From Phoronis australis (Eukaryota > Animalia > Phoronida): a stretch of DNA of 64,000 nt. Positions 1 through 64,000 of this stretch are shown one piece after another. The stretch's first letter is position 1; every line of letters begins with the position of its first letter. The stretch covers positions 1,189,531 through 1,253,530 of the forward strand of contig NMRA01000018.1 of NCBI GenBank assembly GCA_002633005.1. Direction: 5' to 3'. The position numbers were made by a program, and so were the translations under genes. A model generated the notes under the pieces. That model made no database searches, was not told the origin of the DNA, and was given only the letters and a program-made list of their open reading frames with translations.

Positions 1-1096
1 ATCTGATTACACTAAATTTCTAAGGTTATAAAAAGCTAAGTAGGTGGGTTACATTAATTTCTCATTTATGGCACAATGTTGACAACCAAAACCCACCAAG
101 GATGTACACAAACTCTTCAAATGCTCCAAAAAAAATACCACCAAGACTTTGTAGCTTGTGTAGCTTGGCAACAGAGTACATGTTACAAAAAATTGCTAGA
201 GAAAATCAAGCTAAGAGTATAAATACAAAAATGTCAATGGATAGTAAGGTAAAGTAGTAGTAGCAGCAACAATACAGCATCAGTGCTGTGCAATAGGAGC
301 AGCAGTAGTTACAATAGAAGCACGCCTAGCTAAGAATGACTGAGGAGGCCTCTACGAAGGTATGCCCATAATCATCAAAGTTATTACAATGAATTACATA
401 CCCAAAGCCACTGTAATTTAAATAATGGTCCTGCTGTTAACCCCTCCTTGTATTGTGCAGGTTACATTTTAAAAGGTCAATGAATCCCAAAGTCAACTTT
501 TGATTTGTGCCAGTTACTACTGTACAGTGTGCCTTGTCCTGGTTTGTATTGGGATTAGAAACGAGACTTAAGAATAACTGACACTACATTATTACTTCAG
601 ACCACGCCCATTAGGTTGCCTATCAAGACAGGTTAGTTTCAGCTGCCACAGAAGCATGGCCGACTCGGTGGATTTCCATGCGATTTAATGCAACCAAAGG
701 ATAAGAATGCATCGACATTTCTTTAGATTTAATTTTACAGCAAGTATGTCTGTGAAGAAAGTTAATGATTTAACACTAGAATATGGTTTACATGGGCTTT
801 GAATGGCACCAACTAGTGGGGATACACCAGGAGAGCTTAATTCATGTTCAGTCAACTGTTAATCATAGATTTGTAGACTGTTCTCCCACTAATCGGGTGA
901 ACATGACCAAATTCCTTAAGAACCCAATATAGAACTTTTCTCAGGAAGAGAACCCAACATGTACTTGGCCTTGGCTGTCAGTTTGCTAAAAACGTTCTTA
1001 ACATGCATAGTTACACAAACATATTAGTTTTGGCTTTTTGTCATTTTCTTAGTTTACATGTAATACATAAATCCGTGTTTGAATTAATGGAAGGTA

Positions 1097-1353
1097 CAGC
1101 GTAAACCAAAAGTGTTCAGACAAAATGACCTGGAATTCCCTGGCAGAGTGAAAGCAGAATTTATGATCAGAGTAGTCTTCCCTCATAACCAAGAGTGAAA
1201 AGGAATTAATAAAAAGTTAGACAAGTGGCTAACTCACTCTGTAATTAGAATTTTGTCACCCTCTTGGTTATCACCAATAACATTTTTGTTAACAGAGTTA
1301 GCCATCATGATGGGGAAAATGGTATTTTGTCTAATTACTTTTGCCTTGTACTG
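1097..1353. mobile_element. Copy of the TA-flanked MITE, reverse orientation
   Basis: Reverse-complement similarity to 24131-24401, including CAAAAGTGTTCAGACAAAATGACCTGGAATTCC. Confidence 0.7.
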
Positions 1354-2508
1354 TATATCACTGACTGATCACTGTTCCTCGCCAGTACTTGCCGTGTCTG
1401 TAGAGACATATAGCACAACTAGTGTTAAGCTCTTGTTTTATATTATACATTATACATTATATACTATTTCTGTACAGTGGCTTTAAAAAGCAGTATGATG
1501 TTTACACCTTTGTTGATCTTGGGTGTTTAGTTGTCTCTTCATAATCTCCAACTCATCACTTGTAGTCAGCTGTTTGAAAAGAAATTAACACAAAATAAGC
1601 AAATGTATATTCCCAGAAATGAAAAACAACAGACAGTGTCAACAAAGTAACAACTGCGGATGTAAAATAGGATGCAAATGAGATGGTTTGTGAAATTACA
1701 TGATCATAGTGTTTGTGTGAAATAATGGTACACTCTATTTCCCATACCAATGGTAACTGAAACTTCCACTTCACACAGGTATATATTAAGTAAACTTTAA
1801 TTGAAACTTTAACGGGGATGCAAGTGCCATAATTTAAATATCCTCACGGATTAACAAATCTATAGTCTGAATCCCTCCCTAATTTTAATTAAAACAATTC
1901 TCATTTTTGGTAACAGTGAACAAGTTTGAGCAGAAAGGCACACATTTACAGCAACATACATTACAGTCTAAACGTTTTGTTATACACTTTCCATCACAGA
2001 CGGACCCATGACCAGCACACTCAGATCAACAAAACCATGATGATGAAGCTATTACAATTGGTGTATACAGCTTTAAATGATAACGTTAAATGTGCTGTTG
2101 TAGATCACGGCAATTGTTCACATATTCTGCACCAAAATAATTACAGAAATTGACGTTCTTTCATTTTTCCATGTCTGATTATCTATTTATGGCAAATCGT
2201 GTAAACTAAACTCAATACAAGGCTGATAACAGACTAAAATATTTTCATCTTTGTTTTTATTTGAAAAATTTTACAAATTGAAATTTGCATTTCCAGCCAT
2301 CTTGTACACTAAGCAAAGAATTACTGCGTATGTTTTTCACTCCTTCCTAATTTGGTCATAACGGCACTCTAGTTCTCTCTATCCAAGTGCTGTAAATGTC
2401 TTTAAGCATGCTTTGAGGGTCGTACCTTTGGTTTCACAACACAGATTTTTAAGAGACAGTAGTCTTTGGATCCAAATTTTATGAAACTGCCATAGAAAGT
2501 GTAAACGC

Positions 2509-2761
2509 CATGTTCGCACCCAGCCTAAAAAATTGGGGTGCTCCAACTTTAGGAAATGTGGACTTTTTACTGATTTAGGGGATAGGTTTAAAGCTGTGAA
2601 TTGTGCATTCGCCGAATTTCGGTAGTTCCTGTCTTTTTAGTGGACTTTTGTCTCACTTCCCACTTTTTTCGTAGTTTTTGTTTCTCTGAGGCGGATCTTT
2701 TTGCCCACTTCATCAAATGAGGGGGGCTCGTTTGAGCCCCTCCCCCCTGGGTGCACGCATG
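2509..2761. mobile_element. Second copy of the CATG-ended MITE, opposite orientation
   Basis: CATGTTCGCACCCA..TGGGTGCACGCATG; flanks AACGC/AACAC; interior similar to the reverse complement of 37141-37388. Confidence 0.8.
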
Positions 2762-4353
2762 AACACTGGGTGCTTTCACAGAGATATTTCCTTACCTTTC
2801 TGAGACTCCAACATTTGGATTGCATGGTGGAGAAATACATGGTTTAGTTCATGTTTCTTGCAAGATGAGCTTGGCAAGACGATAACATAAATCAAAGAAC
2901 ACTTGATTCGTCAAAGGCGGCCCAATCATAAACTGATATCGGGCCAAAAATCACCAGAATTGATTCTTGTCCGCAAATGATTTATTTTGAAACCTGTGCC
3001 TCACTGCTTTAATGGAAAAAGGAAGAATTCACTTGGCCTCTTGTGACGCTGAGAAAAAAGGTTTCCGGGCCACCTCAGCTAGTATCATGTGACCTTTTTC
3101 TTTTTGAAAATATGGACAGTTAAAAAGTACTTCATTAATTAAAAAAGATCAGAACCAATCGATGCTTTTTTGGTCTTACCAACGTAATGAGGCACTAGAC
3201 AATGAGTACAAAACCAGTAATGAAATTATTAAGTTTCATGATCTCTGCACCTAGTGGTCTATAGAAATGAAAAAATAGAAATCGTCTATTTTTTCTGCGA
3301 TTTTTGTTTGCTACTATCACTACTAAAGAGGGCTTCATTCTCCCTGGACCCTGTCATGGGTCTGCCTTTACATAAGTAATTACAGGTAGGTATCTAGATC
3401 ATCTGTGAACAACATGTAGTTACCTGAGTGGCGACTGTTGGGTGCCTCTACATTATCATAGGCACTGTTGCTATACACGTTGTGGTACATATCATGCTCG
3501 CGTGAATCTGAAACGAAACACATACATTGTACACGATGAAATCTCANCCTCTCCCCTGGGTGCACGCATGAACACTGGGTGCTTTCACAGATATTTCCTT
3601 ACCTTTCTGAGACTCCAACATTTGGATTGCATGGTGGAGAAATACATGGTTTAGTTCATGTTTCTTGCAAGATGAGCTTGGCAAGACAATAACATAAATC
3701 AAAGAACACTTGATTCGTCAAAGGCGACCCAATCAAAAACTGATATCGGGCCAAAAATCACCAGAATTGATTCTTGTCCGCAAATGCTTTATTTTGAAAC
3801 CTGTGCCTCACTGCTTTAATGGAAAAAGGAAGAATTCACTTGGCCTCTTGTGACGCTGAGAAAAAAAGGTTTCCGAGCCACCTCAGCTAGTATCATGTGA
3901 CCTTTTTCTTTTTGAAAATATGGACAGTTAAAAAGTACCTCATTAATTAAAAAAGATCAGAACCAATCGATGCTTTTTTGGTCTTACCAACCTAATGAGG
4001 CACTAGACAATGAGTACAAAACCAGTAATGAAATTATTAAGTTGCATGATCTCTGCATCTAGTGGTCTATAGAAATGAAAAAATAGAAATCGTCTATTTT
4101 TCTGTGATTTTTGTTTGCTACTTTCACTACTAAAGAGGGCTTCATTCTCCCTGGACCCTGTCATGGGTCTGCCTTTACATAAATAATTACAGGTAGGTAT
4201 CTAGATCATCTGTGAACAACATGTAGTTACCTGAGTGGCGACTGTTGGGTGCCTCTACATTATCATAGGCACTGTTGCTATACACGTTGTGGTACATATC
4301 ATGCTCGCGTGAATCTGAAACGAAACACATACATTGTACACGATGAAATCTCA
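2741..4353. repeat. ~807-bp direct duplication joined by a single N (3547); probable haplotig/scaffolding artefact
   Basis: 2741-3546 and 3548-4353 are near-identical with scattered SNPs. Confidence 0.85.
4187..4314 (-). CDS. GPCR probable terminal coding exon (C-tail DSREHDMYHNVYSN..DDLDTYL*); a near-identical copy lies at 3380-3507
   Basis: Strong acceptor GTTTCGTTTCAG, phase 1 matching the exon 17 donor, and an open frame to TAA. An internal GTAACT could act as an alternative donor. Confidence 0.65.
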
Positions 4354-7300
4354 ATACGGGCAGGCTCTCAGAACTTATTTTGGCTCAGTATTCCGTAGCC
4401 AGATCAAGCAATCGAATTCAGAGTCATGCGCTTCAGTCTAGCAATAACCTGTCAGTTCTTCCGATGTCAAAGAATTGTTCCAATTCGGGGAAAGTCAGGA
4501 CTGAGGTATTTTAGTACAATGAATCAGTGAGGGCCGACAATGCCTGCCCCCATTCCAATGCTCACCAGGAGTTGAGGATTAAGATTCACCATGCAGGTCA
4601 ATAGCCCCAGTGGTAATAACTTTCAAAGAACCTCGTAATTTAAAGCGCTGTGAAAAATGTGGCATAATTATAATTATTGTTGTTTTTCATTTTGGCATTT
4701 CAATTTTATTTGACTGGGTCTAAAACATCAAATGATGTCATACTAAACATCCCCGCAGCCCTGAGTGTCCTTATTGAAAGTATTTTTTTATGGAAGGAAG
4801 GTTTACAGTCCCTTTAAAAACAATCTTACTAGTGGTAGGCCAAGTCACACGGCTGCCACATGGCTACTCTGAGTGATGCCATAGACATCCACAATGGTGA
4901 CCTACATTGTAAGCAGTTTCCTTGCTTCCAATCTTAGTTAACTGGATAACTTCTCTACAAAGGGTCGCATGTCGCCAAGAATCTTTTAAAATGTAACTAG
5001 CCAATCCATGAAACCATATATTTTTCAAATCCTTCATGGTCACAGAATCACAGAAGCCTAGTGCACACGAAAATAATGCTTCACTGTTTGTAGTCTCAAT
5101 GCAATTTTCCAAATTCTGCATAGGTAAGCCGCGGCTGCCACGTAGGTGACGAATTTTGCATGAAACTTGAAAATTCTACTGGTCTTGGGACGACTGGGTT
5201 TTTGGTCTAAAAAAGCCTTGATAATTTTTCCCAGACTCACGATTGTACCTAAGATAATATAGATAGCATTTTAAAGTTTTAAATGAAATTTGTCACTTAT
5301 ATGGCAGATCATAAAATAATTTGAAAAATACATTGCTTTCTTGGATTGAAGAGTTGTACATTAAAAATGTTTAAAGAAGTGTGACCCTTGGTAGCAAAGG
5401 TATTCAATAACAACCGCTGTAAACTATATTCTGGTGTCAAACGACAACTTTCTTAAAAAGTGCATTTCCTCTTACAAAGCAACCTCATCATGTTCCTAAC
5501 CATTGTCTGAATTTTCTTGTAATAAAATCCTTGAAATTCCCGTGACGGCTTTACTACTTCAAAGGCTGAAACTAACCTCCGGAGTAAGGACTGTAATAAG
5601 CATGGTGTCAACCAATAGTGAGCTGACAGTTCTGCTCAAGTCAAATTGATTATAGTCTAAATAAAGAAAACTGGGGTCGACCAAATTTATAACCGTAAGT
5701 GGCTTGACTCAAAAGTTGTTTTTTGTCAGAAGGCGCAAGTTTATTTCACCTTAAGGATCAATGTAATACCCTGGGAAAATGTCCAAATATGGCTACCTTC
5801 TAAACATCATAACTCAGAGATGGCTAATCGACATCCTAGGAAAATTTCAGGCTCTTTGCTTTATGCAGAGTTCTCCAAAATGTTCCGCTTTTGCCGCATG
5901 AGGAGCTATCAAAAATACGACTTATGATTTTCGTGAAAAAACTCTAAAGTTGCAAAAAATGAAAACAAAATAATTAAGCAAAACTGCTACAGCATTTTAT
6001 ATCCAATGAAATTTGATCATGTTTTTGCTACCATTCTTTTGATACCAATGAACGTACCTTTTTCTAAATTTTCCTATTAAAAACAAATTGGTAAAAAGTC
6101 GAAAATGAAATTCTAAAACCGTTCTACTCTCAGGAAAATCAAAATCGAAAGTTTTACACATTTGACTAAACGTAGACCAGTCGATAAGGTCCTATATAAC
6201 CTTAAGGCCTAACTTCAACAGAATTTTGTTATTTTAGATGTATTGGGCTTACCAGATAGTCCGGCCTAGCAAAGCCTTAATAAAATAGTTGTGAAAACAC
6301 AAGTTCAATCGTGCAAACGTAAGCCCCGCCAAATAATAAGTGAAGCCGCCTTTTCGTGCCATGTTGCGTCACCGCGAGATCCCAGCACAAACAGCAAAAG
6401 GCCGATAACAGTTGTAGTGAATAGGGGTCTGAATAGTGTGAGGGTGTTAGTCGCAGCTGTTTGAATTAAAAAGTGATTCTCACAGTGACGTAGACAAAAG
6501 CAAGCCAATACACCTAACAGTTCATTACATTTGGCAATTTATGGAACTAGTGGGCTCAAAGTGATGCTCTTAACATACTGTAGAAACCAAATTTACAGAA
6601 TGACATCACTGCTTAAGATAGGCTTTAAGAAAATTATTAACTTTATTGAAGACGCCCCAGATCTTGGTTTCTAACCTACCATCTGCTCTCTTACTGGCAG
6701 CATATTGTGACTTCTTTTCTTCCTCCAAGTCCTTCCTGTATCGGCCGAGTAGCCACAGTTTCCTTATAAAGATGCAGCCGACAATGATGTAACCGTTGAC
6801 AACATTCGATATGGCAATGGAGGGATCCCTGTACTGGTGATCTGTTAGGGTGGAGACGATCGTCCAGACGATCCAACATCCCACTGTGAAGAGTGCGGTG
6901 ATGAGGACCCAACGGGCCTCACGATGGTTCAGCTCATTGTCGTACGTGACGAAACCCATGATGGCGGTCATCAAAATAAGCACCATGACGTAGACGCAGG
7001 ACAAGACGAGACCCTCGTTGTGGAAATCATGTGGTGAACAGCGACACCTCAAATCGCCGTTGACATATATTTCGTCAACATATGGATGACGGAGTATGAG
7101 CCACTCTGTGTTGATGATTACCTATAGAATCAACGACAGCTTTACTCTTACTGATCGATACTGCACTGATAAAAATCCACAATTTTCCCAGTAATTGTTT
7201 AATATTTTATTTTAATACTCAAGCCTTTTGATTTTATCTAGACATTTTAATGATTCTCTGTCCAGTTTTTACATTTTTAACGATATTCGACTGTTTTTGT

Positions 7301-10300
7301 TCTAAATGTTTTGTGAAGATTTTACCTTGACAAAAGGCCCAGTTAGAGGTAAACAATGTGAAGGAATAGCAAAATACAATTACACAGATGTCTTAAGGAA
7401 GATAACGTCAAAACTATTTTAATTTACAAAAATGAGCTAGAGTCTATTGACAGGTATATTGACAACAACATACAGACTTTACGGATTAAGCATTTTATAG
7501 ATATCGGTATTAGCGAATGGAAATAACATGCCAGAAAAACCAATTTAAAACTATTTACCAACCTGCACCAAAACGAGAAACACAGCTATGAAGAAGAAAC
7601 ACATTGGATGAGAGAGGTTTTTGTACTTGTCCGTGTCGTCGTCACCAACGCGCCAGGCATTGAGTACCTTCAGCAGAAGCGGTGCAAAGATCATCGCGTA
7701 GACAAAGCCCTGGCCAAACCGGCGTATAGCACACACCTGGTAACCGGGGAGGTAGATGAATGCTATATTGAGTAGAAAGAGTAGCAGTACGCCGACGAGA
7801 ACAAAGAATCCGAGTATGGAGGTGCCACCTTTGACAGGGTAGACAGCACACAGGTAAATGATGAGAATGAAACAGAAGAGGGCACCAATGCTGCTGAACG
7901 CCAACACAATGATGCCCCAGGCGTTGTGAAATTCGCGTGCCTGATCCTCCGGCGATATCTTGCACTGCATCTGTTTCAGCGAATCCTTTTGGGTATTGGC
8001 ACCTGTCTGACCATTGGTAGTACCACTGTTATTTGTGTTCTTACAAGAACACTTTTTGTCCACAGGACAGATGGATAAGCTGATCTTGCTTAGATCGCCA
8101 TTCGCAGAATAGCCAACAGGGTCACTGACCATGTCCAGCTTTTCTTGCCAGTATCCAATCTGCAAGAAGAGGATTTTCAACAAAAGTAAGCATCATCATT
8201 CATTTCAGATAATACAAAATTAATATGCTTTTGGTTATTTCACAAAGAGCACAACAACAGTCCTTTCGCGTTGTTTTGCGCGCGAAGCCAAATCACGAAA
8301 TAAGCACGTGCGTCTGTGAGAGATGACAACCAAAAATGTGGTTTGCCATAGTGGTCACTGTGGCCATTCAGACTCACACCTGCAGCCATCTGGTGTTTAC
8401 AATAATTCTAAAGATCCCTGGCTGCACGTGTTGAGGGTGAGATAGTTTCACCAACGATTGAACTTCTACCCTCTCACAGTCAACATGTAACCAGTTCTCC
8501 AAAAACATTTGCCGTACTTTAACCAATGTAATTTTTTACATAGGCCTATGCATTAACAGGAAACATACTTCCGATAATTTGAGCTGATTTTCTTTTTAAA
8601 AGTCGTCAAAAGTTTGGTTCATGTTAAACACTCTTTTTATTATAGTTAACTGTCAACCTTAGTAGATTTTTTAAAATTGCAATTATTGTATAACTCTATT
8701 TTTATTCGTGTTACTGTATAACTTTATTTTTCATTACTACCCTTAGCAATTCTTTAAACACATTTTTATGTGCCAAATGAGCGAGTTATTTAACTACTTT
8801 GCAAATTTTGATGGCCATTTTCAGAACTTTTAATTTCTTAATATGCTATTCGCAACTTAAAACATCTAGATTTTCTTTAGCACCTCAGTAGATTTGCAAA
8901 AAAATCAGGTCTAGACGCCAAGTAGTCAGACTTTTACACATATTTTCCATCCTGCAAACAATTTCCGTATTTCGCTATCTCGTTCTTCTTGGTTGTGAGG
9001 TAAGATTATAGTGAATGTACAATGGTGATGCTAAGCACACGACGGACTTCACTGTTTTTTTCCTTCAGACTTTTGGGAAGCGGGTCGCAATGAGACATCC
9101 CACATTCATGGATATTTATCCAGTTTATGCCACTACCTTGAATCGGCATTACAGCCCATGGCACAGCAGTAGTACTTTCTGTGACTTAATGTGACTTAAA
9201 ATATGAAGTATTCAGATGACAGATGCTAATAGTAACAAATGAATCTTTATAGGAGCGAAAGCGAGGCTGCTGACCTGCCTGCCTTATCTTTAGGTGTGCT
9301 GCTATTTTGTACCTCACAGCATGGGAGAGCGATCAATGCAGAAGGCTAGAATTAGACTCTCGCCAGAGTACACAGAACTAAGGTATATAGTGCCATTTTG
9401 ACTGTACTCGCATTGTCTCGCACACTCACGCCACCATTTTGTGCTTCTGAGCATGCGCATAGTGAATGAGGAAGGTCTGTTGAATATAGTATTTGAGTAC
9501 TTGAATATAGTAGTTGAATATAGTAGTTGAATATAGTAGTTGAATATAGTAGTTGAATATAGTAGTTGAGGGTCTCAAATTCTAGTCTGCCTTGGAAACA
9601 CTTGACATGAAAATGAGAAAATACAAAAATCTGAAATGTCAACAATTCAAACCAGACTTTAAAATGCAAAAAATCTGTTATTTTTTTATTTTTAATGACA
9701 ATTTAAGAGTTGGCAGGACTTAATTGACAGCAGACTACACATGTTTAATCTTACCAGTTTGTAACCATATTCATCTGCTGTATTCCTGGCCGAAGGATTT
9801 CTCACATAGTTATAGAAATAGTAGCCAATATCGCCATAGCGATCACTGGTAAACTTGAAGGTGAGATTCCTGCTGTCAAAGGTTACTCTCCACTGAGTAA
9901 TCAAGATCTGCTCATATATTTTTTGCCGTCGGTCTTTCAGCTGTTTCACGCATGCATAGACATCCTGTGATGCACTCTGTCGACATTCTGGAATATCATT
10001 GATACCCTTAGCGATCTCGTAGACGGAGATAATGGTTTGATAGACAAACGGATCCATAGAGATCATATCCTCTGTTATCACTTCATTAGTGGTGCAAAGC
10101 TGGTTGTACTGCTTCTGAGGGAACTTGCTCTGACGGTACTGACACTTGTGGATGTGTTGCCAGAACTCTTCGAACCAGTCCTTTGGAATTCCTTTTGTGT
10201 TTGTGAAACTCAGCTTGGCCACCCACCTAATGAACTCCGGGATGGGATCAGAACGGACCTTTAAGGTGATTGAACCCAGAGCAACATCTTCGTAACCTGC

Positions 10301-13300
10301 AGTGACCTCCTTAAGATCCGCCCAAGAGGAATGGCCAACAAGCAGGAATTTTCCTTGAAGGTTGAGCTCTTTGATCGATTGGAGGATGGCACGCGCATGT
10401 TGTGTGGTGACGAAAACCACAACAACCGTAGCCTTAGGTTTATCATTTAGCTTCTGAACATGCGTTTTTATCTGATCAAGTGAAGCGGTTAATGGCAGAA
10501 TAATACGGTTGGCAATGCACAAAGTCGACGAGTTTGTTCGCAACATTGTTTCCGCCACCCTGTTGTCTGGCTCATCATCACTGTTCATTATCTGAATGTA
10601 AGAGTGGCCATATTTTCTTAAGAACTCTGCAATAGCGACGGCTTGCAGCGTATCTGGAGGCGATGTGCGTAGAACATATGGATACTTCACTTTGTCTGTC
10701 AAAGTTGGTGACGTAGCACTAGGACTGACCATAGTAATCTGCTGAGGTCGTGCAATCTCATTGATGGCCATCGTTGTTTCCGAACCCATGGGCACAATAG
10801 CCATAACTGATAGTGGATCGATAAGCCCCTTAGCAGATATGCCACAGAAGCCCTGGCCCCCCAAGTACGTCCATGCGTCATTGCCAGCACGCACTGCGCT
10901 AGAGCAGGTATCCACAGCAAGACCACCCAGCTTGATACTCTGAGCCAGCTTCAGTCCTTCATTCATGTTGATCTTTTCAATAGCGTAGAAGAAAGCCAGC
11001 ATATTCTGAAAGCCGAAAGTGGTACTCATGTCGCCACAGTTGTACTGGTCTGAGCCCTGCTGATGGACGTCGAAGAAACCAAGGATGTTCAAGTCAACGA
11101 CGGCTGTCTTCTGCATGAAGCGTGTCGGCTGTGCGACCAGACCTACACATTCCTCACATCTTAGGTCGGATGCATTCTTCTTGACACAATTGGAGTTCCA
11201 TATCATCTCGTAGTTGGAGTATATTTTGAGACGGTGTGTGTCATTATAACTTCCAACCTGAAAGAGCAAATCCAATGATCTGAAACAACTTGAGTAAAAG
11301 AACAATGCCGTTTCTCATATGTGAGATTTTGAACAAGGGTTCCGAGTGAACATTAATATTTAAAATTCCCACAATTTCAAATATGCAAAAGAAATTTTGC
11401 TTCATCATTAAAAGAATTTAAATCAAAAGGAGATACATTGATAACAATGCATCTATATTCTGTTGAGGATGAAATTTCTAATAACTACCACCTGTAGACT
11501 AATAAAACTATAGAACATGAAGTTATTGATATCTGGGCATCATAATGTAAAAATCAAGACTCTGGGATCATCAAGCACTTGAAAACAAATGTATGTGTGT
11601 ACTATAAATATTCAAAAATATATGGTAGCAAGGTAGCCTACAAATGAACATTTGCAAAATTCATAACAAAGATGTACATAAAACATACATTTTCTGAGTA
11701 GTATGCTTTCTGGCCAGCCTTTCCCTGCTCAATACTGTAAATATGGTAACCTCGTGTACTTTCGTGTGTATCCCTGTCAAAGCTGAACTCTTGTTTCGTG
11801 GCATCTTGAAATTTCACTCCTTCGATTCCCTCTATGACAGCTTGTCGTCGCTGACCTGCACAAAAATCAGCCTCAGTCAGAGACACAGTCTCTATTCAAT
11901 ATTTTGAAGCAAACTAAATAAATTCAACCACATTGAAATGTGCATTTCAAAATTATCAAAAAACAAGAGGCCATCCCCATACTACAACCAGATTCTGAGA
12001 CGGGCAAAGCTCAATATGGTGTTTCAAAAGGTTTATTCAGGCACGTTCTATGGTCAGCAGTGCTTTGGAAAAAAATGTCTTTTCTTCACCTATTCAGCTC
12101 ACAATATGACAGATAAGTATAATAATTAATTTTGATGATTTTCTGAACAAAACAAAATGCAGGAAATTTTGCTCATAGTCTGTCCTTAAACATGCTCCAT
12201 TCAGCAATCAAATCTAGTAAAAACTCGATTCATTGTAACAACATAATCATTTTTTGAATAGAAAAAAATATATTAAAAATGACACTGTTGGCGACTACTT
12301 TTGTCAAAACAGTGAATAATTACAGTAATAATAAACAATTTTTGGTGCACTGAAAAAAACAACTTTATAGGTGATGATTTCTTCACGCAAGACTTTCAGA
12401 ACAAGAAAAAAGTAATCATAGAAAAAATACTATTTTCCCGTCATGACAGCCAATTCTGAATCAGGTAACAGCAAAATTCAAATGGTAAGAGCTATTGGGG
12501 GGGGGCAAAAATCTAACTACAGATTGGCTTAACCACTAACTCTCCTGTTAATGCCCCTTCATGGTCACGAGGGAAGACTACTCTAATGTTAAAATTGGCT
12601 TCCGCCCAGCCGTCATGACAGGGTATTTCGGGTCGTTTTGTCTGAATACTTTTGGCTTGTACCGCGGCTATGCAAAACCTTGAGATGAAAAGGAAGATTC
12701 AAAGCTCAAGTCTTAAATTCATTGCACAGACGCTAGCCATCAGGGAGACAAACTTCAGGCCACACCGACAACATGGACGGTCTCATTAACAGCAAGGTCT
12801 TCTCACAACTTGAAGCTAGATTTCTTTAACAATAATTTCTTTTCTCGCAAACGGCACTTCTTTCCACCCACTGACGGAAGGTACAAGTAACAGGTGCTTG
12901 ACAATATTAACCACATTCCTCATACAGTGTGAACTGCAACTAGGAACATACAGGGTGTTCCAAAAATATACTCATAATTGAACAACAATACTTGCTTTTA
13001 ACGACTCAGGAAGATTACAAGTTAAAAGTCATAAAGAGGTCATGAAAAAAAATCTTTATGATAACTATATTAACTATATTCGAATGTTTTTATATCCTGT
13101 ATTTACATAATATTCTATCCTGTTGTTGTTCTTGGTTTACTGGTTCCTGTTTTGTAGTCAGTACTGTATTAGTTATATATTCCTAGAACCTATTAACTTC
13201 CTGTACATTTCTGTATAATATATTTTATTATTTGTTGATATCAATACACTTTTAGTTCGACAGCCAACTGGATACAATCTTTGTTTTACTCACGGCTTTT

Positions 13301-16300
13301 CCAAACTAAATCCCAAATTTCCGTTATTTAGCAATTCAGAAAGACGATTATTGAGTTTACTTTAAAATTGCGAGATAAATTCTTTCTCCAAAATGAAGTT
13401 ATTTGTTTGCCATTCTCATGTATACACAGCACGTCATGACAGGTCCCATATCTACCTTCACAACAAGGTGTAACCATAAAGTAGGGTCGGGTCCAGACTT
13501 TGATCCATGGCTTTGTACTGAAGTGTGAATGAATTTTTTGTGACTCTCTGTATGTGGTTCACGTTAAAAGAACTACTGAGGTATATTGTTAACGGGAATG
13601 CCCATGTAGTTTGTGAGGGAAAATGTCTATCCCGATTTAGCAGTCCAAAGTCATACGTACCAGTGTTTCTGAAGAGAGAGCATGGTCCAGAGTAGTCTTG
13701 ACCACACAGCTTGACCAGTGTCCGGTGGAGACCAAGGGCTGCACTCTCAACAGCATTGACCACATACAGAACATAAGGATCCTGTTTGTAATTCAGGTTG
13801 TCGTCAATAAGGCTCTTGCTGAGTGAATCGCACTGCTTGTTATAGCCTGAGCTGCGACCGGGCATATTGCACTGGAACGTCTTCTCGTACTTTTCTTCCC
13901 ACCATGGGTTTCTCTTGTAGGTTGCGGGTGTCTTGGTCCTCAGATACTCATCAAATTCAGGCAGATCAGCCGTCTCCAGGTCAAAGGTCGCCGACTCATA
14001 CAACATGGGTGCCAGGCCAGAGTTAGACAATAAATCGTCGTCAAGTCCCCACTCATCACTACCCAGGAACCGGTACTTTGTTCTCGCCTTGGGATCCTTC
14101 ATGACAGCCTTCAGGAAGGTGCTGACGTAGGGTGACTCCAAGAACACAACCACGAATGTCGCATCAGGCTTGTCGCCAAGTTTCGTCACTGCATTGATAG
14201 CTGCAGATTCCGTATTCCTCTCGACAAGAAGGCTTTGAGATATGCAGATGCCATTTTGCGGTGCAATCCTTACAAATTCCTTGGCAGCCTGTTCACCATA
14301 GCTACCAGGTGAGCTGACAACCTGTACGTATTTCAACTCAAACGTCTTGAGAAAGGAGACGAAACCACGTGCCTGTTTGTCATCAGCAGGAACAGTGCGG
14401 AAGAAATATGGGTACAACTTTCTGCAAATACAGTGAGAAGAAAGTATTTAAGCTTTTTAGATCATCATGGTTGAGTTGACAAACAAGCAGGCAATTCAAC
14501 TGCAGAAAATATGGCAATCCATGATGTTAATAGCATGGTCATGAAATAACCAGCAATTGTGCATTTTTGCCACGCAAGACTGTCTTAATAATTAAATCAT
14601 TACAACAAATAGGTCATTCAAAGGTCAATAAAGTTTTACTGCAGCACAGGGAGATGAAATGCTGACAGCAAAAAAGCTGATTACCAAGACAATTGTTGGC
14701 CAGTGCTCATGGCACGCCTGACTTAGCTACTCAGAAGTGTGGAGTAGAGTGACCTCATTCAATCTATGTGCTTTTTTACCTTATGTAGGAGTATGAGGAG
14801 AGTTCAATTTGAGATGGATCTACAGCCGCCACTGTCAATCATTCGGTTGAAGTACAGCAAAATGTAAGATTCCTTGGTGTCAGCATTGCACCTCACTATA
14901 CAGCAGTAAATTATTTTACTGTTACTTGAATCATGACAATCAGCCTCTGATAAAGTCCTGTTCTAGAGTTTGGAGCAGTCATAGGCGCATGTATAAGCAG
15001 CTGGCCTTTGAAATCAGCTGACCGCAACAGATGTGTCATCAGAGGCAAAGATCTTTATCAATAATTTCCTATCAATAACACTGAAAAGAGTTCCCTGTAA
15101 GCTTGTTTGAGGAGCGAATGTCATCAAGACCTCCCTGACTAAAGAACCCAACTCTAAAGTAGATTGCTTGATAAGGAGTAATGGGCTCCCAAAATTTCTG
15201 AGCTCCCACCCATAATGGTGTCGAGAAAATTTTTACCACAAAATGTTGCAACTGCATAAACTTTCGTAATTCCTCAAATTGTGCAGGTCTTCGTAGCACA
15301 AATTTTGTAATTTCAAATTGGTAAAAACTACAACCAAGTCAAAAACAATTTTAAGCCGCATAAAATTATTATTAAGTAAATACAGTACCTACATTATGAT
15401 CTCACTGACAGCTGACAATAACACAATCGGTCTATATGTCAGTCTTCAGTATCTACCTTTGTTTTTAAACCCTGTGTCACTTTCATGTCTTTTAGTGAAC
15501 CCCACCAACGTCATCAATTAGTCAGCCTTCACACTCGTCATTCGTCACAGTTATCATCTTCGCCATCATATTGTCTGTATGACTATATCATCCACCTAAA
15601 TGTCATGGCTGGCAGGGGGATACACTTGTCCCTCCGGTCTCCTCCAGTTTCTCCACTCCCCCAGATGTCAGACATTTTCACAGGAGGCAGGGCCATCCAA
15701 CCCCCAAAACTCCTAAAACCTTATAAACCGTCATGGCATCCAATGGCATTTTGTGACAATTTGTGCACAAACCATCGCACTTTGACAGTTACGAGAATTT
15801 GTGCAACCCACAAACCACAAACTGTCGCAAGAAAGAATTATGACAGATTCCAAGGCCTGCACATACTGTCGCAATTTGTGTAGTTGTCAGACAGTTTGTG
15901 GCCTAACAGAGTGCAACTAAGGGGACAAATGACATATTGGTATGCAGAATGGTGGTTAAATACCACCTTAATTAGAGTGATACTGATATTTTGGGATGTG
16001 GCTATAACTAAAATGGGTAACGTCATCAACATTACAGTTCAGTTGAAAACACTGAATTTATTGGAAAAAAATAAGGAATAGCTTTTATTACAAAGTACAA
16101 AGCTCTATCTTCAAGCAAGTTCATGTGAACTTTCAAACAGTCATAACACCCCTCATACCTGTTGCTAAGCAGCAAGCTTGTTGACCCGTAGCTGATCTGT
16201 GGTATACTCAACACATTCAGCAAGGAAGCCATCTTGACTGAGACATCGTTCTTTAACGCACCAACGTAGGTTTCAATGCGGCGAGGGTTGATGACTGTGC

Positions 16301-19300
16301 CGTCCGGTGCTTTTAACTTCAACTGTCCGCTGTGGATGTTGGCCAACAAGGTCCCTGTAAATATGGATGGATTGCGAAGCCTTTCAATGTCACTTAACAC
16401 ACTGATCTACACAAAAACGGCGCAACAGGTTCTTCATAAATACGTCCCCACACACACATTTAATTGGCTTGGAGAGTGTAATTTCAAAGGTCTGGTCGTA
16501 GCTAAGAAGGCACATTTTTGAAAGAGCAAAACATTGCAACTAGCTGACAGAAATGTGAGTGTAGTTCGTATTCACACCCATCTTCATTATTCACACCCAT
16601 CTTCATTATTCACACCCATCTTCATTATTCACACCCATCTCCATTATTCACACCCATCTTCATTATTCACACCCATCTTCATTATTCACACCCATCTTCA
16701 CATTCACACCCACTTTCACATTCAAACCCACTTTCACACTCATGCCCACTTTTCATAATCAACTTAAAGTCGCAGCTATGAACAAAGTTCTGGTGTTAAA
16801 AACTTTCTTGGTGTATTGCTCTTCCTAAGTTATTTCTTTGCATTCTTATCCTTCCGTTTGAATTGAAATTTCGTAACAGTAAATTGTCCGGTCGTTCTAC
16901 CTTGGCAACAGAAACTAACATGACAGGAACTTAATGGGACTGGTCTGAAGCAAATAACAAACTGACACTTTTTCTCAGCCCACAAATAACTTCTAATCTG
17001 AGTGAGAAACAACACGAGACTATTTTTACCAACAAGTGGGCTGAAGCAAAAGTTCATTTTTGGCAGGAGCCAGGATTGTTTGCCCATTTAATGGACTGTT
17101 TACCGGAAAATCAAGACACCATTGTCTCAGTTAAGACAAGATGTACAATCTCTGATAAACAAGCCACTCTTCTTTGGAAAAATAATTCAACATAAGGTAA
17201 TGCGGTTTCTTACCAGTCCTTGTGCCACTCTTACAAGAGTCGAGTGCAATCCCACCAATTGTGGTGCCAGCCAGAATTTTTGGGTCTGCGAAGATGCCCT
17301 TTCTCTGGTTGACTTGGTCTATAGCAAAGTTGAAAGCCTCAACCAACTGAAAACCATTCTTGGTGTTCAAGTCGCCGCATGAGAACGGACTATCACCTGT
17401 GTTGTGCACGTCAAACACTCCTGGAATTAAAATGAAATGAAAATATGCTACAGCAGAATTCATCTCCATAATGTTGTACCAATGGTGTACCAATGGTGTA
17501 CCAATGGCCACATGGCAAAAGCTTCATTTCGTACTTGCAAAGCGATGGCATAAAATGTCAAAATTTATGACTTTAGCCTAAATTCGCTTTTCATAAAACA
17601 GGACCCTGAATATGATCATGATAATGATGATGATGATGATGATGATGATAATGACAAGAGCAAATGAACGGGTCACAGGTGGGAAGAGGGAAAGACACGG
17701 AGAGAGGAATATGCATGCGACTTTATTTCAGTTTGTTAGAAAATACCTCTAGTATACATCATACATATTTCATAGATGCATCAAATGTCAGATATAGATG
17801 CATCAGAAGTCTGGCGAGGTTCGCAATCTCGTCACTACGTGATACGCATGATTACATGCTGCTTGACCTTCCTGAGAATCAGACAATAAATGACCCTGAT
17901 CGAAGGTCAAGCAGCAGCCAATCACAGCGATTGAAAATCGCATCATGTATAAGTGAGATTGCAAACTTCGTCACATTTCTGGTGCATCTATGAAAATTTG
18001 TAATGGCATACACAGTGCTCCCTTCTTTACTAATTCGGTGTGTAGTAGAGGTAGGTTCTAACAGATCAAAATAAGCTCCCAGGGAGAAAGGGGGCTAATA
18101 AGCAGGGGACAGAGAAGACTGAGGGAGAGGGTACGGGGGGGGGGNTGAACTTTGTTTCTGGGACCCACAAATAGTTACAGCATCTTTGAAAAATCTCATC
18201 ATTTTTTGCGTGAGTCTCAGGTCTTGGACAGTTCGGGGCTGGGGGGGGGGGGGTGGGGGGGGGGGGGCAAAAAGCAGAGGAGAAAGTGAGTGGGTATAGA
18301 TGATGGAAGTCAGCAAGATGGAAAAACAAGGGGCAACAGAGAGGGAAAAGGGAGGGAACAAGGCTGGGAGGAAGGAGCTGAGAGGAGTAAAGAGGGAAAG
18401 TGGATGGAGATGGACAGTAAAGGAGGGACGGGCACCTGGGCATTAAAATGAGTGTAATAGTAGTGAATGTGCAGCACTTATTTTGAACCAAGTTCTGGGC
18501 ATACAACAGACCTAAGCACTGACAGGAAGGAGTATTGTGTTTTAAAAGTTAGTAATTATCACAATGCGACTCACCGACCATGAAAACAAATGGTTTTGTC
18601 ACCCTACCTGCAATGAGCAGATCACCGGGAATATATGAGAAAGATTCTTCAGTGACATCTGTAGAGCGGCACTGGGTACAGGTTCCCACGCACGAGGAAG
18701 GAGTGGATTTGTAAACCTGCTGCAAGGCAGCCTGGTTGTTCATCGTCAGGCTACTCAGCACATGGTCAAATTTAGCGACCTGATAATAAGAAGAAATGCT
18801 TGAAGAGAATATTCAAAATGCATAGTCCCGTTAATACAAGCCTTTTTACAAAGTTATTTTAGCAGCCTTTTTGGAATCTGGAAAGTCAATTTCTGAAAGC
18901 CATGATAACGGTTTAGTTGGCTGTGTTCACCCAGATTAAGAATTTCACAAAGGAAATGTGCAGTAATTATAGAATAAAGACTTTCATGAACAGGCCTGCT
19001 ATGCCATTAAAGGAAGTCATTGCTGACAATTTCTGCGTGCATGTTGTGTGCGCAATATGTACTTGTTCAACCCAGAAAACCCCCACACAGATTCAGCTGC
19101 AATTTTCACGACAGGCTGTCAATGGGTTCCAAACCTGCCTTCTGGCATTACTTAGCTTTCAGATCTGATAAGGCATACAGAGGATGAGATGAATAGTTCT
19201 TTTGAAGGCTTAAAGTGGATTGTTAACTTTTTGAAGCCATTTTGGTCAATTTGAATACACAACGTAAACAATGTGAGTCTGACTCGCTGAATCGCTGATG

Positions 19301-22300
19301 TGTTTTATTCTGTCTTTTTGGCATCATTGCTCAAGTCAAGTGGCAAATTGTTACATGACCGCAGGCACGGACTGAAAATCCATGCACATCTCAGCTATTG
19401 AGCACTGCTATCACAACAGAAAAGGTTACTCAAAAAAGCTTAAACTTTCAGAATTTACACCCTTTGTGAAACTTACCATTTTTATTGCATAAAAATCAAC
19501 TACAAAGGCTTAAAAGACATTTACCAGTCAGTTACACATGTCAAATTAAAAGATTTAAAAAGATTTAGTCATAGATACAGCCTTGGGTACAAAAAATATT
19601 ACTAGAGTAGTTGAACCCATCTGAAAATACACATCAGCTGTGCTCTTGTCACTAGGAACACAACAGACAATTTTCATCATCCTCTGAGCGGTTTAGCAGA
19701 CATCAGAGGCAGATGCCGAAAATAGACCCCAAAATAATAAAAGTGGTCACTAGGTGGCACAAAATATGTCCATCCCAAAATGGAAAGAAAGTGCTGCCGT
19801 CTTCATAACAAAAACTTGTTGGCCTATTTTCATGAAAAACCGATGAAGAATTCAAAAGACACAGGGGCAAATGTAAAAACTAAAATTCCACACAGTGGTA
19901 GTCAGAGCTATCCAAAAGTCGTGGGCAGCCATTGTCAAATTTTTTGGAAAAAAATTTCACAAAGACCCTGCGAAAGATTAGATGAAGAGGTGGATACAAA
20001 ATCGACAATATCACCACTAGGGGGCATTACAGATGCCAGACCCATCAACATCAGACGTAGATTTCTCATCAGGAACACATGTGGCAAGTTTCACAGTGAT
20101 CCTTTGAGAAGTTTGGCAGACAAAGAGATGGATGCCAAAAAACGGAATCAAATAAAAAGTAGCCATCAGATAGCACAGAATATGCCAAATCCGTCCAAAA
20201 ATGAAAAGGTATCATTATCGCCTTAATGAAAATCCCTTTCCCATATTTCACAAAAACCACATATTATGAGCTCCGAACATATAGAGGCAAATGTATAGAA
20301 CATATACAGGCACTAGGGGGCACAACAGTAATTGGATTGATCTAAAACTCATCATTAGTTGTCAGCTAAATAGGAAAACATCAGCCAAATGTCACAAAGA
20401 TCCTGTAAAAGGTTTAGGAGATACTGCTGCGGATTCAAAAAAATATAATCACCACTGGTAGTCTTCTTTTCTGCAAAACATCTGCCACTTTTCATAACCA
20501 TTCTTCAAGCAGTCAGGCAGATAGAAAGGTGGACACCAAAGAATGGGACCATTAGGTGGTGTAGAATACGTCAAATCCATCCAAAGATTAGAAGACCTTG
20601 TCGCTTCCGTGATAGAAACTTATTTTGCCAAATTTCAATAAAATACGTCAAGGAACCCAGAAGAGGTTATAAAACTAAAATGGCCATAAGGCCGGGGAAA
20701 CAGTGGTGGTTAAATCAGTACATATCTCATCGTCATCTGTCATCAGCTTCATCTCAAAAGGATCCTACAGGGGTTTGAAAGATACAGCAGCAGACAACAG
20801 ACGCCTGGGCAGAGATGACGGCAACATGCATCCACATACTTATATGGCCACATAAAAACAGCTGTAAACTCACCTGTTCGTATTTGGAGTTCACAAAACG
20901 GAAAATGTTGTAACCTTTGTTGCCCTCACGATGAATGAACTTGAACACATCATTACTGGGGTCAGTGAACTGTATCTTCGCCAGTTCGTTCACTAATCTT
21001 TGACCCTTAGTGGCATCTTGCTTGAAGGCATCACAAACCCCGTTGTAGTTAGTACCACACAGTGACTTTAGCACCGCGTCGAGAGCTTGAGCAAACGAGT
21101 ACACTGCATTCATAGTAGAAAGTGCCCACGGACCTTGTTGGAACCTACCACTATCAACGGCTGATGTATAAGTGATATTGACGCAGTCTTTGCTGTACTT
21201 GGCATTATTGGGTAGGTTACATTGAGAGACGAGTTGATACCACTCTTCAAACCATGGATCCAACACATACTGGTCACCCGTCTTTTTGTCCATCCACTGG
21301 GTGAACTCAGGAATTGGAGGCGACTCAATCCTGAATGTGAGCGCGTTCTGAGCGACATCCTCCAAACCTTGCACCGTTGCATAGTTGTTGTTCCAGTCCT
21401 CTGTTCCAATGAACACCATGTCATCGTTACCTATATCTTTCTTCGCCTGCAGAAGCCGGCGAGCTGATGTCCAACCAGTGAATACCACCACGACCCTAGT
21501 GGTAGATTTATTCAAGTTCTTCATGATATCAGCTTCGATTCCGTCAGTTTCTACTTCATATGAGGCCCCAATGCATATACCCAGCTGCTTAGCATATTTT
21601 TTAAACTCAGCAAGGCCTGTCCGCCCGTAAAGACTGGGCGTGTTGACAGTCAACACATATGTGAATCCCAACCGTTTCGCCAACAAGGCCATTCCGTGTG
21701 CCTGTTTTTCATCACTTGGGACAGTGCGATAAAGAGTGGGGTATTTCTTAATGTCTTCCAGTGATTTGCTTGTAGCACTGGGCGAGATGAGTGGCAAGTT
21801 ATTATAAGCAAGAACCTTGGCAGCACTAGCGGTTGGGTCACTAGAGTAGGACAACCAGCCAAGAATCTTAGACCTGTCAATCATCTCATTGTCGTGCTTC
21901 AGGGAGAAGTCACCAGCATGCACACCGTGAATGAGCGAGGCAGTGCGAACTGGGTGCTCGCAGTCGTCTAACAGCAGGCCACCCAGCTTGACCCCTCGCA
22001 AGGACACCGGGGCGGTGCCTGCTGCAATCTTACTTAAGGCGTACTTGACGGCCTCGGTGCTGGAGAATAGGGTTTCTATCTTCATCGGGCCGCACCTGAA
22101 GGGGGTGCTGCCTTTGGTTTGAATATGGAAGGTGCCACCCAGTATGATGTCCCCTGGGACAAAGGAGTACTGCAAGGCATGGTTGATACAAACAGCACAC
22201 GAAGACGTTGTGCACTGTGAATGCCAGGTGGCGCTGTTGTTGAAAAAGCGTAGTTGGTTCTTGTCAAGAGTGACCACATTACTGTCAGTGTCCGAGTGAC

Positions 22301-25300
22301 CAACCTGGAAATAAAACTTTTCTGATTGTGAATACAGTATAGGCCGCCACATTTCCACCAGCCTCACATTTGAAAAATAACAATGACAACATGACTGGCA
22401 TATACCCAATATAAAAAAATCGGAGAAAAACATAAAGAATTATTGAACCTTGCTGTCGTTATACCACTTGTGATTTTGCAAATTTTAAACACCAACCAAA
22501 TGTCTTCAGATTTTTCCACTTTTGTTATTTTTGTTGACATGTTTAATTAAACCAGATATCATTTCATTTCACATTGGTAAAACGAAGCATAGCCAAGAAT
22601 ATCATTGAAATGAATACTAAATATTGCTTACGCTTGATTGAAGCAGTTACAATCTCAGATAATAGAGACAATGAAAATGACCATTCAACAGCCCTAATAA
22701 TGATTCTAGACTATATGATCCATAGTAGGCATTTTAGTAATGCAGCGAAAATCTCTCCAATTTCGGACAAAACTACAAGTTACCATAATTGACCTTTTGT
22801 TTATTTTACAAGATTTTGTAACATTTTTTGTGAATCCCCATGATTCGTGAAAAATATTGTCTAATCCAGAACCTGAGTCTGCTCAGTTAGTTCTGCACTT
22901 GCTATACTGGAGGAATCTCAAGCAACAGTACGTCTGCCTATTATGTGACACGTCTGGTCAAAAGTTTGGATCTGCCACTGTTCTGGTATAGAACTTGTAC
23001 ACAGTGCTGCACCTCATCTAGGGCAAAATGAGACGACAAGATTTCTCTTGTCAGCTATAGTGTGTCCTACATACTAGAGATTTTACTGTGATTCAGTTTC
23101 TAGTAACACCCAGGCTCTTTTTGATTCGCAACAGCATTTGCAAGATGCTGCTAATCCACGTACTATATTTCATCAAGAATTACTGATGCACAGTAGCATT
23201 ACATATGGTTTTACCGATCAACACTGAAAAGAGAGTGTAATTTTACGTTTCCAGTCATAACAATACCTTTACAGCCTTGTTAGCAGAAGCCTTGAAATTG
23301 TAGACATCAAAGTCAAAGTTTCCATATTTGTTGATAAACTTGAAGTTATGTCCCCCTGCTGTCTTGAACATGGCCTCGTTGATTTTCATGTGCAACACTT
23401 TGTTATAGTCAGCAGCATTTCTAAAGTTGGCACAGACACCGTTGTAACCTAGTCAAGGACAGAGGAGAATCAGAGGAGAATCAGAGAGAATACTCAAACA
23501 CCAACCAACAAGATTACATCATTCTAAATCACAAATGCACTTAACACTGATAACCAGCTTCAGCAACTCTCACCAACATAACCGGACATAGTATGATGTT
23601 CCTTCAGTTATTTTCCGCAAAAAGAATTGCCAAAATGGCAACTTTTCAAATTCCAAAGGCTCACTCCAATGTGTGTTAAGTGCTGTTTTGTGGTGGCAAT
23701 ATAGTGCCAACTTGCCACTTATTTTGCACAAAAATAATGGTCAAATTGTCTTATTTCCATTTTTCCAACTAGGCAGATTACTCAGCTACAGATAACGGAA
23801 ATCTTACAAAATGCTGTTTAAAGACATCTACACGGTACAAACCATCCTAGTAATGAACTTAATTTTTATTAATTTTTATTTTTGTGGAGAAATTTTGACA
23901 ACGTATAATCCCACTTGTCCGCCATTTTACGCGCTAAACAAGGGGAGAACCACCAGGTGTCAATATTAACGTAATTTCTTCACGGTCGTTTTTGCTGAGG
24001 AAATTGGCAGAGATTCCATGTTTATGCCATACTGAGTGGCGAATCACTGTACTGCCTCTTGAACTAATGTGATTCTTCGCACAGGCTTTTGCCAATACAG
24101 CAACACCATCACAATCAAGTCGCCTATATACAGTACAGGACAAAAGTAATTAGACAAAAAATACAGTTTTGCTGAGTCATGACGGCTAATTCTGTTAACA
24201 GCAAAAGTGACTGGTAATAACTATTGGGGAATCATGATTCTAATTACAGAATGACTTTAGCCACCTTACTAGCTTTCCTGTTCATTTCTCTTCATTATCC
24301 GTCATGAGAGAAGATTACTTTGACGGTGAATTTGACGTTTGTCCAGCCATTACAATGTGGAATTCCAGGTCATTTTGTCTGAACACTTTTGGCTTGTACT
24401 GTACCTGCCAGATACCCCACTGACACAACAGCTTTCATATATTGCGTTTGTAACTTACCAACACCACAGTAATGCTTCAACGTTTCATGGAGACCATGGG
24501 CGGTGGCATACACAGCAGTGATGACGGACAGAGAGTTGTCCCCACAGCCCATAGAGGGAGCTGCAGTAATGGGCGAGGAAGACGGGTTAGCACATTTCTA
24601 GAAAAGAAACAACAAAGTTGATTATACATCCTAAAAAGATACAAATATGATTAATTAAATAAGAAAAGAATGAATACTTAAAATTTATGGTTTTTGCCAA
24701 GTGCTGATGACTGATAGCACTATTTCAAAAATGACACTTATCTGGATGTACCTTAGGAATATAGTTTGTTGAAAATCACCATATTCATGTAAAAATTATC
24801 TCTATTATTCTACCCCTCACAATCCTTTCATTTCAAACTGTCCACTTTTAATTGGTAAATGCAAACTTTCTATGAAATTGAACTATATTCTGGCTACAAA
24901 AGAAAGCCTGCCGATCAGAGAATGCTGAAAATGGTGTGAAAATATGAGGGAACATACAAATTCTGATCGTGGTACAAATAAAAACAGTTGACACAGCTAT
25001 TGCTCAAAAGGTAGATGTAATGCCTGTTAAATAAGACTTGCAGTGCAAGGAATCTGCCAATATTTTTTATGGGTAAGTACTGAAAGCAGAGTGTCTCGTA
25101 ATCTTTCTTTAGACATTTAATATCAAATCAAAATGCATTAAGGTTTTGAAACAATTTGAAAAAACAAAATAAAATTATAATATTAAAAAGGAATCAACTT
25201 TAGAATAAAAAGAATTGGCAACACACCTGCGGGTAACCCCAAGGATTATGCTTGTCATCCAGGTAACAGTTTTTCAAAGACTGGTATATCTCTTTGAACC

Positions 25301-28300
25301 ACGGGTTTTCTGAGTAGCTGGATACATCAAGAGAAGCCAGGTGTGTGTTAAACTCGGCCGGTGTTGGTGCACTCAGTTTGATGTACACCAAACCATCCGC
25401 ATCAGGCATGTAGTCAAGGTCACACGAGTCCGACACAATTAGCAGTCTTGACTGGGCATTTTTAGACTTGATCGCGTTGAGCAACTTGACGACGTAATCG
25501 TTGTCAGCGAACGACACGACAACCTGAGCTTGAGGCATGTCAAGCATGTGATCAACAACATCCATCTGGTCTCCCTTAGACATGTACTTGGCAACGACGC
25601 AGATACCAGCGTCTCTCGCCAAGTCACTGAACAACTTGCCAGTAGCCTTGGAACGATCACTGCCATCGATGAACATCTGAACATAATTCCAGTTGTTCAA
25701 TGTAAGGAAATTAACAATTGCCATAGCCTTGGCCTTGTCAGATGGCACTGTTGTTAAGGTATACGGGAACGTATCCAGGAGGGCCTGACTGCCGAAGCGT
25801 GCATGAATCTGTGGTCTGTGGTCATATATTGTCAAGGCAGCAGTGTCCGTACTTAGAGGTCCAAGGTCAGTCATGTAGTTGGTAGTGTAGAATGGCTTTA
25901 TGTGCTCGCCAAAAGGGGATTTGTACGTAGATAAGCCTGGTAACGAGAAATAGGTTATGTGAGACTTGAATATCTTATGCTATGTTACATAGGACCTGTA
26001 CTACTGCCGAAATATAAAGCTAAAGCCTTTCTTCAGCATATGTGAAAAACGTGTCAGCAGTAATCAAGGAATCATAAACAAACATTCCACGCTTAGAGAA
26101 CAGTTCACAAAATTAATATTCTATTGAACAGGTGGCATCACGTGTACATGTGGAGAACGTTAAGCAGCGTCCACCTGCCCAGAGAAGTGATCACACCTCA
26201 GCCTTCCTCACCGACGTACTCTAGACGTCTGGTCATCCTATAGACATGCGGGTGTTGTTCATTCAAAATATTTTTGCAAATTGTACAATTTACCCAAACA
26301 CCAAGTCAAGCAATGGCATCCAAAACACTATAGTTTATTGTATAGAAGAGTTAACAGGGCTGTTTGTTTTCAACCTTAAACAGGTGTTTGCATGCCAATA
26401 CTTATACCATGGTATAACAAGAACTAAACAATAATGTTATTTTAACATTTCCTAATCGAGCTGTAGTAATTGTTTTCTTTCACAGATAATTTGTAATTAT
26501 GTGAAAACAAAAATTTCTGCACATGGACAACCTTTGCACTGATGTTGCACCTCAAAGGAACACTTGACCTGCATCATATGGTGTTCTTCACCAGTACCGT
26601 ATCATGTCACTTCCTGAACACGACACGCTGATTAGCAGCAGATCACTTTCGTGACAAAATTTATTCTTAAACATTTTAGCAACTTACAGACCACAGTGAC
26701 TTTATCTACACAACGTCCTATGTTGTATATCAAACGCGTTTGCGCGCAACTTCCACTTATATGCACTCTATCAAACTCCCAGTGTATTTTGCTGATCCTC
26801 CAAAGAATCAGAGCAGGTCATCAAGAGACATAACAAAAATAGTTATAAGGTTATGCAGGACTATAGAAAAATTACAAAATGTTGGCCAACTTCAGAACAT
26901 TGTATCTCAGATATGGGTAATCAGATTTTGAAACTTCAGACACTATGATTTATGCACTGCTTTGCAAAACACCATCAGAAATATAGTTTTTAAAATGTTC
27001 CATTATTTGTATGAGGGTATGGGGAAAAACAAGAATTTTATGATCTTCATGAAGAAAATCAACAGTTGCGTATAACGAAAACGAAATGAAAATGTGGAAA
27101 ATTGTGACATTTCTTGAGATTTCATCTTGTACACTTACATTAAACAAAACTTGTTCATGTTGTTGATATCACTGTTTTTCCACAACGATTAAGGAAAAGC
27201 TTCCCAATCAATAACTTTGAGTGCATAAAAGTTGTCAACAGAAATCGCGTCTTCAGCCAATTTTGCGTACATGAGGGAGGCTTCAAAACCATTCAGTGAA
27301 GATATCAAAAAATTCTAACTATACCTGCTTTATACTGTGAAAGCAGCAGATTGGTTGCACTCGGGGATGAGCACGTGTCCAACCCGAGGCCACCCAGGGT
27401 GACACCGTTGAGAATGCCTGGGAATTTGGTACGGTCGTTCACGTTGCGCAAGGCATAGATGAAGGCCTGTGAGTCCATAGCTTGTTCTTTGTTCACTTTA
27501 CCACAGCCGTACTGAGTGAAGCCAGTCTTATGTATGTTAAATAAGCCAGCCAGATAGAAGGTGCCGTCACGAGAGTAATACTTCCTGTTGTCTAATGGTG
27601 AAAGACAGTTGCTACAACCAGAGCTTGGGCAAGGAGATGCTGGTAAAGAGGGTAGCTTGGCAGTGCGGGCGTTGTTGTACATTTCGATTGGTTTGCTCAT
27701 GTCTCTAACAAATCGAGTATCCAGGTATTCTGCAACCTATAGTGTAAGGAGTCACATTTTAAGAGTTTTAAGAGTTATAGTCAAAGAGACTTCTGGAAAC
27801 TTTGCATAAAAATGAAAAAATATTGCTTATGTCTTGAACAAATGTTCATTACCAATTTAGGTTGAATCTACGTATATGAACATATTCTACTGTAACAAAC
27901 AAACCAGATCACCTATCAAAAAATAGTTTACAAGAATGCAAATTTAATTTTTTTTCATTTCAGCTAAACCACTCAACTCACACTTCTAAAAAGGAATGTT
28001 CCATTGATGTCCTCGGCATAGTTCCAGACTCCGAATGTGTTGTCTTTAATATCTCCATTCTGATCAAACTCGACAACTTTTGGAGCTTTCCAGGGTGGTT
28101 CATAATGCGACGAAAGACTTGGAATGCGTTCAGCCGTTTGATAAGTGAACTTGTTCGGCTTAAGGTATGTGTTGAAGAACTGCTGGCGACTCAGTCTGGC
28201 AAGGTTTTGACACATGCCCAAGGTGGCGCCACACACAGCTTGTCTGGCTTTCTTCAGAGCATTGGCGTAGGTATACACAGCATGAATAGCTGGTTCAACA

Positions 28301-31300
28301 TGACGGCTCTGTACAAACTGCTTGCGACGCTCAGACTCTGACGGAATCACGCAGTTGGGATAAGCATTGTACGGAGCATAGTTAATGCCAGTCAGCTTGC
28401 ACTTGTACGTGGTCATCCACCATTCCTTGAACCAAGGATTCTCCGCACTGGGGTTGTTAGGGTCTATGCTTACCCAGTGCGTCTCGAACTCGGCAATGTG
28501 ACGGAAATGGTGCTCCAAAAACAAGGCGCCTTTGGCCATGGTTAGCTTCGTCATAGCTGGAGATCTCATCTCGTTACCTGCCAGAATCCACTGCAAGTTG
28601 CCTTTCCCCAGTCGGCCAGCAGACTCCAAGAACATCTTCGCTTGTGACCCATGCCCAACATACACTACGCCAGTAGTTCCGGTCATTTCCACCCCCTTGA
28701 CAATAGCGTCATAAACAGCGAGGTTCGTTTCTTGTCCATCTACCTCTTGCACAAATGTAATGCATATACCCTCTGCCAGGGCCGTTTTTCGTATTTCCTC
28801 GAGAGATTCCTGCCCCATTGATGTACTGTCGTGAATTAACGCAATGTATTTCCACTGTAGGTGCTTGAGCAGTTCGACAAGTGCCTGGGCAGTCTGTACA
28901 TTTCGAGGAATGGTCCTCATAAACGTGGGGTACTTTGTCTTGTCGCTCAAGGAGGTATCTGTCGCCGAGTAGGAGATCTGACTGATGTCGAACTGACTGG
29001 CCAATGAACTGACTGCTTCACTTGTGTCGCTCTTGGATGTGCCAAGTATACCTAAAATGACAAATCACGCAATAGTTCAGTCTGTGAAAAGCTGTCGTCT
29101 GACTATCGTGATCAGAAGGTTGCCTATTTATACTATTTATGTAAAAATCTACAATCTGTAGTAATTTTTTAACAGGTGATTGCCAATAAAGGAAATTATT
29201 TCGAGGAAAAGGACAAGAATCACACCGAGACTATTTCTGTGGCACTTAAGACAAAAATGACAAAGCAAGAAATGGCTCTATTAACGAGATACAAGCATGA
29301 AATTGTGGCGTGTCAAACAAGTAAGAACATTCATGGACGTCAATGGGTGAGACAGTAAAATCTAACCAATTTCGGACAAAACGATTCCCATGATTTCCAT
29401 ATTTTAAAGTTTAAAAAATTCTAACACTGTTTTGAATGGCCAGTTTTTCAATTATTGTCCAATGGTAGCTTAGGTACTAGCAGAACTTGAAATTGAAAGT
29501 AATTCTTCTGTGTTACCCATCTGCTCTAAAAAGAAAATATATAAAATTTCACCAATTTAGGTCACAGTATGTAGAGCAAGTGAAATTTTATTTTTTTCAT
29601 AAAAATAAGTTCCACAAAATAAAGGCTTCATCAACTTGTATACCAAAGCAAATATCTGACAATGTTTTGAGTAACTGTGGACATTTACAACAATCTTAGG
29701 AGCCCTTGAAACTAAAAAAGTCAACTTTGGCGTTTGTTTTTGTCAGAAATCAGTGACATTTTAGCATATATAAAAGTTCACTTGTTTGCCTTATTGTGTT
29801 CTAACTAGGTGAGATTTGATCGTAAGCATGCATATACAAACCAAAAAATATTTGGTTCAAATTTGAAGAGCAGGCAGCCATATCATATCCAGTTTCTGGG
29901 AAGTCCTTCATAACACCAAACACTGCGGCTGCCTTGGAACTACAAGTGTCATGAACCTTCAACCCTGAAAAGAGAAGTAAACAGAAATTAGCTAATTAAA
30001 CAGAAATTTTATCAAGCACATGAGATATTGTGGTTGAAGCTGCTACAAATTGACCTTGTATTACAAATTCAACTTTTGGTTCAGACCACTTACTGTTTAA
30101 ATTGGTCCCAAAGTGTTCCTTAATCAAACTGGTGATTCCTTCAGGGCTTTGTAAGAACATATAGTTCGTTAGAGCTTGAAACCTGGCTCTACAGCTTAGC
30201 TTGTCAGCGTGTCATTTTCAACTAAAATAAGTTTATTTCCCCTACCCCTATAATTGACCACAAATATTTGAGCAACTCAAAACTTTACACTTGAGATAAG
30301 ACAAAAGAATTATTTTTTCAATTTCAGAAACTTATAATATTTTTGTAATAAAATAGTGCACACCCCTATATTGAAAGCTAATAACTTAATGACCAATCTC
30401 GCCATCTCAAAGGGTTAAAGGTAGGGGGTGACGCTTTAGTATATGATTTGAAGCCAATTCATAAATCGTGAATAATCCTCAGTAAAGGCAAAATTTCTCA
30501 GGCTGAAAAGTTTACTGTACATATATATTCAAGTTTGGCCAATATTAATTAAGCTTTTTGAGCCAACTTTATTCAAGATACCACACTAAGCTCACATAAC
30601 TTAGCTAACTAAATAACAGATGTTCGTACTTCGGAGCACTTGTGTGTACCACACACCATGTTGTAATGTCTGAACAGGTCATGCGATTTGTTAATTGTGA
30701 CCATCAGGATATAATGCGGTAAGAAAACATTCAAACTAAACTGTGTGTGTTACTGACCGGCAATCTTATTCAATTAAGCTTGCACACCAATTGTTACCAA
30801 GAGGCAAGGTTTTGCAAGCTTGGAATTCGATGTTAAAAAAAGTTGGCAGGCCAAACAACTTGATTCACTTAGAAAGTTTTTTGAGAACCCCGAGTTATAG
30901 TTTACCGGCCCTGTCTTTACAAGCGAACTAAGTAATGGCAATAGGCAGCAAAGACATTCAAGCTTGGAGAAAACATTCAAATAGTGTGATGCAAGTTTGA
31001 TCCAATTTAGCTTTAGTTAGTACTCTGAAGTCCACACACCTATTTTCACTCCAGGGACATATCTGTCAGTGATGGGCTGCGTGTTATACACTCCTGTGTT
31101 CAGGTTGACTTTGGACAGAGCCCATCGAAGAGCTTCAAATCCTTGCATGTGATCTGAAATGAAGACAAAATTATTAACATGACTGTGATAGCAAGGTGTG
31201 TCTTAAATGTTGATCAAGAAAGAACATAGGAGGAAATCAGCAGCCAAATTAGATTTCCTAGAGCTCTAACCTATAATTGACCTATCGCCAGGATCTTGAG

Positions 31301-32748
31301 TGACAGCTTAACTGACCAATCTGAATGCAGCATTCTTGAAAGATCTTCGTTTCCAAGCCGCCATTTTACCAACAAACAACACGTTATTGGGTAAAACTAA
31401 TTGCTTTTTTTTGTCGGGTGTCACGTGACTTTTCGCAATTGGGCAGCAGCTTGCGATAGGTCAATTAAGACCTCTGTCCAAACACCCACCTCCCCCACCA
31501 ACCTCCCGCACCCTGTTACCACCGTTACATGCTAACCCCCATTGTCATAATTTTCAAGACCCCCTAATTTGTGTAGGAGTTTTCCCATTAGTTCATAGAC
31601 AAGCCAACTCGGACCCAGGTCTACTAACACACTAATTTTCATTTTAATTCAACACTATGCATCTTTACCGCATGTAAAATGCCTCAATGTAACAATGCCA
31701 AGAATCAAGAATCTTTATTTAACGTCGTTCGAAGAACAGTAGCCGGTTGGGCTATTTCTACAACATTAAATTGAATTAGCATGACACCGAGTCGTTTTAC
31801 ATAACGATGACACAATTTGATTTTAATCAATACTTTGACAAAATAAAACAGTTTTCACTCTTTTGAAAATTAATTTGGGTATGAGTTGACTTGCAAGGTA
31901 CGGAGTTGACTTGGAGGGTACAAAGTAGGCTATCCGGTTTGCAGGACACGTTGTGGCTAAGTTCTAAACGAGATAATCCTGTACTGCCTGAGATACTAAA
32001 GCTGACCTTAGTAACAAAATCTATTATTTATTTGGCCACTTGCCCAATGTTATGAAATGGGTCTCCGAAGAGGTGATGTCTGGGTTTGGAAACAGGTACC
32101 AGTGGCAGGCCGGGGTTTGGGGATATTATTGAGAGCTCATTATAACATTGCCTGAAAGGCTGAAACCAGGTTTTACAAGTGAGTTAATAACCACGGTCTC
32201 CAAAAACAACGAACAGTCAAACCAAGAAACCACGCAGTACTCACTTCTTCAGTCATGAACAACTTCTATTTTGGTTGGAACCTCTATTTTTAGGAAGATC
32301 TTTAGAAGTCTGCAGCTGAGTAGGCTACTGAAGACAGGCCAAATCCAGATATAGACTGTGTGAGTGAGTGGATTTCACACTTTCATGGTTTTTGAATCAT
32401 GATTCCACTTGTGACTAGTGATAAGCCGAGTTAGGCTGTTGCTTTGGTGGTTAGGGTCGCCCAAGCAATTCTGCCAAGTCGTGGCCATTCACGTTTAAAA
32501 TTGCATGGGCTCTCAAGCACTTGTTGACAAGGCTGGACACGTAGAACTACAATGCTTTTACCTGTGGAGACTGGGCCACATTTTTTGGCACCTGTGGCGA
32601 GTTCATGGAACGCCACATGACTGCTGAGAAAGGCAGTAGCACCAGTTTGATCCACCCAGTGGTCGCGAGAACACGTTTTCTTGGACAAATCTGAAGCACC
32701 GCCAGCTGCTCGTAGGACTGTCAAGACGCACAATAGACGGCGCCACAT
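4187..32748 (-). CDS. Class C GPCR with five tandem Venus-flytrap domains plus 7TM (~2846 aa). Coding exons in order: 32562-32748, 31040-31153, 29842-29964, 27982-29051, 27325-27736, 25227-25936, 24459-24597, 23267-23448, 20874-22304, 18608-18779, 17214-17420, 16159-16354, 13661-14421, 11689-11855, 9755-11257, 7563-8159, 6680-7121, 4187-4314
   Basis: Manual splicing gives a continuous 8541-nt frame with GT/AG at every junction and matching phases. mGluR/CaSR VFT motifs (GxFxxH..CG, GGxxLDTCS, QISYxxT..LSD..YPxFxRTxP, GICI, NPWFxExW) recur five times. Class C 7TM motifs are CAIRRFGQG..LLLK and NHREARW. The last exon is the least certain. Confidence 0.9.
6680..7121 (-). CDS. GPCR exon 17 (end of TM4 to TM7, start of C-tail)
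   Basis: VIINTEWLILRHP..CRC..LVLSCVYVMVL..NHREARWVLITALFTVGCWIVW..IFIRKLW. Confidence 0.92.
7563..8159 (-). CDS. GPCR exon 16 (Cys stalk, TM1-TM4)
   Basis: IGYWQ..SICPVDKKCSC..AWGIIVLAFSSIG (TM1)..CAIRRFGQGFVYAMIFAPLLLKV (TM3). Confidence 0.93.
9501..9569. repeat. 13-bp minisatellite (TTGAATATAGTAG) x5
   Basis: Perfect tandem copies read directly. Confidence 0.95.
9755..11257 (-). CDS. GPCR exon 15 (linker plus entire VFT5 in one exon)
   Basis: DLNILGFFDVH..KLGGLAVDTCSS..MVSPSATSPTLTDKVKYPYVLRTSPPD..DWFEEFW; 1503 nt, phase 0-0. Confidence 0.94.
11689..11855 (-). CDS. GPCR exon 14 (end of VFT4)
   Basis: GVKFQDATKQEFSFD..RGYHIYS; donor GTATGT, phase 0. Confidence 0.88.
12397..12664. mobile_element. 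Diverged copy of the TA-flanked MITE
   Basis: Colinear similarity to 24131-24401 (GTCATGAC.GC.AATTCTG ... TTTTGTCTGAA.ACTTTTGGCTTGTAC). Confidence 0.65.
13661..14421 (-). CDS. GPCR exon 13 (VFT4 core)
   Basis: YPYFFRTVPADDKQA..GSYGE..GICI..GSDEWG..RNPWWEE. Confidence 0.94.
16159..16354 (-). CDS. GPCR exon 12 (VFT4)
   Basis: YVGALKNDVSVKMASLLNVLSIPQISYGSTSLLLSNR. Confidence 0.92.
16569..16756. repeat. 19-bp minisatellite (ATTCACACCCATCTTCATT), about 7 copies decaying into 18-bp units
   Basis: Tandem copies read directly; explains the spurious repetitive ORF 16534-16758. Confidence 0.92.
17214..17420 (-). CDS. GPCR exon 11 (VFT4)
   Basis: GVFDVH..FSCG..GFQLVEAFNFAIDQVN..IGGIALDSC; donor GTAAGA. 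Confidence 0.92.
17624..17655. repeat. (GAT)n microsatellite
   Basis: ATGATGATGATG run. Confidence 0.9.
17795..17990. mobile_element. Fold-back MITE with ~55-bp imperfect TIRs
   Basis: TAGATGCATCAGAAGTCTGGCGAGGTTCGCAATCTC versus GAGATTGCAAACTTCGTCACATTTCTGGTGCATCTA. Confidence 0.7.
18608..18779 (-). CDS. GPCR exon 10 (linker and start of VFT4)
   Basis: SSCVGTCTQC..YIPGDLLIAG. Confidence 0.9.
19540..20660. repeat. Degenerate tandem array of roughly 130-150-bp units
   Basis: Recurrent blocks: CACTAGG(G/T)GGCA, ..CATCAG.., AAATTTCACAAAGATCCT..GGTTTAG. Confidence 0.55.
20874..22304 (-). CDS. GPCR exon 9 (linker plus entire VFT3 in one exon)
   Basis: SQCTTSSCAVC..PGDIILGGTFH..LISPSAT..YPTLYRTVPSD..DPWFEEWY..NAVYSFAQAL; 1431 nt, phase 0-0. 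Confidence 0.94.
23267..23448 (-). CDS. GPCR exon 8 (end of VFT2)
   Basis: GYNGVCANF..FKFINKYGNFDFDVYNF, homologous to the VFT3 C-terminus; not in the ORF track; phase 1-0. Confidence 0.88.
24131..24401. mobile_element. Tc1/mariner-type MITE (TA-flanked, CAGTAC ends); family of three copies in the window
   Basis: TA|CAGTACAGGACAAAAGTAATTAGACAAAA .. TTTTGTCTGAACACTTTTGGCTTGTACTG|TA; related copies at 1097-1353 and 12397-12664. Confidence 0.75.
24459..24597 (-). CDS. GPCR exon 7 (VFT2)
   Basis: KCANP..VITAVYATAHGLHETLKHYCG (AVYAxAHAL motif); donor GTAAGT. Confidence 0.88.
25227..25936 (-). CDS. GPCR exon 6 (VFT2 core, divergent)
   Basis: FPYTLTTVPSD..WNYVQ..GICVV..NPWFKEIY; splice sites phase-compatible. 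Confidence 0.9.
27325..27736 (-). CDS. GPCR exon 5 (Cys linker and start of VFT2)
   Basis: SPCPSSGCSNC linker, then DGTFYLAGLFNIH..CG..GVTLGGLGLDTCSS. Confidence 0.92.
27982..29051 (-). CDS. GPCR exon 4 (VFT1 core)
   Basis: GILGTSKSDTS..QISYSATDTSLSDKTKYPTFMRTIP..GICI..NPWFKEWW; donor GTGAGT, phase 0. Confidence 0.93.
29842..29964 (-). CDS. GPCR exon 3 (VFT1)
   Basis: TTTCAG acceptor; GLKVHDTCSSKAAAV (DTCS motif); phase 1-1. Confidence 0.85.
31040..31153 (-). CDS. GPCR exon 2 (VFT1)
   Basis: TTTCAG acceptor; DHMQGFEALRWALSKVN..YVPGVKIG matches the class C EAMxFAxxxIN..LPGxxLG motif; not in the ORF track. Confidence 0.88.
31274..31467. mobile_element. MITE with perfect 15-bp TIR
   Basis: TAATTGACCTATCGC ... 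GCGATAGGTCAATTA. Confidence 0.65.
32562..32748 (-). CDS. Multi-VFT GPCR coding exon 1: signal peptide and start of VFT1
   Basis: MWRRLLCVLTVLRAAGG is signal-peptide-like, followed by HVAFHE..KKCG. Donor G|GTAAAA (phase 1). An acceptor TTCAG lies 1 nt before the ATG, implying an upstream non-coding exon. Confidence 0.8.
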
Positions 32749-35700
32749 ACTGAAACGAAGACGATGGGTGTGAGAGCGTTGACGGTCTTTTTCGTCAGGA
32801 GTGACTAATAATAAAGCAGGTTAACCATTTGTCTCATCGATACCCTTTACACTATTTTAACGTCTAGAACCGATTTTCAACAAAAATAAATAACATTTGA
32901 CTAAGAAATACACTATCCAGCAGGGAAAATCTCATCTTACATACACTCATTTCTTATTTCGGTCAGTTCGGCAGGCTCGCCGCGTGTTTGTATTGACAGT
33001 GAGTTAAAATTGTCGGAAAGTGAACTGCTACAGACACCCCACACCGACACGACTTTGGGCACACGTGTCCTCGTTTAACCGGTATGAAGTTTTAGTGATG
33101 CGTCAGTAGTCATGGCTCAATGCCGACAGAATAGTGACCTGCCTCAGGCAGTTTAAAAAATGACCTGCCTAATACTGCACTGTAACTCCAAAATACAAAC
33201 CAAATATATAGTCTCCCACGCACATTCTACAGTCAATGATCTACACTCCCGCACTGCTTGATTATTTACTGTTTAGATGGCACTTTAAACATGAGTTCTC
33301 CATTGCATAGTGCCGAACCTTTTCATGATCCTGCATAATTTAAAATTTTAAAAACTAAAAGCGGCCATTGAACCAGTCTTTCATCACATAACAGTTTTGA
33401 TTGGGGACACTTATTACGGTAAGTGAAATTGGTTTCAATTTGTTCCTTAGCCAACTTAGAGGCGATTTCAGGCCCTGGCGAAAAAATGATGGTTGGCGTA
33501 TAAAACGCCGGTTCAGTATCAGTTTGAGACACTGGGGGTTTTCAATGCATAAGGAGTTGTCTTGCCTCGCCGGACGAACTTCATTTTATGAGCGGCGCGT
33601 GGTCTCAAGGCTATATAACAAACTATCAGTTATTTACAAACACAAAAATTACTTTAGTAAGGCCAAGTGTCACACAATTTTACAACGGGGTAAGGCGTAA
33701 CTGAAAGAGTCCCCTCCGAGTCCGCGCCTTCTTGGTTGGGCGGTGTAGTGCGAGTATAGCAGTTGAGGGTTTACAAGATTCGTTGAGCATTAAGTGATCA
33801 GTGCCAGCCCGAGGAAGCAAACAGGGGTCATACGGTATGGGTTAAATCAATGTCGGAGATCAATATGGGTACCATCGCTCCATTCAAGTCTGTTATTGTG
33901 GGTTACTCAGTCGATTTACTGATGACTGGTACAATGTAATTACTACTACTGGAATTTTATTCAGAACACCTTAACATGTTAAACATCAGGGTGGTATCTT
34001 GGGATAACGGGCCACATACACCGTACTGGGAGTGGTAATGCTGCTTTGATGTATAGTTATTGCCGTGAGTCATGAGTAGTCACTATAACACCGTTCACCA
34101 GCCCCACCTCTGAGTCCACTTAGTCCCAGCTCGGTAACCAATATCGCTGAATCGACGAATGGAAGAATTTAACACTAAGTTAGTATATGCAACTTAATCC
34201 AGCAAGACAGTCGTCCTCCAGTAATTGAATTATAAAATATACAATTCCTCATCTACTTGACAGACGTACTGATCGAATCGCCAACCCGTACCTGTGAATG
34301 TAGTCGCAGACTAGATTAAGTTTTATCAACCCAAACCACCACATGTTATACAAATCGCCAAAGGATTTCATCAACTATACAATACCGCCTAAAGTGCCCA
34401 TTTCATTGCAATCGCGGATTATCATTTTTACGTACCGTGCTGGTAGACTTACCTGGTAGTTGGGTGCTCGGGGTCCCGCGTTTGGCTTTAGTGTAACCAA
34501 TACAGGCCTCACCTAAATGCTTAAATCGTAAAAGTAAACCCAACCCGGGTGATGCCGGAGACAGGTAGTTCCAATTCGAGGCAAGGTTAACCCAAACAAG
34601 TTAATTTATTGTACTGCAGGTATCCTCAGAACAAGAACAATAGACCTCTTTTTATAGAACGTGAAAACCAGTCAGACCAGTTTCCCAACCTGTCTATTCA
34701 CAGGTAACTTGCTTTGTACCGCCATCTGTTAACGGCAAGCAGTACTAATAGCGTCCGTGTCGGGAAGGCCGGGGTCAGATCGGAAGTCATGATCCGGTGG
34801 TAGCAATGAATTTCATGGGTTGTACTTTATCATATGGTGATCAGTGCAATGGACCCACATGCGCGGCCTGCGCACGTCTGGTAGAACGTGCACCAGACCG
34901 CCTGCAATTATTTTTTGATATCATTATCATATAAATCATGTAGATTGAATTGTTTCCAAATTTCTTGTTGTGAAGAATAGAGTAATTGATATTCAACATT
35001 AAATTATAAAGTTAATCTTTTTTGGCTAAATAAATAAATTTACCATGTGCATTATAGTACTTTATAGAAGTTCATGCATGATCGCCATGGTTATTAAAGA
35101 GTCAGTTTCAGCAATAGTAGGATATAACGTGCCCGTATTTTGAGAACCAGTTTCACGCCCGTTATTCAGAGGAGAAAACTGGTTCTCAAAATTACTCTAT
35201 TCTTCACAACTAGAAATTTGGAAACAATTCGATCTACATGATTTATATGATAATAATATATACACGCATTTCGTCAGTAAAATGGGCAACGTTCTGAATA
35301 GGTAATCCTCAATGCAAATGCCCTCCAAAATTATATAAAACAAGCCGACGAAGGCGTGGCCTTGACTTTTTAAAACCAATTTGAGGTGGTACTGCAGTAA
35401 CACTGACTATTTTATAAAATCTATTGGTCTATTTACACCAACCCCTGGACTATTTACATTGGTACGATGTTTCGGTCGAACATTTCTCCCACCATCTTCA
35501 GGTAATACAACATTCTTACAACGCATGCGCAACCCTGGTCACACGTACAGTATCAGTAGAACAGGAGATGTGACAAAGTAACGAACAATGTCCTAAAATA
35601 TAAAGAAACCTTTTTAAAAAATGATGTAATGAAACGAAATGACACAAACTGAATGAAGGGTATTTGACACCAACTGGGTACATGACGCTGAGGCAATTTC

Positions 35701-35908
35701 TGAGCTGCCATCGGTATTGTTGGGAAGTACTGAAAGGAACAACTTTATTTATTTGATAAATAATACCTTTAATGACCCTCTGACTCTAAAATGAAGTCAT
35801 TTCAAGTCTTACAAAACACAAACCCGAGAAAGACCCACACCGTCAAAAACGTTAGCCGGGTATTTATTGACCTCATTATGCGCCTATACATGTGCTGTAC
35901 TATTCCCA

Positions 35909-35955
35909 TCTGTCCGTCCGTCCGTCCGTCTGTCCGTATGTCTTCCCGTCCGTCG
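35909..35955. repeat. (GTCC/GTCT)n microsatellite, possibly part of a Helentron-associated INE
   Basis: TGTCCGTCCGTCCGTCCGTCTGTCCG; the family assignment is inference. Confidence 0.7.
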
Positions 35956-36689
35956 TCTAGAGTCTGGCGAACGGAAAGCTGCTGTATCCGTCTCCAAAAG
36001 GGTGTTCGTGAAATTTTCTAGACAGGCATGGATGGAACTGGCACGAGCGAATTTTTGGACAGATTCGAATACTGCAATGCCCTGTTGTTCCAGTTATAGT
36101 TTTAGGTTTGCGTCTGTATTTTTGGAGTTCCTTTAGTTGGCGAATTTTCAAGAAATTTGGTAGATAAGTCCCTGTTCTTCACTGTTTTCGTACGGATTCG
36201 GTGTATTGTACGACACCTAGTGGTTATTTATTATACCATGCTTTGGATTTTTTGTACCTTCGTTTCGATGGATAACATGAAAAAAAGTTTAATTATACTT
36301 TTTATTCCTAAATATTTTGAAATGTCTCAGTAACTGTGTTATGCACAGATTTTCTAAAACAAGTTAATTAAGATTTTTAAATCCAAGAAGACAATTTTCC
36401 AGGAATGTAAACCTGTGTTTCTGTACGGAAACTCCCTTCAGACGAGAAATAATGGACTCATCGCCTCATTATATTACACTCTGTTGCTCTCTTACTTCCA
36501 TTTTTTGATCCCAGCTATTGAAGAGGGATCTTTGATATCCATGGCTACCCTTTCCTGTTTTTCGTATTTATATCCTTTTCCTTAAAGGGTCACTCACGGA
36601 GGGGATGCTAATAATGGAATCGATTGCCTGTCTATTCCTATTTTTGCGAAATCGTTCAACAGCTGATATGGTGGTGTACTACTTAAGTA

Positions 36690-37970
36690 TGATAAATGCA
36701 GAGGACAGTCCTACGATAATGTTGTAAACATGTTCAGAAAATATCGAGGTATGCAATAGGCAATTCTTGAGAAGAAATGCTTTGTCCGTGTCCGGACATT
36801 CGCTGCTGCTTAGATGTAACCAGTTTCTTTGGTACCTTACAAGAGATTCACAACTACTCGTCATCTACGAAAAGGTGGGCTGTGTTGCTGTCGTGCTAAA
36901 GTATCCAAGTGCCTTTCAGATACTCGATGGGAAGGCCATGCTTCAGCGTTGTAGGCAATAAATGAAAACTTTGAATCTATAGCCGAAGCACTAAATCACC
37001 TTCACCACGACAGGAATAAGAATGGCGATACAAGATGTCACTGAGGCAGGTAACATTCTTGATAAAATGGAGCATTTGGGAGTTTGTCCTCATGTTGCAG
37101 TTCCGGAGTCGTCTGCTGAATGAATTTCACAGAACCAGTACATGCACGCACCCAAGGGGGGTCTCGGGGTGCTCGAAGGACCCCACCCCCCATTTGGCGA
37201 AGTGGGCAAAAAAGTCCGCCTCAGAGAAACAAAAACTCCGAAAAAAGTAGAAAACATACAAAAGTCTACTAAAAAGGCAGGAACTACCAAAATTTGGCGA
37301 ATGCACACTTCTATGCTGTGAATCTCAGTAAAAGGTTCACATTCTCAAAAATTCGAGCCCTCCATTTTTTAAGCTGGGTGCGCGCATGCAGTAAGGCCCT
37401 ACAAGACCAACTGGTCGCCATGAACACGTGTGTAAAATTGTATGCATCATTTGTTGAGTTTGTTAGAAATACTAGAAACTAGTTTTAATGAGGTTTGAAT
37501 TGCCTCATTTGCAGTGAAACGAAGAAGGACACGGAAAAGCAGCCTAGTGACGGATGCAGAACTTATTTCGAGGGACAGTTTTCCAGTTTAGTCTTCTCTA
37601 CCTACAATGAACACTCTGGAACAGAATTTGAGTATTCGAGCAACTGTATATATTGACATATCCTGCAAGTTTTTTGGTTTGGGGTCGGCTTGAGCCATTG
37701 CCGATGAGCTCAGTTACATCAATCAGGTGAACTATTGAAGAAGGAATATCCAGTCGACGTTGACAACCTTATTGGTGATCTGCATTTCCATACTTACATG
37801 AAGCAGAATAACAGTGACTGCACTGGCCAAAAAGATTTCAAGGACCTGTATCAATTTGCAATATCGAATAACGTCGGCTTTTCCAAACGTGGAATCTGTG
37901 TTGAGAATGTTTCTGAGTCACATGGTCACCAATTGCTTGGAGAAAGGTCCTTTTCACTAATTAAGGTTAT
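36690..37970 (+). pseudogene. Decayed hAT-superfamily (ZMYM1-like) transposase, interrupted by a MITE
   Basis: Fragments in shifting frames: KCRGQSYDNVVNM, FFGTLQEIHNYSSSTKRWAVL, KCLSDTRWEGH, EFVLMLQF..LNEFHRTS/KALQD, FPNVESVLRMFLS..VTNC/GERSFS (hAT dimerisation motif). Contains stops and frameshifts. Confidence 0.85.
37141..37388. mobile_element. MITE with CATG..CATG TIRs and 5-bp TSD (CAGTA), inserted in the hAT remnant
   Basis: Ends CATGCACGCACCCA / TGGGTGCGCGCATG; CAGTA on both sides; homologous to 2509-2761. Confidence 0.85.
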
Positions 37971-39175
37971 GCAGGGGCATTTAACAAAATGTCTAGGAAG
38001 GATTAATTTTAGCTCGGCAAAAGTATATTTTTTTTCTGAAAGTAGAAAAGCTTTGGAATTTTGATTTTTGACTTTTTATCAATCTGTTATTAATTGGGTT
38101 ATGTGACCATGTCTTTTTAGTAAAATTTAGCAGAAAAAAGGTACATTGATAGCAAAACAATGGTATCAATCACACAATCAAATTTTATTTGATAAAAATG
38201 TTCAAGGTGAGATACCACAAAAGCAGGTACAGTTTTCTAAATTTCGTTTCATCAACTTGAATGATTTTTCATGAAAATCGTAAAAGTATTACTGTTTGAT
38301 AGCTCCTCATACAAAATATGAATCTAATCAGCCGTTTCTGAGATATGATGCTCCAAAATTTCCCAAATTTTCCCAAAGGAATATAAAGTGTACTGAGATC
38401 AACGATGCCGCAAGGAACCAACGATCTCGAGTAAAGAACGCGGGCACGTGTCACACTAAGCCACACTGCCTCCTAAGTGTTGACATTAGGTTTCATTTTC
38501 ACTCTCGGAAACAGACGAAACTATAAACAGAAGTTTCCGTGCTCCAGCTGCTCCGAGATGCTGCTGTGTACCTCCGGATTTCCCAGCTCACTGTAGGGGA
38601 ATTTGTCAGTACATCTTTTGGTACTCTAATAAAGTGATATTGAAGCATCGGTACCCAAGTTTACGGTGGCTGCCTCTATGGGTTTGCTCCCCCAACTAGC
38701 AAAGTCCGCACGCCTAAGGCGAGAGAAGAGCGAAATCGGCGACGAACAAGAGAGGGAGCTGAAGTGGTGATGATAGGAAAGAATGTGATAATGGGTCCAT
38801 TGCAACAATTTGACGAATGAGAATTAGTTTCTACTCTCCCCAATATTTTTTATCTTCCTACGCCCTTCTAAAGCGACCAAAATGGTTTAACTGTTAACTG
38901 TAGACGGGGGTGGAGGGGTACCGGTGGAGGTAAAACGAGTGTCTACTGTTAACGGAGGGGAGTAAAACTGGGGTATATCTCCGGGCAAAACTAGCAAAAG
39001 TCGACCCCCCTCCCCGACCCTATTAAAGCAAACTTTCCAATGGGGAGCCGCTGAAATATCTTAAGTTATATTTTTATGTGTAACTAACACTGAATTGAAT
39101 TGTCATTTTTAAATGATTTGTGTCGCCTTCGTTATGCAATGAACACTTCAAGGCAATAGTTTTGACCACAGTTCG

Positions 39176-39475
39176 CAGTGGCGGATTTAGAAGGGGGCCA
39201 CGCCCCCCCCCCCCNNNNNNNNNNNNNNNNNNNNNNNNNNNNNNNNNNNNNNNNNNNNNNNNNNNNNNNNNNNNNNNNNNNNNNNNNNNNNNNNNNNNNN
39301 NNNNNNNNNNNNNNNNNNNNNNNNNNNNNNNNNNNNNNNNNNNNNNNNNNNNNNNCCCCCCTAAAATTCTGCCAGATTCCATTTGGCAGTTCGGGGGTCC
39401 GAATGTCTGACGGGCAAAATCCTGGCTAATACTCTGCCCTGGCCCTCCTGACTCAAGATCCTGGATCCACCCCTG
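39176..39475. mobile_element. MITE with CAG..CTG TIRs and 5-bp TSD GTTCG; spans the N gap 39215-39355
   Basis: CAGTGGCGGATTTAG / CTGGATCCACCCCTG; GTTCG on both flanks. Confidence 0.75.
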
Positions 39476-40026
39476 GTTCGTGTGAGTGAATGTGCGAAAA
39501 TATTTCTACAATGATGGTCTTTTTTTCTTACAAATTTTGACGAGTGTCATAACAGAGTGGTTTTGTGGATGTTAAAACTTTTAAATAAATGTGCATTGAA
39601 TGGACAAAATCATTTCTTTTTTTAAAACCGAATGGGGGTTATTTGAAGTACCTGAATAATAACTGCATAAAGCGGCGAGTAGTTTGCCGTGAACAAATTA
39701 TCAACTTCTCTGCTCTTCCCTCGCCACAAGGCCTTGATGTCTTGCTGTAAGACTGGCGCCGAGCGATGAGATCTGCTCAATTACACACAATTGACTTCAC
39801 GAACTTGATAACAAAACGTTAATTGTCAATGAACTGACAAATTTACAAGTTGGATAGTGACTTGTGTGTCGATTTTAAATCTCTGCAGCTTCGCAAGAAG
39901 CCAAATTTTTGATAAGTTAACGGGTAATTGAGCGTGTGGTTTTGTGCAGTAATTAATCCCTGTATAGAAAAAAACACAATGGTCGCCGCTTGGGTGCATA
40001 GTGCCCGAGAGTTAGTTTGTGTTTAA

Positions 40027-41377
40027 AGGAGAAGGCAACCTTTTTCGTGTCTTTTTAGTAAAAATGTGGTTCGTTGATTATCCGAGACATTTGTTTCGGT
40101 TAATAACGGCTTCCCGTAATTTCATTAATTAGTCGTGTCGTACTCCGGAAGTGACGTCTAGGGGGTTAAGAATTTCCCGCCATTTCGTTTTCATATAGTC
40201 TGACTGTGTGACCTGTCGAGTCAGTCATTGTTTTACCTCGGTTGTCGTTTGCGTTTGTTAACAAGTTAGTCAACATGCCGCACGGTTGCTGCGTACCAAG
40301 GTGTACTTATCATCGTCTCGCACGTATGCCATTACATCGCTTTCCGAAAGATGACAGGATCCGCCGTATTTGGCCCGTAAAGAACGCAACGTTACCTTCC
40401 ACCCAACGTACAAAGCAGTGGAGAATTACCGAGAGTGTGGCAAGCATTTTCTGCCGTTGTATTACGAAAGAGATATGTACGAGGAATTGATGAGGGTTCC
40501 TGCAAAACAACGCCTGAAGAAGGACGCCATATACTGTCGCTGTTGATTCCCGGTAGTGCCCCGTCGCCACTCACGAATAGTTTATTATTTTGAAGCGAGT
40601 AGCCTCGCGAGCTGTGGCTTCTACAGTGGCTGGATGTGCTTCATCTACTGTCACCCGTGCCTTCCGGAAACTAGCAGTGATTCGCCCTGTGCTGGTGTTG
40701 TCTCCAGCCCAGAGCTTGTAAGCAGCTCTGTACGTTGAGTAGTGGGAGTCAATACAGGCCAAGTTCGACACCCACTGGAGGAGGATGACAGTTCGTCTTT
40801 CAGTAGTCAGGCCGGTGAGCCAAACTTTGATAACTTTATTGTGGACTAAAGTATTGGAGCTATTTAGAAGGTGCCAAGTGTGTGACGAGGGAGTCACACG
40901 GCTGGATGTAAGGGGTTTGGATTTTCAGGTCACCATCCAATGGGAACAGCGTAGGCATTCCATGGAGGTCGGCATAACTGTGCACCAAGACGTCCCACCT
41001 CAGTCTCCGCCTCATCTCTCTCAACAGCTGTTTGTATTCTGCCTCACTATACTCGGGCTCAAACACCCACTGCTACATACAAACTAAAAGATTTCTAAAT
41101 CCAACGTAATTTAGTTATTTAACAACCTAGCTCGTCGTAGAATACTCGTCGATGGGAATAGCTGACGACAATTTTAGGAGACCAGCACAAAAGCAACAGT
41201 AGAACAGATCCTCACGAAACGTCGGGAAATTCTTAAACCCCTAAACGTCACTTCCAGAGTAGTGCACGACTAATTAATAAAATTACGAAGAGCCGTAATT
41301 AACCGAAGCATTTGTCTGGGATAATCAACGAACTGTATTTATACTAAAAATGACGCGAAAAAAGGTTGCCTTCCCCT
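40027..41377 (+). mobile_element. Non-autonomous DNA transposon with ~165-bp imperfect TIRs, TTAA TSD and a decayed THAP domain (Kolobok-like)
   Basis: TTAA|AGGAGAAGGCAACC ... GGTTGCCTTCCCCT|TTAA; long inverted ends; internal THAP remnant. Confidence 0.85.
40275..40540 (+). pseudogene. Frameshifted THAP zinc-finger coding remnant
   Basis: MPHGCCVPRC..LHRFPKDDRIRRIW, then ECGKHF and RLKKDAI in other frames (C2CH THAP signature and AVPT-box-like motif). Confidence 0.8.
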
Positions 41378-42355
41378 TTAATTGGTAGTTTTGTGATTGC
41401 CGAACTCGAACACATAAGTTTGGACTAAACGTTTTTGAAATAGTTTTGACAATTTTTAAACTTTTATGGAGTACCGGGCTTAGAAAAGGGTGTAAGGTAA
41501 CTGAGCTAGATACAGAGCAGGCAATGAAAAGCAATATGGTTCGTGTCAATATTTACTATTAAATGCATTTGCGTTAATTTTAACAGTAAACCATTCCCCC
41601 ATTTGCAGATTACCAATTAAGCCTTTGATTTTATAATGTTATTATTCTGAAAATGACAATAAATGAAGTCGCCCAAAAAACGGTTGCAATATGATGCCGA
41701 CCATTCAAACATACGTTATAAACTGGTATTTTAGGGAGATAGCATAAGGCCTTACTAATTCGGTAATTAGCTGATAACCCTGACATTTGCTCGTCTGGAT
41801 GACAACCGTGATAGAAAAAATTACCCAAAACACCCTTGATAAAAGTGACAAATACCAGTCTGTTGGAAAACTGAGTAAGTGTTTTTATCACGCTCTTGAA
41901 ACCCTACGTCAACAATAAAGATATCGACCCCCAAAATAGTTCTAACTATCGCGTAATGATATCGGCGGAAGACAAGAATGTCGACGGCGATACTGTTGCC
42001 TCTGAATTGGATATTCTAAAATGCGAGGCCAAGCTAAGAAATATCGCGTTTTGAAAAGAAGTCTAATGTGACCTCTGACGTGCGGTAGTTGGCATGCAAG
42101 TTCAAGTTCCTATTTTGTAATTTTTTGCCAGTTGGCATGACCTACGACCAACACCGGCGCGACTGTGAGGGTGGAAACCAGAGCTGTGTGATAAAAATCA
42201 TGTTTGTCAAATTTCGTAGTATCTCATAACGTATTTTTTGTGCTACTGTCTCACTTCTTAAATTAAAGGGGCAGTGCAACTGAGCACTGGCAATTTTGAG
42301 TGCCCATTTTATTTGTGTGTTCAATGATGGACTTATGGAACTCCACGGCACAACT

Positions 42356-42505
42356 GGATTGCGTTTCGTAGACGCAAATAAAATTCGTTAAAACGCAAGG
42401 TGACGTACATTTAAGTTTTCCCAAGATATCGCCATGAATTACAAGCTAAGCACGTGATAATGCTAGCTTTAATCGCCAGATTCTCGCGTCTACGGAACGC
42501 ACACC
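42356..42505. mobile_element. Diverged copy of the 62810-62950 MITE, reverse orientation
   Basis: TGCGTTTCGTAGACGC / GCGTCTACGGAACGCA inverted ends; shared internal ATCACGTGCTT. Confidence 0.55.
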
Positions 42506-43110
42506 TGATCTCCCCTTGACCTAACACGCGAAACAAGCTCTAACAATGTGTATTTGAATAAAATCTGCGCTGCTCTCAGTACACCCAAGACACTCACGAG
42601 AAAATGTGATCAGGTGCTTCGTTTGTAATGCATGGCGATAGCTAGCTGGGACTTGCGAGACCTTGCATTTTTGCGAGTTTCCTTGATTTACGAAAACAGG
42701 TTTTGGTACGGCATTGGAAAGCACGCTTTCGCTTCACGCTGTAAAACTTGAGTTGATCGGTATGAACAGGTACTTGACTCAAATCGTACTCCGAGCAATA
42801 AAAAACTATTCTCACATTTGTTAGCTGTAGAAAAACATGTCAGGATGTCTAATTACGTCACGATAAGATAGGTAATTAAAATGGAAAAAATGGAGATGAT
42901 ACACATTTATGCCTCAGAACTCACAAATGATGTCTACGAGCCTATATAAGGAAGCGCACCCGCACGAATACCATTTCCTGTGCAGTGTTTTATTGTCTCT
43001 CAGTAACGGTTGTTTATTAATGAGACATTAAAGCCGACTTCAACCAATTAAAAGGGATTAAGGGATTAAGTTCTACTTGAACAATTAAAGCTGCATTTCC
43101 CCCTGTTTAA

Positions 43111-44340
43111 AGGGATACTAAACCCTCGTTCTGTCACTTGCTTTTGCATCAGTGGCGTTAATCTTAAATGATGAAGGCCGCAATCATGTAAAAACTCATA
43201 CTCCCTGTGTTCTTTCGCCACAGTTGCCGTGGAATTCGCTGAAAGCGTAGGTCACGCTTGCCCGTTTAACAGACTTTGGAAAGAGCTTTCAAATTTTCCT
43301 TCAAACTTTTGAGGGTTCTCGGGGATTACAGAGCATTATTTTGTATCAGAGAATTGGATAGAAAATCGTTTTTAATATTTGTTAATAGGACAAAACCCGG
43401 TTTGACTAGTCAAAAATACAAAAAATGAATTAGGCCTTTCACTTTTACGAGAAGAACTCGAAGTATTTTAAACTGAAAAGGTGAAATGAAGCCAAATAAT
43501 ATTCTCTGGGCTTTCTCAATCTCATACAAAATTTATTAAATTTGACAAGAATTTCTAACGTTTTTGTACAGGGAATTTCCGTTGTAATTTAAAAATGGCT
43601 ACGTTGAGCCTTTAGGATGAAGTTTTGAGGGAGAATTTTAATGTTTATTTTTTCTAGTACTAAGCTATTCAGGTAAAGTAATTCTACAGCATACTCATTA
43701 CTGGCCGAAATCCGAGCAAGCTTCTTGAGTACCTACTTGGACTTCTTATCGGCAGGGCCGTAGAAAGTGGAAGGCGAGGGAGCCCATACCCCACAATAAT
43801 TTGCAGGAATCAGGAGCAAAACAAGGAACTGGGGACAGTTGCTCACAGATGTAGGCAAAATGATAAAAATCTGGACACAGCGAAACATACTAAAGAGATA
43901 TAAAAAGAAATCATTTGTCAACTAGCATTCCCTGATTTATCTACAGCGGCACCTGACGACCAATTTTTGTTAGGGGAGCTCCAGTTAATTTTTTCGCAGC
44001 ATGCACCGTAGCTTTGCACATACGGCGGCGATAAGCCCGCGTTTTGTTCAAGAAGCAAATTTTTGATTTAGACCACTCACCGCTAAAAATTGGTCTCAGG
44101 TGAAAAGTGATCGATTTTCTGCTTTGCAAAGAACTGGAAATTTGCAATAGCCTGAGAACATGCTCGTTGCATGGCACAGGTTGTTTGTAGTTCCTGGTCT
44201 TGCGCAATAACCAACTTTCAGTTCTTTCACAGCCCTGAAATCACCTGTCAATCAGTTTGAAAGATTGAGACCAACTTCATGATGGTACGTGGTCTAAATC
44301 CAAATTTTTTTTTGTGGCGGAAGGCGGGTTTGTTTCCACT
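43111..44340. mobile_element. TTAA-flanked non-autonomous element of a family with internal TTGATTTAGACCAC subrepeats
   Basis: TTAA|AGGGATACTAAACCC ... GGGTTTGTTTCCACT|TTAA; similar termini or subrepeats near 5750, 50400, 59750 and 62959. Confidence 0.5.
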
Positions 44341-47300
44341 TTAACCATACTTTTGTGAAAATTTGATATAAAAAAGATATTACGGAGCAAAGTAGTAACA
44401 TTTTTTAATTCAAAAAGACAACTCTATTCTTCCAGGAAATCCTCTCGCAGGGTTCATAGATTCGACTTTCCCTCGTTTTCATTTTAAATAAAACATAATT
44501 TTTCAATAATAGGGTGTATGATAGAGAAGGAGCCCCTTGCAATTACTATTCCTCTGCTTGCTAGAGGACATGCTTTATGTTTATTTTTGTATCTGGAAAA
44601 TGACCTTATCTTCTTTCAAATATTCACTTCATTTCATATCGTTTAAAGAGTCCTGAAATGCGATAAACAGACTTAATTGGAATGTGGAAGTGGTTCTCTG
44701 CCACAGAAACAGAATTCAACTTGCTGACCAGGTATTTTTATCTTTTGTTGGTAAAGATTTTTAATTTCTGTTCATATCAAAACATTTTCTTTTAGTTTCA
44801 AATTTCAAAAAAACAAACTGCTCGCCACTTCGTCGATTTTTCTTCCACACGGCAAAACACGTCTCCTTATTTGGTAGGACAAGACAAAGAAGTAACACAT
44901 TTCCCTTATATGGAAAATGTGACCTTTGACCTCAAGCAACTGACTGTGACCGCATGCGTGCATTTATCAAAAGGGGGAAGGAGATTAGAAATTCTGTGGT
45001 AACCACAGAGGTTTTCCTTTGCGCGTATTTCAAAATTGTGCATTTTGTGATTTTTTTCTGGAAATTCCCTCACAGGGGAAACTGAATTACTCTGTACAAG
45101 ATGTTGCAAAATGGTACTTTCGTTAAGAACTGTTTGAAAGATATTTTTGACGAGCTTTCGCGTTCCATACTCACAAAAGTAGTGTTATGCTTAGAACGTG
45201 GAATAGCCTACTTCTGTTCATAAGCAGAGTGAGATTTTTTCTGCTTTTGTTCGTGTAAACGGTTTAGAATTCAAGACGTTGATTTCGATACTTCTCTCGT
45301 GAACTGTGACTGTTCCTTTGCTCTAGTGGTAGCGTCTTTATTTCTTTCCAAATAGACGAAAAAGCCAACAGTTTTCAACTGAAAAAATATATGTTCAAAT
45401 ATAAATTGCAAGCTAAATACACGTACATGCTAACTTTCTTCGAGTATTATGTAAGCCTATATCTTCAGCAAGATCCTTCACTACCTTTCACCAGCCAGAT
45501 GTTTGAGAATATTTTTAAAAAATAAATGAGATGTGTCTATAACCGCAGCTTCACCGTGGTTTTACTCAAAAGCTTCGTGCACGTGCCTACTTCTGGGCAC
45601 AGGCGCAGCTTTTAGATAGTATGCACGTGATGCTTTCACCTTAAAAACGTGCGCTATCCGATGCATTGCCATTCACCACGCAGATCTGTCTATTAATACA
45701 GGAGCATATCTCGCAGGAGCTAACGAAGACGCTGAAAACATGATAAATCACGGAAAACATAAATAACGTGACTAAAACATCGTTTGATATTATCAGAAAA
45801 TTGGAAAGTAATTTGCTTGAGACATTTATTAAATTCGCGATTGATTAGCAGGATTAGAAGAGCATTACGTAGATTCTTTGATTTATTGGTGTGCAAGCGA
45901 TTCAGCTACTGCCCTGGGAAATGAGATCCGTCTGGCATAAATCATAAACCACGGTTTAATAATTATACTATCAAAATATTCACGAAATGTACTCCAGAAC
46001 TAGGAAATCTTGTATTTATTCCGTCACTCATGAGGTACTCCAATGGACGGTGCAAGAGGGGCGTGCCTGCTCAGATGGATAGGAATTTCACGGCGCCTTT
46101 TCCGATTGAATTACCTAGATTCTGGACGAAAGGGTGCCTTGTCTGATTAAATTCTCTAAAAAGGGTGTCATATCCGATATTAAAAGTCGAAATTCAATGG
46201 ATCACTTCTGTAGATGCAGTTATAAAAAGAGTGGTGTTACGAGAACATAACACCGCGCAAGGCTTTCTTTTCACGGAAGTTCCCTACAAATTGACCTCTT
46301 TTTCGTGCACACTTTTTGGTTTCCTTATACTGATTTTTGACTGCAAATCTCTGTCAATAGTTGAACACTCCCAGGCCGTACCGCTCTCCTCCCGTCAACA
46401 CCAATCGGGGAATCAAAGTAATTTTGCGTACGTTTACAACAAAACTCGATGTTTTGGACAAATCCATGCAACTATACCCTCGACTGGCATCCAGCATGTC
46501 AGACGATGTCCTTGTCTTTAACGATTTTCCAGGACCTTTATCCCCAAGTGCTTAAATTTCATAAAGTTTAGTAACTTATGGATTTGTTTTCGTCCGTCCG
46601 TGTACGGCGTCAAACTTCGTTACAAAAATAAGGTTTCTCGTAATATTACCATACCTTTTTGAATCACTTCATCGACAATTTATGCTGTGGGGTGTGAATT
46701 GTAACTCTTCATGATTCATGTTTGTGTCTTTTCCTCTAATAATCTTAAAGTGGCATCATCGTCATGAAAAGTGGCTTTCTGAGATCAGCGCCAACACGGA
46801 ATCAAACTCACAACCTCAGAAGCCCCACGCGACAAAGGTAAACTATTTTAAGCGTATGTAACTCACACGCTTTGATTTCAGCGAATGGCTGACACACAAC
46901 GGTGAGAATTGAGGATTTGTAATTAAATCGTAAAAACACAACATATTTTTTATAGTTTTATCAAAGCTAATAACTTCAAGAAGTCTATACCATTATAAAA
47001 TAGTCCCAAAAATGCGTTTTTCGGCCCTAAAACCATTTTTGTCCCTCTGAAACCCAGTATTGGTGAAAAAACGATTCACAAACCATTTACATAGGACGCT
47101 ATCGCGAATGTTGTCGGATTTTTTAAAATGTACGGTTTCAGGAATGTGTGCACTTTACTTCAATTATGATGAAAGACGTTTTTCATACAATTAAAATACT
47201 GTACAGTTGATTAATAACTAAAAACCAAAAAGCTGATAAACGGCTTTGAGTGATAAGTAATATTACTAAAATTCAAAATACCCCTCACAAATTATTTCGG

Positions 47301-50033
47301 TGTTGTAAATATCGGCGCTAAGTGGGTGTAAATTTCATTTTCATAGTGATGATAAATGACCGTGGTTTCACATATTGAGTTGTTAATCTTTATCGTCAAC
47401 AAGTATTCCACTTACAGTGGCGACAAATGGCGGCGACCAGAGACGGAAGTACCATCTTTGAGACCCTTAAACCTCGCGTGCGTTTCGTCACAGTATCAAT
47501 TAAAACCATGTTGAACGTATCTGAATCACTTACAAAATATTTAAGTACTGTTTTGTCATGGTATTTTGACTCCGCGGCAAAATACTGCAGAGTAAAATAA
47601 GTGATCTCGGGGGAACACGCCTTTTTTACCGTTTACCTAATAGACTATGTCTAGGTCTTTCATAAAGCAATGATGTCACTGCAAATATAAACTCGAGAAG
47701 CCGTAGCATGGGTTTCGTACCTGTGACATCTATGTAAAAATGATTTTATGGTTGAATTCGTTGGCATTTCCTTATGGTTTCTGTATTCTCCTCCCCCCGA
47801 AAAATTGTGCTTTTGTTGTTGAAACGTGATGAAAAGCAGATTTCCCATCAGTGTGTGTCAGTGGGAGAAAGCTTAGTTTACCGAGTGCGTCTGAGTTGCG
47901 TCTCATATCCATCACATTCAGTTGCAGCTTGTAGCGAAAATTTAACTTTATTGGCGGAAATTCCCTTATAAACGGACAGTGGCGCCGCTAACTGGTATCT
48001 GGTGCGTCGATTCATAACCATGGCGTTTAAATCTGGGGGAGCAGAGAATAGACATATCACTGTTTTGACATTGATAATGAAACTTGGGAATTCCATTCTC
48101 GTGTCAAGGCTACGTTTCCTGAAATAAATAGTTTTAGGCTCTCGTTTTTGGTATATTGGTATTTTCCAGGTCGACAGTGCAACGACGATTGTTTCGTAAC
48201 AAGATAAACAAATAGTTGAACGACGGGGAAATGTGACAGTTCATGTTGCACCTTAAAAGATGCTTCAGCGGTCAAGCGCTCAGTTGTTGCATCCTGTCGT
48301 GAGGGCCGTGTCGCCAGACCCTCTTACGTATATAGGTTGTCTGAGAGCAGAGGTGTGTAAAGGGTCACGATCAGCAGAAAGGCAAGAATAACATATACGT
48401 AACGTCATTGCCAACATTGACAATGATCAGAAAACACGTGCTGTTATCGTTGTAAAGTGTGTGGTGTTTTTCAACGCTTACTGCAAAAACCTACATTTTG
48501 ATTTTTCTAAACGCGACCTGCTCAGTCCTGGGCGACAAAAATGAAGTGATTGTCGTAACTAAATACTTTATTAACATTTCTCCAAAAAGAACGATTAGTT
48601 ATTGTTGCCTGTAATCCAAGAACTTTATTCGTTTACTTATTTTGTCCAAAAGAAAGACAAGTAAAAAATATGATGGAAATTCCAGATTGATGCAGAAGCA
48701 CTACTTGATAAATTCAAAAACAGTTATAGGGAAAGATTGAAAGATATTTGGTTATGTACTTAATAATTTAGATAGAAAGAAGTTAAACGACGTATGAGTT
48801 AAAATTTCGAAAAAAAGAAATGTTGTATTTTACTCGAAAGGCGAGTACATTGAACCCCAACTAGATTTTGAGATCTTATAAATTGAATGGTGTTTTCAAA
48901 ATAAAATTGATAGAAATAACATTTGTAGAAACCCGCGTTTTGCAATGATTTCTCTAACCGTTTCCTGTGATCTCGGCAGTGTCAAATATGACTTAAACCT
49001 TGGGTATTCTGGCGACGAAAGGTTCAACACGAGTGAAAAATCAATCGAATTAAAAAGATTGATAATCACAAGTTACGATAAGACGGATCACTTTAATCCT
49101 ACTGACCCACGACCGGTGTAGAGCATCAAAGTCAAACTCTTCACAAATAATTCAATTACAGTGAATGACTCTAGCGATGATCTTCAGTAGAATTTTGTGA
49201 GTGCATAAGTTAAACACCACGGGGAATTCAGAAGTTGAAACTGGTATGCAAATTGGTAATGTGTTGTGCTTAAGAAGTCTTGCTTTATCAAATCAGTGAA
49301 TTAAAAAATCCTGGAGTTAACACAAGATATTTTGATGGAGAAGTGTAGTTTAACAAACAGGAAACTGACGTATGTTTTGAGGTTATTTCTAGAAAATGTT
49401 CGTCAGGATTAAATTTTGTCACGTTTCTGCTTTTGTTTATTTCATGTGGCACCCAGTTATTTTAAACATAAATTAAAAAGTTCAGTGGTTAGTTGGCAAC
49501 TACATGTACGCACGTGTCTGCAAGATTGGCCACTTTACTTTTCTGTACAGAAAATCATCAAAGTTGCCAAAGTTTTACTTCCATGAACTCAACTGCCTCT
49601 TTTCTTCTCTACAAAAGTAGATGAACGCACCTGCATTGATAAAAAGTAGCAGTTTCCTAAGGTAAAAGCCGCCCTTCCAACAAACTCAGAGGTTGGGTCG
49701 GGCAGGATTTTGTGAGATTGATACTTGCAAACCATTTATAGGTCGTTACACGCGCCTACGTACATGTGTGGAGATCATTTTGAGTAAATCCAATGAACTT
49801 TAATAACATGTGAAGAGTTTTAACACTAGATGTTGACGTGATTTGAATTGAAGAACAAGCCATTAATTGAAAAGTGTTCAAAATGGATAAATACACTCAA
49901 AGGTTATATTGTTGTATGTATCTATGCATCTGTGCAACGGACACCTGCCCCTGTATACAAGCAAACGTTAGGCGCATAAGCTTTTGTGCGAAACATTTGA
50001 TTAAACATTTTATTGAAACTTTTTGACAAAACG

Positions 50034-53000
50034 CAATATATCGAATTTCGGCTTCTGGCTTAAATATACGACGCAAGACTTTATAGAAGATTTTTATTTC
50101 TATGCATGAATTATAAAAATCACAGTGCATGATGAATGATTTCATTAGTCTTGTAAATTTCACACTGCACAACAGTGACCCCCTATTTCTTGGGTCTAGA
50201 AGAAGGGGTTTGCACATTCTCATGTCATACTCTTCTAGAAAACACTTGTGACATGTTGATAAGAAACTACAGGTAACTTCAAAAAGTACCTGATACACGC
50301 GATGGAAATTATATTCATCCTCAGGCTTCCCATTTGCGTACAGCGTAAAGTCACGTGGGTTATCCTATATGTATCCTCAAAACCCATCTGCCATTACACA
50401 AAACAACATTTGATTTAGATCACTAATCGCTATGAAGCCGGTCTCAAGTTGTTGCTTAGTCAAACTGGAGATGATTTCATGGCTTGCAGAGAACGGACAG
50501 TTCGTTATTGTTCGAGACCAAGTTCTACAAAGTTGGCTTGTCACGGCGTGTCATTTCATGTGTCGAACGTAGTCTCTATGAATACAAGTTCATTGCAAAC
50601 TCAAAAATCGATTTCCACCTGAGTAAAGAACAAGTTGAAAATAAAATGATTACTGGAAAGTGGTCTAACTAAAAAATTTTTTTCTTGGCCGGAACGCGCG
50701 TTTATACAAGTTGTTACTAATCCCTTTGGGCATGCAAAGAAGTAAAAACAAGAAGTTTGATAAAATTACATGTAGACTTTTAACGTCGACAGGATTTCGG
50801 TGAATTATTTTTTATATTTTAGCTGGGATATCTTCAGAACAGAGAGCATAACTCTTGCTGTAGACAGGTAAGCCTGCATTATTCGATAAACTTTCCGCAA
50901 CACGAGTGAAAAAAATCTGCCTCATGACCACTACAATACATAAACGCGAATAGCGAATCATTTCGTTTAGTATTTAATGTTTTAAAACGTATGTAGATCC
51001 ATAAAGCATATGAATAAAAAATCATTTCATTAAGTTGCTCATATTCATATTTTATTCAATTATGCAAACAAAGGGTTAGGCTAACTCTCAATCAAAGACA
51101 TTCCCTGTACGAAAGTACGTAATTACATTTCGAAACAACGTTCTTAAATTGCTTTGCATCAAAATATTTCTTTTATGTATCTAAAGAAACATTTAACATT
51201 TAATTCGATACGTTTTTCTAGACGAGTCGTCAATTATCTGTAGCCAAGCGTCTACAAAGCAAACTGTTAACACTCAATTTTAGTCGAAGACACAATGCCG
51301 TAATGTCAAACCGTGTATTCATTGATTGATTACTGGCCTGAAGACGAGTATTACATAGCATGTATTTCATTCGCTACACACACAGGAAAATGAGCGGTTC
51401 GTCACAAATGTCGATTTCCCGTCTCTATTTACCAGCATTACTTGTAATGCGACGCGTCAAAAACGGATGATTACGGCGTAATAGATGATGATTTTTACCT
51501 TTCTTAAATTACAGGATTTAAATTGAATTCACTGTTTTAATGGGAAAATGTTTCCCATTTGGTCGTGAACGTGTGTTAATGCGATCATTCAAAGGTGTGA
51601 GCTATAATGTCATATGAAAGAATTCCTGGGGTGAAAAGCTGATGGCTATGACTGTTGGATGAAAGTCTTTGCGACTTCAGACAGAACTAAAGGCACCAAG
51701 CTTGAACATTAGTTTTATTTTGATGAATGCGTCTCGGACGCCAACCCAAGCGACTGTATCAAATGACAATAAAGGGTGACGTCATGCATTCTAGCGAATT
51801 AGCAACTTCACGCTGTTAGTCACCTAGTCGGGCATTTAATTTTGTCAACATTTTCTCACTCGGTAATTTTTCACACATTTCGTTTGCCTCGAGATAAATT
51901 CTAGGACTAAGGTGTTATGCTTTCAAAAGGAAATTGACGTGCACATAAATCGTAACCAAAATAAAGATAATTCGTCGTGGGCACGCTGAAGCTANCAATA
52001 TATCGAATTTCGGCTTCTGGCTTAAATATACGACGCAAGACTTTATAGAAGACTTTTATTTCTATGCATGAATTATAAAAATCACAGTGCATGATGAATG
52101 ATTTCATTAGTCTTGTAAATTTCACACTGCACAACAGTGACCCCCTATTTCTTGGGTCTAGAAGAAGGGGTTTGCACATTCTCATGTCATACTCTCTTCT
52201 AGAAAACACTTGTGACATGTTGATAAGAAACTACAGGTAAGTTCAATAAGTACCTGATGCACTCGATAGAAATTATATTCATCCTCAGGCTTCCCATTTG
52301 CGTACAGCGTGAAGTCACGTGGGTTATCCTATACGTATCCTCAAAACCCATCTGCCATTACACAAAACAACACAAAACAACATTTGATTTAGACCACTAA
52401 TCGCTATGAAGCCGGTCTCAAGTTGTTGCTTAGTCAAACTGGAGATGATTTCATGGCTTGCAGAGAAGGGACAGTTCGTTATTGTTCGAGACCAAGTTCT
52501 ACAAAATTGGCTTGTCACGGCTTGTCAGTTCATGTGTCGAACGCAGTCTCTATGAATACAAGTTCTTTGCAAACTCAAAAATCGATTTCCATCTGAGTAA
52601 AGAACAAGTTGAAAATAAAATGATTAATGGAAAGTGGTCTAACTAAAAAATTCTTTTCTTGGCCGGAACGCGCGTTTATACATGTTGTTACTAATCCCTT
52701 AGGGCATGCAAAGAAGTAACAACAAGAAGTTTGATAAAATTAGACTTTTAACGTCGACAGGATTTCGGTGAATTATTTTTTATATTTTAGCTAGGATATC
52801 TTCAGAGCAGAGAGCATAAACCCTGCTGTAGACAGGTAAGCCTGTATTATTCGATAATCTTTCCGCAACACGAGTGAAAAAAATCCGCCTCATGACCGCT
52901 ACAATACATAAACGCGAATAGAGAATCGTATCGACGTTGAAAAGTCGTAATTTTCATTTCGTTTAGTATTTAATGTTTTAAAACGTATGTAGATCCATAA

Positions 53001-53991
53001 AGCATATGAATAAAAAATCATTTCATTAAGTTGCTCATATTCATATTTTATTCAATTATGCAAACAAAGGATTAAGGCTGACTCTCAATCAAAGACATTC
53101 CCTGTACGAAAGTACGTAATTACATTTCGAAACAACGTTCTTAAATTGCTTTGCATCAAAATATTTCTTTTATGTATCTAAAGAAACATTTAACATTTAA
53201 TTCGATACGTTTTTCTAGACGAGTCGTCAATTATCTGTAGCCAAGCGTCTACAAAGCAAACTGTTAACACTCAATTTTAGTCGAAGACACAATGCCGTAA
53301 TGTCAAACCGTGTATTCATTGATTGATTACTGGCCTGAAGACGAGTATTACATAGCATGTATTTCATTCGCTACACACACAGGAAAATGAGCGGTTCGTC
53401 ACAAATGTCGATTTCCCGTCTCTATTTACCAGCATTACTTGTAATGCGACGCGTCAAAAACGGATGATTACGGCGTAATAGATGATGATTTTTACCTTTC
53501 TTAAATTACAGGATTTAAATTGAATTCACTGTTTTAATGGGAAAATGTTTCCCATTTGGTCGTGAACGTGTGTTAATGCGATCATTCAAAGGTGTGAGCT
53601 ATAATGTCATATGAAAGAATTCCTGGGGTGAAAAGCTGATGGCTATGACTGTTGGATGAAAGTCTTTGCGACTTCAGACAGAACTAAAGGCACCAAGCTT
53701 GAACATTAGTTTTATTTTGATGAATGCGTCTCGGACGCCAACCCAAGCGACTGTATCAAATGACAATAAAGGGTGACGTCATGCATTCTAGCGAATTAGC
53801 AACTTCACGCTGTTAGTCACCTAGTCGGGCATTTAATTTTGTCAACATTTTCTCACTCGGTAATTTTTCACACATTTCGTTTGCCTCGAGATAAATTCTA
53901 GGACTAAGGTGTTATGCTTTCAAAAGGAAATTGACGTGCACATAAATCGTAACCAAAATAAAGATAATTCGTCGTGGGCACGCTGAAGCTA
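50034..53991. repeat. ~1.96-kb direct duplication joined by a single N (51995); probable artefact
   Basis: 50034-51994 versus 51996-53991: allelic-level SNPs and indels in the first half, apparently identical in the second. Confidence 0.88.
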
Positions 53992-55815
53992 CAGGAACCC
54001 GAAACCAAGTGTTCCCTTAGGAGTTTAAAAAATAATTTCAAAACCGCTCAATAAGATTTATTAGTTGTTTACTGGTGAAATGAAAACATCATCCGATAAT
54101 TTAACACCGAAACGAAAATATGAAACTTGAATAACTAATAACAACAGTACCAAAATGTTGATTCTTCGGATGTATTAGTTATTAACAACTAACAAAGTGT
54201 AAAGCATCGAGTGAATTGTAAATACTTATCTTTTATATCTAATTTTTGTTTCCGATAAGTGGAAAAACATAAGATGCAAGAGCTCATACGAGTATCGATT
54301 AAAGGCGATGCGTTTTAGGGTATACGAATGTGTGTACGTTAATCCGTCGACCTCTTTAACGTGAGATTTTTTTGTTATTTTTCTACAAAATATGGCAATT
54401 TAATATGTACTTCCGGTATATTTAGCTACATTTGTCTCATGGGATATCTGTTTGAAACGTGCACATCATTTTAATCAGGAAACAGTTGAGAAACCCCACG
54501 GACTCGGAACACATTGCTATTCAAGCCATTACACAAATGACGGAGTTATAATCTTTTTCTGATAGTGTGGACGTTAGAGTATCTTTGTACGCGTGTCATT
54601 TGGTCTGGTGTCTTGTAAAAACACATTACCACCCAGATGGCTCATGGCGTGGTGCCGTATTGAACCGCGAACCATTTGGGTGTCTGTCTGTCCGGAGCAG
54701 ATCGTTAGCGTTTAATTAGAAACGCTACTGTCAGGCGGGCTTGTTTCATTTGGTGCTGAAGACCTGGTCGAATACTTTGTTAATTGTCTTGTGTTGCGCA
54801 AACGATCGAATTTCGACTACTGGCAGTTTGGAGCAATCTCGGAGAAAATGCGAAAGTTTACATTGTAAAGTGTTGCGTGGAAATTCAGCAACAGAAGGGT
54901 TGTAAACGATAGTTAGTCCAGGCCAACGAAATATAACACACTTTTGAATAATAGACACATTTTTCATAATATGCACATAAGATATTCGGTAAAAACAATT
55001 TTCCAGGGAGGAAAAAATGGAATTTAAAAAATTAAGAGATATAGTTTATGTCACATACATTTTGCAGGTAGAGTGCATAATTCTGACTCGTTGTTGTGTA
55101 TGTGGACATGAAATGGACAGCTTATATCATGGATTTCCTTTCATTGGAGAAAAGATATATGGTGAAAATCAATTTCTAAAGCCAGATAGAGATAATGCAA
55201 TGAAAACGTTGTGCACTCAGCAACGATATTTTTGAAACAAGAGATCCAAAGAAAACTGTTCGAACTGATTTTGGCGTTTTATGGTGGGAGGACAAAGTTG
55301 TTCAGAAAACTGCAACTAACAAATTCGCGGTCAGCAAATAAAGAAGTGCAAAAAATAATGACACTCTCGCGTTCTAGAGATGCCGTCAGGGTTATCGGTT
55401 ACATTTCTCGACAAACATTAACTCGACAGTGTTGCGATAGGCTGGCGTAGTAATCTTATTCTCTCACATGTGTTGACAGTCGGTGAATGGGCATATCCCA
55501 TTAATTGCTAGTCGATACTCCACAACACGAGAAAGCGACCGCCTCCTTTCGCACTATTAGCCGATTATAATGGGATAAGAAAAGAGATCGTGCGCTTGAA
55601 CAACATACGTTGGTCTGTTTGCCGCCGTATAGGTATCGGTAGTGCTCCAGAGCAGACGATCTGATTTTAGTCGGTGTAGTTGGAACTTTTGAAGATTCCT
55701 TGGGTACGCCGACTAACGATAGAAAATCCGGGTTACTTGGAATATATAGAATCTGCAGGGAAATTTCGGATTTTTGTCAAATTTCAATTGAATTTTGTGG
55801 TTGCTTCGTCCATAC

Positions 55816-56104
55816 ATGACGCAAGAACAGGTCGTTATGTCTGACGAAGACTGTCAGACCAGTGGTAATAACCACTCAGAAGACGAATGCTTTACAAACG
55901 CGATGTCGTCAAAAAATACAATGGAACGCGTCAAACTGAGTCACAAATCTGACGGAGGTTCTACGCCCTCTGGGTCGAAGAGACCACTGGCACGATTGTC
56001 TGCAAAGGCGTCGGCGTTCTCCATTGAGGCTCTCATGGCACCAAGTCCCGCCAAGAAAATGAAGTCAGAGGGAAAAGAAGAGGCTAAATTCCCTCCTCCA
56101 ATAG
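55816..56104 (+). CDS. TBX20: Tbx20 (H15/midline) T-box transcription factor, coding exon 1
   Basis: RLSAKASAFSIEALM matches the Tbx20 N-terminal eh1 motif (vertebrate LSSRANAFSIAALM); donor G|GTGAGA. Several in-frame ATGs make the exact start uncertain. Confidence 0.85.
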
Positions 56105-57238
56105 GTGAGAACTAAACTCTAAAGGAATTTTCCAACTTGAAATTAATTGTTAGAGTAAAGTACTATTCTTCACAAAAAATGGAGATTCTTTGAGTTGTTG
56201 TTTTGATGTTTAGTCTTATGCTTGTGAAAATGCAAAACGCTGTTAGACGGTTACTTTAAATACCCTGTAAATGTAATAAAATATAATGTATTTAGCTTGA
56301 CATGTCAACAAATGGCACACTTTACGAGACTGAGTAAACTGTTTATCTAACTGTTTTTTGTCTCCGTGGCCTATAATTGGTCGTGCACCTCGTTTAAGCC
56401 TCATAGTGAAAAGAACAGGACCACAGATGCAGTCCCAAGTTGATAAGTGGCCTACAGAAATTCAAAACTTATAAACATTCCCACACTTGGAAAATGCAGT
56501 GAGAGCTCATAGCGATGGCCAATTACGCGAAGCCATGTGTCATTTCGAAACGGAAATTTCAATGTTGAAATCGCATTGTTTTAATAATATTATATTTTTG
56601 TCGGTGGACTCCAAGTTATCACAGTTGCCCGGTGATCGAGTACACTGGTCTATCAAGCGCTTATCCTCAAAGAACCACTTTTTGCTCAATCAGTAACCAC
56701 CTTTTATGGTATTTACAGAATCCTTCTACTTAACCACCTGGGTTCTCATGACTACAATTTACGTGTAGTAAAGACCATTCTTTTTATGATCCTCCGTTCG
56801 CCTTAAAAACAGCACATTGCTGCTTGCACTTTTCAATCATTGTAAAGTACTCCCAAATTTTTTTCAATGGGAACTGGTTAGATCTTGTAGACCGGAAAAT
56901 CGAATGTTGCAATAAAACTAGAAAGCGGGGCTATGTTGAACATGCTTTGAAATTCGGGCCACTGTTGAGAAAATGAAGCAATCTTTTAGGGAGGTAGCAA
57001 GTTTATGGGAGGTGATAACATTTATAGACACTATGAGTGATCTTATGCGGGTTATTCTTGTGGATACATATGTGAATTGACAAAGACGTGACCGTAAAAA
57101 TGATTTTTGCAGCACAGTGTGTTAACTTATTTAGTTGTCAGAAATTTAATTTACGTTTGATGTTCTTTTTCCATTAGACTCATGCCTGCATAAGACAGCA
57201 GCTATGAAAAAATACGATTTTGTTTGTTTCTGTTTCAG

Positions 57239-57458
57239 ATAAAGTAATAGAGCAATCGCCAATCGATATTGTTAGCGACGCAGACGACACTGACGGCGAG
57301 AGCGAGGTTCTCTCTCCTCCCTCCTTCTCCACGTGCTCGTCTCCTCATGAAAATGGAACAGAGGGAATGGAAAACACCCGATGTCGACTGGAAACTAAAG
57401 AATTATGGGACAAATTCCACGAGCTTGGAACAGAAATGATCATTACTAAATCTGGAAG
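57239..57458 (+). CDS. TBX20: Tbx20 coding exon 2 (start of T-box domain); gene continues beyond the window
   Basis: TGTTTCAG acceptor in phase 1. [26 protein letters not shown] matches the Tbx20 T-box start. Donor AG|GTTAGT. I found no RMFP exon before 64000. Confidence 0.93.
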
Positions 57459-59739
57459 GTTAGTTACAAGTAGACGTATATCACGAACGGAATAGAGTCC
57501 GTGCCCTTTCATGCATAGCTGCAGATTCTTTGTGATTGTTGTTAACGTTAGAAGGTCTGATCGCTGGGAAAATGGTATGGAAAATTAAAGTAGCTGCTAT
57601 CACCCGGGAATATAGTCTCATTATTATGATGATGTATGCGCATTAATTATATACACACTGGAAAATGAGCCGATGTAAAATAGCACGACAAAAGTAAAAC
57701 AAAAGAAAACTCCAAAGCATTATAAACAAAACCCAACTAATATATTATTCATCTTTTAAGAGCATTTTTTTAACAATGTTAATCATAAAAAGCTATGTGT
57801 TTTTCAAAATTGGTTTACGCATTTTCTGTACGTGAGATGAGTCGTCATTGTAGAATTGTAAGAAACCAGTAGACCTAATGGTTCACTGAGAAATGTGGTT
57901 GAGTTTTTTATTCGAATTGCAACTGCAGTGCCTTTGAAAGTTCTTTACTAATTTGAAACTTGAGCAATTTCGCAAATCTGCGTGAGTACGATGCTAAGCT
58001 GTTTATAGCAACGAACAATTTCGCTTTTCATTCATTTTGGCGAAAGGTCAAAAGTCGGTGATGACCTCTTTTAAAACGCTTTTACATATAATTATGTACC
58101 TCCGTACTTGACCACGGTCTGTTTATAACCATTCTGTTTTGCCCCATTTGGCTGTACAGCGATCAAATTTTACTTAGTTTTTGCAACAATGACGCTGACG
58201 GACAGAAAGGTGACAGTAAACCCTTATGTTCCTTTAGCTCACAAAATTATTGAAAGTCTTTTCCCAACGTTTCATGCACCAGTTAACAATAATGAAAAAT
58301 ATTCTGGCTACTGAATTTAGGTTGGTAATATGCTAACCATTAGTCATTAAATGATATATTTCTTCGTTTCTTTTCCTGCCGATGCCAGTTTCCCTATGAT
58401 CTCTTCACTTCGATGTCGCATTTTTCACAGCCTTGTGAGGATATTAGGCGCATGATTTGAGCTCTGGGCACCACAACCAGTCAGTAGTCTGCTAGAGTAG
58501 GGACACTTTGCGTGTCAACACTCGGTGCTTTCGCATTGTTTCGTTCCTGTTTTCATTTACTCATTTAATTTTCACTTGTCAAGCTTTTGTTTATTCACGC
58601 TTAATTTGTAAGCTAACGTTCCTTGATAGTTTACACTAGTCATTCGCAGCCACATGCACAGAAAACCAATCCAGTCATGTGACGCGTAATAGTAGGTGTG
58701 TAGTTGGATTTTATTTATCATTCTTTGAATTCCAAATCATTTTTTCCACTTTTTATTTTCTTACGGTTAGTATTCAGATCTTTCAGAAAATTAGGGTTGA
58801 CCTGAAAACTAGAACTCTAGTGGGGAAAACAACAGTGTCAGTGCAGGTTGGAACATTATGGCGTACACCGCGAAATTAATTTTCAGTTGTTAAACTTTCT
58901 GTCAGTAAATTGTTGACGAGTGATGCAATTTAATCCAAGCATTGACGCGGGACGTGATGACAGACGCTTAAATCGCTGGCCATTTCTGCCCACTTTCCTC
59001 AACGCGAGTTTACAATAAATCGTTAGCGAGAGTGAAGTGTTAACGTTTACGTTAATTCCATAAATCTCCTTAATCGAAGCGTGACACATTAGAAGCTCGT
59101 TTCCTAAAACCGGCCCTCATCAATGTGGGAGGCAACATTGTCCGACTCATGGTTCACTTCATGGCCACATCATTCCATTAACAAAATTGATGTACTTGTT
59201 CGCTATAGGGGGCGCACGCAGTGAATGGCCGCGCAAACAATTATAAGTGAGTCAGTGAAAGTTTTAGCACCCAATCGCAACTACATGCACAAACTTAACC
59301 CTGTGCAGATAAATAGTGCAAGTGCATAAGAACGCGGGCCTGTTATATGATACAGTCCCGCTTTAAAAACTAACGAATTAAACCACTTAGATCAGTGCCA
59401 TAAAACTGATCTACCTTTGAAGGGATTGTTGTACAAGGAAAGAACAGTTCGCATCCACGTCTTTAAAGAATGAAAAAGTATCAGTTTTGGCAAAAATGTC
59501 CGAAATTGGTGAGATTTTACTTTGGTCGTTTTGGCAGAGTTTTGGTTTGTAGTAGATGTATTACATTCAACGGTTTATAATGGCCGGATTTGCCGATTTT
59601 TTATTATTTTTCTTGAAGCTTTCATCGCTGTTGTCCGAGCCAACGTAAAACGTCAAACTCACGTGTAGATGTAGTGATAATGGGCACGTGAGGCATTGCA
59701 GATGAGTTGATTGTGAAATGCGTAGGACTATTTTGGTGT

Positions 59740-60721
59740 ATCATTTTAAGTGGCATTAAACCCGTGATTCCTGTCAAAATGCAAGTTTTGATTTAGGCCA
59801 CCGTTACAGAAGTGGTCTCAAATTGTTCCTTACTCTGATGAGAAAGGATTTCCGGGCTATGGAAAAACTGATAGTTCGCTATTTCTTCATACGAACTGTC
59901 AATTCTTCCCTAGCTCAAGGATCTCTTCTAAACTAGAAAAAACATAAGACCGATTTTATAACCGTAAGGGGCTCAAGTCAAAAATTGTTTTCTTGCAAAA
60001 AGCACGGCTTCAATGCCGCTTTGAACAGACTAGAAACATGAGTTACGGCCGAGAAGAGACCTTTGGATTTAGAGTCTGGCTGCAAGCAATAACTTCAAAT
60101 TTAACTAAAAACTAAAAAAAAAAAAAAAAAAAAACAACTTGAGACCAAGTAGTCTAAATCAAAAATTGTCTTTTTGTGATTGAAGGCGGATTCATAGCCA
60201 CTTTAAATTTGCTANATCATTTTAAGCGGCATTAAACCAGTGATTTCTGTCAAAAGGCAAGTTTTGATTTAGGCCACTGTTACACAAGTGGCCTCAAATT
60301 GTTCCTTACTCTGATGAGAAATGATTTCCGGGCTATGGAAAAACTGACAGTTCGCTATTTCTTCATACGAACTGTCAATTCTTCCCTAGCTCAAGGATCT
60401 CTTCTAAACTAGAAAAAACATAAGACCGATTTTATAACCGTAAGGGGCTCAAGTCAAAAATTGTTTTCTTGCAAAAAGCACGGCTTCAATGCCGCTTTGA
60501 ACAGACTAGAAACATGAGTTACGTCCGAGAAGAGACCTTTGGATTTAGAGCCTGGCTGCAAGCAATAACTTCCAATTTAACTAAAAACTAAAAAAAAAAA
60601 AAAAACAACTTGAGACCAAGNAAAAAAAAAAAAAAAAAAAACAACTTGAGACCAAGTAGTCTAAATCAAAAATTGTCTTTTTGTGATTGAAGGCGGATTC
60701 ATAGCCACTTTAAATTTGCTA
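59740..60721. repeat. ~475-bp direct duplication joined by N (60215, second N at 60621); probable artefact
   Basis: 59740-60214 versus 60216-60721 near-identical; poly-A tract at the second N. Confidence 0.85.
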
Positions 60722-62809
60722 TCAGCGCTCCTTTACGGCACAATAAACAAGTTTTGATTCAGACCATTTACCGCTATGTCATTGGTCTCATTCAGATCGC
60801 CATATGATTTCTGGGCTTGGAAACAAGCAATTTGTTGTTACTTGAGAGTCAGCTCTACGTATCAGTTTGTGTGACGAGCATGATCCCAAGCAACAACCAT
60901 GTGTAGACTCTATCCAAGCCCAGGAAGTTTTATGGCGGATTAGGTTTACTTGACAGAACGTGGGTTAATAGCCTCTGGAATTGTTTTATCGTAAATAACT
61001 CTAGACAACAAGCAAAAAAATGAAACCTTTGATGACAACGAAGCACTAAAAGGCCAGGACTAACGTTACATCATTTGCAATCATAACAGGAATGCTTTAC
61101 ATCACCTTTTTAAATATTCATCCGCGCGTCTGATGCTTCAAATTAGCCCAATACCGGGGATAGGGTTAACCGCATTTCTCTAAGGACCCCGTAATGACAG
61201 TAAGCCCAGATAATGCCTTGTCAGTCAATAGCATTGCAGGTCAGAAAACAATGACAAGTTTTACAATGAGAGATAGTTGAACGTCCTTGAGAAACTATGT
61301 GCATCAGAGTACGGCAAACAAGCTTGCGAGTTTTCAGAGCTTATTCCTACAGGCACGTACAGCTTTAGCTGCTGTGAGATTGACCAAACTCGGAATAGTG
61401 AGTTTTCAAAACTCTCATGTGCTGCTCCATCATGATCTAGTCTGTTTTATGATATGGCATTTCTATTTATGATATCATATGTTTTTATTTTCATTGCGTG
61501 TTGACTAAATAAACCTAAACAATTAATCAATCATTGAGTTCGAACACTTATATACTTAGCTTTTCACATCAAATCAAAACATCGAGAGTTTATTGTTGTT
61601 AAACGAAAATACGTGAAACTGGATCTTTTGTGACGGTGAGTTTGGACCTTTACCATTGTATCACTGTGAAAAACATGGCAAGTGGGACCTTCCGTTCCGT
61701 AGGCCACGCAAAATCAGTCTAGTGGAAAGGCGTAATGACGCCCACTGAAGTGATGACGTTGGAATATTTAATTATGGGCTAAAATTCGCTATTTCCGTTT
61801 CGTAAGCGGAGATTTCTCGCAGCAAGGGCATGGTTAATGCATTGGGTCTACAGAGCGTGTCCCAGTAATATTTTTTTCCAAAATCTTTGCTCAGTGGTTG
61901 TATCAGTCATCCATATATCGATTCTCAACATGTGTGTCATAAAATGTAACAACGTGGAACAAGTTCACCCCCCGTCAAAAAGAACAGACCGCATTAGAGT
62001 GAAGAGCAAACAATTGTTAACAGGTCTAAACAGTGCTTCCGTTGTCAGAAAAATTTCTGTGAATTCTAATGTCTTTCGCAATTAATCAAACAACCGTTCA
62101 CCACTGCCAGGGTGGCATTGTTTACCGGTTAGGAATAAATCAGAAATGGCTTGTTTTAACACGTGTTTGTGAGAGAGTTTTTTCAATAAAAAATCGTCCA
62201 GTCTATTAATGCCTAAACAACAGAAAACGTGTCGCTGAAAGTTTGTTTATGGTTTTGTTGAGATAAAAAGTTCGCCTGTATGTCCGAATGAGCATTGAAC
62301 ACGCACGAGTAGTATTTTATTGTTTCTAATGGTCTACGTTTAAATAAACGGTCTGTGATTTAGACCTTTTAAATTACCCGTAGAAAAGTTTAAATCAACA
62401 CTCGTCAGTGCTAGTGAGGGAGGGGTTTGATAGTACTAACTCAAACTTCAAGGCAAATAAAAAGTCAAGAAACGAACGGGAATGTAAACAATGAACTGAA
62501 AATTCGACTTTTTTAACGCTATCTGTTTAATGAATACACAGGCGTCAGTAGCTAAAGACACTAGGGGCAAAACAAAGGGACCCCTTCTGTTGTCCATGTG
62601 GCGGTTCAGACATGATGGATTGTCTAAACCCTGGTCCACAGGTTGTTGCAGACGTTGTTGTATGTACTGCCAAACTGCAGTTGTCGCCAGCTGCTGCGTT
62701 TCCATTGCAGCTAGTCACTAACAGACATTTGGCCTGTTGTATTACACAACGGTTGCAGGAACCTACGAAAGTTGGCGCGACTGCGATTCACGCAACATTA
62801 TGTAAACTA

Positions 62810-62950
62810 GGGCTGCATTCCGTAGACCCGAGACATAAGCGAGAATGGTTGGTGTGATCACGTGCTTCTGTTAAAATGCTTTGCGACAACTCACAAGACT
62901 TTCGTGATCTCGCTTTCCTGTCAAGAAACCTGGTCTACGGAACGCAGCCC
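62810..62950. mobile_element. ~140-bp MITE (Harbinger-like GGGCTGC ends); related copy at 42356-42505
   Basis: GGGCTGCATTCCGTAGACC ... GGTCTACGGAACGCAGCCC. Confidence 0.7.
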
Positions 62951-64000
62951 AGGCTTAAGGCAGCTACAAACCCGCTTTCGTAACATTTGAAATATTGGTT
63001 AAGATCATTTTTCGTTATGAAATTGATCTCAAATTGTTCCTTAGTCAAATATGAGGTGGTTTCAGGGTTACGAGAGAAGTGATAGTTCGTCATTAGTTGA
63101 GGCCAGACTCTACAAGATGGTTTGTTACTGCATGTCATTTTTTGCACTAGCTTAGTCTCTAGGAGTAACGAATTGCCAGTTCTTTGCAAACCCAACAATG
63201 ACATCTCATGTGAGCAAGAAGCAAGTTATATGACCAGTTTTATAGCCGTACGTGACCTGAATCAAAAGTCCGATTTTTGGACGAAACACGCGTTTATCTG
63301 TCATTGTAAGCGAACATTCACAGCGACCGCCGGGTTTGAGTTATTTGCAATGAGCAGGCCCTATTGTACCCCTCTGTACTGTTTACGCCATATTTGACAA
63401 ACACCTTAGGAACGCGTTAACAAGACAGTAACGTAACCAATTATTGTCCATTTTAACAAGCGTGCTTGTAACCCTTCGCGAAGTGCGTATTCAATCCGAT
63501 CACGATAAATAGGTAATTTTCAGAGTTTCTCTTCTTAATCCGTTCGATTTGTCTCACTGAGTCCTCATTAGATACACGCGCAATGGTAGAAAGGTTGACC
63601 AAATCCCAGCCTTTATTGATAATATTAACATTTCGCTGTCATATGTAATTAAGAAAAGTATATGAAAATATCGAACTTCCGTATATCGAAATAATTTGAA
63701 TTAGATATGCGATTTTAGTAAGTAAAAAGTCAGATTGAAAAGGTGTGTGCTGTTCGTTTTTGGCTTACAAAAGTTCCGACTGATTACGCAAATGAGTGGA
63801 TCCACTTTGGCAAACTGTGGAGCGGAAGTTGCCAAACGCGTGGTAACCAGTAATTACAAAATTTGACAAAACAACCTTCTTAATACTAATGTATATAGTT
63901 CACTAATAGCGAAACTGATAAGTATTAAAGAATTATTGCTTTCGAGAAAAGATCGTCTATTTATCTGAATAGAAAATTCACCCTAAAAGCTAATGTCTTG

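Follow-up and report, generated by a model that had tools for sequence, protein, structure and literature searches.

Class C receptors are described as carrying one flytrap per chain, within a fixed range of N-terminal layouts (excerpt of PMC12716839). The best solved matches to the Venus-flytrap (VFT) modules and the seven-transmembrane domain (7TM) of the receptor reported here are the mGluRs (mGlu3, mGlu2, mGlu5; PDB 2e4u, 9ii2, 8tqb), in which one VFT is followed by a nine-cysteine cysteine-rich domain (CRD). The group of CaSR, GPRC6A, T1R and V2R also has a single VFT and a full CRD; in CaSR the amino-acid backbone pocket is formed by S147, S170, Y218 and E297, and the disulfide C236-C561 anchors lobe 2 on the CRD (excerpt of PMC4977154). 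Venus kinase receptors likewise place a VFT in a new architecture in invertebrates, but they combine a single VFT with a single transmembrane segment and a kinase domain and have no 7TM. A further group is that of the non-glutamate mGluR-like arthropod receptors P0005-P0007 (single VFT and NCD3G), which presumably resemble Drosophila mangetout/mXr.

The window, a 64,000-nucleotide stretch of Phoronis australis DNA, holds a receptor with five VFTs. It shares with the mGluRs the VFT cysteines, including that of lobe 2, an S/T/D/Y/D pocket in VFT3, K3.50, E6.35 and the TM3-ECL2 cysteines, and VFT3 has mGlu3 as its best solved match (E=2e-44, among the best 60 of 92 matches), with 155 bits for mGluRs against 79 for T1R3. 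It differs from them in its three-cysteine knuckles and variable stalk, the missing R68/K389 pair, the replaced TM7 proline and a 7TM that falls in a clade of its own. With the CaSR/GPRC6A/T1R/V2R group it may have in common a putative amino-acid backbone pocket lacking the glutamate-specific basic residues, and a predicted lobe-2 clamp; the 7TMs of that group (3 rows only) fall outside the multi-VFT clade. P0005-P0007 likewise retain the backbone pocket without the R68/K389 pair, yet stand outside this clade. As in GABA-B there is no nine-cysteine CRD. In GABA-B a binding and a non-binding VFT share the labour, a split which resembles the mixture of intact and degenerate traps seen here but is distributed over two genes; no GABA-B chain was present among the best 60 of 92 solved matches to VFT3, or among the 43 and 45 solved matches to the two halves of the 7TM.

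One spliced gene for five flytraps and one 7TM

The gene lies on the minus strand from 32748 to 4187 in 18 coding exons. An exact rebuild of the spliced model gave an open reading frame of 8541 nt encoding 2846 aa, in which the sole stop is terminal, all introns are GT..AG, and phase-0 introns divide the ectodomain into 498/481/477/501/501 aa; exon number, protein length and module sizes are thus those claimed in the earlier note. An in-frame stop precedes the ATG. The features are as follows (all on the minus strand; joint counts are reads across three RNA runs).

34453..34480, minus: end (3') of a 5' exon without coding sequence, joined to acceptor 32749, GT donor after 34453; based on 24 X3 reads whose loose ends at 32752 match 34456-34480
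32562..32748, minus: exon 1, with ATG, signal-peptide-like N-terminus (judged by eye) and start of VFT1; joint 31153/32562
27982..31153, minus: exons 2-4 (31153-31040, 29964-29842, 29051-27982), VFT1 (aa 36-502); PF01094 E=1.8e-39; RNA joints
23267..27736, minus: exons 5-8 (27736-27325, 25936-25227, 24597-24459, 23448-23267), knuckle 1 (C534, C539, C542) and VFT2 (aa 555-983); VFT1-2 joint 4/14/5
20874..22304, minus: exon 9, knuckle 2 (C1010, C1015, C1018) and VFT3 (aa 1029-1460); PF01094 E=1.1e-43; VFT2-3 joint 4/13/7
11689..18779, minus: exons 10-14 (18779-18608, 17420-17214, 16354-16159, 14421-13661, 11855-11689), knuckle 3 (C1486, C1490, C1493) and VFT4 (aa 1507-1961); inner joints seen; VFT3-4 joint 6/28/3
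9755..11257, minus: exon 15, knuckle 4 (C1981, C1991, C1994) and membrane-proximal VFT5 (aa 2011-2462); PF01094 E=3.7e-34; VFT4-5 joint 2/22/8
6680..8159, minus: exons 16-17 (8159-7563, 7121-6680), knuckle 5 (C2489, C2495, C2497), stalk, 7TM and start of tail; PF00003 E=2e-13 and 3e-14; VFT5-7TM joint 6/19/15
4187..4314, minus: exon 18, encoding three YxN motifs of the tail; inner donor 4231, stop 4187
3380..3507, minus: second copy of exon 18, 98-99% identical, in an 807-bp tandem duplicate
1556..1569, minus: final coding exon in the main isoform, adding ADYK and a stop, then 3' UTR

The locus is a single spliced, transcribed gene. The earlier note had proposed junction reads across the 17 introns as a check, and all 17 were seen as splice joints in each of the raw RNA-seq runs X2, X3 and X4, with 1-32 reads per joint per run; the runs come from one study, about 18-19% of each was sampled, and continuity of the mRNA is followed joint by joint in short reads. 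A contig of 1229 nt bridges exons 15-17, and of 68 listed coding positions at which reads depart from the window, 50 are synonymous. That neighbouring single-VFT genes were fused by mis-assembly or by splicing in silico is refuted in practice: short reads show no single full-length molecule, and fused "CASR/V2R partial" entries do exist in Polypterus and Sigmodon, but the four joints between VFTs and that between VFT5 and the 7TM recur in three RNA runs, which excludes separate VFT genes or a mis-join, and orthologues are colinear across about 2800 aa in several phyla, their modules clustering by position.

The ending at 4187 given in the earlier note exists as a read-through form, but a minor one. 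In most reads exon 18 is left at the inner donor 4231 (3424 in the duplicate copy) for the exon from 1569, so that the main protein ends in ...NSRHSADYK at about 2836 aa. This last exon was placed by sequence match, the loose-end consensus at 3415/4231 agreeing with 1540-1560 with 1 mismatch in 21, where no chance matches are expected. The 807-bp duplicate adjoins N at 3547 and RNA joints reach both 4314 and 3507; it is probably an assembly overlap. Joints at 20433/20809, 31368/31448, 2628/2742 and 6364/6411 fall outside the coding exons and were set aside, and intron 7 is offset by a few bases (23448/24460) in one X1 contig. A T insertion at 9918 (6/47 and 3/28 reads), in a T run next to an allelic difference, probably stems from alignment or sequencing. 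Many reads start at 10070 and 11830, each in one run, and joints carry on across both positions.

The product is one chain with five mGluR-type VFTs above a single 7TM, and thus has the class C features of a 7tm_3 domain and an N-terminal VFT, the latter in five copies. Pfam searches on 12 exon pieces found PF01094 in exons 4, 6, 9, 13 and 15, with a sub-threshold piece in exon 12, and PF00003 in exons 16 and 17; PF07562 (NCD3G) had no match in these pieces, which include the linker-bearing exons. A VFT profile made for this analysis recognised five full-length domains on the spliced protein, at the residue limits listed above, so that the predicted 5/0/1 pattern of PF01094, PF07562 and PF00003 is recovered. 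The modules are 22-31% identical to one another in module-to-module BLAST, and self-BLAST of the whole protein returned the self match alone, with the repeats unseen. Seven hydrophobic segments are confined to the region after residue 2537, the 7TM spanning about aa 2537-2783; in keeping with the earlier note, neither a stop nor a membrane segment separates the modules.

Knuckles, pockets and membrane region

Each VFT is followed by a three-cysteine knuckle in place of a CRD. Among 204 inter-VFT junctions examined, those with a lobe-2 cysteine have exactly three knuckle cysteines in 189/193 cases, and those without it never do (0/11; seven have two and four none), the third knuckle cysteine being absent whenever the lobe-2 cysteine is. 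The losses occurred in arthropods, echinoderms and one further lineage. Such joint loss points to a disulfide clamp between lobe 2 and knuckle that is conserved in the family. An AlphaFold model of a nemertean VFT3-VFT4 pair, from an alignment of 27 rows only, folds both domains (mean pLDDT 85.9) and leaves their relative position free (pTM 0.55, pLDDT <50 just past the knuckle).

The backbone-binding positions S/T/D/Y/D-E are kept at 2, 3, 5, 4 and 3 of 5 in VFT1-5, and VFT2 was judged by eye to be the most degenerate pocket of the Phoronis protein. On sequence grounds, some of the five pockets, but not all, appear competent for amino-acid binding. At least four positions are kept in 15, 7, 11, 19 and 9 of 25 spiralian proteins for VFT1-5, and VFT4 is the most conserved module; pocket residues vary even in VFT3, Y222 being kept in 9/25 orthologues. 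In ambulacrarians VFT3 is the most conserved module (n=7: S 7, T 6, D 7, Y 7, D/E 7). Five arthropod proteins contribute 20 modules, not one of which has a full pocket, so amino-acid binding need not be kept for the family to survive. R68 and K389 (mGlu3 numbering), which we take to be the distal-carboxylate residues of glutamate binding, are paired in 3/3 single-VFT mGluR controls and in 0/5 modules of the receptor, and identity as a glutamate receptor was rejected for want of this pair.

In the 7TM, K3.50 is found in 29/29 and E6.35 in 28/29 spiralian rows and the TM3 and ECL2 cysteines are invariant; we assume that these form the usual lock and disulfide. The mGluR TM7 proline is substituted in 29/29. 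Kinship with GPRC5/BOSS, suggested by TM7, was dismissed, as exon 17 scored 22.8 bits with GPRC5D against 31.1 with mGlu3, and GPRC5D was not among the solved matches listed for exon 16. The stalk between last knuckle and TM1 has 41 aa here, rich in Ser/Thr/Gly, and spans 25-74 poorly conserved residues across the family, a poor fit with a rigid relay of movement. Its cysteine C2524 is not conserved and was discarded as a tether to ECL2. A conserved C-terminal PDZ motif was ruled out by differing tails, the main isoform having another ending. V4 has conserved helices B and C, and V5 a conserved helix B.

The loose coupling of traps in the AlphaFold model and an exposed, low-complexity stalk would suit a receptor in which the membrane-proximal trap alone signals, the four distal traps concentrating ligand or being shed at the stalk. 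We consider this very unlikely, as the proximal pocket is the weakest across the family (mean 2.2/5) and the clamp cysteine is kept in every module (125/125).

Relatives across Bilateria

On sequence comparison the receptor is a member of an old, bilaterian-wide family with two to five VFTs. Full colinear five-VFT relatives number 29, in nemerteans, molluscs and amphioxus; there are four VFTs in arthropods and ambulacrarians, and three and two in paralogues from sea urchin and amphioxus. Ten of the five-VFT relatives lie on Logan contigs of 8.7-10.2 kb, which barely exceed the reading frame and are therefore probably assembled transcripts. The multi-VFT 7TMs form one clade (support 100/100), separate from mGluR and CaSR/V2R, in a tree of 30 knuckle-type rows against 5 mGluR-type rows, all of them invertebrate, with CaSR/GPRC6A/T1R/V2R represented by 3 reference rows only. 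P0175 (three VFTs, cysteine-free linkers) falls outside this clade and was kept out of the member count. The Polypterus and Sigmodon entries (P0045, P0046, P0051, P0052, P0059, P0081) have ragged, partial VFT arrays, are probable annotation fusions and served solely as outgroup pieces. The ESM Atlas yielded generic ANF/7tm_3 clusters only. The Drosophila orphan CG32447 is presumably a candidate for the same 7TM clade or multi-VFT layout.

FastTree indicates separate expansions of the middle modules, one in spiralians and one in arthropods, so that length itself may be under selection. The ectodomain could then be mainly a structural arm, an adhesive or mechanosensory tether to protein or matrix, with the 7TM signalling on partner or force. 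Some other receptors do bind protein or matrix partners through N-terminal domains of the VFT fold, and the arthropod pockets, the generally degenerate proximal module, the flexible hinge and variable stalk, and activation of mGlu2 by force (according to a preprint abstract) are all consistent with such an arm. It is nevertheless unlikely, given the intact or near-intact pockets at fixed positions across spiralians and in ambulacrarian VFT3.

Molluscs and one brachiopod also have proteins with two VFTs, a knuckle and a single transmembrane segment, whose modules group with VFT1 and the middle modules of the family and keep 5/5 backbone positions in 12/12 modules (6 proteins examined). These might bind the ligand in an obligate pair to which the receptor contributes 7TM and tail, possibly with output through tyrosine motifs, instead of or in addition to G proteins: YxN, presumably linked to Grb2-type SH2 binding, occurs in the tail of 28/33 spiralian proteins against about 11 in shuffles, the sequences being related and not independent. 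No single-pass form was however recognised among named matches from arthropods or deuterostomes, and YxN is not enriched beyond spiralians (1/5 and 2/10), which makes an obligate pair distinctly unlikely.

Possible mode of action and significance

By analogy, the receptor likely works like the CaSR/GPRC6A/T1R/V2R amino-acid-sensing group. Our leading reading, which we regard as an even call, is a dimer with several pockets that detects amino acids other than glutamate. Each knuckle would be clamped to lobe 2 of the preceding trap by a disulfide between the lobe-2 cysteine and the third knuckle cysteine (predicted pairs 238-542, 748-1018, 1223-1493, 1707-1994 and 2204-2497), a reduced version of the CaSR/mGluR clamp between VFT and CRD, while a hinge of 11-18 residues would form a loose connection from it to lobe 1 of the trap that follows. 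The result would be a jointed rod, very roughly 30-40 nm long. Two chains may lie side by side, pairing by way of conserved helices B and C in lobe 1. Amino acids would shut those traps whose pockets are intact (in this receptor VFT3 and VFT4, in many relatives VFT1), VFT2 and VFT5 serving chiefly as spacer and transducer; the paired traps would then re-pack, the two 7TMs meet and the G protein be activated, the YxN motifs offering a possible second output via adaptors.

It is tempting to speculate further that this class C branch dates from the bilaterian ancestor and performs within one chain the multi-ligand logic of vertebrate heterodimers. A distal and a proximal trap would be ancestral, with independent expansions of the middle traps in spiralians, arthropods and deuterostomes, and clamped knuckles would relay distant closure down a rod tens of nm long to integrate several amino-acid or metabolite signals, possibly with the single-pass two-trap proteins as co-receptors. 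We offer this tentatively, as possible but doubtful. The earlier note had likewise suggested that several ligands might be integrated, or that the chain might act as a long extracellular sensor.

The earlier note knew of no characterised receptor with such a layout, and none was described in the openly accessible literature searched. Members of the clade are concealed in databases under "uncharacterized" or "mGluR3-like". With members in molluscs, nemerteans, chelicerates, crustaceans, echinoderms, hemichordates and amphioxus, this conserved clade, whose chains carry two to five traps, breaks the one-flytrap rule of class C receptors. It provides a natural test of the distance over which VFT closure can be relayed and of the need for a full CRD. 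The family is a candidate sensor of nutrients or waterborne amino acids in tractable animals such as Aplysia, Lymnaea, Octopus, crayfish and sea urchin.

Gene structure and transcripts

By domain and motif the window protein is a class C GPCR, and its sequence anatomy is established. Six-frame translation placed Venus flytrap (VFT)-like and seven-helix (7TM)-like reading frames on the minus strand at ~4.2-32.7 kb, and a phase-guided choice of splice sites gave a model of 18 exons (8541 nt, 2846 aa) with all introns GT..AG, in which phase-0 introns cut the ectodomain at 498, 481, 477, 501 and 501 residues. This reproduces exactly the exon number, length and modules proposed in the earlier note, which had also placed no transmembrane segment between modules; indeed residue 2537 is the earliest position for any membrane segment. 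Among 12 exon pieces, Pfam matched PF01094 in five (exons 4, 6, 9, 13, and 15), PF00003 in two (exons 16 and 17), and PF07562 (NCD3G) in none, and a VFT profile made in this analysis found five full-length VFTs (VFT1-VFT5) on the protein, so that the predicted count of 5/0/1 for PF01094/PF07562/PF00003 was borne out. The modules are just 22-31% identical to each other and a recent or assembly duplication of them is therefore ruled out. Exon 18 lies within an 807-bp tandem duplicate (window 2739-4353, 96-99% identical) whose join carries one N and which probably stems from overlapping haplotypes in the assembly.

The RNA material comprised one set of contigs, X1, together with X2-X4, raw RNA-seq runs from one study, ~18-19% of each run being read. 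All 17 introns were found as read joints in every one of the raw runs, including the links VFT1-2 (4/14/5 reads in X2/X3/X4), VFT2-3 (4/13/7), VFT3-4 (6/28/3), VFT4-5 (2/22/8), and VFT5-7TM (6/19/15), as the junction check called for by the earlier note would have it. No single read among X1-X4 spans the entire message. That the five-VFT chain is an artefact can practically be excluded, and the interpretation as a single-gene five-VFT class C GPCR is supported. First mates map to the plus strand across the exons, which matches minus-strand RNA in a usual stranded library, and 50 of the 68 displayed coding differences between reads and window are synonymous. The exon chain of the earlier model stands, but the reads revise its C-terminal ending and add a non-coding exon upstream of the coding exons, ending at 34453. 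At position 3423 the base expected from an inner-donor exit of exon 18 was seen in 17/17 reads of X3, 13/15 of X4, and 2/4 of X2, and the loose ends of these reads match 1540-1560; the main product is therefore ~2836 aa with the C-terminus NSRHSADYK, where we infer the joint to 1569 since this position is outside the aligned stretch.

Other features of the window are:

55792-57492, plus strand: T-box exons (PF00907, Pfam; FSIEALM motif)
40212-40487, plus strand: THAP-domain-like frame (E=1e-4, slightly below the Pfam cut-off)
49900-52230, minus strand: two similar open frames ~1.9 kb apart with a long common stretch
16550-16720: 19-bp minisatellite in intron 11
12564-12662 and 24301-24399: dispersed repeat, two copies 74% alike, with reads from both strands

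The T-box gene, which may resemble Tbx20, is head to head with the receptor, ~21 kb off its 5' exon. The THAP-like frame is probably a transposon remnant. The similarity of the paired frames suggests another local duplicate; the one frame scanned had no Pfam match.

Relatives and module history

Relatives were collected by three word-index searches and one full HMMER search (2463 matches at E<=0.001, best 150 listed). Among the matches listed at least 29 are colinear five-VFT + 7TM proteins, with named sources Tubulanus, Lineus, Haliotis, Aplysia, Lymnaea, Physella, Biomphalaria, Bulinus, Babylonia, Batillaria, Bradybaena, Plakobranchus, Sinanodonta, Solemya, Argopecten, Argonauta, and Branchiostoma. 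Nemertean proteins are the closest of those listed (37-37.5% identity full-length), and the Lineus protein is equal in length to the window protein, yet distinct from it. Four-VFT forms occur in hemichordates, echinoderms, scorpion, horseshoe crab, and crayfish. A member with three VFTs was seen in Lytechinus and one with two in amphioxus. Two Macrostomum entries with four VFTs and no 7TM match may be incomplete. No vertebrate member with the three-cysteine linker (knuckle) that replaces the nine-cysteine domain was found among the 30 named of the best 150 of 2463 matches. Ragged multi-VFT arrays in 'CASR/V2R partial' entries of Polypterus and Sigmodon (P0045, P0046, P0051, P0052, P0059, P0081) look like fused models of tandem gene arrays and can be confused with this family. 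Nemertean paralogues have neighbouring locus numbers (LOC141898799/800, P0015/P0018; LOC135483288/289, P0014/P0019) and two five-VFT lineages of old standing exist in molluscs; the whole gene was therefore duplicated more than once.

In a 7TM tree of 39 rows the 30 knuckle-type rows fall together on a single branch (100/100), roughly ordered as the animal tree and apart from 5 mGluR-type and 3 CaSR/V2R-type rows, an outgroup sample that is small and holds no vertebrate mGluR. By the features tested the window protein is outside mGluR, CaSR/T1R/V2R, and GABA-B. It differs from mGluR in its five VFTs, absence of PF07562 and of the glutamate-specific R68/K389, and separate 7TM branch, and from CaSR/V2R in that knuckle-type 7TMs branch separately (three reference rows). 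One cluster from ENA/Logan (P0175 and others) has three VFTs and a 7TM, cysteine-free linkers, intact pockets, R68 kept and K389 replaced. The P0175 7TM falls outside the knuckle clade of the 39-row tree, and P0175 is apparently an independent origin of a multi-flytrap receptor.

The VFT trees (FastTree) have long branches and call for caution. In them spiralian modules cluster by position, VFT1 of spiralians and arthropods joins VFT1s of single-pass relatives (0.96), spiralian VFT5 pairs with arthropod VFT4 (0.99), and middle modules cluster by lineage (0.91 and 0.98). These groupings suggest an ancestor that had at least one distal and one proximal trap, with separate elongations later.

Linkers, pockets, and possible modes of action

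VFT-to-VFT spacing is 36-59 residues in the window protein and eight relatives, and exactly three cysteines are present in 134 of 137 linkers (39 proteins scanned). In CaSR the lobe-2 cysteine C236 is disulfide-bonded to the CRD (PMC4977154). The lobe-2 cysteine is kept in 125/125 spiralian modules. Over 204 junctions, modules with it were followed by three knuckle cysteines in 189 of 193 cases (four in 3, two in 1), and modules without it in 0 of 11 (two in 7, none in 4, one of these a broken gene model); where two persist, the missing one is the third. The losses are confined to arthropods, echinoderms, and one further lineage and therefore represent few independent events, not 11. This joint loss supports a putative disulfide from the lobe-2 cysteine to the third knuckle cysteine, together with an inner bond between the first and second. 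The hinge after the knuckle has 11-18 residues and the stalk ahead of TM1 a variable 25-74. An AlphaFold model of Tubulanus residues 1036-2010 (27 rows) has two well-folded VFTs (pLDDT 85.9, pTM 0.55) joined by a low-confidence hinge, their orientation not being fixed.

Among solved structures mGluRs are closest to both VFTs and 7TM. Pockets were scored at five amino-acid-backbone positions (S/T/D/Y/D-E) after mapping of the mGlu3 positions. The columns are validated by three single-VFT controls (two named mGluRs), in which each of the eight residues expected was present; CaSR equivalents are in PMC4977154. R68 and K389 are absent, at the mapped mGlu3 positions, from all modules of the window protein, and VFT1-5 keep 2, 3, 5, 4, and 3 backbone positions (means in 25 spiralian proteins 3.8, 2.8, 3.5, 3.9, and 2.2). 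Conservation is highest in VFT4 among spiralian modules (43% vs. 32-38%) and in VFT3, with intact pocket, among ambulacrarian ones (48%), and 20/20 arthropod modules have degenerate pockets. K3.50, E6.35, and the TM3/ECL2 cysteines are retained and the TM7 proline is lost. Of 33 spiralian tails, 28 carry YxN motifs vs. ~11 in shuffles, with no enrichment in other lineages.

We infer, with roughly even confidence for and against, that the window protein senses amino acids as a dimer: the middle traps would bind them, each trap would be clamped by its knuckle, and re-packing would reach the 7TM by way of the proximal trap and the stalk. The looseness of hinge and stalk and the degeneracy of the arthropod pockets run counter to this, and they favour three other readings. 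That the ectodomain is a structural or adhesion arm is possible, if doubtful. Distal traps serving as a ligand concentrator seem improbable. An obligate partnership with single-pass two-VFT relatives is unlikely, although the pockets of the latter are intact, with a full backbone pocket in 12/12 modules examined. These molluscan and brachiopod proteins (P0080, P0085, P0096, P0098, P0106, P0126, P0138, P0146, P0004, and others) combine two VFTs and three-cysteine knuckles with a single TM helix and a long tail in which Pfam matched nothing; three terminate in EKISRV, presumably PDZ-like. They are candidate co-receptors.

Place among class C receptors

A check for an already described family, as the earlier note advised, found no description of multi-VFT class C receptors in the full-text literature searched, which reaches neither supplements nor most subscription papers. 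Among the sources consulted, PMC12716839 gives the canonical class C layouts, 'tandem' in PMC9138782 means genes, and no multi-VFT receptor was found in PMC6307864, PMC1192796, PMC2246102, PMC11650548, bioRxiv 10.64898/2026.09.05.749567, or bioRxiv 10.1101/2020.05.07.078311. Database names of members are 'uncharacterized', 'hypothetical', domain-based, or 'mGluR-like'. Multi-VFT receptors are thus already in databases, apparently undescribed, and the five-VFT architecture is one that class C specialists would not expect.
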